NCBI GenBank assembly: GCA_963841915.1
Contig: CAWJEN010000006.1
Span: 928,001-992,000, forward strand
DNA length: 64,000 bases
Source: an uncultured Planctomycetota bacterium
Lineage (GTDB): Bacteria; Planctomycetota; Phycisphaerae; Tepidisphaerales; Tepidisphaeraceae
Reading direction: 5' to 3'
Part shown: one piece after another, positions 1 through 64,000 of the stretch
Numbering within the stretch: the first letter of the stretch is position 1
How the letters are laid out: every line of letters begins with the position of its first letter
Translations under genes and position numbers: made by a program
Notes under the pieces: model-generated
Told to the model about the DNA's origin: nothing
What the model saw: the letters and a program-made list of their open reading frames with translations, nothing else
The model's database searches: none

Positions 1-573
1 GGCCTGGCCGACCTCGGCATCGCGACCGACAAGCGTGGCTTCATCGAAGTCGGTGACGACTTTGCCGTCAAGGGGCAGTCGAACCTCTACGCGATCGGCG
101 ACGTCATCGGCCGGATCATGCTTGCCCACAATGCCGAGCAGGAAGGCAAAGCCGTCGCCGAGATGCTCGCCAAGGGCGGCTCGCCGCACGTCAATTACCC
201 CGCTTGCCCGGCAGTGGTCTACACGCACCCGGAGCTGGCCAGCGTCGGGCTGACCCAGGAAGAGGCGACCGAGAAGTTCGGCAAGGACGGCATCAAGATC
301 GGCAAGTTCCCGCTGCTGGCCAACGGCAGGGCGGTCGGCATGGGCGATTACGAGGGCAGCGTCAAGGTCATCGGCGACGCCAAGACCGACCGGCTGCTGG
401 GCGTTCACATTCTGGCCCCGCACGCCAGCGACATGATCGGCGAATGCGTGGTCGCCGTCGAATTCGCCAGCAGTGTCGAAGATTTGGCCCGTTGCTTCCA
501 CGCCCACCCGACGCTCCCGGAGGCCATCAAGGAAGCGGCCATGGCGGCGGACGGTCACGCCATTCATATTTGA
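1..573 (+). CDS. lpdA: Dihydrolipoyl dehydrogenase, 5'-truncated by the window edge
   Basis: Frame open from base 1: LYAIGDV..MLAH.AE.EG, VVYTHPELASVG, FHAHPTLPEAIKEAA dimerisation motif. Confidence 0.93.
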   Translation, partial: GLADLGIATDKRGFIEVGDDFAVKGQSNLYAIGDVIGRIMLAHNAEQEGKAVAEMLAKGGSPHVNYPACPAVVYTHPELASVGLTQEEATEKFGKDGIKIGKFPLLANGRAVGMGDYEGSVKVIGDAKTDRLLGVHILAPHASDMIGECVVAVEFASSVEDLARCFHAHPTLPEAIKEAAMAADGHAIHI

Positions 574-671
574 AGCACTGAATCTCTCTTGCACGGCAAG
601 GCACGTTTGATAACCTGCCGACTCCACCGCGCGTACCGCCTGACCAGCGGCACCCACGACTCTGGAGAGAT

Positions 672-1286
672 ATGAACCTCAAACTTGCTTCCGCGAGCCT
701 TCTGCTCGCTGCCATGCCTGCGCTCGGCCAGTTCACGCAATTCGCAGACGAACTCGCCTTCCTTGCCAACGCAGGCGTGGTGACGGTCGAAGACTTTGAC
801 AGCTTCACGCCCGGTGCCGGTGTGGACAACATCAGCTTCTTCGACTTCGGTGCCTTCACCGCGACGGCCACCAACGGCGCTGAATTCTTGGTCTCCAACA
901 GTTCGTTCGGAAACGTCAACGGCACGAATTTCATCGACGGCTTCGTCGCCTCGTCGCCTCAATTCCGCGACGTCACCCTCACCTTTGACAGCCCGATCAC
1001 TGCGTTCGGGGCCGACTTCCTCGACCCCGGCAGTGGTGCGGGCCTCGCCTTCGAGGTCGGTGGGGTGACCGCCCTCGACGTCACGCCCCTTGGCACAGGC
1101 AGCGGGTTCGCCGGCTTCACCAGCGACACGCCGTTCACGAGTGTCACGCTTGTCCCCGGCACCGGCACGTCGCCCGGTGAGGTCTTCAGCCTCGACAACC
1201 TGACGGTCGGCGTCGTGCCCGAGCCGACGAGCGTCGCGCTGCTCGGGTTGGCCAGCCTGGCCGGTCTGCGTCGCCGCCGCAACTGA
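672..1286 (+). CDS. PEP-CTERM sorting domain protein
   Basis: GGAGA RBS, signal peptide, C-terminal VPEPTSVALLGLASLAGLRRRR. Confidence 0.9.
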   Translation: MNLKLASASLLLAAMPALGQFTQFADELAFLANAGVVTVEDFDSFTPGAGVDNISFFDFGAFTATATNGAEFLVSNSSFGNVNGTNFIDGFVASSPQFRDVTLTFDSPITAFGADFLDPGSGAGLAFEVGGVTALDVTPLGTGSGFAGFTSDTPFTSVTLVPGTGTSPGEVFSLDNLTVGVVPEPTSVALLGLASLAGLRRRRN

Positions 1287-1303
1287 ATCAAAGCAACCGT
1301 TTT

Positions 1304-1335
1304 GCGACCCGCAACACAACCGTGTTGCGGGTCGC
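1304..1335 (+). terminator. Intrinsic terminator-like hairpin
   Basis: 14-bp perfect stem GCGACCCGCAACAC/GTGTTGCGGGTCGC followed by TTCATTTT, just after a stop codon. Confidence 0.75.
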
Positions 1336-1383
1336 TTCATTTTCGGCATGACACATCGCCCGGCGCGTCGATAATCTCTTTAC

Positions 1384-2109
1384 ATGAGCGAGAACGGACA
1401 CAACCAGCCCGAGGGCAACGAGCAAGATCAGGCCACGCAGGACGCCGACACGAAGCCGACGCCCAAAGCCGAGGTGCATCGCAAGGCGTCTGACGAGTCT
1501 TACTCGATGTTCGGCGGTCTGGCGACCGCGCTGCCGTTGCTGCTGAGCATCGGCGGGGCGCTCGTTGCCAGCGCCGCCACGGTGGATCACAACAAGCTCG
1601 ACCGTGACGGTCACGACGACAGCGGCGAAGAGGACGACGACGGTTGGTTCTCGAGCCTGACCGACGTCGGCGGGTCGCTGATCAGCAACGGGGCCAAAGC
1701 TGCGGGTATCGCCGGCGTGCTGCGGGCGATCGGCAGCGGGAACGTGACCGGCGCTGCCGCCTTGGCCGCCAAGGCCATCGCCGCCAAGAAGCTGGCCGAA
1801 TACACCGCTGCAGCAGGCAGCAAATCGGCTCGAGCCGCCGCCCGCCACCCGATCGCCACGCTCGGCAGCACCGCGGCTGCTTATAAAGCCCGCGGCTACG
1901 CACGAACCGGGTACGGCCGCACCCGCGACGCCGCCCGCGTCCTCCGCCACGGCCGCGGATCTGTCGCTCCCCAAAGCAGTGCCGTCGGTGCCGCCTTCAT
2001 GGGCCTGGCATTGCTGAGCGTCGGTGCCGGGTTCGCTTACCTGTTCGACAAACAGCACGGCGAAGACCGCCGCCGCGGCCTCCGGGAATCCGTCGGCCTC
2101 GGCAAGTAG
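1384..2109 (+). CDS. Hypothetical Ala/Gly-rich membrane protein with YtxH-like C-terminal motif
   Basis: GC3-biased ORF; GAGFAYLFDKQHGEDRRRGLRE resembles the YtxH-type GAGxxYLFDPxxGxxRR motif. Confidence 0.6.
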   Translation: MSENGHNQPEGNEQDQATQDADTKPTPKAEVHRKASDESYSMFGGLATALPLLLSIGGALVASAATVDHNKLDRDGHDDSGEEDDDGWFSSLTDVGGSLISNGAKAAGIAGVLRAIGSGNVTGAAALAAKAIAAKKLAEYTAAAGSKSARAAARHPIATLGSTAAAYKARGYARTGYGRTRDAARVLRHGRGSVAPQSSAVGAAFMGLALLSVGAGFAYLFDKQHGEDRRRGLRESVGLGK

Positions 2110-2164
2110 CGTCGCGCCCGACCGATGCTCGAAGCGTCGAATTTCCGTCCACAAGATCACCCCA

Positions 2165-2192
2165 GAGCCGCGGTCCCACGGGACCGCGGCTC
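2165..2192. repeat. GC-rich palindrome between convergent genes (REP-like or terminator)
   Basis: GAGCCGCGGTCCC-AC-GGGACCGCGGCTC; degenerate copy at 22083-22109. Confidence 0.6.
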
Positions 2193-2258
2193 GGGGTCGC
2201 TTCGACGTCAAAAGACCACCGCCTTCACCAAGACCGTAATACGACACCGCAGCCCACT

Positions 2259-3224
2259 TCAACCCGCCTTCGCCCGCTCGGGCGGCTGTGTCTTCCATCG
2301 GCGGTGCAGCCATAGATACTGCCCCGGCTCGCCGCGAACGTTGTTCTCGATCGCCTTCGTGTACCGCTGCGTGATGTAACGAAGCGGATCGTCCGCCGAC
2401 TTCCAGTCGGCGGGGTAAATGACGTCCTGGCAGTCGATGTGGAAGCGGAAGTCGTACCCGAGCCGCCTGCCGAAGCCGACGATGACCGGCACGTCGTAAC
2501 GCATGGCCAGCAGCCCGATCGACTTGTACGTAGAGGCCGGGCGACCGAAGTAGTCGACGAACATGCCCTTCTTACCCGCGTCCTGGTCGGCGGTGAATCC
2601 GACCGCCCCTTTGGCCTCTAGCACCTCGGGCAGCTGGGCCATCGCGCCGATCTTGTCGACGATCTTGTGCCCCTTTTCCTCGCGGACGCCCAGGACATAA
2701 TCGTAGAGATACGGGTTGTTCAGCGGCCGGGCGACGGTGGTCGTGCCGAAGCCCATCGTGGCGAGCATGTAGCCGACGACTTCCCAGTTGCCGTAGTGAC
2801 CGGCAACGAGAATGGCACCTCTGTCCTGTTCGATGAGGTGCCTGAGGGCCTCACCGAGTTTGTCGCCGAGCACGAAGTGCCTGGCGAGCCGATTGAGCTT
2901 GACGTACCGCGGCGTCAGCATGAACTCCACCGCAATGAACGGGAGCAGCCGAAAGCTGTCGCGTGTGACGCGCTTGTAGACCTTCTCCGGCTGGCCGGGG
3001 AAGCTGGCCCGCAGGTTCTCCATCGAGCGGACGCGGTGCCGCTTGTCGACGAGGTAGAGCAAGTCGCCCATGCCTGCGGCCAACGACATGCACGCTTCGA
3101 GCGGGATGCAGTGGAGCAAGGTCGCAAACGCTCGGACGCCGAGATAGACGGCATACTGGGTGGCCTTGCTTTGCGGCTTCTTCTTTCGCTTGCGGCGTTT
3201 TTTTTCGCGAACGGTCTCTGCCAC
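2259..3224 (-). CDS. Lipid A biosynthesis lauroyl/lysophospholipid acyltransferase (LpxL/HtrB family)
   Basis: GHYGNWE, ADQDAG, FVDYFGRPA, PGQYLWLHRRWK motifs. Confidence 0.9.
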   Translation of the reverse strand: MAETVREKKRRKRKKKPQSKATQYAVYLGVRAFATLLHCIPLEACMSLAAGMGDLLYLVDKRHRVRSMENLRASFPGQPEKVYKRVTRDSFRLLPFIAVEFMLTPRYVKLNRLARHFVLGDKLGEALRHLIEQDRGAILVAGHYGNWEVVGYMLATMGFGTTTVARPLNNPYLYDYVLGVREEKGHKIVDKIGAMAQLPEVLEAKGAVGFTADQDAGKKGMFVDYFGRPASTYKSIGLLAMRYDVPVIVGFGRRLGYDFRFHIDCQDVIYPADWKSADDPLRYITQRYTKAIENNVRGEPGQYLWLHRRWKTQPPERAKAG

Positions 3225-3275
3225 GCACGCAGCGTAGCGAGGTGAAGCAACGCGACAGCAATAGGCTCAGCCACC

Positions 3276-3695
3276 GTGGAAGCCGCTCCGGACAACGCAC
3301 GCTTGTCGGCCTTATCGCCGCTGGCCTGGTTGATGACGAGCCGAGGGTTCGCCGGGACCATCGTGGTGACGGTCACTCTTCTGGTTGCCGGGACTCTTCT
3401 GGACCTGCCTTTGTGGCAATGTCCCTTTGCCGCGTTGGGCGGTTCGTGCCCCGGTTGTGGCCTGACGCGGTCGGCGGCACAGTTGGTGCGTGGCGAGGTG
3501 GATGTGTGGAACGTGCATCACGTCACGGTGCTGCTCCTGGTCATGCCGCTTCTGTGCCTGCTCGCCGCCGCGACGATGCCGAGACGTTGGGTGACGACGC
3601 TTACCAGGGGTGTGGCGGCGGTGGAGCGAATGCTCCTTCTCTGGCCAGTGTTGTTTCTATGGCTGACGCTTTACTGGTTGCTAAGCGGCTGGTAG
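3276..3695 (+). CDS. DUF2752-like membrane protein
   Basis: CPF..LGGSCPGCGLTRS motif flanked by TM segments. Confidence 0.75.
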   Translation: MEAAPDNARLSALSPLAWLMTSRGFAGTIVVTVTLLVAGTLLDLPLWQCPFAALGGSCPGCGLTRSAAQLVRGEVDVWNVHHVTVLLLVMPLLCLLAAATMPRRWVTTLTRGVAAVERMLLLWPVLFLWLTLYWLLSGW

Positions 3696-3707
3696 AACCT
3701 GGGAACT

Positions 3708-3971
3708 ATGGAAACCTTGGGACTCATTCTCTCTGTTGCGGCATTCATTACGTCGCTCGTCTGTTTCATCATTATGGTGATTGAACTATTTAAGGAACAG
3801 GGCATCTTGTTGGGTGTCCTCGGCATCTTGTGTGTGTTGTTCACCTTCATCTGGGGCTGGATCAAGGTGGGCGAGCACGGCAAGAGCACCGTCATGATCG
3901 TGTGGAGCATCGCGATCGGCGTCGGCATGTTGGCGAACGTGTTTGTCGGCGCAGGTGCTTCTGCAGGCTAA
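3708..3971 (+). CDS. Small three-TM hypothetical membrane protein
   Basis: Hydrophobic 87-aa ORF with FIWGW motif, directly after the previous gene. Confidence 0.7.
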   Translation: METLGLILSVAAFITSLVCFIIMVIELFKEQGILLGVLGILCVLFTFIWGWIKVGEHGKSTVMIVWSIAIGVGMLANVFVGAGASAG

Positions 3972-4135
3972 CGACCAATGATGGCCGCAAAGGCGGCCGC
4001 GGCGGCGCAGGTCGTATTCTGCACAAGTTGACTGCAGGGCGGACGCGGAATGACGCCGGAACATCGTAATCGACGGCGGTACCGCCTCGTGTGGCGCACG
4101 ACCCGCCGACGCAGCGGCAACCGTCGGCGGGACGA

Positions 4136-4151
4136 TGTTCCACGTGGAACA
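4136..4151. promoter_or_regulatory. parS: parS-type ParB binding palindrome
   Basis: TGTTCCACGTGGAACA, fits the bacterial parS consensus TGTTNCACGTGNAACA. Confidence 0.88.
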
Positions 4152-4203
4152 GACCGGGGCGGCGCGACGAACGTACGTGGCCGCTCGTGGCGAGGGTTTG
4201 CAA

Positions 4204-4219
4204 TGTTCCACGTGGAACA
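4204..4219. promoter_or_regulatory. parS: parS-type ParB binding palindrome
   Basis: TGTTCCACGTGGAACA; palindrome extends to AATG...CATT (4202-4221). Confidence 0.88.
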
Positions 4220-4418
4220 TTCGCCGAGTCGCCGACCCCGATGGCCGCCGCGGCGCAGCGCCTGGCGTCGTTTTTGCAACTTTGTCGGCCTCGCAAGGTG
4301 TCTGGCATGTCTGCAACGGTTTCTAACGTTGTCGGACCCGCGCCCCGGCCCGTACCGTGGCCCCGGCTGGTGGCGTAAGTCACCTGCCCTTACACACATG
4401 ACACGCAGCATCCCCTCG

Positions 4419-6248
4419 ATGAACACACTCCTTAATTCTCGCATGACCGGTACCCGACGCATCGCCACCGCCGCTTCAGCCGCGGTCGCAGTCGTCTTCG
4501 GCGCGCTCGCCACCAACGCCAACGCCGACGTCGCCGAGGCCATCCCGAGCGACGCGCTCTTCGCCATCAAGATCAACGACATCCAGTCCGTCTCAGACGA
4601 CTGGGGCGCGTTGGCCAAGGAGTGGGGCCTTGACCAGATGGAGCCGGGCATGGCCGATCCCATCGCGGCGATAAAGGGAGAAACTGGCATGGGCGAGGGC
4701 ATCGATTTCGACGGCGAAATGGGCATCTACGCACCGGCCGGCGCTGATTTCGACGGCGACGAGCCGCCACTCGTCGTGCTCGTGCCCGTCAGCGACTACG
4801 ACGCGTTCCTCGACAGCTTCGAAGACCGTCGTAAGGAAGGCGATTACGACCTCGTCACCAGCCCCGAAGGTGAAGACGTCTACGCCAAGAAGGTCGGCGA
4901 CTACGCCGCCATGACCCCGATGATGGACCTGCTCGGCATGGGCGGAGAACTCGGCCTGAAGATGGACGGCCCCAGCGGCGACCAGTTTGATGAGCAGGAC
5001 ATCACCCTTTACGCCAACTTCGTCAGCCTTGCTCCGATCCTGAACAAGGCGATCGAAGAGAACGGCGGCAAGGAGAAGATGATCGAGGAGCTCGAAAAGG
5101 CGTTCGAGAGCGGTGACGTTCCCGAGGGCTTCAAGCAGTACCAGCCCGTCGCCAAGGCCGCCGCCGGTCAGGCGTACATGGTGCTCGAGAGCTTCCTGCG
5201 TGACGCCAAAGCCGCCACGGTCAGCGTCGACTTCAACCCTGAGGCCGGCATCGCCGGCAGCGTTGTCGCTCACTTCAACGAGGGCAGCTACCTCGGCGAC
5301 GTCATGGGCAACCTCAAGACCAGCGATGGCTCGCTCCTGAGCGGCCTGCCCGAGGGCAACTACCTGTTCTTCGGCGGCAGCGCTGCCGATCCTGAGCAGT
5401 CGACGAAGCTGTTCACCGACCTCGCCGGCCCCGTCCTCGAAGAGCTGCAGGGCCTCGACGGCGAGGTTTCAGAGCTCGTCGGCGAGCTGGTCTCGTCGGT
5501 CGAGAAGGCCCTTGGTGCTACCGAGAGTGCCCGCTTCGGCCTGTTCGCACCTGACGTCAGTCGCATTGGTCAGGCCCCGCTGCTCCAGCAGGTCCAGATC
5601 ACCAGCGGCGACCCGGAACTGCTGATGGACGTCGCCCGCAAGGGTGCCGAGATCAGCCCGAAGCTCATGCAAGCCATTGCCGCCCAGGCTGGTGAGGCAG
5701 ACGCCCCTGACGTCGGCGTGAAATTCGAAGAGAACGCCAAGGAAGTCGCCGGTGTCACGTTCACCAAGTCGACCACCGAGCTTCCGCAGAACGACGCGAC
5801 GCAGGCCCTCATCACGAACCTGTTCTTCGGCCCCGAAGGTCAGACCGCTTACCTCGGCACCGTCGAGGACAGCTTCCTGTCGGTCAGCGGCCTGAGCGAT
5901 GACCAGATCGCCAGCGTTGTCGAAGCCATCAAGGCCGACGCGTCACCGCTGACGGAGAAGAACGGCATGGAACTGATGGCAGACAACCTGCCCGAGGATC
6001 GGTCGATGGTTGTCTTCTGGGACGTCGGCGAGACGGCCCGTGCCGGCCTCGGCGCGCTGCAGGCGTTCGGCCAAGCTCCGCCGATCCAGATCCCGCAGAA
6101 CCTGCCCCCGATCGGCATCGCCGCCGGTCCGGCTGAGGACTCGCTCATGATCGGCGTTCTGGTTCCCAAGGACCTCGTCAGCGCCGCCATCGTGACCACC
6201 ATGCAGCTCCAGGGCGGCATGGGTGGCCCGCCGAACCAAGGCCTCTAA
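4419..6248 (+). CDS. Exported acidic hypothetical protein (DUF3352-like architecture); start uncertain (4398/4419/4443)
   Basis: Signal peptide ending ANA-D, IPSDALFAI N-terminus, strong codon bias; the ORF extension to 4050 runs through parS and is spurious. Confidence 0.7.
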   Translation: MNTLLNSRMTGTRRIATAASAAVAVVFGALATNANADVAEAIPSDALFAIKINDIQSVSDDWGALAKEWGLDQMEPGMADPIAAIKGETGMGEGIDFDGEMGIYAPAGADFDGDEPPLVVLVPVSDYDAFLDSFEDRRKEGDYDLVTSPEGEDVYAKKVGDYAAMTPMMDLLGMGGELGLKMDGPSGDQFDEQDITLYANFVSLAPILNKAIEENGGKEKMIEELEKAFESGDVPEGFKQYQPVAKAAAGQAYMVLESFLRDAKAATVSVDFNPEAGIAGSVVAHFNEGSYLGDVMGNLKTSDGSLLSGLPEGNYLFFGGSAADPEQSTKLFTDLAGPVLEELQGLDGEVSELVGELVSSVEKALGATESARFGLFAPDVSRIGQAPLLQQVQITSGDPELLMDVARKGAEISPKLMQAIAAQAGEADAPDVGVKFEENAKEVAGVTFTKSTTELPQNDATQALITNLFFGPEGQTAYLGTVEDSFLSVSGLSDDQIASVVEAIKADASPLTEKNGMELMADNLPEDRSMVVFWDVGETARAGLGALQAFGQAPPIQIPQNLPPIGIAAGPAEDSLMIGVLVPKDLVSAAIVTTMQLQGGMGGPPNQGL

Positions 6249-6278
6249 GGCTTTAGACGGTTCTTCCGCGAACACAAA

Positions 6279-6306
6279 AAGCCCCGCCACAGTTGTGGCG
6301 GGGCTT
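6279..6306. terminator. Bidirectional intrinsic terminator
   Basis: AAAAAGCCCCGCCACA-GT-TGTGGCGGGGCTTCTT between convergent genes. Confidence 0.8.
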
Positions 6307-6336
6307 CTTCATGCGCTCAAAATCGATGGAGACGTC

Positions 6337-6843
6337 CTATTCAAGTACCCAGTAGTACCGCTTGTCTGCGATGCGGCGGAAGTTGCCGAGCGTCAGATCG
6401 CCATCGTCCAAGGCAGCGTCGATCTTGGTCATGTACGCGTCGTCACGGGTCGGTCCTGTCCCGTCAAAGTGGACGCCGACAGCCAGGCCGACCCCCGAGT
6501 CGTCGGACTCGATGTCCCAGCTTCCACCGACCGGCGTTGGCCTCTCGAACGCTGCACAATCGATCATGCCGTGCATCGAGACGGGACATGTGCCGGTCGA
6601 TGAGTCCTCTGGATTGCCTGCGAACTGAGCCGCGTAGAGCGACAAACCCTGCTGAAAATGCTCAAGATTCGCCTGGAACACGGTTCGGCGGGCGTCGTCA
6701 TCGTGGTCGGCGACCTTCGGAATGATGATGGCCGCGAGAATGCCGAGGATAACGACCACGACGAGGATCTCGATGAGCGTAAAGCCCCGGCATGAGGCCT
6801 GCGGTCGGACGATGCAACGGGTATGTGCGGTAGCGTGGTTCAT
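6337..6843 (-). CDS. Prepilin-type N-terminal cleavage/methylation protein (pilin or GspG-like pseudopilin)
   Basis: GAGGAG RBS; RGFTLIEILVVVVILGILAAIIIP class III signal. Confidence 0.88.
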   Translation of the reverse strand: MNHATAHTRCIVRPQASCRGFTLIEILVVVVILGILAAIIIPKVADHDDDARRTVFQANLEHFQQGLSLYAAQFAGNPEDSSTGTCPVSMHGMIDCAAFERPTPVGGSWDIESDDSGVGLAVGVHFDGTGPTRDDAYMTKIDAALDDGDLTLGNFRRIADKRYYWVLE

Positions 6844-6901
6844 GCGGCTCCTCGGTGCGGGTAAACGTTCGGCAAGATGTGATCTACGATCTATCGCCTT
6901 G

Positions 6902-7435
6902 GTGGACCACCCGCACATGACGCGTCACTCCGGTGGCTGGTTTGTCGCCTCGACCGCCCACGTCAGCGGCGACGTGCGGATCGGCCGCGACGTCAGCCTC
7001 TGGTTTGGTGTGAGCATTCGTGGTGATGTGGCAGCCGTCACGATCGGCGTAGGCACCAATGTTCAGGACAATGCTGTCATTCATTGCGATGCAGGCGTGG
7101 CTAACGACATCGGCACCGGCGTCACCATCGGCCACGCTGCCATCGTGCACGGCAGGCGTGTCGGCGACGGGTCGCTGATCGGCATGGGTGCGACGCTGCT
7201 GGGCGGCAGTGAGATCGGACGCGAATGCCTTGTCGCCGCCGGTGCCGTCGTGCCGCCGAACATGATCGTGCCCGAACGCACGCTCGTGGCAGGTGTGCCC
7301 GCCAAGGTCGTCCGCGAGGTGACAGCGCGTGACTTGGCCTATCTGCAGAAACTCCCGCCGCACTACGAGCGACTTGCAGCTGAGCATGTCGAAGGCAAAC
7401 ATTGTGCGGGCGGACGACCTTTAGAAGACGCATGA
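6902..7435 (+). CDS. Gamma carbonic anhydrase family hexapeptide-repeat protein (start 6902 or 6917)
   Basis: GDVRIG, IRGDV, TNVQDNAVIH, TIGHAAIVHG, LVAGVPAKVVR. Confidence 0.9.
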   Translation: MDHPHMTRHSGGWFVASTAHVSGDVRIGRDVSLWFGVSIRGDVAAVTIGVGTNVQDNAVIHCDAGVANDIGTGVTIGHAAIVHGRRVGDGSLIGMGATLLGGSEIGRECLVAAGAVVPPNMIVPERTLVAGVPAKVVREVTARDLAYLQKLPPHYERLAAEHVEGKHCAGGRPLEDA

Positions 7436-7914
7436 CCGCTTTCCGCATCGGCCACGGCCACGACATCCACCGCGTCCAGGCCGGTGGCTTCATGAAGCTG
7501 TGCGGCGTCACCGTCGCCCGAGACCGCTCCTTCATCGCTCACAGCGATGGCGATGTCGCTCTCCACGCCATCGTCGACGCGATGCTGGGCGCGCTCGGCC
7601 AAGGCGACATCGGTCGCATCTTTGACAACACTGACGAGCGGTGGAAGGACGCAGACAGCAACTTCTTCCTGCAGGAGGCGGCTAATCGAGCTGAAGCTGC
7701 AGGGCTCTGCTGCATCAACCTCGACGTCACGATCCTCGCCGAAGCACCGAAGCTGGCAGGGCACATTGAGGCGATGCAGACGTCCCTTGCCAAAGTCCTG
7801 CGCGGGCAGATCAACATCAAAGCAGGCACCAACGAGGGCTGCGACGCAGTCGGCCGGGGCGAGGCCATCGTGGCGACAGCCGTCATCCTGCTCGGCCCGA
7901 TCAAGTCGTCGTAG
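7432..7914 (+). CDS. ispF: 2-C-methyl-D-erythritol 2,4-cyclodiphosphate synthase
   Basis: RIGHGHDIHR, AHSDGDVALHAIVDAMLGALGQGDIG, INIKAGTNE; ATGA overlap with the upstream gene. Confidence 0.95.
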   Translation: MTAFRIGHGHDIHRVQAGGFMKLCGVTVARDRSFIAHSDGDVALHAIVDAMLGALGQGDIGRIFDNTDERWKDADSNFFLQEAANRAEAAGLCCINLDVTILAEAPKLAGHIEAMQTSLAKVLRGQINIKAGTNEGCDAVGRGEAIVATAVILLGPIKSS

Positions 7915-9034
7915 CCGCGTCTGCAGGTTCCTTCGATTCACCTGGGAACAGCAGAGAAAGCCCGATCCCGACGCTGACGGCCAGGGTGATGACACCCAGC
8001 GTGATCCAAGGCAACGCAGCCGCAAGGGCCGGTGCTGCGTCGTGGAGTGAGTGCCCGACGAGCATCTTGACGCCGATGTAGCCGAGCACGAAGGCCAAGG
8101 CTGGCTGCAGGAATCGAAATTCTCGAATGACGCCGGCCAGGGCGAAGTAGAGCGCCCGCAGGCCGAGAATCGCGAAGATGTTGCTCGTAAAGACAAGGAA
8201 CGTGTCCGCCGTGATGCCGAAGATCGCTGGTATGGAATCAACGGCAAAGATGAGATCCGTAAACTCGACCACGATGAGCGTCAACCCCAGTGGCGTGAGG
8301 ACCCAGCCGGCGGTCTTTGCAGCTGATGTCGTCGAAGGCTTAGGTGCTCCGAGATCGACCGGCTTCGGCGGATCGGCCTCGGGATCCTCGTGAAGCGACT
8401 CACCGGCTGCCAACTCCTCGCGGCGTATGACGAACCGCTGCCCGTGCAGCGTGTCGGTAACCGGCAAGAAGCGGTAGCTGAGCCGGACGATCATCGACTT
8501 GTTCGGATCGTGCTCGCTCCCCGCAAACAGCAGGCGGATCGCAGTGAAAATCAGAAAGATGCCAAAGACGTAGATGATCCACACGAATCGCTCGATCAGC
8601 TCCGCGCCGATGAGGATGAACACGCCTCGCAGGACGACCGCTCCGAGAATGCCCCAGAACAGCACGCGGTGCTGATATTGATCGGGAATCCGGAACGTCG
8701 AGAAGACAAGCGCGATGACGAAGACGTTGTCGATGCTGAGCGACTTCTCGGTGAGGTAGCCGCTGATATAGCTGACGACCGCCTCCCAGCCTGTATCGGG
8801 GTACAGGTAGTCCGGGCCCGGCTTGCCATCAGGGTACAGGCCGACGCCGTCCCAATGGCTGTTGTAGACGAAGTAGACCACGCCTGAAAACGCCAATGAC
8901 AACCCGACCCAGATCGCCGACCAGATCAGCGCCTCTTTCACGCTGACCACGTGGGCCTTGCGGTGAAAGACACCGAGATCCAGGGCGAGCATTGCGACGA
9001 CGAACAGCAGGAACCCTGCCCAGAGCCAAACCAT
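7901..9034 (-). CDS. TerC/Alx family metal homeostasis membrane protein
   Basis: EKSLSIDNVFV, QHRVLFWGILGA, DLIFAVDSIPAI, TSNIFAILGLRALYF. Confidence 0.93.
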   Translation of the reverse strand: MVWLWAGFLLFVVAMLALDLGVFHRKAHVVSVKEALIWSAIWVGLSLAFSGVVYFVYNSHWDGVGLYPDGKPGPDYLYPDTGWEAVVSYISGYLTEKSLSIDNVFVIALVFSTFRIPDQYQHRVLFWGILGAVVLRGVFILIGAELIERFVWIIYVFGIFLIFTAIRLLFAGSEHDPNKSMIVRLSYRFLPVTDTLHGQRFVIRREELAAGESLHEDPEADPPKPVDLGAPKPSTTSAAKTAGWVLTPLGLTLIVVEFTDLIFAVDSIPAIFGITADTFLVFTSNIFAILGLRALYFALAGVIREFRFLQPALAFVLGYIGVKMLVGHSLHDAAPALAAALPWITLGVITLAVSVGIGLSLLFPGESKEPADAATTT

Positions 9035-9176
9035 CCCAGAACATAGCGCCCGCTGCGGCTGAACAATTTTGCACTTGATCCGTTAGGGCGTTGTGCGCAT
9101 ACTACCCGAACAACGTCCGTCCGAACCATTACCGCACATCGCGGACTTATCGGCCGACGGCAGCGGGCAAAGGATT

Positions 9177-9785
9177 ATGCTCACCACCCTCAAGATTCGT
9201 CGACTCTGGCAGCTAGGCCGGTACCGCGCGCTCATCCGTGAATTGACTGCAGGCCGGCCGGAGGGGCGGTTGGGCCTTGACGAGACGGTGGGCGGGCCAG
9301 TCGTCGCCGCAGCCGTCGGCCTCGTCCGGCTCCGGGAGTTGAATCAGACTGGCGGCGTGGCTGAGGAGATGCGACAGCGGCTGCTCTGGACGCAAACACG
9401 CGACGGTTCCTGGGGCGAGGCAGGTGACACCGACGACAACTGGTTCATCAAGACTGCACTTGCGGTGCGCGCGCTGCACGGGCTCGACGCTGCGGCAGCG
9501 GGTGGCTTGGCGTTCTTGAGAAGGCGGCAAGGCCGCGCCGGCTGGGGCAGTGCGTCGGCCACAACAGCCGTGGTGCTCCTGGAGGCCGGTCGACTTCCTG
9601 ACGCCGAGTTCCGCTTGGCAGACGCGATGCTGGAGGAGCCGACGACCGGTGTTAGCGAACCTGACGCGGTGACACGATGGGCCTGGAAGCACGCGAAGCT
9701 GCGTTGTGGTCGTCTGGTCAAGGCCCAAAGACCGCAGCGTCTTGCGGTCATAGCAGACGAGCCGACTCTCGCCTTCGCAGCGTGA
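9177..9785 (+). CDS. Hypothetical protein with prenyltransferase/QW-like repeats
   Basis: LLWTQTRDGSWG and FLRRRQGRAGWG resemble QW motifs; AGGA RBS. Confidence 0.55.
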   Translation: MLTTLKIRRLWQLGRYRALIRELTAGRPEGRLGLDETVGGPVVAAAVGLVRLRELNQTGGVAEEMRQRLLWTQTRDGSWGEAGDTDDNWFIKTALAVRALHGLDAAAAGGLAFLRRRQGRAGWGSASATTAVVLLEAGRLPDAEFRLADAMLEEPTTGVSEPDAVTRWAWKHAKLRCGRLVKAQRPQRLAVIADEPTLAFAA

Positions 9786-10049
9786 GCTTCAGGATCATCG
9801 AAGGACGCCTAAGCAGCGGCTTTGCGAGCCACAGGCTTCAGACGTCAAAACAGCAGATGGTCCTGGACGCCTTCGCGCCGGCGACTCCGTACTAGAGCTA
9901 GCTCTTTCTATCGCTCGGCCGTCATTCTTAGCGAGCACAGCAATTTGAAGGTCCTTGCACGTGCTATGGATGCCAAGCGGGGGGGGTTCAAGTACAAGCC
10001 GCGCCTAGCAGAGGGCCGTACCGGCTGCTGTGACGTCTGGTAAAACAGT

Positions 10050-10074
10050 AGCCGGTCGGCTAAGCCGACCGGCT
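10050..10074. terminator. Perfect hairpin between convergent genes
   Basis: AGCCGGTCGGCT-A-AGCCGACCGGCT. Confidence 0.55.
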
Positions 10075-10170
10075 GGTCTAAATCTGATCGTTCTGGGCTC
10101 AACTCGCTCCAGAATTTTGCCGATACACCGTCAGAATCTGAATCGTACTTCTTGTGCAGGGCATTCGCAC

Positions 10171-10404
10171 TCAGCAGAACGTCTCGACCGCCAAGGGGTA
10201 GGGAATCAGATCGGGGCGAACGAGGTGGAGCTTGCGGAGGCGTACCTCTGCAGACTCAGTCGCCTCAACCTCCTCGGGTGCCTCAGCCGCCTCTACTGCG
10301 GGATTGACCAATACGGGCATTGCGGGCTGCGGAGCCTTCGAGCCAGAGAGCGTCAGAGCCGCGGTTGCGGTGAGTAGAGCAAGAAGGGTCGGGTAACGGC
10401 TCAT
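10171..10404 (-). CDS. Small secreted hypothetical protein
   Basis: GGAG RBS, signal-like N-terminus, C-terminal LHLVRPDLIPYP segment. Confidence 0.6.
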   Translation of the reverse strand: MSRYPTLLALLTATAALTLSGSKAPQPAMPVLVNPAVEAAEAPEEVEATESAEVRLRKLHLVRPDLIPYPLAVETFC

Positions 10405-10555
10405 CAAAGTCTCCGATAAAATCGGGTCGGTGGTCCAACCACCTGCGGGATGGCGTGTCAACGCGTGTCACACGACCTTCGTATAGATAATCCAATTCGG
10501 TCTCAAGGGCAAGTCACGACCCGCTACACGCCGACTTGTCGGAGCGGCTGTAGAG

Positions 10556-11092
10556 CTACGTCGTCTCGTCGTAAACGCCGTCGCCAGCCGGTGGCGGGGC
10601 AACGGCGTCGGCCGCGGGCTCTGCGTCGGCGATGTTATCGGACGCTGCCTCGGCAGCTTTGGCACCCGTCGCTCCGCCAAGCGACGAGATGACGAATCGA
10701 ATCAGCATCGGCTTGCCGAACTTGAAGCCCAGCCGAACCAGCCGAGTCAGCAGGCTCGGCTTCTTCTTGGCCATTGGCGGCCGCATGCCTTGTGCAGCCT
10801 GTGCCTTCAGCGTCCGCTCCAGCCGTTCGATCCGCTCGTCGACCGGCTTCTGCTTCGACGGTACAAACGCGACGGCAGCAATCAAACCGGCCCCGGCGGC
10901 AACGCCCAAGCCGGCCAGCGGGTACTTGCGGACAATCACCCGCGGGTCGGCGACGGCCTTGAGGTGCAGCTTCAGATCGCTCGCCGCTGCTGCCATAGCA
11001 AGCTTGGCGTCATCAGCCTGCAGGCGATAAACCGCCCGCTCGCCGCCTTTGATTTGCAGTTCAGGGTCCGGCACGGGGTCGACGTCGCTCAT
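10556..11092 (-). CDS. Hypothetical membrane-anchored protein (YqjK/DUF3618-like position)
   Basis: DPRVIVRKYPLAGLGVAAGAG; GAGGAG RBS, ATGA overlap with the upstream gene. Confidence 0.65.
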   Translation of the reverse strand: MSDVDPVPDPELQIKGGERAVYRLQADDAKLAMAAAASDLKLHLKAVADPRVIVRKYPLAGLGVAAGAGLIAAVAFVPSKQKPVDERIERLERTLKAQAAQGMRPPMAKKKPSLLTRLVRLGFKFGKPMLIRFVISSLGGATGAKAAEAASDNIADAEPAADAVAPPPAGDGVYDETT

Positions 11093-11565
11093 GGTTGCTC
11101 CTCTCGCCGATGTCGCTCAGCCTCGGCACGGTCGGCGGCATCGACGGCAAACGACTCCCGCTGACGACGCAAACGCTCACCGTACGCATGCCTCGCGGTG
11201 TGCTTACCGGCCGAGCTGATCGAGCGGATGACGAACCACACGATCAGCGGCACGCCGAGTGCACCAATCAAACCAATCGCAAGCGGGCCAACCCACGCGA
11301 ACCCGCTCGGCATGAGGGCACTGATGGCACCGGCCAGGCCGATGACAAGCATGACGCACATCGTTATGAGCACCGTCAAGCCGATGAGAGCAAGCACGAC
11401 CAGCAGCACGGCCAGCAGCGCAAGCCGCTTGAGCGTCAGCGTCGTGCTGCCGACCTTGGCAGACACATACTGGCCCAGGTAGGCCAGAAGCTCTCGCGCG
11501 TGCGTCGCTGCGGCGGCAAGGTGCTGCTTGAGGTCCGGAGGTTCGGGCGGGCGGGCGTCGCTCAT
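11089..11565 (-). CDS. Two-TM membrane protein, phage-holin-family/YqjE-like
   Basis: Amphipathic N-terminal helix plus two TM segments; middle gene of an ElaB/YqjE/YqjK-like trio. Confidence 0.6.
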   Translation of the reverse strand: MSDARPPEPPDLKQHLAAAATHARELLAYLGQYVSAKVGSTTLTLKRLALLAVLLVVLALIGLTVLITMCVMLVIGLAGAISALMPSGFAWVGPLAIGLIGALGVPLIVWFVIRSISSAGKHTARHAYGERLRRQRESFAVDAADRAEAERHRREEQP

Positions 11566-11603
11566 AGTGGCCGCAGGTTCACAGGGTAAGACTGTCGGCA
11601 ATC

Positions 11604-11819
11604 TCATCGCTTGATGAGCCAACCCGCAACGACTCCGACGGCACACCCAGCAACTAGTGCGACTGCCGGCTTCTGGCGGATGACATTGCGAGCCTGACGC
11701 AGGCCCGCATGGGCCGCGTCGGCCGCATTGCCACCGGCGGACGGCTCGGCAGGCTCACCCACTGGTGGGACATGTGCCGATGCTGAAGCGGGTGGAACAG
11801 AAGCAGTGGGCGGACGCAT
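11604..11819 (-). CDS. Small tail-anchored ElaB/YqjD (DUF883)-like protein
   Basis: C-terminal IRQKPAVALVAGCAVGVVAGWLIKR. Confidence 0.65.
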   Translation of the reverse strand: MRPPTASVPPASASAHVPPVGEPAEPSAGGNAADAAHAGLRQARNVIRQKPAVALVAGCAVGVVAGWLIKR

Positions 11820-11900
11820 CACATAAGCCTACCCGCCCCGATTCTTCTCGACACTCAGCCACGCTGCGGCTACGTTGCTCTCCGTCCTACCGCGCCTTCC

Positions 11901-12335
11901 ATGGGCATTCGCGAGCAGATCAACGAGAAGCCCGCAATTGTTACCGCCGCTACGGCGGGGATCTTGTTTTTGGCTCTCCTGTGGATGTCGTTTCAATTGG
12001 GCTTCTTCGGGAAACCGTCGGCGCCGGCAAGTGCCTACTTCTGGCTCGGCGACAACCGCTTTGTCATCGGCGACATGCGAAGCTACTACGAGAGTGACCC
12101 GCTCGATCCCAGCCGCCCGGTGATCGCCTACCGCGTGAAACCGAGCGGCGGCGGGGAGTTGGTGCTTTGGTACCTCCAGCGCTTGACGACGGAGCAGGGC
12201 AATGGAGTCGCGGCCGAAATTCGTACGCCGACGATGTCTCGATGGGTGTCGATAAACTCGCCCGAAGCTGCCGAGATTAGGCGAAACGTGCCCCTCGACG
12301 GCGACGGACAGGTGATGGTTCCGCATCAGCCCTGA
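11901..12335 (+). CDS. Hypothetical protein with N-terminal membrane anchor
   Basis: MGIREQINEKP plus TM segment; non-overlapping ORF. Confidence 0.65.
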   Translation: MGIREQINEKPAIVTAATAGILFLALLWMSFQLGFFGKPSAPASAYFWLGDNRFVIGDMRSYYESDPLDPSRPVIAYRVKPSGGGELVLWYLQRLTTEQGNGVAAEIRTPTMSRWVSINSPEAAEIRRNVPLDGDGQVMVPHQP

Positions 12336-12340
12336 AATTC

Positions 12341-13327
12341 TTAAGGTTTACGTCCTTCAAGCAGCGCAGTCGCACGCTCCACCGCCACCGGCAGCGCGTC
12401 GGCTACCTCAAGGTAATCAACCTGCATCGCGCGGATGTCGTCGGCGGCGGTGTCCCGCACCGAGCCGATGGTAAAGCCACTGTCGAGCAGCATCTGTTCG
12501 GTTTTTGCACGAATAAGAAAATCAATGAGCGACTTCGCAGAAGCCTGGTCGGAACCCGTGTTGCGGACAAGGGCCACGGTCGTCGGCAAGGTCAGCGTGC
12601 CGATGCCGTCGGCAGCCTGATCGAGGAGCACCATCTGCACGTCGCTGCCGAGATTCCTTTGAGCGGCGGCGACGTCGTCGTTGTCGGTCAGGCCCGCATC
12701 GGCCGAACCCGTCGCCACCGCCTCGGCGGCGTAGCTGTTACCGGCGACGAGCGCCACGTCGTTCGCACGCATGCGACGGAACAGGTCATCAAACGCCGTC
12801 TCGCCCAGCGTGACATACAAAGCGGCGACGTGGCTGCCCGTCGTCCCGGCGGTCGGCCGCGCAATGACAGCTCGGCCACGTAAGGCATCCTGCGTCAGGT
12901 CGTCCAGCGTCGCCACGTGACCAGCGTCGGCTGAGACGGCAAGCACGCGGGCGCGAATGCCGGTGCCGTGCCAACGCGCGTCGGCATCTCGGTACAACGG
13001 CGCGACGCCGTCGGCCGTCGCTGGCACATACCGCTCGAAGAGATCTTCATCGGCAAGCCGGATCGTCCGGAACGGCTCGTTGCCCCACCAGACGTCAGCC
13101 ACCGGCCGGTCCTTCTCCGCACGCAACCGCTCGGCAAGGCCGACGCTTTTGGTCGCCTCCGTATCCGTTACGACACGCACCGCCACGCCTGACTCTGCCT
13201 CGAAAGCATCAATGATCGGCTGCGCGTAGGCGACGTCAACACTCGTGTAGAGCGTGACCGACGGACGTTCGTCGTTTCCGCAGCCGAGCAGACACAGTGC
13301 AAGCACGAACATCGGGACGCCACGCAT
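12341..13327 (-). CDS. ABC transporter substrate-binding lipoprotein (Fe3+/AfuA-like)
   Basis: Lipobox LLGC, VTLYTSVD, RLRAEKDRPVADVWW, GLTDNDD. Confidence 0.85.
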   Translation of the reverse strand: MRGVPMFVLALCLLGCGNDERPSVTLYTSVDVAYAQPIIDAFEAESGVAVRVVTDTEATKSVGLAERLRAEKDRPVADVWWGNEPFRTIRLADEDLFERYVPATADGVAPLYRDADARWHGTGIRARVLAVSADAGHVATLDDLTQDALRGRAVIARPTAGTTGSHVAALYVTLGETAFDDLFRRMRANDVALVAGNSYAAEAVATGSADAGLTDNDDVAAAQRNLGSDVQMVLLDQAADGIGTLTLPTTVALVRNTGSDQASAKSLIDFLIRAKTEQMLLDSGFTIGSVRDTAADDIRAMQVDYLEVADALPVAVERATALLEGRKP

Positions 13328-13343
13328 GCCGAACCGTATCCGC

Positions 13344-14654
13344 TTACAGAGGCATGCCGAAGTTCGGCAGCTCGCCGCCCCGAATAATAGCGTCATAGAT
13401 CTGCCGCGTCTGCTTTGCTTTGGCCGGCCAGGTGAAAAGCGATCGCACCCGCTCCGCCGACCGCCTTCCCTTAATTTCGATCGACGATGGGTCGTCGGCC
13501 AGCTTGTTGAGCAGCTTTGCGAAGCCATCGACGATCGTCTTCCGATCGCCCAGCGGCACGAGCCAGCCGACATCATCGGTGACGAGTTCGGGAGGTCCCG
13601 CGTAGTCGACACATGCAACCGGCAGTCCGACGGCCATCGCTTCGAGCGCGACGCCACCACCAAATTCGCGGATGCTGGGGAAGACCATCAGGTCGGCCTC
13701 GGCTAACACGCCCGGCACCTCTTCGTGCTTGACCCAGCCGGGAAAGCTCACGCCCTCGACGCCTGCCGTCTGCTGTTGGAGCTCCTCGAGCATCGGCCCT
13801 TGCCCGTAAATCGTTAGCGTCGCGCGGCCTTCTTTAAGCAACGGCATCGCCGCCTCAATCGCCATGTCGAAGCCTTTATAAGCGACCAGCCGGCCGATGC
13901 TGACAAGTCGCAACGGCCCGTCACCTGCAGTTCGGGTCCGCTCGGCGACGAAGCGGGCAGGGTCGATGCCGTTTTCCGGCAAGTAGATCGTGCGGCCGTT
14001 GACGCTGTCCGGCATCTGCCTGAGCGTCTCGCGGCTGCCGCAGACGATGGCCGAGGCGTTCTTGCGGGCAGAGCTGTAGCCCGGCAGCAGCTTGTACGCC
14101 GACCGAATGCTGGCGAGCCATTCGCGCTCCTTCCGCTGAGCTGACTTAAAGGCCTTGGGCCAAGGGGCTCCGCCGTTGAGGGGGCCCCAGACGAAGGGCA
14201 CCCCTAATTTCGCACATCGCCGCGCTGTCTTCGGACCAATCGTTGGTGACAGCGGCGTCACCTGATGTACTACCTCAAAGCGACCTGCGGCAAAATCTTT
14301 GCCAAAGTGCTGCCACAGCAACCGCTCGAAGTAGGCGTAAGTGAACGCAGACGCCGCCTGCAGGATCGTCCAGCCCTTGCCCTCACCTGCGATCTTGACG
14401 GCCAGCTTGTATGCCGGGCCGACGAGCTTTTCGCTGTCGATCGCGGTAAAATCATCGCCCTCGACGAGTCCAGCGCGAAGCAAAGCCTCGCGGTTGCGGA
14501 CCTGCGTCGCCAGGTGTACGTCGGCAACCTCGCGAAGGGCGTTGTAGTGCGACCAGCCGACGAGTGGCACACTAACCCACTCCGGGTTGCAGGCCTCTGC
14601 GATAACGAGAACCTTGGGCTTGTTTCGATCCTTCACATTGGTGATCATCGGCAT
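13344..14654 (-). CDS. Glycosyltransferase family 4
   Basis: EACNPEWVSVPLVGW, IGRLVAYKG, FPSIREFGGGVALEAMAVGLPV. Confidence 0.9.
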   Translation of the reverse strand: MPMITNVKDRNKPKVLVIAEACNPEWVSVPLVGWSHYNALREVADVHLATQVRNREALLRAGLVEGDDFTAIDSEKLVGPAYKLAVKIAGEGKGWTILQAASAFTYAYFERLLWQHFGKDFAAGRFEVVHQVTPLSPTIGPKTARRCAKLGVPFVWGPLNGGAPWPKAFKSAQRKEREWLASIRSAYKLLPGYSSARKNASAIVCGSRETLRQMPDSVNGRTIYLPENGIDPARFVAERTRTAGDGPLRLVSIGRLVAYKGFDMAIEAAMPLLKEGRATLTIYGQGPMLEELQQQTAGVEGVSFPGWVKHEEVPGVLAEADLMVFPSIREFGGGVALEAMAVGLPVACVDYAGPPELVTDDVGWLVPLGDRKTIVDGFAKLLNKLADDPSSIEIKGRRSAERVRSLFTWPAKAKQTRQIYDAIIRGGELPNFGMPL

Positions 14655-14747
14655 GACAGCGCGCAAAAACAACGGGAGCCGAGGAACGTCCTCGACTCCC
14701 GCCGCACGCCAGTGTGTTGTGAGCTGCAGACACCTGCCCGCGGCAGA

Positions 14748-17527
14748 TCAGGCACCGAGGCGGCTGAGGCCCAGGTTGTCGAGCATGATCGTGTAGACCG
14801 CGTCGGCGTTGGCGTCGTAGAAGTCGTCGTCACCGACGCCGTAGGTGTTGTCCCACTCGCTCTCGTCCATGAAGTTTGAGCGGGAGTCGCCCGTGCCGAT
14901 CCAGTTGACGCCGCCCTCGGCCCAGCCACCGGGCGTTGCCGCCGGCCAGACGTTGCCGTTGATCGCCTCGTACTCGCTGAGGTCGTTGTCTTGGTGGCTG
15001 AAGGCGGCGGCCCCGTAGGCACCGACCTCGAGGTTCGGAGCGACGTAGACGTTGTCTGTCAGTCGCAGCCCCTCGCTGCCGCCCCACGACTTGATCATGC
15101 CGCCGCGGGTGCCGGTGTTGGTGATGAGGTTGCCGTGCACCGTCAGGTCGACCACGGTACGGCCGTAGGCGGAGTCGAAGCCTTCGACGGTGATGGCGTG
15201 GTAGTTCTCGACATTGATGCGGTTGAAGCGGACGTCGACGTGCTCGGCACCGTGCTCGACGATGAAGCCGGCGTCGTCGCGATGGTCGTTGTACTCGAAG
15301 ACGGCGTACTCCCAGCGGTCCTGCTTGTGGCTCAGACCGTCGGCGTCACCGAGCGGCCCGACACCGCTGACGCCGCGGAGCGTGTTGTTGGCGACGTAGG
15401 CGTAGCTGCCGTGCTGCACGACGAGTGTGCCCTTGGCCGTGTCCCACTGGTCGCTCTGCGAACCTTTGTTGCGGCGGTCGATGTTGTCGAAGTCGTTGCC
15501 GCTGATCGTGACGCCTTCGATGCCACGGGCGAGCCGGATGATGTGTTCTCGGGTCGAGTTGACGGCCGTGTTGCCCAAGACGGTCATGCGGTCGCCCTGA
15601 CCCCAGATGAAGTAGGCACGAACGCCGGTCTCGCTCGGGGCATCATTGCCTTGGACCAGCATGCCGCTCGGGTTGGACGAGCCGAGGATCGCGGAGCTGA
15701 CATCAAGGAACGTGTTGTCCTGAATCGTGATGTTCGTGCCGGCCGGCACGATGCCGTTGGCGATCATCTTGCCCGTGTGCTGGACGCCGCGATTGGTCAG
15801 GGTCAGGCCACGGACGACGGTGCCGTCTGCACTGCCGTGCATGAAGACCATCGACTTGGTCCAGGTGTGCTCGCCTCGCCATTCGACCTTCGGCTTCGAT
15901 CCACTGCCGTAGGCGGTGATGGTGATGTCGTCGTTGCGGATGTGGATCTCTTCGTGCAAAGCGTGGGTCTGGCCGCGACGGAAGCGGATCTCGACGTGAT
16001 CGCCCTCGGCCTCCATCAGATCCAGTGCGCGGGCGGCAGAGCGGACGGCAGACGATGGCGGTCGAGCCGTCGTTGTTGTCGTTGCCGGAGTTGGCGTCGA
16101 CGTGGATCAGGCGACGCTGCGATGCTGCCACGGTGACGGTCGTCTGTGACTCGCCGATACGGCCGTTCTCGTCAGCGACGCGGAGCGTGATCGTGTACGT
16201 GCCGGGCTCGTCATACACGTGTGAGCCGACGAAGCCACGGATGCGATTGAAGTCAGAGCCGTTGTCGCCGAAGTCCCACTCGAAGGTGGCATCGTTGAAG
16301 TCACCTGCGTTGAAGCTCGTCTGCAGACCATCGACGTGGACGCTCTGACCGGCGATGATTGTGCGATCCTGGACCGACAGGCGAACCGTCGGAGCATCGG
16401 CGTCGCCGCTCGACGGTGGCAAAGGATCGCTCGTCGGCGGTTGAGGTGTCGCGGGAGGCGTGACCGGCGCGTTCGGCTGGCTGATGGCCTGGGCGACCTC
16501 GAAGTTGTACGTGACGGGCTTGCCGATGTCGCCGCTGGCACCCTTGTCGACGAATGTCTCGATGGTGAGCGAGTAGCTACCGGGCTTGGCCGACCAGGCA
16601 TTGAGCACGCCGTTGCTGTCGCCGTGAACGGCAAAGGGTGCATAATTCTCGGTGTGCGTCCAGGTGCCGTCGGGACCTTGGAGAGTGAAGCGGACTGATC
16701 CCTTAAACTCGAAGCCGGCTGAATCGATCGACGTCGACCACGATGCCGCCGTTGTTGATGGCATCGACGTCGAGCGTTCCGCCGTTGGCGACGCTGATCG
16801 ACTGACCATCGGCCAACACGGTCACGCTCTGGACGCGAAGATCTGCAAAGCCACTCTTGACGTCAACCTTGCTGATACGACCGGCGGAGGTTTCGACCTT
16901 CACGCCGACGTGGTTCTGTCCGATCTGACGGGCCAGGCGAAAGGCGTCGAACCGGCCGCGACGGCCGCTGAAGCCTTCGGTCTCGTGGAAGACCTGCACC
17001 CGCTCAACGTCACTCGTCACGTTCACTTCCGGCCGCGTCTTAGTCAGTCGACTGTCGAGGCGGACATTGTCCACGCCCTCCGTGCCGCTGACGGTGATGC
17101 GACGAACCCGCTCGACGTTGACCCAGTCGCCCTCAGTCCGCTCGCCGTTTGGACCGACCATGACACCACGAAGGTGAGAGCCGTCAAGGTCGAGCTCGAC
17201 GGCCATACCGGCGGCGGAGATCTGATTCGGGTCAAGCGACAGCGTGTCACCTGCGAACTCGACCGAGCCGGCACTGACACTCATGAGGCGTCGCGCTTCG
17301 AGCGGCGACAAGTTGTTGTCGGCGGCCGGTGCCTGATCACCCTTTCGACGGTTCGGCACGTAACGACGGAACTCACGTTGCTCCTGCACATTGAAGAAAC
17401 GGCCGGCGTTCCGCTTGCCACCGATGGTCGCGGCCGCGGCGGCGGCGACGACATCGAGCGGGCTTTCGTAGTCGGAGGTGTCCCCGATCGCTTCGTTGGG
17501 CTGGCGTGACATGGTCATAACTTCCAA
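14748..17527 (-). CDS. Large extracellular protein (LE-x-RRL leader motif, PKD domain, right-handed beta-helix), read as three ORFs because of two frameshifts (~16725, ~16060)
   Basis: LSPLEARRLMS; FEWDFGDNG..SHVYDEPGTYTITLRV (PKD); IHVDANSGNDNNDGS continuing into SSAVRSAARAL in the next frame; Asn-rich beta-helix repeats. Confidence 0.75.
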
Positions 17528-17702
17528 TACATCGGCTGCCTATGCCTACCAAACCTCCTAAATTAGCAGCGGACCCGATAAGATCGGGCCCGCTGCGTCT
17601 CAAAGCATTCGCTTCGACGTTTGTAGATTTACCGGGCCAAGATCGGCCGGTTCAGGTCGCAATTGCGACGCCTGTCGGCCGTCGCTGCGCCACTCTTGGC
17701 AC

Positions 17703-18077
17703 CTACTTGGCCGGTAGCACCGCGTCCTTCGCCGGCTTGGCGATGCGGAACTTGAGCGCCTTGCTGGCGGGCTTCTTCACCGGCTCACCCGTCTGCGGGT
17801 TGCGGAATGTGCGCGGGCCACGCTTGACGATGATGAGCTTACCGATTCCGGGGACCGTGAAGCCCTTTTCGTTCTTCTTCGCCTGGAGGTAGGCCAGGTC
17901 GGCCTGCTCTTCGAAGAAGGAGCGGGCCTGCTGCTTGCTAATGCCGACCTTGTCGGCCATGTAAGCGTAAATCTCGTTCTTGGTCATCGGCTTGTTCGGA
18001 CTTGGTGCCTTGGCCGGAGCGGCCTTCTTGACGACCTTCTTGACCGCCTTGGTGACCTTCTTGACTACTTTTGCCAT
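17703..18077 (-). CDS. hup: HU family DNA-binding protein with Lys/Ala-rich N-terminal extension
   Basis: MTKNEI, FTVPGIGKL, RTFRNPQTGEPV, LKFRIAK; AAGGA RBS. Confidence 0.92.
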   Translation of the reverse strand: MAKVVKKVTKAVKKVVKKAAPAKAPSPNKPMTKNEIYAYMADKVGISKQQARSFFEEQADLAYLQAKKNEKGFTVPGIGKLIIVKRGPRTFRNPQTGEPVKKPASKALKFRIAKPAKDAVLPAK

Positions 18078-18230
18078 GGTGGCTTCCTTGAAAAAGGTGG
18101 ATGTGCTGTTTCCACCCGCCGCACTCGACGGGTTAGATATTGAAAGTATCGGGAAAATCCGCCCGTTCAATGCAATCTGCGCCCCCGCGACAGAAATAAA
18201 TCGCTCGCATTCCCCAAATCAAGAGCCGAA

Positions 18231-19440
<1,210 letters not shown>

Positions 19441-19448
19441 GCCAGACT

Positions 19449-21339
19449 CTACCGCCGACGCCGCAAAAGCAGTCCGCCGAGCGACACGACGGCCAGTGAC
19501 GCCGGTTCAGGCACCGTCGCGGCCCAAGCGTCCATCGCCGCCAACTCTTGCAGGCTGCCGCCGAAGTTAGCTCGCAGGACTGCAAAATCGAGAATCGAGA
19601 CGGTGCCGTCGAGGTTGAAGTCCGACGCCGCTCGGCCGCTTGTGCCGAATTCGCTGCGAAGCACGGCAAAGTCGAGAATGCTGACGGTGCCGTCGAAGTT
19701 GGCGTCTCCGTTCAGGAGCCGAAGAGGCTTGAGAATCGCGGCATCTGCCGTGTAGGTGATGTCAAAGGCAAGGCCCGTCAGTCCGAGCGTGTCGATGATC
19801 CCGTCGAACGTGCCGAGCAGATTGTCAGCGTCAATGATGGTGAACGCATCACCCGGCAGCGGCTGGAAGCCGTCGATTGCAGTGACGACCAGGTCGCCGT
19901 CAACGTTTACCGCGCCGTCGATTTGCAGCGAATCAAAGCTGCCGTTCAGAAGGCCTCCGAGCTCGATATTGAGCGTGCTGTTTGTGCCGAGCGTGACGTC
20001 GCCGCCGAAGTTGACGGCAGCGGGGGAATTTCCGGGCTGGAAGTTGCCGAGGAAGACGACGTCGCCGCTGCCGGTGTAATTGCCGTCGCCGCTGGCGTTG
20101 TCGAACAGCGTGACGCTGCTTCCCGCAGCAACTTGCACCTCACCGAGATTGATGAAATTGCCTCGTACGGCCAAGTCTGCGTCGCCGCTGACGCCGACGG
20201 TGCCGTTGTTGGTGAAGAAGGCGTTGTTCTGGGTCAACACCTCGCTGTTGCCCCCGACGAATCCGATCGTGCCGCCGTTGAAGAGGAAGTCGGCGCGAAT
20301 GGTCGCGTCGCGGGCGAGGATGGACGCACTGCTGTCCACCAGCTCGATGCCACCCTGATCGAGAACGAGCGACCCGCCGTTGATGCTGGTTTGGCCGTTG
20401 AACGTGCTGGTCTGCTGATCGCTGTTGATGCGAAGCGTTTGGCCGTTGTTGATGTCGATGGTCGACCCGAAGTTCGACAGTATGGTGCCGTTGACAATGC
20501 CCCCGCCTGTAAACGAGCCTCCATCGATGATCTCAATGGCACGCCCGGAGCCAAACGGTGGTGGCGAGATGCTTCCGCCGTCGAGGCTGAAACGGCCGCC
20601 GATGGCGACGCTGCCGAGGAGGCGGGCACCGTCAGCAAAGCTCGCTGACGAGCCTTGAAACACGCGCAGCTCTCCAAACGACGCGCCACCCAGGTCTAAG
20701 ACATCGATCGTGGTGCCCACACCCGTAGCCGACAGTTCGATCTGACCGGTCGGGCCATTGTCGAACTGGTTGCCGAGCGTCAAGTCGCGGAACCGGCCCG
20801 TAGCACCGTCGGCAAAGGATAGATTGACGCAGCGCCGTCGGCGGTACGACCAGCTGGGTCTGCGCCATCTGCAGGAGCGAACCTGCACCGTCGACACGCA
20901 CGATCGCGGTGCTGTTGAAGGACGGCACCAAGAACTGAACATTGTTAAGCACCCGCAGCTCTCCGCCGTTGGTGATGTTGACGAACCCGCTGTTGCCGCC
21001 ATTGTCGAAGGGTTCCGATCCGAGGAGCAGGCTGTTCGCGACGACGCTGCTGCCAAAGCCGTCGATATCGAGCACGCCCGGGGCGGCAAAGGTGCCGACC
21101 TGCACCGTCTCTACACGTGCGGTCGCACCGTCGAGCACCTCTAGCCGGCCCGAGGGGCCGGTGCCGATGACAAAGTCACTAGAAAGGTCGTTGATCACTC
21201 CGCCGAGCGAGCCGTTGACAGACGATCCGCCGAAGTCGACACCGCCTGAGGCGACGATGTCAGGAGCAGCTTGGACGGACACGACAGCCGGCAGAAGCAC
21301 GGCCGCGGCTGCGAGGGCAACGGGGTGACGCATTCTCAT
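19449..21339 (-). CDS. Secreted beta-strand-repeat protein with dockerin-like double repeat and PEP-CTERM; frameshift near 20840
   Basis: Signal peptide in ORF 20632-21339; FQPGNSP motif, GDANFDGTVSILDF x2 and VPEPASLAV..RRRR in ORF 19449-21089. Confidence 0.8.
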
Positions 21340-21400
21340 AGCGACGCGAATCTACCACAGATGCGAGGCTTCTGCACGCGTTAGCGCTATCTTCATCGGC

Positions 21401-22084
21401 ATGACCGACGGCTTTTTGGTCCTCGACAAGCCCGCCGGCCTCTCGTCCGCCAAGGCGCTTAACAACGTCAAACGTCGCTTCGGCAAGGGCGTCAAGGTCG
21501 GACACGCCGGGACGCTTGATCCTTTTGCCACCGGTTGCCTGGTCGTGCTTGTCGGCCGCGGTACCAAGGCCAGCGATCGCGTCATGACGCTGTCCAAGGG
21601 CTACATCGCTGACGTTAAAGTTGGCGTCACGACGGCCACCTTCGACACCGAAACCGAAGAAACAGAAGGGCCGGCCATCGCTGAGCCGTCGCGGGCGAAG
21701 CTGGACGCGCTTTGCGACGCGGCCGTCGGTGAGGTGATGCAGCGACCGCCTGCGTTCAGCGCGATCAAAGTCGGCGGAAGGCGGGCCTACGACCTCGCAC
21801 GCGACGGGGCAGCCGTCGAGCTGCCGCCGCGTGCGGTGCAGGTCTACGCGATGAAGGTGCTCGACGTGGCGTGGCCGAAGGTTCGCGTCGAAATGCTCGT
21901 CGGCAAGGGCTTTTACGTCCGCAGCTTCGCCCGTGACTTCGCAGAACTGCTCGGAACCGTCGGCTACCTGACCAGCCTCCGCCGCACGCACGTCGGCCCG
22001 TTTCAAGCAGACAACGCGTCCGGCGTCGATGGTGACTTGCTGCCGCTGTCGACGTTGGATGATTGGAAGCAGCAGGCCCCCTGA
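21401..22084 (+). CDS. truB: tRNA pseudouridine(55) synthase
   Basis: LDKPAGLSS, KVGHAGTLDPFATG, PPAFSAIKVGGRRAYDLAR, KGFYVRS, LRRTHVGPF. Confidence 0.95.
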   Translation: MTDGFLVLDKPAGLSSAKALNNVKRRFGKGVKVGHAGTLDPFATGCLVVLVGRGTKASDRVMTLSKGYIADVKVGVTTATFDTETEETEGPAIAEPSRAKLDALCDAAVGEVMQRPPAFSAIKVGGRRAYDLARDGAAVELPPRAVQVYAMKVLDVAWPKVRVEMLVGKGFYVRSFARDFAELLGTVGYLTSLRRTHVGPFQADNASGVDGDLLPLSTLDDWKQQAP

Positions 22085-22163
22085 GCCGCGGTTTCACGGA
22101 CCACGGTTCAGGGCCGCTATAAGTTCGACGCAGGATGATCCTGTCTGACTTCGACAGATGTCA

Positions 22164-23210
22164 CTACAGCTTCGCCCGCTGCTCTTTCACCGCATCAATG
22201 AGGGCTTTCTGCGGCTTGGCGAACTTGGAGATGCCTTCTTCCATGAGAAAGTCCTCCATCGCCTGCAGATCGACCTCGTCGTCCAGCTCGGCCAGCACCT
22301 CATCGCTCGGCAGCTGATCGACCGTCTTTGCGTACGTCCCGGACCCGTCGGCGATCGCATCATTCGTCTCCGGCGGGTTCGTCTGGATGCCGCCGCCTGC
22401 CACATGCTTCGGGTAGTAGTCGTCATCCTGCCAATCGAGCTTCTTGCCCGTCGAGGCGAAGATGATCTCCTGCTCAAGCGGAAGGTTCTTGTCCTTCCAG
22501 AAGCTCTCGTTGTCCGCCCATAACCGCTTGGCATTGACGAGGCCCATCATGCCTTGGGCGTCGTCACTCAGGCCCGGCACCTTCTTCTCCGTATAAACGT
22601 CGACTCGGCTGATGAAGATGGAGTAGACGCTCTTGAACCGGTCGAGCCCGTTCTTTCGCTTCTGAGCCCCGCGCCAGACGGCATCGCGGGCTGCCTGGTA
22701 CTGCCGCTCGGTGAAGATCAGCGTCACATTCAGCGTCAATCCGTCGGCGGCGAGCGTTTCCAACGCCTCGAGCCCGGCAGGCGTGGCGGGCACCTTGATC
22801 ATGCGGTTCGTGTACCCGCTGCCCCAGTATCGGCCGAGGCTGATGTAACGGCTGACCCGCTCGTCGTGCGGCATGTCCGCTTCGGGGTCCTCGATCAGCG
22901 GGTCCAGCTCGAAGCTGACCCAACCGTCATTGCATTTGGTCCGCTCCCAGACGGGTTGGAACTGCTCTTGAGCCTTAGAAACGAGGTAGTCGCACATCAT
23001 CCACGCTGCCGACGTGTCGGTGGCGTTCTCGAGCATCGACTTCATGGTGTCGTCGAAGCGGCCACTCTTGATGAGGGCCGAGATGATAGCGGGATTGCTG
23101 GTGGCCCCGGTGATGCCGCGCTTGATGTTGGCCGTGACCTCGTCGGGATCGACGCTGTCGAGCCAGAGTTTGGTGCCGGTGTCGACGAGGCTTTGGAGTG
23201 CGTTGCTCAT
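22164..23210 (-). CDS. tal: Transaldolase family protein
   Basis: LWLDS, GATSNP, MIKVPAT (Schiff-base Lys), [19 protein letters not shown]. Confidence 0.9.
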
Positions 23211-23312
23211 GGGCGGCAGCGTACTGCAAGGCCCGCAATCCCGCCGCCCTTGGAACTGCGACACGTGTCGGTTGCCGACTCGTACACCGGCGCTATAGTC
23301 GCCGCCCCAAAC

Positions 23313-23394
23313 GGGAGTGTACCGAAGTGGACAAACGGGTCTGACTGTAAATCAGATGGCTACGCCTTCGGGGGTTCGAATCCCTCCGCTCCCA
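23313..23394 (+). tRNA. tRNA-Tyr (GTA), CCA not encoded
   Basis: Acceptor GGGAGTG/CGCTCCC, anticodon arm TCTGA-CTGTAAA-TCAGA, long variable arm, GGTTCGAATCC. Confidence 0.96.
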
Positions 23395-23403
23395 TAGACG
23401 CAC

Positions 23404-23428
23404 AAAGCCCCGCACTTTGCGGGGCTTT
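23404..23428. terminator. Bidirectional terminator after the tRNA
   Basis: AAAGCCCCGCA-CTT-TGCGGGGCTTTT. Confidence 0.85.
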
Positions 23429-23436
23429 TGCTTGGG

Positions 23437-24162
23437 CTACCGGAAAAGCGGACGGACCAGCAAAGCTACGCCAAAGACCGGGGCCGCAAATGCCGCGGCG
23501 GCGGTGCCTCCGACGATGAGTGCCGCGTCACCGACAACCGCAACCGGCAGGCCGACGGTGCCGACGACGGCCCGGTACGTCTTGTCGCCGCCGGTGGTCT
23601 CAAAGCTCGACGGAATGATCATCGCGTAAGCAAAGGCCGGCACTGCCGGCTGGCTCGTCGCGTCGCTGGTTGGCACACGGTAAAGGACGACCGACGCATT
23701 GTCCGTCAGAGGCAGCACTGTGCCGTCGGGGCGCGTGTACGGCTCGATGACGATGCCCGCATCCGTCACGGCCCGAGCCGTCTGCCTCAGCTTTGTCGCG
23801 GCGGCGTCGAGGCGCTGCACCTCGTCTGCACCCAGATCACGAATGGCCTGACGAATGTCCTTGCGGCCGTCGAGGACCGCCTGTGCGTCGAGCTCGGCCG
23901 GTGGGGCAAAATCGTTTCCTAGTGGCAAGACGACCCATCGCCGAGCGTCGAAGAGGAAGTCGAAGTTGCCAAGCCGCGGGCGTAGGACAAGCACCGGCCC
24001 CGTCTCGGCCTCAACAACATACGCAGGAGCCGTCGGCCGCGTGCCCAGGACGTCTGCGTCGCCGTAAGCATAACTGGCCGTCTGTCCGGTGAAACAGCCG
24101 GTTGTCACCAGTGTCAGCGGGATCAGGCACAGGCATAGAAGGCGCGTCGGCAGGCGTGGCAT
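23437..24162 (-). CDS. Hypothetical lipoprotein
   Basis: Signal ending TTGC; C-terminal hydrophobic GLPVAVVGDAALIVGG. Confidence 0.6.
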   Translation of the reverse strand: MPRLPTRLLCLCLIPLTLVTTGCFTGQTASYAYGDADVLGTRPTAPAYVVEAETGPVLVLRPRLGNFDFLFDARRWVVLPLGNDFAPPAELDAQAVLDGRKDIRQAIRDLGADEVQRLDAAATKLRQTARAVTDAGIVIEPYTRPDGTVLPLTDNASVVLYRVPTSDATSQPAVPAFAYAMIIPSSFETTGGDKTYRAVVGTVGLPVAVVGDAALIVGGTAAAAFAAPVFGVALLVRPLFR

Positions 24163-24186
24163 GGCCGGCACTGTACTGCGGTTGAC

Positions 24187-24888
24187 TCAGGAGGCGATGT
24201 ACTGCTCGTGGTGCGAGAGGTCGCCGCGGGCACGCGCCTCGAGCTGACGCATCCGGTCGTCCACCCGACGGGCGACTTCGAGTTGACGGTCCAGCGTCGT
24301 CGATAGCTCACCGAGCGAGCGGCTGCGGTCCACCGACTTGGCCATGGCGGCGGCGGTCAGCACACGATCGACGCCTGCCTCCAGTGCGTCTGCCGCCGGT
24401 CCGGCATCGAGCACGAGCGTGTCCCGCTCCTGATAAATCGTCTCGCGGGCCGAGTCGGTCGCAAGCTCCCGGGCGGCCAGCGTCAGGTCGAACGCGTCCT
24501 GCAGCGACGAGGCAGTCGTGTCGAAGAGCTCGCGAAGCTTGTGCCCCAGCTCCTGCGGATCATCAATGGGCACCCGATCGAGCTTCGGCCGCAGCTTACC
24601 GAGTCGGTCGACAAGGCTCGCAATGACGAACGCCCCTTTGACCTTGGCCCGCATCTCCAGATCGTCGAGGTCGCGCTGCCGAAACCGAGTCGCCGGACCT
24701 GCCGCGGGTGCTGCCGTTGCCTGCTGCCGGACGCTCATGCCGAAGAGCGTGCCCACACCCGCACCAATCGCAAGGCAACCGGCCGCCACGGGTATCAGCC
24801 AAGAGAACGCCAAGCCTCCGACCGCGACGGCAACGCCACCCACCACCAGAAAGCCACTGGCTATGCGCGTGCTGGTTGAGGTCGGCAT
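24187..24888 (-). CDS. Hypothetical protein, two N-terminal TM helices plus helical domain
   Basis: Codon-biased ORF from MPTSTS; upstream extension runs through parS. Confidence 0.65.
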   Translation of the reverse strand: MPTSTSTRIASGFLVVGGVAVAVGGLAFSWLIPVAAGCLAIGAGVGTLFGMSVRQQATAAPAAGPATRFRQRDLDDLEMRAKVKGAFVIASLVDRLGKLRPKLDRVPIDDPQELGHKLRELFDTTASSLQDAFDLTLAARELATDSARETIYQERDTLVLDAGPAADALEAGVDRVLTAAAMAKSVDRSRSLGELSTTLDRQLEVARRVDDRMRQLEARARGDLSHHEQYIAS

Positions 24889-24939
24889 GACCGACTTTAG
24901 CGCTGCGCCGCGGCGGCCACGCGGGTCGGCGAATGCGAA

Positions 24940-24955
24940 TGTTCCACGTGGAACA
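24940..24955. promoter_or_regulatory. parS: parS-type palindrome
   Basis: TGTTCCACGTGGAACA inside a perfect 26-bp palindrome (24935-24960). Confidence 0.88.
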
Positions 24956-25015
24956 TTCGCCGCGAGGGCAAATCGTCGATGGGCGGTCGTGGCGAGGGTG
25001 CGAGAACCTTCAGAC

Positions 25016-25031
25016 TGTTCCACGTGGAACA
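25016..25031. promoter_or_regulatory. parS: parS-type palindrome
   Basis: TGTTCCACGTGGAACA. Confidence 0.88.
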
Positions 25032-25186
25032 ATTTCGCGTCTTCGACTGCGTCGGCGGGTCGTCGGCCGTCCGTGATGGTGTGGTAGCTGGTGCGCACAG
25101 GATTACGAAGAAAGGGCGCGGCGGGTCGTCGCTACTGCGGGTCTTTGCTGCACGAAACCACCTGCGCCGCCGCGGCCGCCGCGGCG

Positions 25187-25856
25187 CTACGTCGCCCGGC
25201 CGGCAAGATCGACGATCTGGTCGATCACTTCGTCCTGCGTCAGGCTCGTCGTGTCGACCGCCGTCGCACCCGTCGCTTGGATGAGCGGGGCGATCTTGCG
25301 GTTGGCGTCGCGGCCGTCCCGTTCGATCATCTCGCGCAGGATCTCGCGCTCGTCGACGATCTCGCCACGGTCGCGAAGCTGCGTGCGCACGCCGCCTGGC
25401 CCGTTCGGCCGGGTCGGCGGTGAGAAACACCTTCACAGCCGCGTCAGGAAAAACGACGCTGCCCTGATCGCGACCTTCGGTGACCAAACCTGCCCTGCGG
25501 AAGTTGTGGCCGATCTCCCGCTGCTGTTCGACGAGCCGCTGGCGGATCTCGGGAACCGTCGCGACGTAGCTGGCGGCCCGCGTTGCGTCGCCGCCACGGA
25601 GCAGGTGACCGACCGGCTCGCCGTTGAGCAACACGCCCGGCGGGTCCTTGTCCCACACGAACTCGATACGGCAGTGCTGCGCGACGAAGGCCAACTCGCG
25701 TGGATCGTCAAGGTCAGCCTCCCGGCGGATGGCCTCGAGTCCGATCGCCCGGTACATGGCCCCCGTGTCGAGGAAGTCGAAGCCGAGCCGAGCGGCCACC
25801 GCTCGCGCGACGGAGCTTTTGCCCGTGCCTGCCGGGCCGTCGATCGTCACGATGAT
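25187..25856 (-). CDS. cmk: Cytidylate kinase, +1 frameshift near 25390; start uncertain
   Basis: IVTIDGPAGTGKSS, FLDTGAMYR, EGRDQGSVVFPDA.VKVFLTA; C-terminal ERDGRDANRKIAPL in the adjacent frame. Confidence 0.92.
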
Positions 25857-25967
25857 GCCGCCGCTCGGGTGCTGCCACGATCGCAGTATGGCGGGGCAGG
25901 TGCGCCGGTTCCACCTTTGGCGACTTTCCGGCATGAAGTGTCGCTGTGCGGTGACGAAGAAATAGAA

Positions 25968-25992
25968 CGACCTCGTCCAAGGGACGAGGTCG
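25968..25992 (-). terminator. Terminator-like hairpin after the helicase gene
   Basis: CGACCTCGTCC-AAG-GGACGAGGTCG with T-rich tail on the minus strand. Confidence 0.65.
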
Positions 25993-26031
25993 CTTGTTTT
26001 CATCAGCCTCGAGCGAGGCGAAGCGTCAGCC

Positions 26032-27459
<1,428 letters not shown>

Positions 27460-27776
27460 AGCAGTCTGGGGGTCGATGTGTCGGTTCGCACGCCACCGTC
27501 CGGCCCGGTGCGGGTCGGATCAACGGCAGGTCGTGCGTGACGACTGGCCTCATCGGTAGCGATCGAGGGCCCCTCGCAGAAAGCGAAGACATCGACGGTG
27601 CGGGAAGACAGTCCGGATGCAGGCAATGCCTGTGTCCGCCGCATGCTACGCACGCCAAGCCGGCAGAGTTCAGGAGCGGGTGAAAGTTCCGGCCGGGCGG
27701 CAAGCGTATCGGCGATCTGGTGCCACGCCTTCTCCCGAAGACGAAGGTGTGTCGATGGGCGTCGGCGAGCACAAAA

Positions 27777-27802
27777 AAGCCGCGACCGATTGGCCGCGGC
27801 TT
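27777..27802 (-). terminator. Intrinsic terminator
   Basis: AAGCCGCG...CGCGGCTT stem followed by a T run on the minus strand. Confidence 0.75.
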
Positions 27803-27822
27803 CTAAGGGTAAGCACAAACGT

Positions 27823-29358
27823 TCAGCTGCGACGACGACGCAGCATAGCCAATCCGCCGAGGCCCAGCAGTGCAAGCGACGTCGGCTCCGGCACGTTGGC
27901 GGCGTAGAAGGCGTCGAGGGCGGCAAGGCCATTCTGCGTCGCACCGAAGTTGGCCCGCAGGATGGCAAAGTCGAGGATGCTGACCGTGCCGTCACCATTG
28001 AAGTCGCCCAGGGCGAATGTGGCATTCTCGGCCAAACCGAAGTTGGCCCGCAGGATGGCAAAGTCGAGGATCGAAACGGTGCCGTCGCCGTTGGCGTCGC
28101 CGGGCAAGACCGGGTCGGCCACGCTCACGCCGCTGATGTTGAGCGAGTAGAGCTGCAACCGGTCTTGCGAACCGGTGACGCGGGCGAAGTAGGTGCCGAC
28201 GGTGTCGAGCAGGATGTCGTCGATGACTTCACCGAGGCCGTTACCGTTGAGGTCGAAGCTGGCCAGCAGCGTGCTGCCGTCGATGTCGAAGAGCTCGAGG
28301 GCCAGGTCGTTGTCGTCGCTGGTGTCAAACGACGACTGGCTGCCGGAGTTTTGCGCACCTTGGCGGTAGGTCGGTCCCAGCGGCTCGAGGACGAGGTCGA
28401 CGAGCGACGAGTTCGTGATGTCGAAGGCGAAGACGTCGCTGTCGGTGATGCCGTCGATGCTGACGAAGTCGACTTCGTTGGCTTCGATGCGGGTGCCGGT
28501 GTTGCCGTCAAGACCGACGGCAACCTGGCTGTCGGTGGCGACGCCGAGGGATGTCGCGGTGGCGAAGGTGTCGTTACCGCCGTTCTTTTCGAGGCGGTCG
28601 CCGTAGCCGCGGTGCAGGGCGCGCAGGTCGTCCATCTGCGGGCCGTCGAAGTTGAGGTTGATGAACGGCTCCATCAGGAACGACGCGTTGTCGCTTTCTA
28701 CGTGGCTCATACCCAGGCCGTGACCGTGCTCGTGCATGAGGACGTTGCGCAGGGCCAGCGAGTTGCCCGCGGTGGACGAGTAGAAGTTGACGTCGCCTGT
28801 GTCGAGCGTCATGTCGCCACCCGACGTGGCAAAGAAGTTGCTGGCCAGGACGCCGCTGTTGCCGTCGCGGAAGCTGCCACCGATGCGGACGTCTGCGCGG
28901 ACGCCGAGCTGCCCGTTGAAGACAGAGTTGGAGAGACCCGAGCCGTCGTCGTTGGCCTCGTAGACGTAACTGACGCCGCCGAGCTGGCTCCAACGGTCGA
29001 AGGCCTGCTCAAAGGGGGCGAACCACGGGCGCTGGGTCAGGTCGCTGCCACCGGGGCCGCTGCCTCGGATGCCGTCGAGGAAGCTGATGAGGTCGTTTGT
29101 GCCGTCGATCCACGGGGTGCCTTGATCGACAAAGCCCCACGTGAGGGTGATGCCGTCACCGCGTTGGATGCCGTTGCCGTCGGTGGCGGTGCGGTTCCAC
29201 GTGTCGTTGAGAAAGTAGCCGTTTGGTGTCGACGAGCTGACGTGCCCGCAGAAGCCGTCGTGGGCGTGGCCGATGGTCGTATCGCCAGCATTTATGGCAA
29301 AGGCGGCGGGCGTCGCGAGCAGGACGGCGGCAATGGCGGGAGACAGCTTGGCGATCAT
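27823..29358 (-). CDS. Matrixin-type (metzincin) metalloprotease with dockerin-like repeat and PEP-CTERM
   Basis: HEHGHGLGMSH zinc motif, Met-turn LMEP, GDANGDGTVSILDF x2, VPEPTSLALLGLGG..RRRR. Confidence 0.9.
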   Translation of the reverse strand: MIAKLSPAIAAVLLATPAAFAINAGDTTIGHAHDGFCGHVSSSTPNGYFLNDTWNRTATDGNGIQRGDGITLTWGFVDQGTPWIDGTNDLISFLDGIRGSGPGGSDLTQRPWFAPFEQAFDRWSQLGGVSYVYEANDDGSGLSNSVFNGQLGVRADVRIGGSFRDGNSGVLASNFFATSGGDMTLDTGDVNFYSSTAGNSLALRNVLMHEHGHGLGMSHVESDNASFLMEPFINLNFDGPQMDDLRALHRGYGDRLEKNGGNDTFATATSLGVATDSQVAVGLDGNTGTRIEANEVDFVSIDGITDSDVFAFDITNSSLVDLVLEPLGPTYRQGAQNSGSQSSFDTSDDNDLALELFDIDGSTLLASFDLNGNGLGEVIDDILLDTVGTYFARVTGSQDRLQLYSLNISGVSVADPVLPGDANGDGTVSILDFAILRANFGLAENATFALGDFNGDGTVSILDFAILRANFGATQNGLAALDAFYAANVPEPTSLALLGLGGLAMLRRRRS

Positions 29359-29470
29359 GAGAAAGTCGTTCTGGTGCGGAAGGAGGGTCGCAGCTTCAAC
29401 GGCTGAGGCACGGCCGAGCCCTCAGGGTGAAACATGTTCGAACAGTCTCGCCCGCGGGTTCGGTCACTGT

Positions 29471-30046
29471 CTAAGAACCAGGAACTTTTGCCGCATCAGG
29501 CCTGGGTGGTAACGGTTGTGCCGGCAAAGGCGCGATACTACCAGCAAGACGAAGTTCGCCGCGGTACAGATTCGGTCGAGGTTCGGGCGGATCGATCCAC
29601 GCCACCAGCTCATCAAGCCACAGTGCTGCCCGCACCTTGTCCGCCACCTGGGGCCGATGGAACGGGCTCATCGCGTAGCAACCGGCCGCCAGCACGCCGG
29701 CGGCGAGTGCGAGTGTCATGGCGGTCAGCTTCCTGCCGCTCCACAAGAGCAGACGGCCGGCCTGGCGGAGCGTCGTGCAGTCGCCGGTGACGACGGTGCC
29801 GTCGGCCCGCTTCGTCAGTCGCACGCACAATCGCTCACCTGCCGCCTCGTGTCGGGCGACGAGTGACTCCGCCTCTGCCCGCGGCATGTGGCGCAGGTCG
29901 TAGACGTTGAACGAGCACAGTTCGCAGTGCCTGACCGCCGAGTGGCGCTCGCCTGCCACGCGTTTCATTGTGCCCCAATCGACGGTGCACGGCTCTGGAA
30001 TCTCCAGAACCTCAAGGCGGATACTCGGCCTGGTGGCGACGGTCAT
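29471..30046 (-). CDS. Hypothetical protein with Cys-rich N-terminal domain and TM helix
   Basis: IPEPC..W..M..RHCELC..VYDL..M..RLCVR...DGTVVTGDC pattern. Confidence 0.7.
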   Translation of the reverse strand: MTVATRPSIRLEVLEIPEPCTVDWGTMKRVAGERHSAVRHCELCSFNVYDLRHMPRAEAESLVARHEAAGERLCVRLTKRADGTVVTGDCTTLRQAGRLLLWSGRKLTAMTLALAAGVLAAGCYAMSPFHRPQVADKVRAALWLDELVAWIDPPEPRPNLYRGELRLAGSIAPLPAQPLPPRPDAAKVPGS

Positions 30047-30159
30047 GCAAGTGTGACGGGGCAGGCGGCCGCATCTTAACAAAGTCGCAGCTGATCCGCA
30101 GGCTTTGTGTGATGCATGTAAGCGATGACGTCGGGCGGCATTGCGCGAATCGACATGCT

Positions 30160-31458
30160 TTAGTCACGGCCCAGCAGCGCCCGCTGCAGGTTCTTCATGC
30201 TCTGACGTAGCCGTTGCTCGTTCTCGACGAGGGCAATTCGCACCCATTGCCGCCCTTGCTCCCCGAAGCCGCTGCCGGGGGCTAAGGCGACTTCGGCCTC
30301 GTCGAGCATCCGAATGCTGAAGTCGATGTCGTCTTCACCCGGCTTCAGGTGCTCGTCGGCGATTTTGGCCCAGACGAACATGCTCGCCCGTGGCTTGTCG
30401 TACTGCCAGCCGAGTTTGTCGAGGCCGCGGCAGACTTCGTCACGTCTGGCTTCGTACTTCAACGCCTGATCACGCGGCGTGTCTGCACACTCGCGCATCG
30501 CGATGACGCCGGCAATTTGGATCGGGTTGAAGCTGCCGTAGTCGTAGTAGCCCTTGATGGTCTTGAGGGCGGCGATCATTTCGGCATTGCCGCAGCAGAA
30601 ACCGACACGCCAGCCGGCCATGTTGTACCCCTTGCTCATCGTCGTGAACTCCACGCCGACCCGCTTGGCCCCCGTTGCCGCCAGGAAGCTCGGCGGCCTG
30701 TAGCCGTCGAAGCCGATGTCGCCGTAGGCAAAGTCGCTCATGCAGATGACGCCGTACCGGTTGCACAGATCCGCCGCCGCCTGCATGAAGTCGGCATCCA
30801 CCGTCGCAGCCGTCGGATTGTGCGGGTAGTTGAGGATGAGCAGCTTGGGCCGCGGGAACACGTCGCGGATGGAGTGCTCGACGCGATCCAGAAACGCCTG
30901 ATCGGTGCCGAGCGGGATGCGGATGACGTTCGCCCCCGCCATAGCCGGGCCGTAGAGGTGAATCGGGAACGCCGGGTCGGGCACGACGGCCGTATCACCG
31001 GGTCCCAGCAGGGCCAGGCAAAGGTGACTGATGCCTTCCTTGGAGCCGATGGTGACGATGACCTCGGTCTCAGGGTCGAGCGTGACGCCGTGCTCCTTCT
31101 GGTACTTCTTGGCCACCTCCCGCTTCAGACCGGCGATGCCGCTGGCGGCCATCTGGTAGCGGTGATTGCCCTTGTCCTGCGCCGCTTCGGTGAGCTTGTC
31201 GATCACCGGTTGCGGCGTCGGGTCGGTCGGGTTGCCCATGCCCAAATCGATGACGTCGCGGCCTTCCTGCCGCATCCGCAGCTTGGCGGCGTTGATGCGA
31301 CCAAAGAGGTAGGGCGGCAACCGCTTGAGCCGCGGCGCGACGTCAAAACTCATCGGCAGCTCGGCCACCGCTGGCCCGTCCCGCTCGGCCACGTCGCCCT
31401 CCTCGATCGGCAGCACTTCGGGGGTTTGAGCGGCTTCGTCAAGGGTGGCTGTGGACAC
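30160..31458 (-). CDS. Class I/II PLP aminotransferase (AlaC / LL-DAP aminotransferase-like)
   Basis: RLPPYLF, DLGMGNP, NYPHNPT, DFAY, SKGYNMAGWRVG, KGYYDYG. Confidence 0.9.
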   Translation of the reverse strand: MSTATLDEAAQTPEVLPIEEGDVAERDGPAVAELPMSFDVAPRLKRLPPYLFGRINAAKLRMRQEGRDVIDLGMGNPTDPTPQPVIDKLTEAAQDKGNHRYQMAASGIAGLKREVAKKYQKEHGVTLDPETEVIVTIGSKEGISHLCLALLGPGDTAVVPDPAFPIHLYGPAMAGANVIRIPLGTDQAFLDRVEHSIRDVFPRPKLLILNYPHNPTAATVDADFMQAAADLCNRYGVICMSDFAYGDIGFDGYRPPSFLAATGAKRVGVEFTTMSKGYNMAGWRVGFCCGNAEMIAALKTIKGYYDYGSFNPIQIAGVIAMRECADTPRDQALKYEARRDEVCRGLDKLGWQYDKPRASMFVWAKIADEHLKPGEDDIDFSIRMLDEAEVALAPGSGFGEQGRQWVRIALVENEQRLRQSMKNLQRALLGRD

Positions 31459-31469
31459 GTCGCCTCATG

Positions 31470-32636
31470 CTACGGCAGGGTCGGTTGCGTCGCCGGTGCC
31501 GTCGTGGGCATCAACCCCGACCGCGTCGAAGGCGCAGGCTCCGTCGTCGGTCGCTGACGCTCCATTTGGTCTCTCAGCTCGTCCGTCTCCGTCGGTTGCG
31601 GACGGAGCAAGGCCAGCCTGTCGGCGAACTGCCGGGCAAGCACCTCATCCCGCAGATCAAGGACGCCCTCTCGCGAAAGCAGCTGGGCGTACGTCTGCCG
31701 CATCCTGACCATGATCTGGTCGGCCAGCTCGACCGTGATCTGCTCACGCAGTTCGTCCTTCACGTTGTCGTACTCGACGGCCGTCGGTGGCAGGATCTCC
31801 TCGAGCTTCGCCACGACAAAAGCACCTTCTGACTGGACCGCGTCGCTGACGTCGCCCGGCTTCAGGTTGAACATCGCCTGCTTCAACGGCAACGGCACCG
31901 ACGACTCCCGCGTGAACGGCTCGATCTTGCCTGCCTGTGACGACAAAACCGGGTCGCTGTTGAGCTCGCGGGCCAGCGTCTCGAACGCTTCGCCGGCGTC
32001 GAGCCGTTGCCTGACCTCTGCTGCCTCCCGGAGCGTCGGTACCGAGATGACGCGGATCGACGCCCGCTCACCGTACCGGCGGCCGAACTCTGCACGCAGC
32101 ATCTCGTCGGTCAATCCGCGATCGACTGTCGGCCCGGCACCTTTGCGAAGCAGGGCGTTTGTCTCGATCGTCACGTCGAACTCGGCCCGGCTGATGCCTT
32201 GCCGTGCGAGCAGCTGCGTCATCGCCTGCTCATATTGATCGGGCGGAACCTGGTCACCGAACGCCTGGGCGAGTGTGCGATTCCGCTCGTTCTGCATGTC
32301 TTCATCAGTCAGCGTCAGGCCAAGCTGCTTGGCCTGCTCCCGCGCGAGTTCCCGTTGCATGAGCTGCAACGCAGCGTCGAGGCCTCGCGTCTCCCGTAGA
32401 AAGTCGTCGTAGTCCTCCTCGCTCAGCGTCACCCGCACATCGGCAACCGTTGCGACGGCAATGGCCTTGCCGCGGGTGGTGGGCGAGATCTGCGTCGTCG
32501 GCAGGGCGACAGGCTCATCGACCGGCACGTCGAGCACCATCGGCACGACGGGCGGCTTGGATGCCGCAGCGTCGGGCTCGGCAGGCGAGGAACAACCAAC
32601 GACGAGCAGGGCGGTGATGAGGCACAGGCGATGCAT
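31470..32636 (-). CDS. PpiC/parvulin-type foldase lipoprotein (PrsA/SurA-like)
   Basis: Lipobox VVGC; GEAFETLARELNSD, FNLKPGDVSDAV. Confidence 0.8.
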   Translation of the reverse strand: MHRLCLITALLVVGCSSPAEPDAAASKPPVVPMVLDVPVDEPVALPTTQISPTTRGKAIAVATVADVRVTLSEEDYDDFLRETRGLDAALQLMQRELAREQAKQLGLTLTDEDMQNERNRTLAQAFGDQVPPDQYEQAMTQLLARQGISRAEFDVTIETNALLRKGAGPTVDRGLTDEMLRAEFGRRYGERASIRVISVPTLREAAEVRQRLDAGEAFETLARELNSDPVLSSQAGKIEPFTRESSVPLPLKQAMFNLKPGDVSDAVQSEGAFVVAKLEEILPPTAVEYDNVKDELREQITVELADQIMVRMRQTYAQLLSREGVLDLRDEVLARQFADRLALLRPQPTETDELRDQMERQRPTTEPAPSTRSGLMPTTAPATQPTLP

Positions 32637-32836
32637 GCGGTCACGATAGTTCGCAGCCGGTCGTGCCGTTGAGGAGCAAGTGTCAGGCTGTAGTGGATGC
32701 GCGGGCGGGCAGACAAAAAAGGTTGTGTTCTTCGCGCTGTCTTTACAGTCGAGAAGGAACGGTTCGTGTATGGTGCGGCCGTCGACGCGGGACGCTCCCG
32801 CTCGTCCACCCTCAGACTCGATTGGGAGAAACCCGC

Positions 32837-33535
32837 ATGCTTAAGACCACCCTCACCGCCGCCGCCGCCATTGCCGCTGCTGCTTCGTTCGCCTCGGCCG
32901 ACCTCATCATCTCCGAAGTCATCGACGGCACCCTCGCCGGTGGCAACCCCAAGTTCGTCGAAATCACGAACACCGGCGCCGCCGACTTCACCTTCGCCGA
33001 CGGCGGCATCATCGTCCAGTCCAACCTCTCGACCGACCTCGACATCGATGTCGACCTGACGGGCATCACGATCGTCGCCGGTGACTCCTACGTCATCCAG
33101 TCGGCGAGCAACGACGGCGAAACCGTCTTCGAAGACACCTATGGTTTCGCAGCTGACCTCTACACGCCGGCCTTCTTCAGCAACGGCGACGACCGTTACA
33201 TCCTGGCCGACGCCACCGACGGCATGGGCGTCGCGACCAACCTCGTCGACATATACGGCGAGATTGACGTCGACGGCACCGGCACCGTCTGGGACTTCCT
33301 CGACGGCTACTCGTATCGCCTGCCGACCGCCATCAGCAGCAACGGTGGTGTCTTTGACGCCTCCGAGTTCTTCTTCGGCGGTGTCGACTCGCTCGAGACC
33401 GGCGACGACGTGACCGAGACCGCGCTCATCCTGAGCCTAACCACGCCCGGCACGCACGTCTTCGTGCCCGAGCCGACCAGCCTGGCCCTCGTCGGCGTCG
33501 CCGGCCTCGCCGCACTGCGTCGCCGCCGCGCCTGA
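32837..33535 (+). CDS. PEP-CTERM protein with lamin-tail-like domain
   Basis: GGAG RBS, signal peptide, LIISEV..PKFVEITNTG, NGDD, VPEPTSLALVGVAGLAALRRRR. Confidence 0.88.
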   Translation: MLKTTLTAAAAIAAAASFASADLIISEVIDGTLAGGNPKFVEITNTGAADFTFADGGIIVQSNLSTDLDIDVDLTGITIVAGDSYVIQSASNDGETVFEDTYGFAADLYTPAFFSNGDDRYILADATDGMGVATNLVDIYGEIDVDGTGTVWDFLDGYSYRLPTAISSNGGVFDASEFFFGGVDSLETGDDVTETALILSLTTPGTHVFVPEPTSLALVGVAGLAALRRRRA

Positions 33536-33564
33536 GTAACCCTTTCGAGGCGGAGAGATTGCAC

Positions 33565-33596
33565 CCGCCGACCGTCGCACCTGCGACGGTCGGCGG
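33565..33596 (+). terminator. Intrinsic terminator
   Basis: 15-bp stem CCGCCGACCGTCGCA/TGCGACGGTCGGCGG followed by CTTTGTGTT. Confidence 0.75.
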
Positions 33597-33600
33597 CTTT

Positions 33601-34029
33601 GTGTTGCTACGGTGCGGTATCGCCGAAGAAGCACCAGTCGTCAGGCGTACGCCACCCCGCGAACTGGCCCCGAAGCTCGGCATCGGGCGTTTGACGCACC
33701 ACGTCCTGTTCTGCGACGGCCCCGCCTGCTGCGACGCGCGAGCCGGCCGTATCGCCTGGGGCCAGCTCAAGCGCGATGCCGCTCGCGTGACGCTGTCGGG
33801 TGAGGCCAATGTGCTCGTCACACGCTGCGACTGCTTGAAGATGTGCGACCGCGGGCCGATTGCTGTCGTGTACCCGGAAGGCGTTTGGTACGAATTGGCC
33901 GACGCTGATTTGATTCGCAGGATGATCGAGGAGCATGTGCTGCAGGGCAGGCCGGTCGAGGAACACGTCTTTGTCCGCGATAAGCTCGGCCGTAGCATGG
34001 ACCATGAACCACCTGCCGAGGATGCGTAG
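33601..34029 (+). CDS. Thioredoxin-like (2Fe-2S) ferredoxin; start uncertain
   Basis: HVLFC..CC, CLKMCDRGPIAVVYPEGVWY, EEHVLQGRPV. Confidence 0.85.
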   Translation: MLLRCGIAEEAPVVRRTPPRELAPKLGIGRLTHHVLFCDGPACCDARAGRIAWGQLKRDAARVTLSGEANVLVTRCDCLKMCDRGPIAVVYPEGVWYELADADLIRRMIEEHVLQGRPVEEHVFVRDKLGRSMDHEPPAEDA

Positions 34030-34531
34030 CTTTCGTGCCGCTTTGCTCACCGCCGGCTTAGGCGTCGGCGTGGGCGTTTGCCTCTTGACCCTCACCGGCT
34101 TTCAGCAGGACGCCGCCCCAGCGACGCAACCGACCACCATGAGCGACACCGACTACAAGGAGGCCGAGCGTGGCCTGAAGTACCGCATCACGGCCGACGC
34201 GCCGGCAGACCGCGTTGCAGAAGACGGTGACGTCTTGATGGTTCACTACACCGGCAAGCTCCAGGACGGCACCGTCTTCGACACCAGCCGGCAGATCCGC
34301 CAAGGACAACGCGAGCCCTTCCCGGTCCCGATCATGATCCGTCTGGGTGACGGCCAGGTTATTCCCGGCTGGGAGATCGGCCTGCGCGGCATGAAGGTTG
34401 GAGAGAAGCGGGAACTGCTCATTCCCTCCGACCTGGCTTACGGCGACAAGGGTGCCGGTGGTGTCATCCCGCCCGGGGCGACCCTTACCTTTGATGTCGA
34501 ACTCATCGGGCTGGCGCGTAACGAGGAGTAG
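34004..34531 (+). CDS. FKBP-type peptidyl-prolyl cis-trans isomerase
   Basis: VHYTGKLQDGTVFD, VIPGWE, IPSDLAYG, IPPGATLTFDVEL. Confidence 0.93.
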   Translation: MNHLPRMRSFRAALLTAGLGVGVGVCLLTLTGFQQDAAPATQPTTMSDTDYKEAERGLKYRITADAPADRVAEDGDVLMVHYTGKLQDGTVFDTSRQIRQGQREPFPVPIMIRLGDGQVIPGWEIGLRGMKVGEKRELLIPSDLAYGDKGAGGVIPPGATLTFDVELIGLARNEE

Positions 34532-34551
34532 ACGGCAAGATTTGGCGCTTT

Positions 34552-34573
34552 AGCCGCGACGTCTGTCGCGGCT
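34552..34573 (+). terminator. Terminator-like hairpin
   Basis: AGCCGCGAC-GTCT-GTCGCGGCT followed by TTAT. Confidence 0.6.
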
Positions 34574-34904
34574 TTATCATGCGCTGGAACAGGGTCTGAT
34601 TGTAACGATTAGGTGGGCTCTTCTGATGGTGTAGGCGGTCCTGGAGACGGGTGTCGGAATGACGTCCTGTCGCTGCAGAACGTCGTAGTGACCTGGCGTC
34701 GCCACAGTGGGGCTTCTGCCTCGGAAGCCGCCTGGCAGTCACTGGACGATCGTTTTTCTCGGACCATCGCGGCAGCAGGTTGAGGCAATGTAACGGCGGC
34801 TTGTGGTTCGATGCACTGGTACCGGATGTCGCCAACTCCGGGGGAAACCGGGGCGGCATGCGGGCCTGAATCCATCTACTTTCATTTGGGGGTTTTTAAA
34901 CAAC

Positions 34905-35255
34905 GTGCAGACACATGATCACCTTGATTCGAAACAATCGACGACGCTCACGCGGGCCGAGTGTCCGAGGCCGTCGGCAGATGTTGAGTTGGCCAGCTTC
35001 TACGCCAGCCGGGTCCGCTCGATGGCGGCAGAAGCTCGGGTCGGCCTGCCTGGCGGCGGGCTGAAGCTCGCAATCGCCGAAGCGGCCGAAATGGCCGCGG
35101 GGCGAACGGCCGACAGCGTGCTCGACACGGTGGCCGACCGGTTGCTGACGATCTTCGAGCGGGAAGCGGACCAACCGCTGCCCGCCGACGCGTCAGCCAC
35201 CCATGTTGAAGAGGCGACCGAACAGGCCGTCTCGTACATGCGGCTTGTCGACTGA
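34905..35255 (+). CDS. Small hypothetical protein
   Basis: Only plausible ORF in the gap, followed by a hairpin; no recognisable motif. Confidence 0.45.
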   Translation: MQTHDHLDSKQSTTLTRAECPRPSADVELASFYASRVRSMAAEARVGLPGGGLKLAIAEAAEMAAGRTADSVLDTVADRLLTIFEREADQPLPADASATHVEEATEQAVSYMRLVD

Positions 35256-35280
35256 ATTTGGCTACGACACCTTCTACTCG

Positions 35281-35309
35281 AGGGCCCGGCAGCAACCCTG
35301 CCGGGCCCT
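35281..35309. terminator. Hairpin between convergent genes
   Basis: AGGGCCCGGCAG-CAACC-CTGCCGGGCCCT then TCTT. Confidence 0.7.
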
Positions 35310-35316
35310 TCTTGTG

Positions 35317-37806
35317 TCACAACAGGTTGACCGGATCGACATCGACCGCCACCCGATCGTTCTGCGACAGATGACCCGCAGCCCGCACGACCGCCAGCAC
35401 CCGCTGCAGGGGCGTCGCTGTCTCGGCCCGTAGTACGATCTGGTGACGGTGGTAGCCGGCAATTCTCGACACCGCGGCTGGCATCGGGCCATCAACGCTC
35501 ACGCCACCCGTCGCTTCTGCGGCGTCGGCAAAGACGCCCGCCAAAGTCTCGCCGCGGGTAATCACCTTCTCCTCGTCGCGGTCACGAAGAATAATTCGCA
35601 CCATCCGCCCGAACGGCGGGAGCCCGGTTTCTTGACGCAGCTTCAGCTCGCGTCTGGCAAACCCTTCATAATCCTGCCGCATCGCCGCCCGAATAGCGTC
35701 GTCGAACGGGTTGAATGTCTGCAGCACGACGCGGCCCGGGATCTCACCGCGACCGGCACGACCGGCAACCTGCGTGATGAGTCCGAAGGTCCGCTCTGCT
35801 GCCCGGAAGTCGGGCAGGCTCAGGCTCGTATCGCCACTGACGACGCCGACCAGGCTGACGTTGGGAAAGTCGAGCCCTTTGGCGATCATTTGGGTGCCAC
35901 ACAAGACATCAATTTCACCGGCGGCAAAGCGCTTCAGCACCCGCTCGTAGTCACCGCTGCCGCGCATGGTGTCGCTGTCGACCCGCTCGTAGACAAGGTT
36001 GGGAAACTTGCGGGCCAGCTCTTCCTCCATGCGCTGCGTCCCGAGCCCGAAGAGGTTGAGGTTGCCGCCCATCCGCTTGGCGGCCGAGTCGAGCGGGTCG
36101 ATCGCCAGGCAGTAATGACAATGAAGCTGGCCAGTGTGCAACGCCTTCTTGAATTGGGCTCCGACCGGCCCTTCGCCGGCCGTCCGGTGGTACGTCATCG
36201 TCGCATCGCAGAACCGGCACGTCACCGGCTCGTCGGTGCTCGGGTTGTAGACGAAGTTGGCATAACCGCGGCGATTGAGCAGCAAAATGGCCTGCTGACC
36301 CTGCTCCTTCGTGTGCGTGATGAGATGCTCGAGCCGCGGAGACAGCAGGTGAACACCCTTACGCATCCGAGCTGCCTGCTTCAGATCGACCAACTCGATC
36401 GTCGGCATCGGCCGATCGGCGACGCGGGTGGGCAGGCGGTGCAGGTGTGCCGAGCCGGAGGAACGCGAGGGAACTAAGGGAGCAAAGGGCCGCGAAAGTG
36501 CAGGAGTGCTGGAAGAGCCAGTAGCGACGGCTACGCCGTCTGAACCCTCTTCTCCTCCCTTCGCCTCTACGCGACTTCGCGTTCCTCCGACCGCACGCCA
36601 GTACGTCTCCAACGATGGCGTCGCGCTGCCCAGCACGATCGGGCAACCCGCCAATTGCGCTCGCTTGATGGCAACGTCCCGCGCGTGGTAGCGCGGGGCG
36701 GTGTCCTGCTTGTACGACGACTCGTGCTCCTCATCGACGACAAATAACCCCGGCCGCGGGACGGGGGCGAAAATGGCCGACCGTGCGCCGACGACCACTT
36801 CGGCCTGACCGGCGGCGATCTGTTGCCAGTACCGGTGTCGAGCCGACGCCGACAGGCCGCTGTGCAGCACGGCCACCCGTGGAAACCGCTCTTTGATCCG
36901 CTTCGTCGTCTGCGGCGTCAGCGCGATCTCCGGCACCAGCAACACCGCCTGTCGACCACGCTCGATGGCCTCTGCCATCAGTCGCAGGTAGACCTCGGTC
37001 TTGCCGCTCCCAGTGACGCCGAGCAACAGGTGCGTCGAGAAACCGCCGTCGCGAACGAGCGGGGCGACGTCATCGAACACGCGCTGCTGATCCGCGTTCA
37101 TCGCGTGCGGTGGCTCTATCGTCGGCGACGCTGGCATCTCGCCTAACGCCGGCAGGTCGGGCACCGTCTCCAGCGTCAGAAATCCCAGCTTTGCGGCCTT
37201 CTTCGCCGTCGGAATGGTGACTCCGGCCTCACCGGCGAGGCGCACGATGTCAATCGAGTCGCCGACTTCGAGCTGCATCAGGCGGCCCAGAAGCGAGCGA
37301 CGCTTCTTGGCGGTCGTCTTCTCGAACAGCTCCTGCAACGCCTCGGGCGGCAGGGCGGGTCGGGCAATCTGCGTGTAGCCGAGCCCGACTTTCTTCTTAA
37401 CCGCTCCGGGAATCATGCTCTCGAGCACGAGCCCCAGCGCGCAGCAGTAATATCGGCCGATCCACAGAGCAAGCCGCATCATGTCGGGCTCGATCAGCAC
37501 GCGTTCGTCGTCGATGGCCGTGACCGGCTTGAGTTTTGTCGCCGCCACACCTGCGGCCTTCTCATCGAACGTCTCGATGATGTCGACGACGTAACCGAAC
37601 TGCGTGCGATTCTTTCGGCCTAGCGGCACCCGTACCCGCTGACCGGCCCGCAGCGTCCGCACCAGCTTCGGCGGGACAACGTACGTCAGCATCTTGTCGA
37701 CCGCCTGCTCTAACGCCACCCGCGCAAATGGTCCCGCCGGCACCTCCGGCTGCGACGGGGCGTCGAGGAGCAGCTCATCAAAAAGAACGTCGGTCGACCC
37801 GGTCAC
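35317..37806 (-). CDS. priA: Primosomal protein N' (replication restart helicase)
   Basis: GVTGSGKTEVY, VPEIALTPQ, VDEEHESSYKQ, GSATPS, LNRRGY, GTQMIAKGLDFP, QVAGRAGR, VDVDP. Confidence 0.96.
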   Translation of the reverse strand: MTGSTDVLFDELLLDAPSQPEVPAGPFARVALEQAVDKMLTYVVPPKLVRTLRAGQRVRVPLGRKNRTQFGYVVDIIETFDEKAAGVAATKLKPVTAIDDERVLIEPDMMRLALWIGRYYCCALGLVLESMIPGAVKKKVGLGYTQIARPALPPEALQELFEKTTAKKRRSLLGRLMQLEVGDSIDIVRLAGEAGVTIPTAKKAAKLGFLTLETVPDLPALGEMPASPTIEPPHAMNADQQRVFDDVAPLVRDGGFSTHLLLGVTGSGKTEVYLRLMAEAIERGRQAVLLVPEIALTPQTTKRIKERFPRVAVLHSGLSASARHRYWQQIAAGQAEVVVGARSAIFAPVPRPGLFVVDEEHESSYKQDTAPRYHARDVAIKRAQLAGCPIVLGSATPSLETYWRAVGGTRSRVEAKGGEEGSDGVAVATGSSSTPALSRPFAPLVPSRSSGSAHLHRLPTRVADRPMPTIELVDLKQAARMRKGVHLLSPRLEHLITHTKEQGQQAILLLNRRGYANFVYNPSTDEPVTCRFCDATMTYHRTAGEGPVGAQFKKALHTGQLHCHYCLAIDPLDSAAKRMGGNLNLFGLGTQRMEEELARKFPNLVYERVDSDTMRGSGDYERVLKRFAAGEIDVLCGTQMIAKGLDFPNVSLVGVVSGDTSLSLPDFRAAERTFGLITQVAGRAGRGEIPGRVVLQTFNPFDDAIRAAMRQDYEGFARRELKLRQETGLPPFGRMVRIILRDRDEEKVITRGETLAGVFADAAEATGGVSVDGPMPAAVSRIAGYHRHQIVLRAETATPLQRVLAVVRAAGHLSQNDRVAVDVDPVNLL

Positions 37807-37836
37807 GTTCAGGAACGGTACGGGGTTCTCGGCCGA

Positions 37837-38319
37837 TCAGAAACGCTGGACGCTTTCGGCCCGACGCATCTCGCGTTCGGCGTCTTTGGCCTTCAGCGCC
37901 TCGCGCTTGTCAGCCTTACGTTTGCCGCGGGCCACGCCGACCTCGACCTTGGCCCGACCTTCCTTGAAGTAGATCTGCAAGGGCACAATCGTGACGCCGC
38001 GCTCGCGGGTCTCATCTTCAAGCTGACGAATCTCCCGGCGGTGGAGCAGGAGCTTGCGCAACCGCCGGGGGTCGTGGTTCAGAAACTCGGCCGCGTGCGG
38101 GTACGGATCAATGTGCACGCCCTGCAGAAACAGCTCGCCTCCCTCGAAGCGTGCAAAGGCGTCTGCCATCTGCGCATGGCCGTTGCGGAGCTGCTTGACC
38201 TCGGTACCGACGAGGCGGACGCCACACTCGATCGTGCGGCTGATCTCGTAATCGAAGCGGGCCTTGCGGTTGACCATCTTCGCCGGCTCGGCCGGGTTGC
38301 GTTTGCCCTTTTTGGCCAT
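37837..38319 (-). CDS. smpB: SsrA-binding protein
   Basis: NRKARFDY, GTEVK, RKLLLHRREI, ARGK..DKRE. Confidence 0.96.
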   Translation of the reverse strand: MAKKGKRNPAEPAKMVNRKARFDYEISRTIECGVRLVGTEVKQLRNGHAQMADAFARFEGGELFLQGVHIDPYPHAAEFLNHDPRRLRKLLLHRREIRQLEDETRERGVTIVPLQIYFKEGRAKVEVGVARGKRKADKREALKAKDAEREMRRAESVQRF

Positions 38320-38352
38320 CGAACCGGAACGGTAGGCGGCGTCGAGGTTGGG

Positions 38353-39168
38353 CTATCGGCCGATAAGCTTCTTCAGGCCGTACCAGGTCGCCTCACGCTG
38401 CACCTTGGCGATGGACTCGAGCAAAGGGATGTCCTTGGGGCACACCTGCACGCAGTTGCCGGCCTTGGAGCAGTTACCCACGCCGTCTTCGCCCATCATG
38501 ACAGCCATGCGGTCGTCCTTGAGGCTCTTGCCGGTGACGTGCTCGTTGAATAGACGAACCTGACTGATGACAGCAGCACCGACAAAGCCGTTGACCGGCG
38601 TGTACTGCGGGCATGCCTCCAAACACGAGCCGCACGAAATGCAACGGCTCAGCGGGTACCGCTCTTCCTGCGTCTTCTGGCTCTCCGCCGGACCTGGGCC
38701 AAGATCGTAGGTGCCGTCGATCGGGACCCAGGCCTTGACACGCTTAAGGTCGTTGAACAGTCGGCTGCGATCGACCTGCAGGTCGCGGACGAGCGGGAAC
38801 TTCGTCATCGGCTCGAGGCTTATGGCCTCACCGTCGTCGCTAACCTTGTCGACGAGCGTGCTGCACGCCTGGCGGACGCGGCCGTTGATCCGCATGGTGC
38901 ACGCGCCGCAAACCTCCTCCAGGCAGCCGCTGTCCCAGACGGGGCTCGTGACGTCGCGGCCCTCGATGGTCTTTGGGTGGGCCGCAATCCACTGCAGGCA
39001 AGAGATGATGTTCATGTTCGGCCGCTTGGGCACGTCGAACTCATCCCACCGCTTTTCGCGGTCGGGCCCGTCCTGCCGCGAGATGCGGATGCGGATCGTC
39101 TCCTTAGGCGACGGCGCTGCCGACGAGTGGTCCGGCTGACGGGTGGCATCGGTGACGGTGGGATTCAT
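38353..39168 (-). CDS. sdhB: Succinate dehydrogenase iron-sulfur subunit
   Basis: CLEEVCGAC, RQACS, CISCGSCLEACP, CSKAGNCVQVCPK. Confidence 0.94.
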   Translation of the reverse strand: MNPTVTDATRQPDHSSAAPSPKETIRIRISRQDGPDREKRWDEFDVPKRPNMNIISCLQWIAAHPKTIEGRDVTSPVWDSGCLEEVCGACTMRINGRVRQACSTLVDKVSDDGEAISLEPMTKFPLVRDLQVDRSRLFNDLKRVKAWVPIDGTYDLGPGPAESQKTQEERYPLSRCISCGSCLEACPQYTPVNGFVGAAVISQVRLFNEHVTGKSLKDDRMAVMMGEDGVGNCSKAGNCVQVCPKDIPLLESIAKVQREATWYGLKKLIGR

Positions 39169-39189
39169 CTCATGGAACTCTACGCAAAA

Positions 39190-39218
39190 ACGCCCGCCGC
39201 GTGCGTCGCGGCGGGCGT
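39190..39218 (-). terminator. Intrinsic terminator of the pil cluster
   Basis: 12-bp stem ACGCCCGCCGCG/CGCGGCGGGCGT with a T run on the minus strand. Confidence 0.75.
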
Positions 39219-39264
39219 CCATCACAGTTTCTGAAAGGCCCGAAGCAGCCGAACCTGTTCGCGT

Positions 39265-40968
39265 TCAGCGGCCGTCTGCCACTTCATCGTTCTCTGTGGC
39301 GAGCTCGAGGAACTCGTCGTACTCGTCGCTCTCGTCCTCGTCGGGACGATGGGAGGTGAAGACGCCATCGGTTCCGGTGAGGACAGCGATCATGTCGCGA
39401 CCCTTGTCGTCAGCCAGGTCGTCGCGCATGTCGACGAGGAAGCGGCCGGTGAAGTAGTCGATGCCGTCAACCACGCCGCCGACCGGATCACCGGCTTCGA
39501 CTTTGAAGGTCTCTTCGTTCCACGAGCCCTTCTGCCAGCGGAAGACGCTGAATCTGGCGTCGCGAACCCGCCCGTCGGATTGGGGCGTGCCGACACTTTT
39601 CATGAACCACCGACGGATCGGAGCCACTGTCGTCGGCTCACTCCAGCCATCCCGCCAAAGCTCATCACGGGCTGCCGTCAGAGCGAGCTGCGACTCGAGC
39701 TCGGGATTGTCAGCAACCTTGACCGTGTCGAACAGCGGGTTGCGGAGGCTGTAGACGATGTTGTAACGGTAAGTTTCGCCGGGTTCTGCGGTCTCGTCGT
39801 AGATGACGCCTTCGATGTCGACCCCACCTGTGGCCGGATTAAATTCACCTGGAACCTCACCACCGATGTAGACCGGAATCTGACGGTCGCGTTCCTGAGT
39901 CTGTGGCTGTGAGTAGTCGCCGCCGTAGGGGTCACCGCCGAACTCGGTACCGCCGCCGCCAAATTCACCACCACCACCAAAAGGATCGTTACCACCGTAG
40001 GGGTCAAAGCCGCCACCGCCGTAGGGGTCGACGGGCGGGCGACCGCCGCTGTTTGGGCCGTAGGGTGGACGGCGACCGTCATTCGGGTTGGGCCGACGAG
40101 GACGCTCTGGCGGGGCAGCTTCCTCGCCTTCTTCGGCCTCTTCCTCGGGAAGCGGCTCGGCGGCGACTTCTTCGGGACGGTCACCGGCCAACACCGGATA
40201 AAAAGGCGGCTGGGCGATCAACATCGGTTCGCCACGGGCAAACTCGAGGTAAATCTGCTTGTCTTCACGCGTCGCCGACTCGTCAGGCATCTTCGGCCAC
40301 GTGACGTTGCGCAGGTCGGCGATGTCGGTCGTCTCGCCGAACTCGCCGCTGCTGAGCTGTCGCTCGCGGATCAGCTTGACGTCGAGCAACGACGTCTGCG
40401 ACACCCGGCTGGGCAGCGCAACGCTGGCAAAGCGGTCGCGAATCTCGTTCATCGGCAGCGACCAGCGGACGGCGACGAAGACAACGTCTTCCTCACCGAC
40501 CTCCGGCACGTCGACCATCGCCTTTCCGCTGTTGGCGAACGTGATGGTCGCCGGGGGCAGCTCTGGAAGTGAATCAAGCGTGCCAGCCCCGCCGTCCTCC
40601 TCGGGTCGCGTGTAATCGGGCACCGGGCTCCGCGGCCCGACGAGTGCGAGCTCGTCTGCCGCGATCGGCTCACCGATTTGTCGCGTCCGGCCGACGAGAA
40701 TTTCAACATCTCTTGGCCGCACTTCGGTCATGATGCCTGCCTCAGACGCCGTAGTGCGTTCGAGGGCCTTGCCTTCAGTGTCATAGACGCGTTGATCGAC
40801 TTCGCCGGGACCGACGGTGTCGTTGGTGCCAAACGGTGCCGAGGCAACGCCAGGGTCCAGGACGTAAGTCCACAGCGTCCAAAGTAGCAGCAGGCCGGCC
40901 AATCCCAGCACCAGGAACTGCACGTAGCTCTCGAGGAAACCGCCGACTTTCTTGAGGTACTTATCCAT
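39265..40968 (-). CDS. Membrane-anchored hypothetical protein of the pilM cluster, with Gly-rich linker
   Basis: N-terminal TM, acidic periplasmic body, YDETAEPGETYRY..NP motif. Confidence 0.75.
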   Translation of the reverse strand: MDKYLKKVGGFLESYVQFLVLGLAGLLLLWTLWTYVLDPGVASAPFGTNDTVGPGEVDQRVYDTEGKALERTTASEAGIMTEVRPRDVEILVGRTRQIGEPIAADELALVGPRSPVPDYTRPEEDGGAGTLDSLPELPPATITFANSGKAMVDVPEVGEEDVVFVAVRWSLPMNEIRDRFASVALPSRVSQTSLLDVKLIRERQLSSGEFGETTDIADLRNVTWPKMPDESATREDKQIYLEFARGEPMLIAQPPFYPVLAGDRPEEVAAEPLPEEEAEEGEEAAPPERPRRPNPNDGRRPPYGPNSGGRPPVDPYGGGGFDPYGGNDPFGGGGEFGGGGTEFGGDPYGGDYSQPQTQERDRQIPVYIGGEVPGEFNPATGGVDIEGVIYDETAEPGETYRYNIVYSLRNPLFDTVKVADNPELESQLALTAARDELWRDGWSEPTTVAPIRRWFMKSVGTPQSDGRVRDARFSVFRWQKGSWNEETFKVEAGDPVGGVVDGIDYFTGRFLVDMRDDLADDKGRDMIAVLTGTDGVFTSHRPDEDESDEYDEFLELATENDEVADGR

Positions 40969-41022
40969 GGAAGGTGCGTTGAAGGAGTCGCAAGGGGCAG
41001 AGTCGGATCGCTGTCGAGCTCA

Positions 41023-42693
41023 TCAGAAGGCGGCTTCGACCGGGGCGGAGTAGGCGGCAAGCGCCTGCTTGATCTTGTCGGGCATGAGCGGCACGGTCCA
41101 CTGTCGGAGGAAGATCATCTCCCCGGTGATGGTCATCTCCATGACGGCATCTTTGCCGTAAATGTACCCTTGCGTCAGGGCGACGAGCGGATCGATCGGG
41201 CGTAGCTCGGGCACGTTGAGCACCGTGATGAGCGAGTCCTGCTGAAGCAACCGCAACACTTCCGGCACGCTGTCGGCTGCCACGCGGACGCGAAGCTCGA
41301 AGCCGATCGTGTCGAAGAACGCGTTGTGCGACGAACGTCCGGTCGGGCTGAGTGAAAAGTCCCTGTTCAGTTCAACGGCTGCGTCGATGGGCAGGTCGAC
41401 GCCTGCGCCTTCAGTTTCGCCGCCGGTTTGACCGGCTGGGCCCGTTGGGCCCGTCGGGCCCGTTGGACCGGTATTGGGGGTGGGATACGGCTGGGCCGGG
41501 GGCTGCGAGAAGTCGCCGCCCATGCCGCCGCCGCCAAACTCGCCACCGCCGTAAGGGTCGTTGCCGCCGTAAGGGTCGCCACCGCCGTAGGGGTTACCAC
41601 CGCCGTAGGGGTTACCACCGCCAAACTCGCCACCGCCACCGCCACCAAAGCCACCACCACCGCCGCCAGCAGCCGGGGGCGTAGTGCGGGTCGGTACGAC
41701 GCCGCTCGGGAACTTTTCAGGCACCGACAAGGAAAGCACGTGCTTGACCGGTGCCCCGATGATGTTCTGCTGCTCGGGCGGGAGCGACTCTACCGACACC
41801 CGATTCGCATTGGCGAGGTTGAACAGCACCTCTTCGAGCACCCAAAGCTGCATCTGCGCCTCGAAGATCTCCGTCTCGTCAGGCCGATCGTTGGACGAGC
41901 CGATCGGGTGCGTGCTCAGGGCGTCGGGGTCGAGGTACATCCGGTTGTCGGTCGCCCGGATGTATTTCAGGCCACGCTCGAGTTCGAGCAGTTCCTTTTG
42001 AATGCGCTCGTCGACGGCTTCGGGTGAGATGAACTCACCCGTCGAGCCATTCCTCGGCGAACTAGCTTCGATGGCGGCGACACGTTTTTCCTTGGCGGTC
42101 GCGAGGCCTTCGGCGTCCGGTGGCTGCGTCGCGCCGATGAGCCCTTGCAGCGAATCCTGCGGGTAGCTACCGATGTCGTTGTTGAAGCCACCTTCAATCG
42201 CAAGGTAAGCCTGGTACCGCCGCAGCCATTGGTCGCGACGGAACTGGTCACCCTGACCGGCAAGCGGCCAGACTTCTGCTGCTTCTTCGTAGTTTTCGGC
42301 CGGTGTCTTGCTTGGGTTGTTGAAGTTCAGCGGCAAGCGACGGTTGGCATCGACCTCGAGCGTCAGGAGTTCACCGGCCTTGAGACTGACAGCATCCATG
42401 ACTTCACGACCGACCCTGATCGTCGGCTCGTTCGGGAAGCCGGCCAACGTGTCGTCACCGGCAGAAAGTCCACCGGCTTTGAGCCGAATGTCGGGCCGCG
42501 ACTGCTCGCGTAAAGCGCGAAGCTCGGTGGCAACATCGGCCCGCTTCTTAACCTCTTGACGAACGTCGGCAAAGCCACCGTCGATGTAGAACAGGATCAC
42601 GCCGAGCGACGCCAACAGCAGCACGACGGCAGCGATGCTGACTGCGTTGCGTTTGGCGAAAGCGGAGATTTTCTTCCAGTCGATGTTGCTCAT
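41023..42693 (-). CDS. Membrane-anchored protein in PilO-like position, with GGGNPY repeats
   Basis: TM plus coiled coil, AQMQLWV, C-terminal ferredoxin-like beta pattern; directly downstream of pilM. Confidence 0.7.
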   Translation of the reverse strand: MSNIDWKKISAFAKRNAVSIAAVVLLLASLGVILFYIDGGFADVRQEVKKRADVATELRALREQSRPDIRLKAGGLSAGDDTLAGFPNEPTIRVGREVMDAVSLKAGELLTLEVDANRRLPLNFNNPSKTPAENYEEAAEVWPLAGQGDQFRRDQWLRRYQAYLAIEGGFNNDIGSYPQDSLQGLIGATQPPDAEGLATAKEKRVAAIEASSPRNGSTGEFISPEAVDERIQKELLELERGLKYIRATDNRMYLDPDALSTHPIGSSNDRPDETEIFEAQMQLWVLEEVLFNLANANRVSVESLPPEQQNIIGAPVKHVLSLSVPEKFPSGVVPTRTTPPAAGGGGGGFGGGGGGEFGGGNPYGGGNPYGGGDPYGGNDPYGGGEFGGGGMGGDFSQPPAQPYPTPNTGPTGPTGPTGPAGQTGGETEGAGVDLPIDAAVELNRDFSLSPTGRSSHNAFFDTIGFELRVRVAADSVPEVLRLLQQDSLITVLNVPELRPIDPLVALTQGYIYGKDAVMEMTITGEMIFLRQWTVPLMPDKIKQALAAYSAPVEAAF

Positions 42694-42760
42694 CGTCGGT
42701 AGGGGCTGAGGCCGATGCGGCCGAAGGTGCGGTGGCTCAAACAGATCATCACGCGGCAGA

Positions 42761-45043
42761 TCATTCGACTGAGGCGACTTCACCGTTGAAGCCGGCGTCA
42801 TCACCCAGTTCCGTCTCCGGCGTCGGCGGCTTGTACGCCGGCGGATCGAGCTGGACGGCCAGGAGCACCTCAATGACCGAGTCATTGATCATCGACTCGC
42901 CCGTGACCGGATCGAGCAAAGACGGATCGTCGGCAGAGACCGGACCGGTGTTGCGACCGGGGCGGTTGTTGAAACGAGCGGGCTGGCGAGGCTGCGAGAA
43001 GCTGCCACCGGGGTTGCTGAATTCGCCGCCGCCGAAATCACCCATTGGGTTCCGGCGACCGTCGCGCGGATCTCGCGGGCTCCGCGGATCGACCGGCCCG
43101 GTTTCTTCAGGTTCTGGTGCGAGAACGGCCTGCCGGGCTTCATAACGCTCGCGAAGAGACTCCAGAACCTCGGGAGAATCCTTCAGCGGCTGCGCGTCGC
43201 TCATGCTGGCCAGCGAGATCTTGTAAGGCAGGTCCGGCCGCTCAGCGGACGGTGCCAACTGCTCCAGCCGCTGTCGAAGCGACTCCGAGCCGGCATCGCC
43301 CAGCAGGTCATAGACCGAGGGCCGCCCCTCGACCGAGGCAGGTGTCAAGAGCACGAGCTTGATGATAAAACCACGGCGCGGCCCTCCTTCGGCACCACCA
43401 CCAGCAGCGGCCGACAGATCACCAAAGCCGGCGTCGGCACCGTCGGCTGCGCCGCTCCGCGGCCGACTGCCCGACAGCACCAGTCGCGCGTTCGTGTAGA
43501 AGACGCTCGCGTTGTCGACGAGCGCACCGACGTCGTCGGTGTAGACGCTTTGCATCTCGTGCAGCTGCACAAACGTCCGCTGCGCTCGCGGCGTGGCAAC
43601 CACGGCAGCCTTGTCGGCTTCGTCGTAGGTTGTCGGGTCACCCAGTTGACCGGCCAATGCAGCCGCAACGTCGCCCCGTGGTCCGGGCAACGCAGTCAGC
43701 AAGTCGGCAGACAATCCCGGCCAGTACGACATGCCATCGCGGAGCGTGTTGACGTTGCGGACTATCTGTAGTTCTGCTACGCCGCCACCCGCGACGCTTT
43801 GCCATTCCGTGCCCAGACGGTTTGCCGTGTCTTTGATGGTTTTGATCTGATTCTGAGCATTCTGCCCGCGGGAAAGCGCGCCCTCGTTCAGGAGCAGCGA
43901 GGCCAGCGCGATCATGGCCGCGGCGACACCCATGACGCCGGCGGCGACGAAGAACTTTGTCTTGTCCCGCCACATCTTGTCCTGGCGGATGTGCGTCGGC
44001 AGCAGGCTGCTGGTGATGGCCGCGTCGCCGAGTGCCTGCAGGGCCAGGCCGTAGGCGCAGGTGCCGCTGAGCGTGTTCTCCGCCAACGCCGCCGCAGCCG
44101 ACGCGTCGTCGGGGCCGGGCACGTTGAATCGTTGCGGTTTCTCGACCGGCATCTGCAGGTTTTTCTGCAGGTAGCCGCTGAGACCGTTGAGCTTGAACCC
44201 GCCGCCGAGGGCGATGATCTTGCGGACCTCGACGCCGCTGTGGCCGCTTTGGTAGAAGCCGAGCGACCGCTGCACCTCGCCGACGAGCTCGCCGAACACC
44301 GGCCGCATCGCCTGGTAAATCTGCTTGGCGTACTTACTCGCCTTGGCACCACGCTTCATCTCCTCGGCCTTCTCGAAGTCGATCTTGAAGGCTTTGGCGA
44401 GTGCCTGGGTGAAGGCGTTGCCGCCGACGTCGAGCGACCGCATCCAGATGCTGTCGTTGTCGGCCACAATCATGTCGGTGCTCTCTGCACCAAGATCGAG
44501 GATGACGGCGTGACCCTTGTCCAGCCGAGCGTCGTTCCGCACCGCGTTGTAGACGGCCAGCGGGTTCGTCTGCACCGCCAGCACGTCCAGCTCTGCGTTG
44601 ACGAACGTCTGCACGTGCGAATTCACCAGCTCTTTGCGCATGGCAAAGATGCCGACCTCGACATCGGGGTCGTCTTCACGCTCAAACAGCTGATAGCTCC
44701 ACTCGACGTCGTCGAGCGGGAACGGAATCTGCTGAACCGCCTCGAACCGAACGATCTCGGGGATTTTCCGCGGCTCGACCGGCGGCAGCTTGACGAACCG
44801 GGCGAAGCTCTGCTGGCCCGTCACGCTGACGGCCACTGCCGTCTTGCGTGTGTCGTGACGGCTGACGAACTTGGCCAGGGCGGTCTGGACGAGCTCTTCG
44901 CGGTTGTCACCGGCCTCGGAAAGGATGGTGTCGTGTTCGATGGCCGCAAAGTCGGTCATCTTCACGCCTTCGGCCGTGCGTTGCAGCTTTACAGCCTTGA
45001 GCGCACGGTTGCCGATATCGATACCCCAAGCTGCGCTGGCCAT
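42761..45043 (-). CDS. pilM: Type IV pilus assembly protein PilM fused to a PilN-like TM/periplasmic part
   Basis: WGIDIGNRALKAV, RFVKLPPV, FEAVQQIPFPL, LDLGA, GGNAFT, EVQRSLGFY, then SSLLP plus TM. Confidence 0.9.
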   Translation of the reverse strand: MASAAWGIDIGNRALKAVKLQRTAEGVKMTDFAAIEHDTILSEAGDNREELVQTALAKFVSRHDTRKTAVAVSVTGQQSFARFVKLPPVEPRKIPEIVRFEAVQQIPFPLDDVEWSYQLFEREDDPDVEVGIFAMRKELVNSHVQTFVNAELDVLAVQTNPLAVYNAVRNDARLDKGHAVILDLGAESTDMIVADNDSIWMRSLDVGGNAFTQALAKAFKIDFEKAEEMKRGAKASKYAKQIYQAMRPVFGELVGEVQRSLGFYQSGHSGVEVRKIIALGGGFKLNGLSGYLQKNLQMPVEKPQRFNVPGPDDASAAAALAENTLSGTCAYGLALQALGDAAITSSLLPTHIRQDKMWRDKTKFFVAAGVMGVAAAMIALASLLLNEGALSRGQNAQNQIKTIKDTANRLGTEWQSVAGGGVAELQIVRNVNTLRDGMSYWPGLSADLLTALPGPRGDVAAALAGQLGDPTTYDEADKAAVVATPRAQRTFVQLHEMQSVYTDDVGALVDNASVFYTNARLVLSGSRPRSGAADGADAGFGDLSAAAGGGAEGGPRRGFIIKLVLLTPASVEGRPSVYDLLGDAGSESLRQRLEQLAPSAERPDLPYKISLASMSDAQPLKDSPEVLESLRERYEARQAVLAPEPEETGPVDPRSPRDPRDGRRNPMGDFGGGEFSNPGGSFSQPRQPARFNNRPGRNTGPVSADDPSLLDPVTGESMINDSVIEVLLAVQLDPPAYKPPTPETELGDDAGFNGEVASVE

Positions 45044-45220
45044 AGCGTGCTCCAAACTAACAAACGGTTGTCCTGCGGTTGCAAGCGGCGATCGACCGAG
45101 GGCGGCACTGGGCGTTGGTTGCGCAGAGGCGTGCCTGGCGGGGCGGTCGAAGTTGGGGCCGTCGCGTGCCGCGGCCGGGGCTGCCGGCCGACGTCATCGT
45201 ACCGGACCGCTGCCGATCCA

Positions 45221-46147
45221 TCAAGAAGCAACCGCCACGACATCGCTAGTTGCACCAATGCCACCCGCATTCACCGCCTCGTTCCACCGCTGACGGACGC
45301 GATCCACGCCATAATCGGACGACGGCTCGCCACGCTCGGGTGACTCCACAAGCCGCAACATCGCCCGCGTGATGTGCCGCGGCAGCATCGTCTCGCTCAC
45401 AAACCCGCTGCCTTGCATCTCGGCCACCTCGGTCGACACGATCGGCAAGCCGGTCGCGGCAGCGACGTGAGCAGGCCACGGGTCGCAAGGCCCCGTCGGC
45501 GTGAGCAGGGCGGCGTCGGCACGACCGGCCGCTTCCTCATACGTCAGCCCGTGCGTCGGCTCGATCATGTCCGGCAAACCCAGCTGATCGGCGAATCGGC
45601 GCGCCTGACGCAGCCGCGGAGCGTCGCCCGGTGCCAGCAGCATGCGGTGCGTCTGTCCCTGGCGGCGCATCAGCACGTACAACAGACACGCCGCCCACAC
45701 ACCCGACTGGAGCCCACTGTTCGGCCCGGCGTCGGCAGAAAGCAGCCAGCGAAACACACCGTCGTCGGACCGTGAAGCCTCAGCAACCGTCACAGGGGCG
45801 GGCATCGAGATGCCGCCAATGCGCTCCTGCTGGGCGTTGCCGTGGCACAGGAGTACCGCACCGCCGGTCGGGCGAGCTTCGTGTGGTTGCGGGCGATAAA
45901 AGATCGTCGGAATACCGACCGAGACAGCCGTGTCGAAAGCGTCCTTCGACCAGCAGACGACACGGGTCACCCGCATCTGACGTAACCGGATGGCTGTTCG
46001 AAGCCTCAGCAAAGCGTGGTCAAAGCGTGCCTTGAGCACGACACCGTCCGACGCAACAACGTCCAGGAGGCAATCCGGCGGACTTGCCACATCAACCAGG
46101 TGAATGAGCGGCGGCGACTCCACGGGCGGCGACCCTAGTCGGCCCAC
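45221..46147 (-). CDS. Hypothetical protein, degenerate GT-B glycosyltransferase-like
   Basis: ADAALLTP..AAATGLPIVST resembles a GT4 C-terminal motif without the acidic residues. Confidence 0.45.
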   Translation of the reverse strand: MGRLGSPPVESPPLIHLVDVASPPDCLLDVVASDGVVLKARFDHALLRLRTAIRLRQMRVTRVVCWSKDAFDTAVSVGIPTIFYRPQPHEARPTGGAVLLCHGNAQQERIGGISMPAPVTVAEASRSDDGVFRWLLSADAGPNSGLQSGVWAACLLYVLMRRQGQTHRMLLAPGDAPRLRQARRFADQLGLPDMIEPTHGLTYEEAAGRADAALLTPTGPCDPWPAHVAAATGLPIVSTEVAEMQGSGFVSETMLPRHITRAMLRLVESPERGEPSSDYGVDRVRQRWNEAVNAGGIGATSDVVAVAS

Positions 46148-46341
46148 CGCCCAAACCTCATGAAGCCCCCGTTCTTACCACAGGCACGGCCGCTGTTATC
46201 GGCCCGCCTGCGGCCGAATCCACAGGAAAAATCTGACGCAATTTTCTCCAGTCAATCTCGATTTCTCGTAAGTCGTTGGTGGAGAAACGCTAAAAATCCG
46301 GCTAAAGTTATCGGTCTTACTGATGTTGTGCGAGGCGTCAT

Positions 46342-46349
46342 GCCGATAC
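46342..46349 (+). promoter_or_regulatory. Possible sigma-28 -10 element upstream of flgM
   Basis: GCCGATAC about 95 bp before the flgM start; no correctly spaced TAAA -35. Confidence 0.3.
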
Positions 46350-46444
46350 AAAGGGTGACGGCAGGGCGGACAAGCTCGATCGTCGCCGGTGTCGCAGCCG
46401 GCTGACCCGCAACGGACTCTTCACCAGACGCAACAGGACGCACC

Positions 46445-46729
46445 ATGAACATTAACCCCACCACCGCAGCGACCGCCACCACCGCCGCCAAGCTCAACAC
46501 GGTCCAGGCCAAGCAGGCCTACGGCATTCAGGACGCGCAGCCCAAGGCCAACGCCGACCGCGTCGAGCTGAGCAAGGCCGACGGCTTCCAGCGGCTCGTC
46601 GAGATGGCCAAGGGTGGCGACATCCGCGCCGACAAGGTCGCCGACATGAAGGCCCAGATCGCCGCCGGCACCTACGACCTCGACGCCAAGGCCGACACCG
46701 TCGCGGAGCGGATGCTCGAAGACTTCTAG
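46445..46729 (+). CDS. flgM: Anti-sigma-28 factor
   Basis: DRVELS, DIRADKVADMKAQIAAGTY; AGGA RBS. Confidence 0.9.
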   Translation: MNINPTTAATATTAAKLNTVQAKQAYGIQDAQPKANADRVELSKADGFQRLVEMAKGGDIRADKVADMKAQIAAGTYDLDAKADTVAERMLEDF

Positions 46730-46749
46730 GTCGACTGCCAATCCAGCGA

Positions 46750-46787
46750 CACGCCCGCGGGCCGCCCGGTGCCGGCCCGCGGGCGTG
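46750..46787 (+). terminator. Hairpin after flgM
   Basis: 15-bp stem CACGCCCGCGGGCCG/CGGCCCGCGGGCGTG then CCTTT. Confidence 0.6.
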
Positions 46788-46800
46788 CCTTTGATGCCCC

Positions 46801-47175
46801 GTGCCCTTTGCCATCACCATCCGACGCACGTTCTGCGCCGCCCACCGACTCACCTTCGCCAACGGCGTCGTTGAGCCGACGCACGGCCACAACTGGCACG
46901 TCAGCCTTACCGTCCGCCGCCACGACGGCCAACTCGACGACGCCGACTGCGTCCTCGACTTCCATGAGCTCGAACATCAGCTCGACGCGGTGATCGGACC
47001 GTGGAACAACAACGACCTCAACGCGTGCCCGCCGTTCGCGAGCGGTGTCAATCCCTCTGCCGAACGCGTGGCCGAGGCCATCGCGACCGGCATCGAGGTG
47101 CAGAAGGGCGTAATCGTCGAGCGTGTCGACGTGACCGAAGCCGAAGGCTGCATCGCCACCTGGCGAGCCGCCTGA
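46801..47175 (+). CDS. queD: 6-carboxytetrahydropterin synthase
   Basis: FCAAHRL, HGHNW, LDFHEL, NPSAERVA, VTE. Confidence 0.88.
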   Translation: MPFAITIRRTFCAAHRLTFANGVVEPTHGHNWHVSLTVRRHDGQLDDADCVLDFHELEHQLDAVIGPWNNNDLNACPPFASGVNPSAERVAEAIATGIEVQKGVIVERVDVTEAEGCIATWRAA

Positions 47176-47238
47176 GGTTTATGAGTCGGTAGTGGCTGCC
47201 CGCTGAAGTGGCAATCGCGTTTGAGAAGAGCTTTCGAG

Positions 47239-48600
47239 CTAATCGTTGGTCTCGACGCCCGCCGCCAGATCTGCCAGCGGTTCATCGAAGCGGATCAGGA
47301 TGAATTCCGTCTCATCCGGCCCCTCACGCTCGGGGCGGCCGTCGGTGAAGGGGAAGTTGTTGTCGTTGCAGACGATGACCGTCCGCTCGTCGACGACGGC
47401 GACGGACTCGATCGTCAGGTACGGGAAGCGGAAGCGGTTGTTGCCGTCGCCATCGAGGTCGTCCGGATCGGCGAGGTCGAGGAGGTCGGCAGCATCACCA
47501 CGGGTTACAGCGTCGGGTCCGCCTGGGCTGGATGTCAATATCGAGAAAACTCGAAGCCGCTTGCCCCTCGAATCGTCTCCTTGCTCCGCGTCCCTCGTGA
47601 TGTACAGGAAGTCGACAGTTGCCTCCGCTAGCAGCATCGGTGGTGCTGAGAACCAGGTTGCGCCGCCAACTGCAGACGTGCTTTCGCTCAGGCTGATGGT
47701 CTTGAACGCCTCGTTGACGTCTGCCTTAGGCCTGTAGCTTGTCCCCAGCTGGAGGCGATAGATGCGAATGTCCTGCTCTCCCTCCATCGGCTTCTCCAGA
47801 AGGGCAACAAGTGCGTCAACACGAACGGTGGCGGCCCACGCCCTGAGATCCCGAAGCTCTTGCTCACTCAACTGCTCTTGAAGGTGTTCAGGTAATTTCG
47901 TCAGGTCAAGCGTGCCGTTACGAACTGCGGCCAGACCCTCGAACCCGGAACTCCGCCCAATCTTGGCCATCGCCGGGTCCTTCGTCGGGTGGTCCGGCGA
48001 GTGCATGCCCTCGCCCGGCAGGCCCACCGGCTCCTCCAGCAACCGGCCCTCGTCGTCGAAGTGCAAGAGAAACGGCCCGAACTCGTCGCCGATCCAGATC
48101 GTGCCGTCCGGCAGCAGGACCATCGACTCGACATCAAAATCCGCCCCCGTCAGCAGGCGATTGTCGCGGATCATCGCCGGGACCGGGATGTCGCTGCCGT
48201 GGGGGGCGGGGTACGTCTCGCCGTCGGCGACCGTCGGCCAGTCGATGAGGTCGTTCGGGTCGCTCAGGTGAAACGCCAGCTCCCAGGCGACCTCGCCCGT
48301 CTCGAAGTCGGGCGTGATCTTGTAGACGCACAAGAGGTAGTCGGCACTGTTGGCCTTCGTGCCGAAGCCGTTGTCGCTGAGGGCGTAGTAGCTGCCGGGC
48401 TCGCCCGGGATCGGCACGAGCGACGAGATGCCCCCGACCGGCTGCTTGTCGACGAACGGCGCACCCTCGGCCTCGATGAACTGCCCGCTCGTCGGGCCGT
48501 CGCGGAACGTGTCGGCCGGTAGCCGCGCCAGGCCGATCAGCGTCGGCTCGGCAAGCACCGGGGCGGCCAACAACAGCACGACACACAAGGCAGTTCGCAT
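47239..48600 (-). CDS. Esterase-like activity of phytase family protein (secreted beta-propeller)
   Basis: LPADTF..GPTSG, LSDNGFG, GADFDVES, GDEFGP, SSGFEG, TIESV, NDNNFPF. Confidence 0.88.
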   Translation of the reverse strand: MRTALCVVLLLAAPVLAEPTLIGLARLPADTFRDGPTSGQFIEAEGAPFVDKQPVGGISSLVPIPGEPGSYYALSDNGFGTKANSADYLLCVYKITPDFETGEVAWELAFHLSDPNDLIDWPTVADGETYPAPHGSDIPVPAMIRDNRLLTGADFDVESMVLLPDGTIWIGDEFGPFLLHFDDEGRLLEEPVGLPGEGMHSPDHPTKDPAMAKIGRSSGFEGLAAVRNGTLDLTKLPEHLQEQLSEQELRDLRAWAATVRVDALVALLEKPMEGEQDIRIYRLQLGTSYRPKADVNEAFKTISLSESTSAVGGATWFSAPPMLLAEATVDFLYITRDAEQGDDSRGKRLRVFSILTSSPGGPDAVTRGDAADLLDLADPDDLDGDGNNRFRFPYLTIESVAVVDERTVIVCNDNNFPFTDGRPEREGPDETEFILIRFDEPLADLAAGVETND

Positions 48601-48640
48601 CGACGGCCAGCGTCGCAATTTACGCCCTGGACGGCAAGCC

Positions 48641-50152
48641 TCACAGGAACGCGACGTCGCTCAGCCGCGTCCGCGTCTCGGCAATGAGGTGTTCGTCGAC
48701 CATCGGCCGATCGGGCTGATCGAGCCGCCAGATGACCAGCCGCTGCCGGTCGGCCGTCACCGCGGCAAGTCGGCCCACGCCGGCCGACAATTCCACGAGC
48801 TCGCCGTGGTCACACGCGTACGACAGTCGGACTGAGTCATCCAGCCCGACGACCTCGATGCCGCCGTCTCGAAGCAGGCCGGCGATCCGGACATCGCCCA
48901 GCCAAGGTACAACGCACGCCGACACGACAGGCCCGGAGAAGCTTGCGCCGCCTGTCGGACAGATTGCAATTGCATCTTCTTCAGGCGGATCAAGCACAAG
49001 GCATTTCACACTGCCGTCGGCCAGGACGGCCAACACGCCACCGCTCGGCCGCCGAAGCAGGGCAACGGTGTCGCCCTCTGCGTCGACATGCTCGACCGCG
49101 TCATGATCATCAGCCTTTACGCGGACAAGCGTTCGGCCACCCGCGGCCAGAACCGAACCCTTCGGCAGGGCGGCGATGGCTTTAACACTCGACAGGCCGA
49201 GCGTTTTCAGTGACAGGTCACGAATTCGCAGGGGCGCAGCGGCAGACCGCCTTCGGCACCAGACGCCGCTGACGCCTTCGCCGGTTCGGCCCAGCCAGAA
49301 CCAGTCGGCCGGTTCGCCTTCGTAGGGCGTCGAACAGGCATCGATGGCGCCAAAACCGCTCGCCGAGGTCGAGTCATCAAGGTGCGGCAAATGCCCGACG
49401 GCATCGTCCGGATCGTCGCCCGGCCAAACCGACAGGCCGTACCGCGTCCCGGCGAGCACCGTCGCCTGATCGTCGAGCATCACCACTCGCAACCGCCTGA
49501 TACTGCCGAGCGAGTCTGTGACCTCGGCGATGGTGGCCGTCGACCGTTGCGACCAATCGAGCACCTGCGACCCCGCAGCAACAAGCAGGCGGTCGTGATC
49601 TTTGTCGAACGCGGCCTCGTGCAGCTTGAGCAGCGTCGGCTTCTGGTCGGCCTCCGGTAGGGCGGCCAAGAGCCTGCCCGGCGGAACCTGCGGGTTCTTC
49701 CTCAGAATGTCCTCAAACGTCGCAAGAAGCGAGGCCGCGTGCCCCTCGGCCGCTCGGGCGGCGGCGGTCATCTCATTCAGCGCCTGCCGTTCGCGCAGCT
49801 GTGGGGCGTCGGCCACAACGCGGACGTTCGTCGCCTCGACTCCGATGGCAAAAAGCTCAGATCGTAACGCCTTCGTCAGCATCTCCGTCGGCGGATGGTC
49901 GAGCAGGTCCTGCGCGTCAACGGGCTCGACCTGCCGAACCGTCTCCAGCAGCCGTCTCTTGAGAATCGGCGTGTGCGACTGCATGGCCTTGCCGAACGGA
50001 AACCCGGCGGCATACGCGTTGGCAAAGGCGGCCTGATCGACAGCGCCGTCGTGCAGACGGGCGTCGAGCGTGACGGAAAGGTCGACGTCGAAGCCGTCGC
50101 GGCTGCGGATGCGGCCGGCGGGCAGTTGAAGACTCGTCACGTCGTCAGGCAC
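48641..50152 (-). CDS. Hypothetical protein, possible SPFH-like N-terminus and beta-propeller C-terminus
   Basis: Long non-overlapping ORF; ADGSVK, RDGGIEV, ADRQRLVIWR WD40-like strands. Confidence 0.6.
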   Translation of the reverse strand: MPDDVTSLQLPAGRIRSRDGFDVDLSVTLDARLHDGAVDQAAFANAYAAGFPFGKAMQSHTPILKRRLLETVRQVEPVDAQDLLDHPPTEMLTKALRSELFAIGVEATNVRVVADAPQLRERQALNEMTAAARAAEGHAASLLATFEDILRKNPQVPPGRLLAALPEADQKPTLLKLHEAAFDKDHDRLLVAAGSQVLDWSQRSTATIAEVTDSLGSIRRLRVVMLDDQATVLAGTRYGLSVWPGDDPDDAVGHLPHLDDSTSASGFGAIDACSTPYEGEPADWFWLGRTGEGVSGVWCRRRSAAAPLRIRDLSLKTLGLSSVKAIAALPKGSVLAAGGRTLVRVKADDHDAVEHVDAEGDTVALLRRPSGGVLAVLADGSVKCLVLDPPEEDAIAICPTGGASFSGPVVSACVVPWLGDVRIAGLLRDGGIEVVGLDDSVRLSYACDHGELVELSAGVGRLAAVTADRQRLVIWRLDQPDRPMVDEHLIAETRTRLSDVAFL

Positions 50153-50188
50153 GACACGTCACCGTAGCAAGGCCCGCTAGCGTGGCCG

Positions 50189-51433
50189 ATGCCGATCAAC
50201 GATGTGCCGCTGCCTTACCTGACCAGCGACACCCCCGGCATCGGCGGCAGACTTCGCGATCGGCCTGAGGACTTCTTCGTCCAGGAAGTGCCGCTCTACC
50301 AGCCCAGCGGCACCGGCTCGCACATCTATGTCGAGGTCCAGAAGGTCGGCCTGACCACCCGCGAGGCCGTCAACCGCATCGCAAGTGCCCTCGACATCGA
50401 TCGACGTGACGTCGGCTACGCAGGCCTCAAGGACCGCCACGCGATCACGGTCCAGATGTTCAGCGTGCCGTTGACCGAGCAGGTGACGGAGGATCGCGTG
50501 ATGCGGATGGAGGTCGAAGGCCTGGCCCCGCGGTGGGCGGATCTGCACGAGAACAAGCTGAAAATCGGCCATCTGTCGGGCAACCGTTTTGCCGTGCGGG
50601 TGCGGGACGTGCGGGCGACGGACGTCGTCAAGCTGCGGCCGATGCTGAACCGCCTCGAAGCCGAAGGGCTGCCCAATTACTACGGCGAGCAACGGTTCGG
50701 CCGCGACGAGGAACGGCCGAACGACGTGCTGGGCCTGCTGCTGCTTCGCGGCGACTACGACGGTTTTCTGAAGGCGTACCTGGGCGGTTCGGATGGTCGC
50801 AAAGATGTCGCCGCCGCTCGGAAGCTGTACGACGAAGGCGATCGCGACGCGGCGTTGGCGGCTTGGCCTGACAACATCAGGGCCGAGCGTCGCGTGCTGG
50901 ACAAGCTTGTCAAGACCGGCGAACCCCTCGCGGCGGTCAAGCAGATCGACAAGAAGATCCGCCGGCTCTACGAGTCGGCAGCGCAGTCGGCGGCCTTCAA
51001 CGCAATTGTCGCCGATCGCGTTTCAGACGGGCTGCTTGCCACCCTTGTCGAGGGTGATGTCGCACGCATTCACAAAGAGAATCTGACCGTCGGCGGGGCG
51101 TTCACAGTGGAAGACGCCGCCAAGGAACAGCCGCGGTGCGAGGCGTGGGAGATCAGCCCGAGCGGCCCGTTGCCAGGCCGAAAGGAGCGACCGAAGGCGA
51201 TGGCCGAGGCAGAGCGTCGCGAGTCGGCAGCTTTTGCAAGGCTTGGGGTCTCGCGCGACGACTTTGCCAGCCAGACCGGCGAACGGCGTCCGCTGCGAGT
51301 GCGGCCTATCGACACGCAGCTCAGCGGTGGTGTCGACGAGCACGGCGAACACATCACCGTCGCCTTCACGCTACCGGCCGGTTCGTTTGCGACGACGGTG
51401 ATGCGGGAGCTGATGAAGCCAGACGTCGACTAG
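50189..51433 (+). CDS. truD: tRNA pseudouridine(13) synthase
   Basis: PEDFFVQE, YAGLKDRHAITVQ, GHLSGNRF, PNYYGEQRFG, FTLPAGSFATTVMRE. Confidence 0.96.
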   Translation: MPINDVPLPYLTSDTPGIGGRLRDRPEDFFVQEVPLYQPSGTGSHIYVEVQKVGLTTREAVNRIASALDIDRRDVGYAGLKDRHAITVQMFSVPLTEQVTEDRVMRMEVEGLAPRWADLHENKLKIGHLSGNRFAVRVRDVRATDVVKLRPMLNRLEAEGLPNYYGEQRFGRDEERPNDVLGLLLLRGDYDGFLKAYLGGSDGRKDVAAARKLYDEGDRDAALAAWPDNIRAERRVLDKLVKTGEPLAAVKQIDKKIRRLYESAAQSAAFNAIVADRVSDGLLATLVEGDVARIHKENLTVGGAFTVEDAAKEQPRCEAWEISPSGPLPGRKERPKAMAEAERRESAAFARLGVSRDDFASQTGERRPLRVRPIDTQLSGGVDEHGEHITVAFTLPAGSFATTVMRELMKPDVD

Positions 51434-52305
51434 TCGCCGTCAGTCGCCTCGCCGATGGCATCACCCGCACGATTGATCAGGTCGCCTGGGCCACCGACTT
51501 CGCCGGGCGTGATTTCACGCTCTTCTTGCACTTCTCCCATGTAGCCATCGAACTTCGCCTCGGCGGCGAGGGTTGCAAAGAGCGTCCCAAGGCCACAGAA
51601 GGTCGTGAAAGCGAACAGGCCGATGCAAGCCAGACCCCAAAGACGCTGCGACGCGGCCGTGATGGTCAGGCCCCACGTGATGCCGGCCGTCCAGAACCCG
51701 TTGGCGAGGTGGAAGGTCGCGGCGATGATGCCGAGCGGGTAGATCAGGTAGCCGACCCACCACGCCGCCTGCATGTGGTTGATTGTGGTCTGCGTTGCGT
51801 AGTGCGGGTCAAAGGTGACGCGGTCGCCGAAGTCGCCGCCGATCGCGCCCTTCATGGTCAGGACGTGAAACGCGATGAACGCCAGCAGGATGAAGCTGGT
51901 GGCCCGCTGAGCGGTGTACGCCCAGTTCTTGCCGTAGCCGTAGCTGCTGACGTTGGGGCGACCGGCAAAGGCGACGAGCGTGCCGTAGACGCCATGGAAG
52001 ATGATCGGCAGGAAGATCGCGAACCATTCCACCGCCACGAGGAACGGGGTGTCGTGGATCCGGTCGACCTGGTTCTGGTAGACATCATTGGCGGCAAGCG
52101 AAGATCCAAAGGCGACCGGGAACGTCGCCTGGAGCAGCGTGGCGTTGATGAGCAGGTGGACGACGATGTACCCGCCGAAAACGATGCCGCTCAGGGAGTG
52201 CAGGCGGCGCAGGGCAAAGCGGTGCTTGTTCAGAAAGTTGGCAACGCCAGCGCGTGGGCCGCTTTTGTGGTCGTCTCTGGCAATCGGCGGGGAAAAGGCG
52301 GTCAT
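51430..52305 (-). CDS. sdhC: Succinate dehydrogenase cytochrome b558 subunit
   Basis: RRLHSLSG, VHL, FHGVYG, QRAT, FHV, FHLANGFW..ITWG; five TM helices. Confidence 0.88.
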   Translation of the reverse strand: MTAFSPPIARDDHKSGPRAGVANFLNKHRFALRRLHSLSGIVFGGYIVVHLLINATLLQATFPVAFGSSLAANDVYQNQVDRIHDTPFLVAVEWFAIFLPIIFHGVYGTLVAFAGRPNVSSYGYGKNWAYTAQRATSFILLAFIAFHVLTMKGAIGGDFGDRVTFDPHYATQTTINHMQAAWWVGYLIYPLGIIAATFHLANGFWTAGITWGLTITAASQRLWGLACIGLFAFTTFCGLGTLFATLAAEAKFDGYMGEVQEEREITPGEVGGPGDLINRAGDAIGEATDGD

Positions 52306-52383
52306 CGGCCGAACATGCTAAGCAGGGCGGCGGCGGGTTTCATCCGCTTTGGAAGCTGACGCCAAGTGACACCGGTCCAGGAA

Positions 52384-52923
52384 TCAGGACCACGCCGTCC
52401 AGACGCTGACGACGAGCATCGCGACGCCCACGCCGCTCTTGAGCACAGTGCCCCAGAAGCGTCCCTTGAACGCGCCCCAGCCGACGCGGTTGAGTCGCCC
52501 GTAGAAGCCGCGGCGATCTTCGATGTCGTCACCGGCCTTACTCGCCTCGAGCAGGGCCGCACCGAGGAAGCTGCCGACGCACGCACCAAAGACAGCGTTC
52601 ACCACCGGCACCACGGGCACGAGAATGACGCCCAGGATGCCACCAACGACGCCCCCGAGGATCGCGCCAATGGTGCTGCGGAAACTGCCACCGGCCGACT
52701 TGCTGCCGGCGGCACCGGCAGCAAACTCGACCAGTTCCGCCAGCAACGCCAGACCCAACATGGTCAGACTGCTCACCCAGCCCACGCTCTGCCAGCCGTC
52801 TGCCCAGCCGTACGCGGCATGGGCGGCGACCATCAGCCACAGGCCCGGCAGGCCGATCAGGTTCAATGCAAGCCCGACCAGATGGCCCAGGAGCAAGGAG
52901 AGGTAGAGCGTCCAGAACCACAT
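52384..52923 (-). CDS. DUF456 family membrane protein
   Basis: GLPGLWL, ELVEF.AG..G.K.AGGS, GAILGG, GSFLGAALLE. Confidence 0.8.
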   Translation of the reverse strand: MWFWTLYLSLLLGHLVGLALNLIGLPGLWLMVAAHAAYGWADGWQSVGWVSSLTMLGLALLAELVEFAAGAAGSKSAGGSFRSTIGAILGGVVGGILGVILVPVVPVVNAVFGACVGSFLGAALLEASKAGDDIEDRRGFYGRLNRVGWGAFKGRFWGTVLKSGVGVAMLVVSVWTAWS

Positions 52924-52968
52924 GCTCAGTAGGCAAGTCCGTCAGACGCAACCGGCGGTCGATGCACG

Positions 52969-53397
52969 TTACTTCTTGATGTCTTCACCGTACTCGACGC
53001 GGGTGTTGCCGTAACCATCTTCGGTGGTGGTTTCGGCGTGCTTGCCCATCGTCTTGATCTTGCCCAGTACTCGGCCGTTGGAGTCGACGAAGAGGCGGGC
53101 GTTCTTGTTGCTCACGCCACCACCGACGGTGCCGCTGAGAATGACCTTGCTACCGCGGAAGAGCGTCATGTCGCCCGCGATGTGGCCGTATACGTGGACG
53201 CGTCCGCCGAAGTCGACAATGAGATCACCGCCCACGTTGCCGCGGACATAGCACTTGCCACCTTCGACGACGCGCAGGTCACCGGTCACGCCACCCCAGA
53301 GGGTGAACTTGTCATCGACGGTCATGTCGCCGACATGCCGCCCGCGTTCTTCACGCATGCCGGCACCTGAAGATTGGCCACGCTCGCTCGTACTCAT
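52969..53397 (-). CDS. Bactofilin-like (polymer-forming cytoskeletal) beta-helix protein
   Basis: Repeats GGVTGDLRV / GNVGGDLIV / GHIAGDMTL / GTVGGGV. Confidence 0.65.
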   Translation of the reverse strand: MSTSERGQSSGAGMREERGRHVGDMTVDDKFTLWGGVTGDLRVVEGGKCYVRGNVGGDLIVDFGGRVHVYGHIAGDMTLFRGSKVILSGTVGGGVSNKNARLFVDSNGRVLGKIKTMGKHAETTTEDGYGNTRVEYGEDIKK

Positions 53398-53472
53398 GCT
53401 CTTGTCCCTGGTCCTCTGTTGCATCGTCACCGTGCGACTATGGCCGATGAAACCACATCGGACCACTTGAGC

Positions 53473-54123
53473 CTAGACCGGCTCGTAAGTCGGACGTTCG
53501 TCCTCGTCTTCGTATTCGGCATCGAAGTTCGCGCCCAGCGCCCGCCGAACGCCACGGCCGCTCGTCAGCCAGCAGGCGACAAGCAACAAGAGCGAGAAGC
53601 CGGGCCAGCCGACGAACCGGATCCAGCCCAGCCAGTCAGCCCGGCCCGCAAACCCGTCGGCATTGGCAACGAGCTCCGGCCACTGGTACAGCACGCCTGG
53701 AATCCGCCAAGGTTCGCCCGACGACAGCGGATGCGACAACGCCGCCTGCCACGGCACCATGAGCACGACCAGCACCAGCGACCAGACAAATGCTCGCGCT
53801 GCCGATGCCGCACCGACCGTCCTGCCCGAGATCATCACGAGTACGATGTAGACCAGCGACAGTGAGAACAGAATCGACACAGCCAGGCCGAGCCAGGCGC
53901 TGGCGTACGTGGCCATGTAACCGATCTGGTCCCAAGGCCATGTCGAATCCTTTTGCCCCAGGACGGCCGACCGCACCTCGGGCACGAACCTCACCGTCAA
54001 GAAGAGGGCGATCTGAGCCAGGAGGATCAGCGCCAGCAGGAGAAACGTCAGCGTCCGGAACCGCCGCCCGACGGTGAGGGCGTCGTAGTAGACGGCTGCG
54101 GTAGAGGCGGGCATCAGTGTCAT
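53473..54123 (-). CDS. Four-TM hypothetical membrane protein
   Basis: Four hydrophobic segments, AFVWS..PWQ motif. Confidence 0.7.
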   Translation of the reverse strand: MTLMPASTAAVYYDALTVGRRFRTLTFLLLALILLAQIALFLTVRFVPEVRSAVLGQKDSTWPWDQIGYMATYASAWLGLAVSILFSLSLVYIVLVMISGRTVGAASAARAFVWSLVLVVLMVPWQAALSHPLSSGEPWRIPGVLYQWPELVANADGFAGRADWLGWIRFVGWPGFSLLLLVACWLTSGRGVRRALGANFDAEYEDEDERPTYEPV

Positions 54124-54242
54124 GGCTACTCGTGTGGTGTACGCGACGCAGGGCCGACGCCGCAAATGGTAACAGCAGCCGGTGCATCTCGGGTTGCACT
54201 TGGTTCCGACTGGTCTATCGTCGCCGCCCAACCAACACGCCT

Positions 54243-55271
54243 ATGGCCGACGACAACAAGACGATGCAGATGCTTTACGCCGATGACGCTCCGATGACGC
54301 CGTTGGAGGGAAAGATGGTTGCCATTCTCGGCTTCGGGTCCCAAGGGCACGCTCACGCCCAAAATCTGCGTGAGAGCGGCGTCAATGTCATCGTCGCCAA
54401 CCGCGCCGAATCGGCCAACGGTCGCCTCGCCAAGGAAAAGGGCTTCGAGCTCTACAGTGTCGCCGACGCCGTCAAGAAAGCCGACCTCGTCATCATCACG
54501 CTGCCCGACGAGGTCCAGCCGGAGGTCTACGACAAGGACATCAGCCCGAACCTGACCGCCGGCAAGGCCCTCGGCTTTACGCACGGCTTCAACGTCCACT
54601 TCAAGACAATCCAGGTCCCCAGCGACGTCGACGTCGTCATGGTCGCCCCCAAAGGGCCAGGCCACCTCGTCCGCAGCCAATTTGAGCAGGGCGGCGGCGT
54701 GCCTTGCCTGTTCAGCGTCCATCAGGACGCAAGCGGCAACGCCCGTGGCATCGCCCTCGCCTGGGCCAACGGTGTCGGTGGCGGTCGCAGCGGCATCTTC
54801 GAGACGTCGTTCAAGGACGAGTGCGAGACCGACCTCTTCGGCGAACAAGCTGTCCTGTGCGGCGGCATCAGCGCCCTCATCAAGGCAGGCTACGAAACGC
54901 TCGTCGAAGCCGGTTACCCGCCGGAAATGGCCTACTTCGAGTGCGTCCACGAGACCAAGCTCATCGTCGACCTGATCTTCCAGGGTGGCCTTGACTACAT
55001 GCGGTACAGCGTGTCGAACACAGCCGAGTACGGCGACCTGACACGTGGCCCACGCGTGGTCGACGAGTCGGCCAAGGCCCGCATGAAGGACATCCTCGAC
55101 GAAATCCAGAGTGGCCAATTCGCCAAAGAATGGCGTGAAGAATACGAGGGCGGTATGAAGGAATTTACCCGGCTCTACGAGAAGGACCGCGACAGCTCCG
55201 TCGAGCAGGTCGGCAAGCGGCTACGCAAGCTCATGCCGTGGCTCGGTGCCAAAGAACCGCCGAAGGACTGA
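54243..55271 (+). CDS. ilvC: Ketol-acid reductoisomerase
   Basis: GFGSQGHAHAQNLRESG, VAPKGPGH, ETDLFGEQAVLCGG, SNTAEYG. Confidence 0.97.
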   Translation: MADDNKTMQMLYADDAPMTPLEGKMVAILGFGSQGHAHAQNLRESGVNVIVANRAESANGRLAKEKGFELYSVADAVKKADLVIITLPDEVQPEVYDKDISPNLTAGKALGFTHGFNVHFKTIQVPSDVDVVMVAPKGPGHLVRSQFEQGGGVPCLFSVHQDASGNARGIALAWANGVGGGRSGIFETSFKDECETDLFGEQAVLCGGISALIKAGYETLVEAGYPPEMAYFECVHETKLIVDLIFQGGLDYMRYSVSNTAEYGDLTRGPRVVDESAKARMKDILDEIQSGQFAKEWREEYEGGMKEFTRLYEKDRDSSVEQVGKRLRKLMPWLGAKEPPKD

Positions 55272-55305
55272 AGCTGATCAACGCCGATGAGCAAGCCGCG
55301 GCACA

Positions 55306-55995
55306 TCAGGCCGCGGCTTTTGCACGTTCGGCCCGAAGTACGCGACCTGCGACGCGACCGATCAAGACGAAGCTGACGACTGTGGCCACACCACCGGCTG
55401 CGAGCAGCCAAGGCGTCTGCGGCCTCGACCAATCCAGCTCGCTCAATCCCGCACCAAGTAACGCGACCGCCACCACCCGAGGCATCAACCCCAAAGCTGC
55501 TCCAGCAAGATAAGGCCTGAGCGGCGTACGCATGGCCGCCAGCACAACATTCGTGGCCGCAAAGGGAGCCAATGGCGAAAGCCGTAGCAACGCCAACAGC
55601 CATGCCGTCCTGTGAGGCGACGCGTCCAGCAGCGCATCCGCCACGCCCGCCCACGTCGGCATCGCCCGCAGCGAAGAGGCCAGGCGATCACCGGCCACGA
55701 CTCGTCCAAAGCTGTACCCGAGCAGGCTGGCCGCAACGACTGCCGCCCAAGCCACTATGGGCCCGGCTAAGGCTCCTAACGCAAACCCGCTTGCGAGCGA
55801 TACGGCGTGTGTCGGCAGCAACGCCAAGCTCGCCAACAGCATGCCGCCGAAGCACACGGCGACAGCGGCTTCAACAGGCGTCGCCGCGTCGACCCATGCC
55901 GCCAATGCGGTGCCGTGTCGCGCAAGCATGGCCACGCCTACCAACGGCAGCGCACCGGCCACAATTGTTGCTGTCATCGCTCGCAGGCCTGCCAC
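55306..55995 (-). CDS. VTT domain (TVP38/TMEM64, DedA superfamily) membrane protein
   Basis: LLRLSPLAPFAATN, GYSFGR, ASGFALG. Confidence 0.85.
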   Translation of the reverse strand: MAGLRAMTATIVAGALPLVGVAMLARHGTALAAWVDAATPVEAAVAVCFGGMLLASLALLPTHAVSLASGFALGALAGPIVAWAAVVAASLLGYSFGRVVAGDRLASSLRAMPTWAGVADALLDASPHRTAWLLALLRLSPLAPFAATNVVLAAMRTPLRPYLAGAALGLMPRVVAVALLGAGLSELDWSRPQTPWLLAAGGVATVVSFVLIGRVAGRVLRAERAKAAA

Positions 55996-56211
55996 GAGTT
56001 GAAGGTAGGACGCGGAAGCAATCCAGACACACCCGAACGGAGCGTCATCAGGCTTGGGCCGATAATCAACGTTATGTATAGCCGTACCTGGCGACTGGAC
56101 CAGCCGGCGTACGACAGACCCGGTCTTAAGTCTTCATTCGACGAGAAAACGTACCCCAGTCTCAAGCTTGGAAAAAGCAGCGGTCGCATGATGGAATCAC
56201 GCACCAGGTCG

Positions 56212-57483
56212 CTACTGCATCAGGAAGAAGGCCACGCCGTCAGGCTCTACGGCCTCGTTGTTCCAAATGTCTTGCACCGTCTCTGCGCAGCCGGGTCGAT
56301 GAAGTCGCTCCGGAAGCTTGAATGAGCCGCCCTTCCCGCTTGTGTCGAAGGCGGCGAGCCAACAGCGATCGCCGCGACTGTCGTCGGCGATGAAGCCACG
56401 CCAGTCGCCGACGAGCTTGATCGGCCGGACGTTGCGGGCATGAGCTTGGCACTCGAGCAGGTGCGGGTGCGTGAGCAGCGTGAAGTCCTCGTCCGGCGTC
56501 GCAGCCAAATTGCCACCCATCAGCAGCGGCGAGCCGACAAGCGCGCGTTGCGTCAGGAAGCTCTGCTTCTGGGCACGCGTGAACCGGCTTTGCCGACGCC
56601 CGCCGACGCCGTAAAGCAGCGGTTTGGTCTCCTTCACGTCGTCGTCGGGCTCCCGCCACGAGCTCAACTCGCCGAACGGGATCATGTCGAGATCGATCGC
56701 GACATCGTCCTCACCAGCGCCGCCCCAAGTGCTCATCGCGTCGAGCCCCTTCATGAGGTCGTCGCGGCGATCCCAGATGTCAGCCGTAATACGCAGAGCG
56801 TCCGCCCGACGGTACGCCGGCAGGTCGACCACACGATTGCAGTTTCCCGGCGAAAGGCTCAGCGTCATCGGTCTGCCGCACCTGTCGATGGCGTCGGCAA
56901 CGGCTTCGATCTCACGCGGGTACGGGACGATGTCATCGACCTTCACGTAATCGACTTGCCATTCTGCGAGCAGGCGGAGGACCGAGTCGTAGTAGGCCTG
57001 TGCTCCAGGCCGGCTCATGTCGACGCCGAAGTTGTCGCCACACCAAGCGCACGTGTCGTCCGTGTCAGCGATGTCGGCGGCGGTGACGTTCGTGCCGAGC
57101 ACCGGCAGACGACGCTCCACGGCCAAACGTGGCACACCTCGCATCAGGTGAATGCCGAACTTGATGCCGTGCTCGTGGCACTTGGAAATGATCCCGCCGA
57201 GCCCGTTCGGAAAAGCGTCCGGCGCCGGCACGTAGCGGCCGTAGCCGTCGATTTCGTGGCCGAGCAACGCGTCGGCATCGACGCGTGGAAAGCGCTCGCC
57301 CGCCTTACGCCGATAGCGGCGGTACCACCCGATGTCGAGCGTGAACACGTCGTACCCGTGCGGGAGCAGGCGGTCGATAAAGACGCTCAAGTTGTCGAGC
57401 AACGCCCGCTCGTCTGCAACGGCGCCGAAGCAGTCGAAGCTGTTCCACCCGCGGATGGGACGAGGAACTGTATTACTTTGCAT
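56212..57483 (-). CDS. Glycoside hydrolase family 27 (alpha-galactosidase-like)
   Basis: GWNSFD, LDIGW, KFGIHLMRG, DYVKVDD nucleophile motif, LSLSPG, DLDMIPFG. Confidence 0.88.
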   Translation of the reverse strand: MQSNTVPRPIRGWNSFDCFGAVADERALLDNLSVFIDRLLPHGYDVFTLDIGWYRRYRRKAGERFPRVDADALLGHEIDGYGRYVPAPDAFPNGLGGIISKCHEHGIKFGIHLMRGVPRLAVERRLPVLGTNVTAADIADTDDTCAWCGDNFGVDMSRPGAQAYYDSVLRLLAEWQVDYVKVDDIVPYPREIEAVADAIDRCGRPMTLSLSPGNCNRVVDLPAYRRADALRITADIWDRRDDLMKGLDAMSTWGGAGEDDVAIDLDMIPFGELSSWREPDDDVKETKPLLYGVGGRRQSRFTRAQKQSFLTQRALVGSPLLMGGNLAATPDEDFTLLTHPHLLECQAHARNVRPIKLVGDWRGFIADDSRGDRCWLAAFDTSGKGGSFKLPERLHRPGCAETVQDIWNNEAVEPDGVAFFLMQ

Positions 57484-59821
57484 CGTCTTCGAGAACTTCC
57501 AATTCTTTGGGGTGACGCGGGATCGGACCCATCGCTTCGTCCGCATAACATCGAAGACCCATCAGCGCGGCCGGCGTCGTCTGTGACGGGTGCGTGAGTT
57601 CCAGCCTCAAACCGATGAGTTCGATCGCTTCGTTCAGCGCGACCACGACGTGCGACTGCCGATTTTCATCCCGCTCGGCCAGGACCGTCTCGGTATCCGC
57701 TTGAACAGCTACGAGCCGAAACTTCCGCACGCAGAACGGCGAGACCCGTTCAGGGTGGCCCAGCAGGACCGTTTCCATCGGGTGATCAAAGTCAGTGTCA
57801 AAATGTAGATCGATACGTCCGATCGTCGTCGGTTCGCCGAAGCGTACGTCCAGCGTCGGCACCGGATCATCGGGCGAGGCGATCCAGGCGTTGGTCCCAT
57901 GTCCGGGTCGGAAGAGGCCGTTCATCAAGTTCGAAGCGTCGAAACCCTGCACCGGCGGCGAAAACGTCAGGGCAAGCAAGCGGCCGTCCGGGCGACGGTG
58001 CGGCGGAAAGAGCAACACATCCTCGAGCCCCGGATGACGCTCGCTCGCGTCGGCGGGCGGCTTAAGGCGGCCACGCGTCGGCACAAAGCCGCTGACACGA
58101 CGGTCGCTGACACCGAGACGCATCTCCGGCGAGCCGGAGATCGTCAGCAGCACCGCCGTCGGCTCGTCGAGCGTCAGGTCCCACGACAGTTCGACAACAT
58201 CGTCGCCCGAAACGCTCGACGTTTGAGAGGACAGCACCCGCGCCGCATCGTGCAGGCCAGGCCGCTCAGACGTCCGCAGCTCGGCCCGCAGTTCGGCCGG
58301 CTTTGACGCATCGACCTTCAGCCGTATCGACGGCACCGGCCCGGCAGGCAGATGCAACCACAGGCCGCGCTCGTGATCCAAATCAGCCCAGGCGTCAGCC
58401 GCGTGCGGCAACTCGGCCAGCTTCAGCTCGCTCGACACGTCCAGCTTCGCCCGACGCACCAAATCATCCGTATCACGATCGGCATCGAGCGCCAGATGCG
58501 GCACATGCTGAGCATCGCGAAGCAGGCTTCGCTGCAACTCGTCGATCGGTACGTCACGCGGGTCGAGCTTGTTCCGCAGGCAAAGCGCCGCCGCGTGTGC
58601 AACGGCCTGACCGGCGTGAGCGCTGGTACCCATCACCCGCGTCGAACCAAAGGCGACATGTGACGCACTGATGAGCCGACCGGCCAGGAACAGGTTCTTG
58701 ACGTTGCGGCTGTACATGCAGCGGTACGGAATCTGGAACGTCCCGCGAACGTGAAATTGCGTGCAGCCGGGCTTGTCGCTGTACACGCCGTCCGCAGGGT
58801 GCAGATCGACTGCCCAGCCGCCCACGGCAACGCCGTCGTCGAAGCGTCGCGTTTGCGCTAAATCCTCCTGGCTGAGCATGTAGTCGCCTTCGAAGCGGCG
58901 GCTTTCGCGCTTGCCGGGAATGGTGCCGACCCACTCGAGCGTGTGATTCGCCGCATCCGGGAACTCGCCGCTGTTCTTGACGTGATCCCAAAGGCCATAG
59001 ACGACGCTCCACAATTCCCACTTGATCGTTTCGGTCTCGTGCACCGTGTCGAGTCGGCCGCCGTACTCGATCCACCAGAGTCGGCAACCCTGCAGGTTGG
59101 TGCTGTATCGCTTCCACCGCTCGAGTTTGGAAACGTCCTTCTTGGCGTAGCTGGGCGCGACGAAGTCGACGGGCCGGCCCATGTCCTTCGTGTAGAAGTA
59201 AAGCGAGTGGCCCAGCAGGCTGCCGTAGCCCTCGTCGGGCGCAAGCGATTCGCCGAACTCGTCGGCCGACTCGGCACCGATACGGAAGGCCGCTCCCGCC
59301 ATGAAGCCGAGCACGCCGTCGCCGCTGGCATCGACGAACAGCGGCGAGCTGACTTTGTACATCGTGCCGTTCTGGCTGCAGAAGGCGCGGACGCTTGCAA
59401 CGCGATCGGCATCGTCGTCGACCTTCGTCGCTTCGAAGACGCTCGTGTTGAGCAGCAGCGTGATGTTCGGCTCCTCAGCGACCTTCTCCAAAAGAATCGT
59501 ATCGACGATGAGGGGATTGCCCTCGCGGTTGCGCCACAAATTTTCGCAGAGGATCTCGTCCACCACGCCGCCCTCGCGGGCGAAGCGGTTGTTGTTGTTC
59601 ATGTGGCTCGTCGCGCCCAGGATCCAAAGTCGCACCTCGCTCGAGCAGTTGCCGCCGAGCACCGGCCGATCCTGGATGAGCGTGACACGCACTCCCTGCC
59701 GGGCGGCGGCAATGGCGGTGCAGGTTCCAGCTAATCCACCGCCGACAATTGTCAGATCGCCGGCGATGGGAACCGTCTTCAAGGTGCGGCGGTCCGCCGC
59801 GTCGTACGTCTGAAGGGACAT
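57473..59821 (-). CDS. FAD-dependent oxidoreductase with C-terminal beta-sandwich
   Basis: VGGGLAG, DRPVLGGNCSSE, DASGDG, GKRESRR, AGRLISASHVAFGSTRVM. Confidence 0.9.
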   Translation of the reverse strand: MSLQTYDAADRRTLKTVPIAGDLTIVGGGLAGTCTAIAAARQGVRVTLIQDRPVLGGNCSSEVRLWILGATSHMNNNNRFAREGGVVDEILCENLWRNREGNPLIVDTILLEKVAEEPNITLLLNTSVFEATKVDDDADRVASVRAFCSQNGTMYKVSSPLFVDASGDGVLGFMAGAAFRIGAESADEFGESLAPDEGYGSLLGHSLYFYTKDMGRPVDFVAPSYAKKDVSKLERWKRYSTNLQGCRLWWIEYGGRLDTVHETETIKWELWSVVYGLWDHVKNSGEFPDAANHTLEWVGTIPGKRESRRFEGDYMLSQEDLAQTRRFDDGVAVGGWAVDLHPADGVYSDKPGCTQFHVRGTFQIPYRCMYSRNVKNLFLAGRLISASHVAFGSTRVMGTSAHAGQAVAHAAALCLRNKLDPRDVPIDELQRSLLRDAQHVPHLALDADRDTDDLVRRAKLDVSSELKLAELPHAADAWADLDHERGLWLHLPAGPVPSIRLKVDASKPAELRAELRTSERPGLHDAARVLSSQTSSVSGDDVVELSWDLTLDEPTAVLLTISGSPEMRLGVSDRRVSGFVPTRGRLKPPADASERHPGLEDVLLFPPHRRPDGRLLALTFSPPVQGFDASNLMNGLFRPGHGTNAWIASPDDPVPTLDVRFGEPTTIGRIDLHFDTDFDHPMETVLLGHPERVSPFCVRKFRLVAVQADTETVLAERDENRQSHVVVALNEAIELIGLRLELTHPSQTTPAALMGLRCYADEAMGPIPRHPKELEVLEDDAK

Positions 59822-59826
59822 TGTGG

Positions 59827-62013
59827 TTAGCGTTGGCCTTCCGTCTCACGCTCCGGAACATACTTCCAGATGCCGTAGCAGCTCGTCGGCGTCCAGACAT
59901 GGCCGGTGTGCGGGTCGATTTCGACGTACATCGCCTCGCGTCCGCCGTCGCGGACGGTGCCGTCGAGCGGCTCGTTCCGCGTGAGCACCTCCCACGACTC
60001 GCCTCCGTTCGTCGAGCGGATCAAAGCGACGTCGGTCGCCTCGATGTTGAGGTGCTGCGTGACGTAGAGCGTCTGCGGGTTCTTGGGATCCACCGCAATG
60101 CCCGTCACGCGGCGGCGGTTGGTCGACGAGGCGGGCACCTCTATGTCGCGTGCCCCGGCTTTGCTATTTACGTCGACCGCCAGCAGCGCCTTGATGTTTG
60201 CGACATAGATGGTCGAGCCATCAGGCGTGACGTCGAGACCTAGAACCGGCCCCTCCACCTCGGCCAGCTCAAGCCACGTTTTGCCGTAATCATCGCTGCG
60301 GACCAAAACGGCTCTGTCACTTGCGATATGGTTCGTGCCGTAGATCCGGCCTTCGGCGTCGGCCGTGAAAACGTCGGTGACGCCCTTCATCGGCTCCCAC
60401 GTTTCGCCAGCATCAGTAGTGCGGTAGCGGGCGACATAGGCGACATTCGCGTCGCGTGGGTCTATGAGGCCTTGACTCGCGCCGAAGCCCTCGTCGCCGC
60501 GGTTCTTGGCCCAGGTGACGCCGTTGACGTCGTTCCACGTCTTGCCGCCGTCGCGAGTCATGCGGAGCTGGCGGTCGCCGGTCCAGCTTGGGGCGAGGCC
60601 GACGACGTAAACGTCGGGATTGATGGCGATGCCGCCGTAGGTGAAGCCGCCCCAGCTCTTGCCGCTGGCGTTGGTGTAGGTCCAAGTGTGGCCGCCATCG
60701 TGCGTGACAGCGCCGTTGTAGTCCTGGCTGCCGACGAAGATCAGCTCCGGGTGGTGCGGGTTGAAGGCCAAGCCGCCGCCGACGAGGACGGCGTTCTGGC
60801 CCTCGCTGGCCCACTTGAAGCTCTCGCCGCCGTCGGTGCTGTGGGTGACCCAGTCGCCGCCATAGCTCCAGATCTTGTTCTCGTCCGTCGGGTGCCAGAC
60901 AAATTGGTACTGTCGGGCGTTCTGCGGAAGGAAGGCAAGCTCCTTGCTGGTCGTGGCCGTCTTCCACGTCTTGCCGCCGTCGTGCGAGACGTGCTTGTGC
61001 CACTGCCAGTCGTCGGCAAGAGACCGCATCGCCAGCCGGCCAGGGGCCGCCGGACTGGCGGTCAGGCCGTCGAACTTTACGTTCTTCCGCTTTCCTGAAG
61101 CTGTCTTGCCGTTTGTAAAAGTCAGGGGCTCATCAAGGCCGCTCGTCTCCATCTTGCTCCATGTCTCGCCGGCGTCGGTCGAAGTTTCGATAGCGTTAGG
61201 TCGGGTTGCCCACACCCGGTCTGGCTCGTGCTTGGTGGTCTCGACGCTCGTGAATTCGCCATCGGCGAACTCGCGGAATGACTCGCCGCCGTCGTCGCTG
61301 AGGAACAGGCCGTTCTCGTTCGAGGCATAGAGCCGGCCGCTCGTCGGGTGGACGGCCAGGTGGCTGTGGCCGGCGACGTCGGAGTCGCTGCCGAGCCGCT
61401 CCCATTTCCTGCCGCCGTCGTCGCTGCGGTAGAGGCCGGGTTTGCTCTCGGGCGGCGTGCCATACTGGTTGTTGCCGTCCTTCGTTCGCGACCAGTAGAC
61501 GCGGCGGGTCAGGTCTGCTTCTTGATCATAAGTCGACGGATCGAAGACGACCGACTCACGGCGATCTCGCATGCCGCACATGTTCGCCGGCTCGACGATC
61601 TCCCAAGACGCGGCCGCGTCCTCACTGAGGTAGAGGCCGTGGATGTCGCGGGCCATCGAGTTCGAGGCGACAGCAATGGCACGCTTCGGATTGTGCGGGT
61701 CAATGGCGACGTCACGTGCACCACGTGGCGTGAAGCCGACGTTTGCCGGCTCCCACGTCTGGCCTTGATCGGTGCTGCGATACAGGCCGCCGACGTCGGT
61801 GGCGAAGATCATCAGGCTGCCGTCAGTCTCGTCAATTGCGATGTCGCCCGGCCATTGCGCACCTTCGCCGCCGATGCGTACGCCCGCCTCGCGGTGTTCT
61901 GCAGAGACCCACGGCACCGGCTGCCACGGCCCCGGCAGCGGCTCGGCGGCGACGAAGGAGACACCGATTAGCATTGAGGCGACGCTGGACAATGAGTGCA
62001 GAACTGAAGGCAT
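59827..62013 (-). CDS. Secreted BNR/Asp-box beta-propeller (GH74/sialidase/VPS10-like)
   Basis: TDVGGLYRS and many S-x-D-x-G-x-[TS]-W repeats. Confidence 0.85.
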   Translation of the reverse strand: MPSVLHSLSSVASMLIGVSFVAAEPLPGPWQPVPWVSAEHREAGVRIGGEGAQWPGDIAIDETDGSLMIFATDVGGLYRSTDQGQTWEPANVGFTPRGARDVAIDPHNPKRAIAVASNSMARDIHGLYLSEDAAASWEIVEPANMCGMRDRRESVVFDPSTYDQEADLTRRVYWSRTKDGNNQYGTPPESKPGLYRSDDGGRKWERLGSDSDVAGHSHLAVHPTSGRLYASNENGLFLSDDGGESFREFADGEFTSVETTKHEPDRVWATRPNAIETSTDAGETWSKMETSGLDEPLTFTNGKTASGKRKNVKFDGLTASPAAPGRLAMRSLADDWQWHKHVSHDGGKTWKTATTSKELAFLPQNARQYQFVWHPTDENKIWSYGGDWVTHSTDGGESFKWASEGQNAVLVGGGLAFNPHHPELIFVGSQDYNGAVTHDGGHTWTYTNASGKSWGGFTYGGIAINPDVYVVGLAPSWTGDRQLRMTRDGGKTWNDVNGVTWAKNRGDEGFGASQGLIDPRDANVAYVARYRTTDAGETWEPMKGVTDVFTADAEGRIYGTNHIASDRAVLVRSDDYGKTWLELAEVEGPVLGLDVTPDGSTIYVANIKALLAVDVNSKAGARDIEVPASSTNRRRVTGIAVDPKNPQTLYVTQHLNIEATDVALIRSTNGGESWEVLTRNEPLDGTVRDGGREAMYVEIDPHTGHVWTPTSCYGIWKYVPERETEGQR

Positions 62014-62121
62014 AGTAAGATGGAAGGTATTCAATGTGCTGAACGGGGTACGCCGTCGTCGCCGAAGCGATGAACGGCGGGTGCGTGATTAGGAGACAAT
62101 GACAACAGTGGGTGCCGCCGC

Positions 62122-63027
62122 CTACTGCTTCATGACCGTGAACTGGCGCAACTTGACTTCCCTGAAGTTCTGCGACTCGGCATGGCCGTCGAGAAAGACG
62201 AGATTCAGGCGATCGTTGTCGCCGTGGCGACGACGGGGAGCGCGAAATGGGTAGTCTGACGCGTTAGGTCCTGCAAAAGACACGTCACTTTCTGCGGTAT
62301 CGATCGCCACCTCAAGCGTCGCTGGCGAGTTGCCCTCCCAATAAGCTAGATTCAAGCTCCGCCAAAAGTTTCCGTATTCAGCAAAAGCATTTGTGTCGAC
62401 CCGCGTCCAAGTGATCTTATCGCTCACAAATGCTGCATTGCCCTGCGTCGGATTCGCATTTGTAGCCAGGTTCTGAGTGCCGTCCCAGTAAGTCGCGACC
62501 TCCGTGCTGTTTTTGATGGGAGCGAGCTTATACGGCTTGGGAGGCTTGGTTCCCGATGGGAAAACCGGATCCATGGGGTTGATTCCAAAGCGCATATTTG
62601 GAATTAACACCGGGTGAGAGGAGTAGTGGTTGCGTGTGTTGGCCTTGGCGGCCGAATCAGCACTGGGACAGAAGAAAGCTTCGGTTGTTTCCTCACCCGC
62701 GCCGTAGCCCGTGCCGAGGTCGTTGACTGCGAGCACATCGCTGAGCAGAAGCGGCCAGTCCGTAACGGAATTTTCACCGATCGGAAGCGACCCGCTGTTG
62801 TCTTCGGTGTACAAGACATTGGCCACGCCAATCTGCCGAAGGTTCGACAGGCACGCCACACTCGCCGCCGAGCGACGTGCTGAACTCAGCGTCGGCAGCA
62901 GAATCGAGATGAGCAGCGCGATGATGCCGATAACGACAAGCAGCTCGACCAGCGTAAAACCAAGTCGCAACCGTCGAACGCCGGAAGATTCAAAGGAGTC
63001 GAGGGAACGAGTAAGCGGGTGTGGCAT
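62122..63027 (-). CDS. DUF1559-type prepilin-like protein with H-X9-DG motif
   Basis: [60 protein letters not shown]. Confidence 0.92.
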
Positions 63028-63124
63028 GGTGTCCTCCAAGCGGTAATGTTTGGCCAACGGTCGAGTGGGATGATGAGGTTCTCACGGCCTCTCGTGGGCC
63101 AGTAGAGCGGTCGTGATGCAGGTG

Positions 63125-64000
63125 CTAGCGAACGGCTCCGAAGTTGCCACGCAGGATGGCGAAATCGAGCAGGTTGACGACGTCGTCATCGTTGAAATCG
63201 CCGAGGGCAAAGCCATCTGTGACCGTCCTGCCGAAGTTGGCGCGGAGCAAGGCGAAGTCGAGCAGGTCGACGCGGCCGTCGCCGTTGGCGTCGCCGGGCA
63301 GAACCGCCAGGTCGCCTGGCAAGAGAAGTTTTAAGGCATCGAGCTGAGTCGGGGCTTCTCGCACCTTGACTTCAACAACGTGCCGCCCCGCCGAAAGATC
63401 GACGACGTAGTCGCTCGTCGCATTTCGATCGCGAACGACGCCCCATGACCATGAGGCCGCCGACTCCGGCACGTCCCAAAGCTGCCATGGGCCTCGGTTG
63501 ATCCGCACGTAAAAGCTGTCGCCGAGTTCGCCCTCGGGCGTGCGGACGCGGCCGCTTAGCCTGACATCGTTCGCCGGCTCGTCGAGCGTGAACGTAAACG
63601 ACAGCGTCGCCGCATCTGCGTTGCCATAGTTGTTGCCGGCCGTCGCGACGACATAGCGACCGCCTTCGGCTGTCGCGTCATCGACTGCCGCGAATCCGTC
63701 GTCGCCGAGCCCGCCGAGCGTCATGTGCTCGGCTTGAATGTCGAATGAGTCGAGGCCAATCTCGGCCGCGAAGAAGCCACGTCCGCCGGTGCCGGCGATG
63801 AGTCGCGAGCCGTCCGGCGAAAATGTCAGACTGTTGATCCGCAGCATCGGCAGGTTGTCAATCTGCTGCGACCAAGTCGCCCCACCATCCTCGCTCAGCC
63901 AGACGCCGTTGGCACCGCTGACGTCAAGATACGAGTCTTGATTCGTGCCGACGGCAAGCCGCTGCGGGTTCGTCGGATCAACGGCCACCATTGCCGCGTA
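63125..64000 (-). CDS. BNR-repeat protein with CBM-like module and C-terminal dockerin-like repeat (5' end beyond the window)
   Basis: SEDGGATW, GTGGRG, DSFYVRIN, GDANGDGRVDLLDF / GDFNDDDVVNLLDF. Confidence 0.85.
   Translation of the reverse strand, partial: YAAMVAVDPTNPQRLAVGTNQDSYLDVSGANGVWLSEDGGATWSQQIDNLPMLRINSLTFSPDGSRLIAGTGGRGFFAAEIGLDSFDIQAEHMTLGGLGDDGFAAVDDATAEGGRYVVATAGNNYGNADAATLSFTFTLDEPANDVRLSGRVRTPEGELGDSFYVRINRGPWQLWDVPESAASWSWGVVRDRNATSDYVVDLSAGRHVVEVKVREAPTQLDALKLLLPGDLAVLPGDANGDGRVDLLDFALLRANFGRTVTDGFALGDFNDDDVVNLLDFAILRGNFGAVR

Follow-up and report, generated by a model that had tools for sequence, protein, structure and literature searches.

Why does this stretch of planctomycete DNA carry paired parS sites inside conserved non-coding elements, and what might such elements do? 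The rule for bacterial chromosomes is that parS stays near the single origin, distant copies being harmful (PMC7333895). In the window, by which we mean the whole 64-kb stretch of DNA that was analysed, four parS-like 16-mers were observed against 0.15 expected, and they belong to two cassettes which face each other, 20.6 kb apart. A preliminary description of this DNA had presented the pair as a duplicated element built of shared blocks, and the blocks that it named were found again at their coordinates and in their order. The reading that we favour, with moderate confidence in its parts taken jointly, is that of distributed, centromere-like cassettes which load ParB, with replication likely also starting nearby.

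The two cassettes of the window

Copy 1 (3984-4261, plus strand) occupies a gap between two open reading frames, of which the first, of 87 aa, ends at 3971 and the second, of 601 aa, starts at about 4443. Copy 2 (24900-25188, minus strand) begins at the stop codon of a gene which, from its translation, we take to be cytidylate-kinase-like and which is frameshifted in this assembly. The left end recognised earlier is present (GGCGGCCGCGGCGGCGCAGGT, 3992-4012 in copy 1 and 25160-25180 in copy 2), but it had been drawn too short: the element extends outwards to 3984 and 25188, where block L (3984-4009, plus strand, and 25163-25188, minus strand) forms a 26-bp imperfect palindrome of two half-sites, TGCGC-n4-GCGGCCGC-n4-GCGCA. 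Block L is a putative protein-binding site.

Block B (GACGACCCGCCGACGCA; 4097-4113, plus strand, and 25048-25064, minus strand) is non-palindromic and sets the polarity of the cassette. It is followed by parS site 1 (TGTTCCACGTGGAACA in copy 1; 4136-4151 and 25016-25031), by block C, located by its right arm in copy 1 (4187-4198, plus strand) and by its left arm in copy 2 (24989-24999, minus strand), by parS site 2 (4204-4219 and 24940-24955) and finally by block R (4242-4257, plus strand, and 24904-24919, minus strand). The last of these is one half-site of the L motif, oriented like the right half of L, and is included in a right block that spans 4242-4261 and 24900-24919. The family consensus of block C is AAACCC...GGGT, at a fixed distance to parS 2. 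Two further sequences, TCGTAATC (4064-4071 and 25101-25108) and TCGCCGACCC, are common to both window copies without being fixed in the consensus of the family.

A family of phased and evenly spaced copies

The two copies are real, but the duplication described earlier is only a small part of a family: a genome-wide search of G000, the genome of the window and probably one of the Tepidisphaeraceae (Phycisphaerae), returned 62 full-length copies and at least one degenerate copy, a number that does away with a one-off decaying duplication. Each cassette is polar, about 280-300 bp long and composed, in this order, of palindrome L, block B, parS, block C, parS and half-site R; exact parS sites total 121 in 3.63 Mb. 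Pairwise identity between cassettes does not exceed 62%, and the spacers are nearly saturated (between L and B, 31% identity compared with 26% after shuffling), whereas the blocks are 80-100% fixed, which supports the earlier proposal of selection on extra sites. Matches to the half-site number 86 within cassettes and six elsewhere in the genome, and those to block B, with at most one mismatch, 37 and two. The non-parS blocks are thus nearly confined to cassettes, which is not the distribution of a generic REP sequence and which agrees with the suggestion of an enlarged centromere-like module that could also accommodate a second factor.

The distances between blocks are quantised, stepping by about 10.5 bp in the 50 of 62 copies in which all blocks were found. 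Block B lies 102/103 or 112/113 bp from L, the second parS 98, 108 or 118 bp from B, and R 39, 49 or 59 bp from the second parS and 248, 259 or 270 bp from L, with a phase coherence at 10.5 bp of 0.76-0.89; a DNA-protein array would be expected to give such a pattern. A multi-copy structured non-coding RNA, one of the readings entertained earlier, or a terminator-like element is in our view extremely improbable. The window copies fold with z-scores of -2.5 and -3.9, and the cassettes lie after stop codons, both of which would suit it, but the fold comes from the pairing of two palindromic parS sites and GC-rich ends, L and R do not covary, covariation between the arms of block C is weak (0.34 versus 0.30), the spacers shift in length by DNA helical turns, orientation is not tied to the flanking genes, and an Rfam scan of the 64-kb window returned tRNA only.

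Over all copies, the cassettes are intergenic and often lie just past stop codons, and 23/62 occupy gaps between convergent genes, compared with 84/616 among all gaps of at least 250 bp. Co-orientation with both flanking genes, reported earlier for the window, holds for the two copies there but for only 17 of the 62 family-wide. The cassettes are evenly spread over contigs C1 and C3-C6, about one every 55 kb, and are not clustered at an origin. The CV of the gaps is 0.54, compared with 0.96+-0.12 for random placement, and none of 20,000 simulations was as low; gaps range from 11 kb to 130 kb, and no large site-free region was seen. Back-to-back neighbours are farther apart than face-to-face ones (means of 76 and 47 kb; n = 14 and 18; p = 0.007). 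The polarity extends to satellite parS sites, which are found within 3 kb downstream of 38 of the 62 cassettes and upstream of one. Of 54 lone parS sites, 41 are found on the downstream side of a cassette at no more than 3 kb and four on the upstream side, all four of them at parB; 22 of 53 such sites fall within called genes, and satellites are lacking at both window copies.

Could the family be a non-autonomous mobile repeat of MITE or REP type, domesticated or just tolerated, which captured two parS sites, spread, and has L and R as transposase or recombinase ends? This would account for the fixed length and ends, for the insertion past stop codons, for the excess in gaps where genes converge and for the absence from four congeners, and some copying process is needed to make a family at all. 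We nevertheless consider this improbable, and current mobility, as once suggested, finds no support, close pairs and target-site duplications being absent (k = 4-7 at the null level in 56 copies, where old copies could have lost theirs). Moreover, the inverted ends L and R do not covary (109/224 pairs versus 106 shuffled), there are no young copies, the repeats that accompany the lone RAYT-like gene are unrelated to the cassette, and tyrosine recombinase matches show no excess (4, versus 4-14 in four other genomes). The search for an autonomous partner covered the Y1 and tyrosine-recombinase families, and the L and R motifs occur almost only in cassettes. Even spacing, satellite parS sites and the skew footprint described below need a present-day function. 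Like REP, REPIN and BIME elements and MITEs, the family described here consists of dozens of short copies that lie between genes, often past a stop codon or where genes converge, but it has no cognate RAYT, target-site duplication, covarying ends or young copies, and is evenly spaced rather than clumped.

The cassette was not found in the four congeners, and searches of other genomes and metagenomes place its exact form in one genome only. Two metagenome scans and one viral scan left it unmatched, near-relative records possibly missing from the data scanned; 72,556 plasmids gave no match, and the cassette model matched the loci of other genomes over the parS part only. In the literature we found no description of such dispersed parS cassettes. 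The preliminary description did not mention how evenly the cassettes are spaced, nor the satellite parS sites with their polarity, the skew footprint and the analogous cassettes in relatives.

Skew at the cassettes and in related genomes

At fourfold sites, and corrected for gene strand, GC skew switches from minus to plus about 1.5 kb upstream of the cassettes. The jump is positive at 57/61 copies, compared with about half of 766 control gaps, and leads from -11% at -6 to -2 kb to +13% at -1 to +2 kb (z versus random positions of -6.9 for the minus lobe and 7.5 for the plus lobe); at window copy 1 the plus lobe is absent. The shift is the same whichever way the genes point, in every codon box and in each tercile of background skew. 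Gene orientation was rejected as its cause, the shift being alike in either gene direction and convergent control gaps being flat. Motif selection was rejected too: no 6- or 7-mer stands out, and each of the eight codon boxes is shifted. The signal stays local in G000: at distances from the cassettes above 7 kb, skew differs between left and right by 1.3+-1.2 (p = 0.13). TA skew in G000 shows no switch at the cassettes, and a broad skew switch persists near dnaA (C6:371 kb). Set against random positions, a damped 7-kb oscillation farther upstream gave p = 0.05 over the scanned periods and a split-half p of 0.09; this is marginal, and we make no claim on it.

Exact parS sites number 0-2 in the four congeners and 18-89 in nine of 400 Phycisphaerae genomes, where they are dispersed in those inspected and in some cases have polar flanks of their own. 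Genome G360, a distant relative from another taxonomic family, has a different flanking motif, and its jump is positive at 36/39 scored sites, with a mean of +28 points, compared with 104/310 control gaps. Skew in this genome declines across 10 of the 12 inter-site intervals of at least 20 kb, as judged from decile values, a sawtooth decay which suggests a replication-origin footprint. Its genes tend to point towards the parS sites, the spacing of which shows no significant regularity (CV 0.87, p = 0.26); two large jumps are without parS, and one motif-bearing site with one mismatch is without a jump. G083, with 66 exact parS sites, shows no origin-like jump (6/20 positive, mean -5+-2.6), nor is there a skew switch at the parB/parS locus of G021, a family member with two parS sites. 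The skew of G021 is patchy, from -86 to +49, and not that of a clean two-replichore genome, so that skew is not straightforward to interpret in this class. Regional skew is flat where parS is dispersed (RMS per 20 kb of 6.8 in G000, 5.3 in G083 and 18.4 in G360) and reaches 41.7 in G021.

If the cassettes were recombination hot spots or site-specific recombination points, the skew steps could be scars of inversions or of joined segments. L resembles a two-armed palindromic site, no synteny with congeners was found at the one junction tested, and the skew of relatives is patchy; yet inversions give both step directions equally, whereas 57/61 and 36/39 steps run one way, and the decay between sites is gradual. 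On these grounds we hold recombination to be very improbable. In a search for empty sites, the helicase gene upstream of copy 2 proved to have different downstream neighbours in the congeners G001 and G004.

From the strand-bias footprints, the cassettes are possibly many replication starting points. The minus-to-plus switch is seen in G000, where it is local, and in G360. No match with at most one mismatch to TTATCCACA, which we take to be the DnaA-box motif, lies within the cassettes; the two DnaAs of G000 may read other boxes. A search for an AT-rich unwinding element gave no marked AT-rich stretch (AT content of 39% between L and B and of 35% in the flanks), and the genes of G000 show no outward bias, 50.7% of them within 20 kb and 44.8% within 5 kb pointing away from the cassettes.

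In another explanation, the cassettes are dispersed ParB/SMC loading or anchoring sites, holocentric- or Noc-like, by which a chromosome with a single oriC is folded and segregated in the form of many small loops, and some other process linked to the bound complex gives rise to the skew. We regard it as a credible possibility, though a rather unlikely one. Spacing, phasing and polarity fit it equally, SMC is present in G000, and the missing DnaA boxes and outward gene bias, the residual switch at dnaA and the lack of a jump in G083 all favour it. In B. subtilis with replication blocked, loops form at single parS sites, according to a preprint (bioRxiv 10.1101/2020.12.04.411900). However, loop extrusion and ParB sliding affect both strands alike and leave a minus-to-plus switch of replichore size and the gradual sawtooth of G360 unexplained.

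A working model, known systems and the ParB of this genome

In our favoured reading of ParB-loading cassettes with replication starting nearby, each cassette would load the one chromosomal ParB and, with it, a further DNA-binding factor that we predict, and the chromosome would be split into centromere-bearing units of about 55 kb. ParB clamps would load at both parS sites, while the factor at L, B and R would shape the approximately 270 bp and block or direct spreading, as a result of which extra parS sites would be selected downstream only. The skew switch would record divergent forks, or another kind of strand-exposing synthesis, that start about 1.5 kb upstream of L in G000 and at parS itself in G360. 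The family may stem from an old amplification, perhaps of the copy beside parB, and selection for even coverage may later have thinned and maintained it. A broader reading, which we put forward only tentatively, is that several Phycisphaerae lineages are independently holocentric and multi-origin, with dozens of units that each have their own centromere and replication start; if true, such units would recur every few tens of kb, as in eukaryotes.

Chromosomal ParABS systems, with the parS clusters of B. subtilis, Streptomyces, Listeria and Myxococcus, share the same type of 16-bp palindrome, one ParB, a ParA-like protein and SMC, but here the 121 exact sites, in 62 composite cassettes, are spread evenly over all large contigs. 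The repABC modules of plasmids and chromids, and P1 parS with its phased host-factor site, are origin-centromere units and likewise join a centromere, an accessory site and an origin (putative in our case) in a compact, helically phased form; here, by contrast, dozens of copies lie on one chromosome and no plasmid matches. NBS sites are dispersed over the chromosome, and the Noc-NBS system of Firmicutes likewise places a ParB-type protein on chromosome-wide sites. Noc is a ParB paralogue with its own site (PMC7333895), whereas here there is no second ParB-family gene and the site is parS itself, in phased polar cassettes. Repeated minus-to-plus switches with decay between them are shared with multi-origin archaea and eukaryotes and with proposed multi-origin bacteria. 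In PMC3269012, the rule of one origin per chromosome is questioned, and multi-origin bacteria are proposed, from skew plots alone, with a warning that skew changes can have other causes. The switches described here differ in being tied to a defined repeat with a centromere site.

As a sequence-based result, the family breaks the parS-near-origin rule in a regular and polar manner, as related lineages appear to do repeatedly, and is at least a striking variant of ParABS. If the skew footprint is true, it would provide the first defined repeated sequence for testing multi-origin replication in bacteria. Planctomycetes have condensed nucleoids and divide without FtsZ, and the cassettes are a handle on how they fold and share out their DNA.

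The parS of the cassettes is a 16-bp palindrome of the parS consensus type, also tabulated in PMC7022226. The ParB of G000 combines ParB_N and HTH_ParB domains, with a CTPase and an HTH part, and looks ordinary in sequence; by eye, the ParBs of five dispersed-parS genomes share no oddity relative to other aligned ParBs. It is the one ParB_N match in the genome, which is 93.8% complete. For the second DNA-binding factor or an initiator, no candidate was established in this analysis, and an initiator-like, 596-aa winged-helix protein near dnaA was dropped as a common factor because of its patchy distribution (24/140 family genomes; not found in G048, G083 and G085, three of the nine genomes rich in parS). 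Among 17 genes annotated at parB and in the window, none is a rep or par gene beside a cassette. The parB gene is an orphan, flanked by the same parS 16-mer and by a degenerate cassette. A ParA-like gene, not adjoining parB, lies at C6:204737-206035 and matches, at 31-39%, five ParA-like proteins encoded upstream of parB in other loci.

A family of polar parS cassettes in the genome

The preliminary description regarded copy 1 (window 3984..4261, plus strand) and copy 2 (24900..25188, minus strand) as a duplicated cassette. The blocks that it named could be confirmed in both copies, in place and in identical order, but the copies are two of 62 full-length members of a far larger family in the source genome G000 (3.63 Mb, 6 contigs, 93.8% complete), where the window spans C6:928001-992000. 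These members, about 280-310 bp each, were recovered with an nhmmer model seeded with the two window copies and iterated; a few partial cassettes also exist. Contig C6 carries 31, C5 24, C3 4, C1 2, C4 1 and the 40-kb C2 none. The 16-mer TGTTCCACGTGGAACA has 121 exact occurrences in the genome and 175 with at most two mismatches, forming 113 clusters, 60 of which are pairs, and the window holds four parS-consensus matches with up to three mismatches (0.15 expected).

Each cassette reads L, a spacer of ~85-95 bp, B, parS1, C, parS2 and R, where L is an imperfect 26-bp palindrome and R one L half in identical orientation. These motifs are largely confined to the family, with 86 L/R half-sites within cassettes and 6 elsewhere, and 37 against 2 for block B (at most one mismatch). 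Pairwise identity never exceeds 62% (40-bp flanks counted in), and equal-length spacers reach 31% identity versus 26% when shuffled (20 copies), which argues for an old family in which the blocks alone are conserved.

Cassettes are evenly spaced. The 57 neighbour gaps average 55 kb with a CV of 0.54, a value not reached in 20000 runs of random placement (0.96±0.12). The mean distance is larger for back-to-back pairs, at 76 kb (minimum 33), than for face-to-face pairs, at 47 kb (minimum 18; p=0.007). Lone parS sites are satellites: 41/54 follow a cassette on its downstream side by no more than 3 kb, such satellites being present downstream of 38/62 cassettes and upstream of 1/62, with none at either window copy. 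By a purpose-made codon model for gene calls, 22/53 lone parS lie inside genes. The tRNA gene at window 23313-23394 (plus strand) is 1.5 kb downstream of copy 2.

G000 encodes SMC, two DnaA proteins and a single ParB, whose nearest relatives come from Tepidisphaeraceae and Tepidisphaerales genomes (46-48%), which puts G000 probably in Phycisphaerae. The parB gene does not adjoin parA; parS sites lie on both of its sides and a degenerate cassette directly downstream. A ParA-like gene is found far away (C6:204737-206035), its product bearing a ~170-aa C-terminal extension, the end of which presumably resembles a glycogen-binding domain.

Helical phasing of the blocks

Block distances were measured in the 50/62 copies with all blocks located. 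They group into classes that differ by one helical turn, namely 102/103 or 112/113 for B-L, 39/49/59 for R-parS2, 98/108/118 for parS2-B and 248/259/270 for R-L, with a phase coherence at 10.5 bp of 0.76-0.89, although single-base distances are somewhat noisy because the assembly has frameshifted housekeeping genes. Apparent frameshifts split a cmk-like gene, purH and argH (window 25187-25900; locus L036:9059-10679 and 18029-19297), which suggests long-read assembly errors. The exception to phasing is parS1-parS2, at about 67 or 74 (coherence 0.56).

A structured non-coding RNA, as proposed earlier, could be read from the low folding energies of the cassettes, yet these arise because of the palindromes; the helical-turn classes, the lack of a matching Rfam family and the lack of covariation between variable L positions and R speak against it. 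Nor is a live transposon borne out, since target-site duplications are absent at the cassettes and the single RAYT-like transposase gene (C6:1462500-1463678) has unrelated short direct repeats of its own in front of it, together with copies of parts of the gene's 5' end. Taken together, mobile-relic, recombination and RNA readings are improbable. The cassette is better seen as a phased array of predicted protein sites on double-stranded DNA. Identification as Noc-NBS, MITE, REP or ncRNA was rejected by the tests run.

Strand bias around dispersed parS sites

GC skew was taken from fourfold-degenerate codon positions, with a correction for gene strand, and read in the orientation of the cassette. 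In bins picked after the profile had been seen, it lies near -11% between 6 and 2 kb upstream (z -6.9 versus random positions) and near +13% between 1 kb upstream and 2 kb downstream (z 7.5). The skew jump, i.e., the minus-to-plus change across a site, is positive at 57/61 copies around a centre chosen post hoc 1.5 kb upstream, and at 38/62 when centred on the cassette end; about half of the control gaps are positive in all four gene orientations. The shift is present in both gene directions, all eight codon boxes and any regional background, and no k-mer was found to account for it. Copy 1 has no plus lobe, and TA skew does not switch at cassettes.

Forks departing from an origin leave minus skew on its left and plus skew on its right. 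In G000 the footprint is local: pooled over the stretches between cassettes, the slope is significant (p=0.001), but more than 7 kb away from them it is not (p=0.13), and a broader switch persists near one dnaA. Fourfold-site GC content is 83-84% about 16 kb upstream of cassettes and about 80% downstream, and there may be a further weak upstream skew wave of 6-7 kb period.

In G360, a high-parS relative, 50/58 sites were listed, the 42 outside the parB cluster fetched and 39 scorable. The jump is positive at 36/39 (mean +28 points; control gaps 104/310), appears for genes of both strands and in raw skew, and extends 10 kb each side. Skew declines over 10/12 intervals of at least 20 kb on two tiled contigs. 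Two large jumps lack parS, one motif-bearing site lacks a jump, and regularity of spacing is not significant. In G083 the origin-like jump is absent (positive at 6/20 clusters from the first 50 of 71 listed sites). The control G021, a member of the family with two parS (20 places sampled on its contig C2, L287-L306), has strong patchy skew changing sign over tens of kb (20-kb residuals between -86 and +49, 4-kb bins as extreme as about -90 and +87) and no switch at the parB locus; regional amplitude is far lower in three dispersed-parS genomes than in this single control.

The observed architecture, spacing, polarity and footprint can be joined in one reading, to which we give roughly an even chance. 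ParB would load at every cassette, a predicted factor on L, B and R would give the cassette its direction, and replication would start near cassettes, leaving a sawtooth in G360 and only a local mark in G000. Directionality of this kind would explain why extra parS were gained downstream only and why upstream sides are more widely separated. For the replication-start part, DnaA boxes, an AT-rich element, an outward bias of the genes and an initiator are all missing, and the same reading shorn of replication starts is a tentative but serious possibility. Two genes from dnaA, a 596-aa winged-helix protein (L037:6954-8744, i.e., C6:368954-370744, minus strand) has phage/plasmid initiator features; it is patchy in the family (24/140 genomes) and probably derives from a mobile element. 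A 9-bp tandem repeat of ~14 units is intergenic near dnaA (C6 near 380.2 kb, L037).

Known systems and relatives

The cassettes would act as ParABS-type centromeres, repeated along the chromosome. ParABS is, however, defined by origin-proximal clustering (PMC7022226; PMC7333895), which the cassettes fail to display; clusters span 5-40 kb in most bacteria, with wider scatter in a few lineages (bioRxiv 10.1101/2020.12.04.411900). Multi-origin bacteria have been suggested from skew plots, with no defined sequence (PMC3269012). The literature searched describes no parS cassettes spread over whole genomes of Planctomycetota, and an earlier mention is possible outside it, in subscription papers, bioRxiv supplements or the parS survey of Livny et al. 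By its parts alone the system is a variant of ParABS; what is new is a centromere architecture that is evenly spaced, polar and genome-wide, together with the origin-like footprint.

Exact parS number 0, 2, 0 and 0 in the four congeners G001-G004, with at most 7 loose sites; in the three at zero (G001, G003, G004; 80-98% complete), sites with up to two mismatches are no commoner than a control pattern. At least 19 exact parS occur in 3/140 family genomes and 18-89 in 9/400 class genomes, from five families; in the remaining classes of Planctomycetota, with 348 genomes counted, the maximum is 22. Positions were inspected in seven of these nine high-parS genomes (G048, G083, G085, G157, G360, G384 and G444; G193 and G399 were left out), and in 7/7 the sites are scattered across many contigs. 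G360, G157, G384 and G444 each have one-sided flanking motifs of their own (the last three judged from few loci), none of them related to L, B or R. A sub-family in G083 (L121, L123, L130) carries a palindrome-like block, taken to resemble an NrdR box, whose distance to a pair of parS sites spaced 22 bp is constant.
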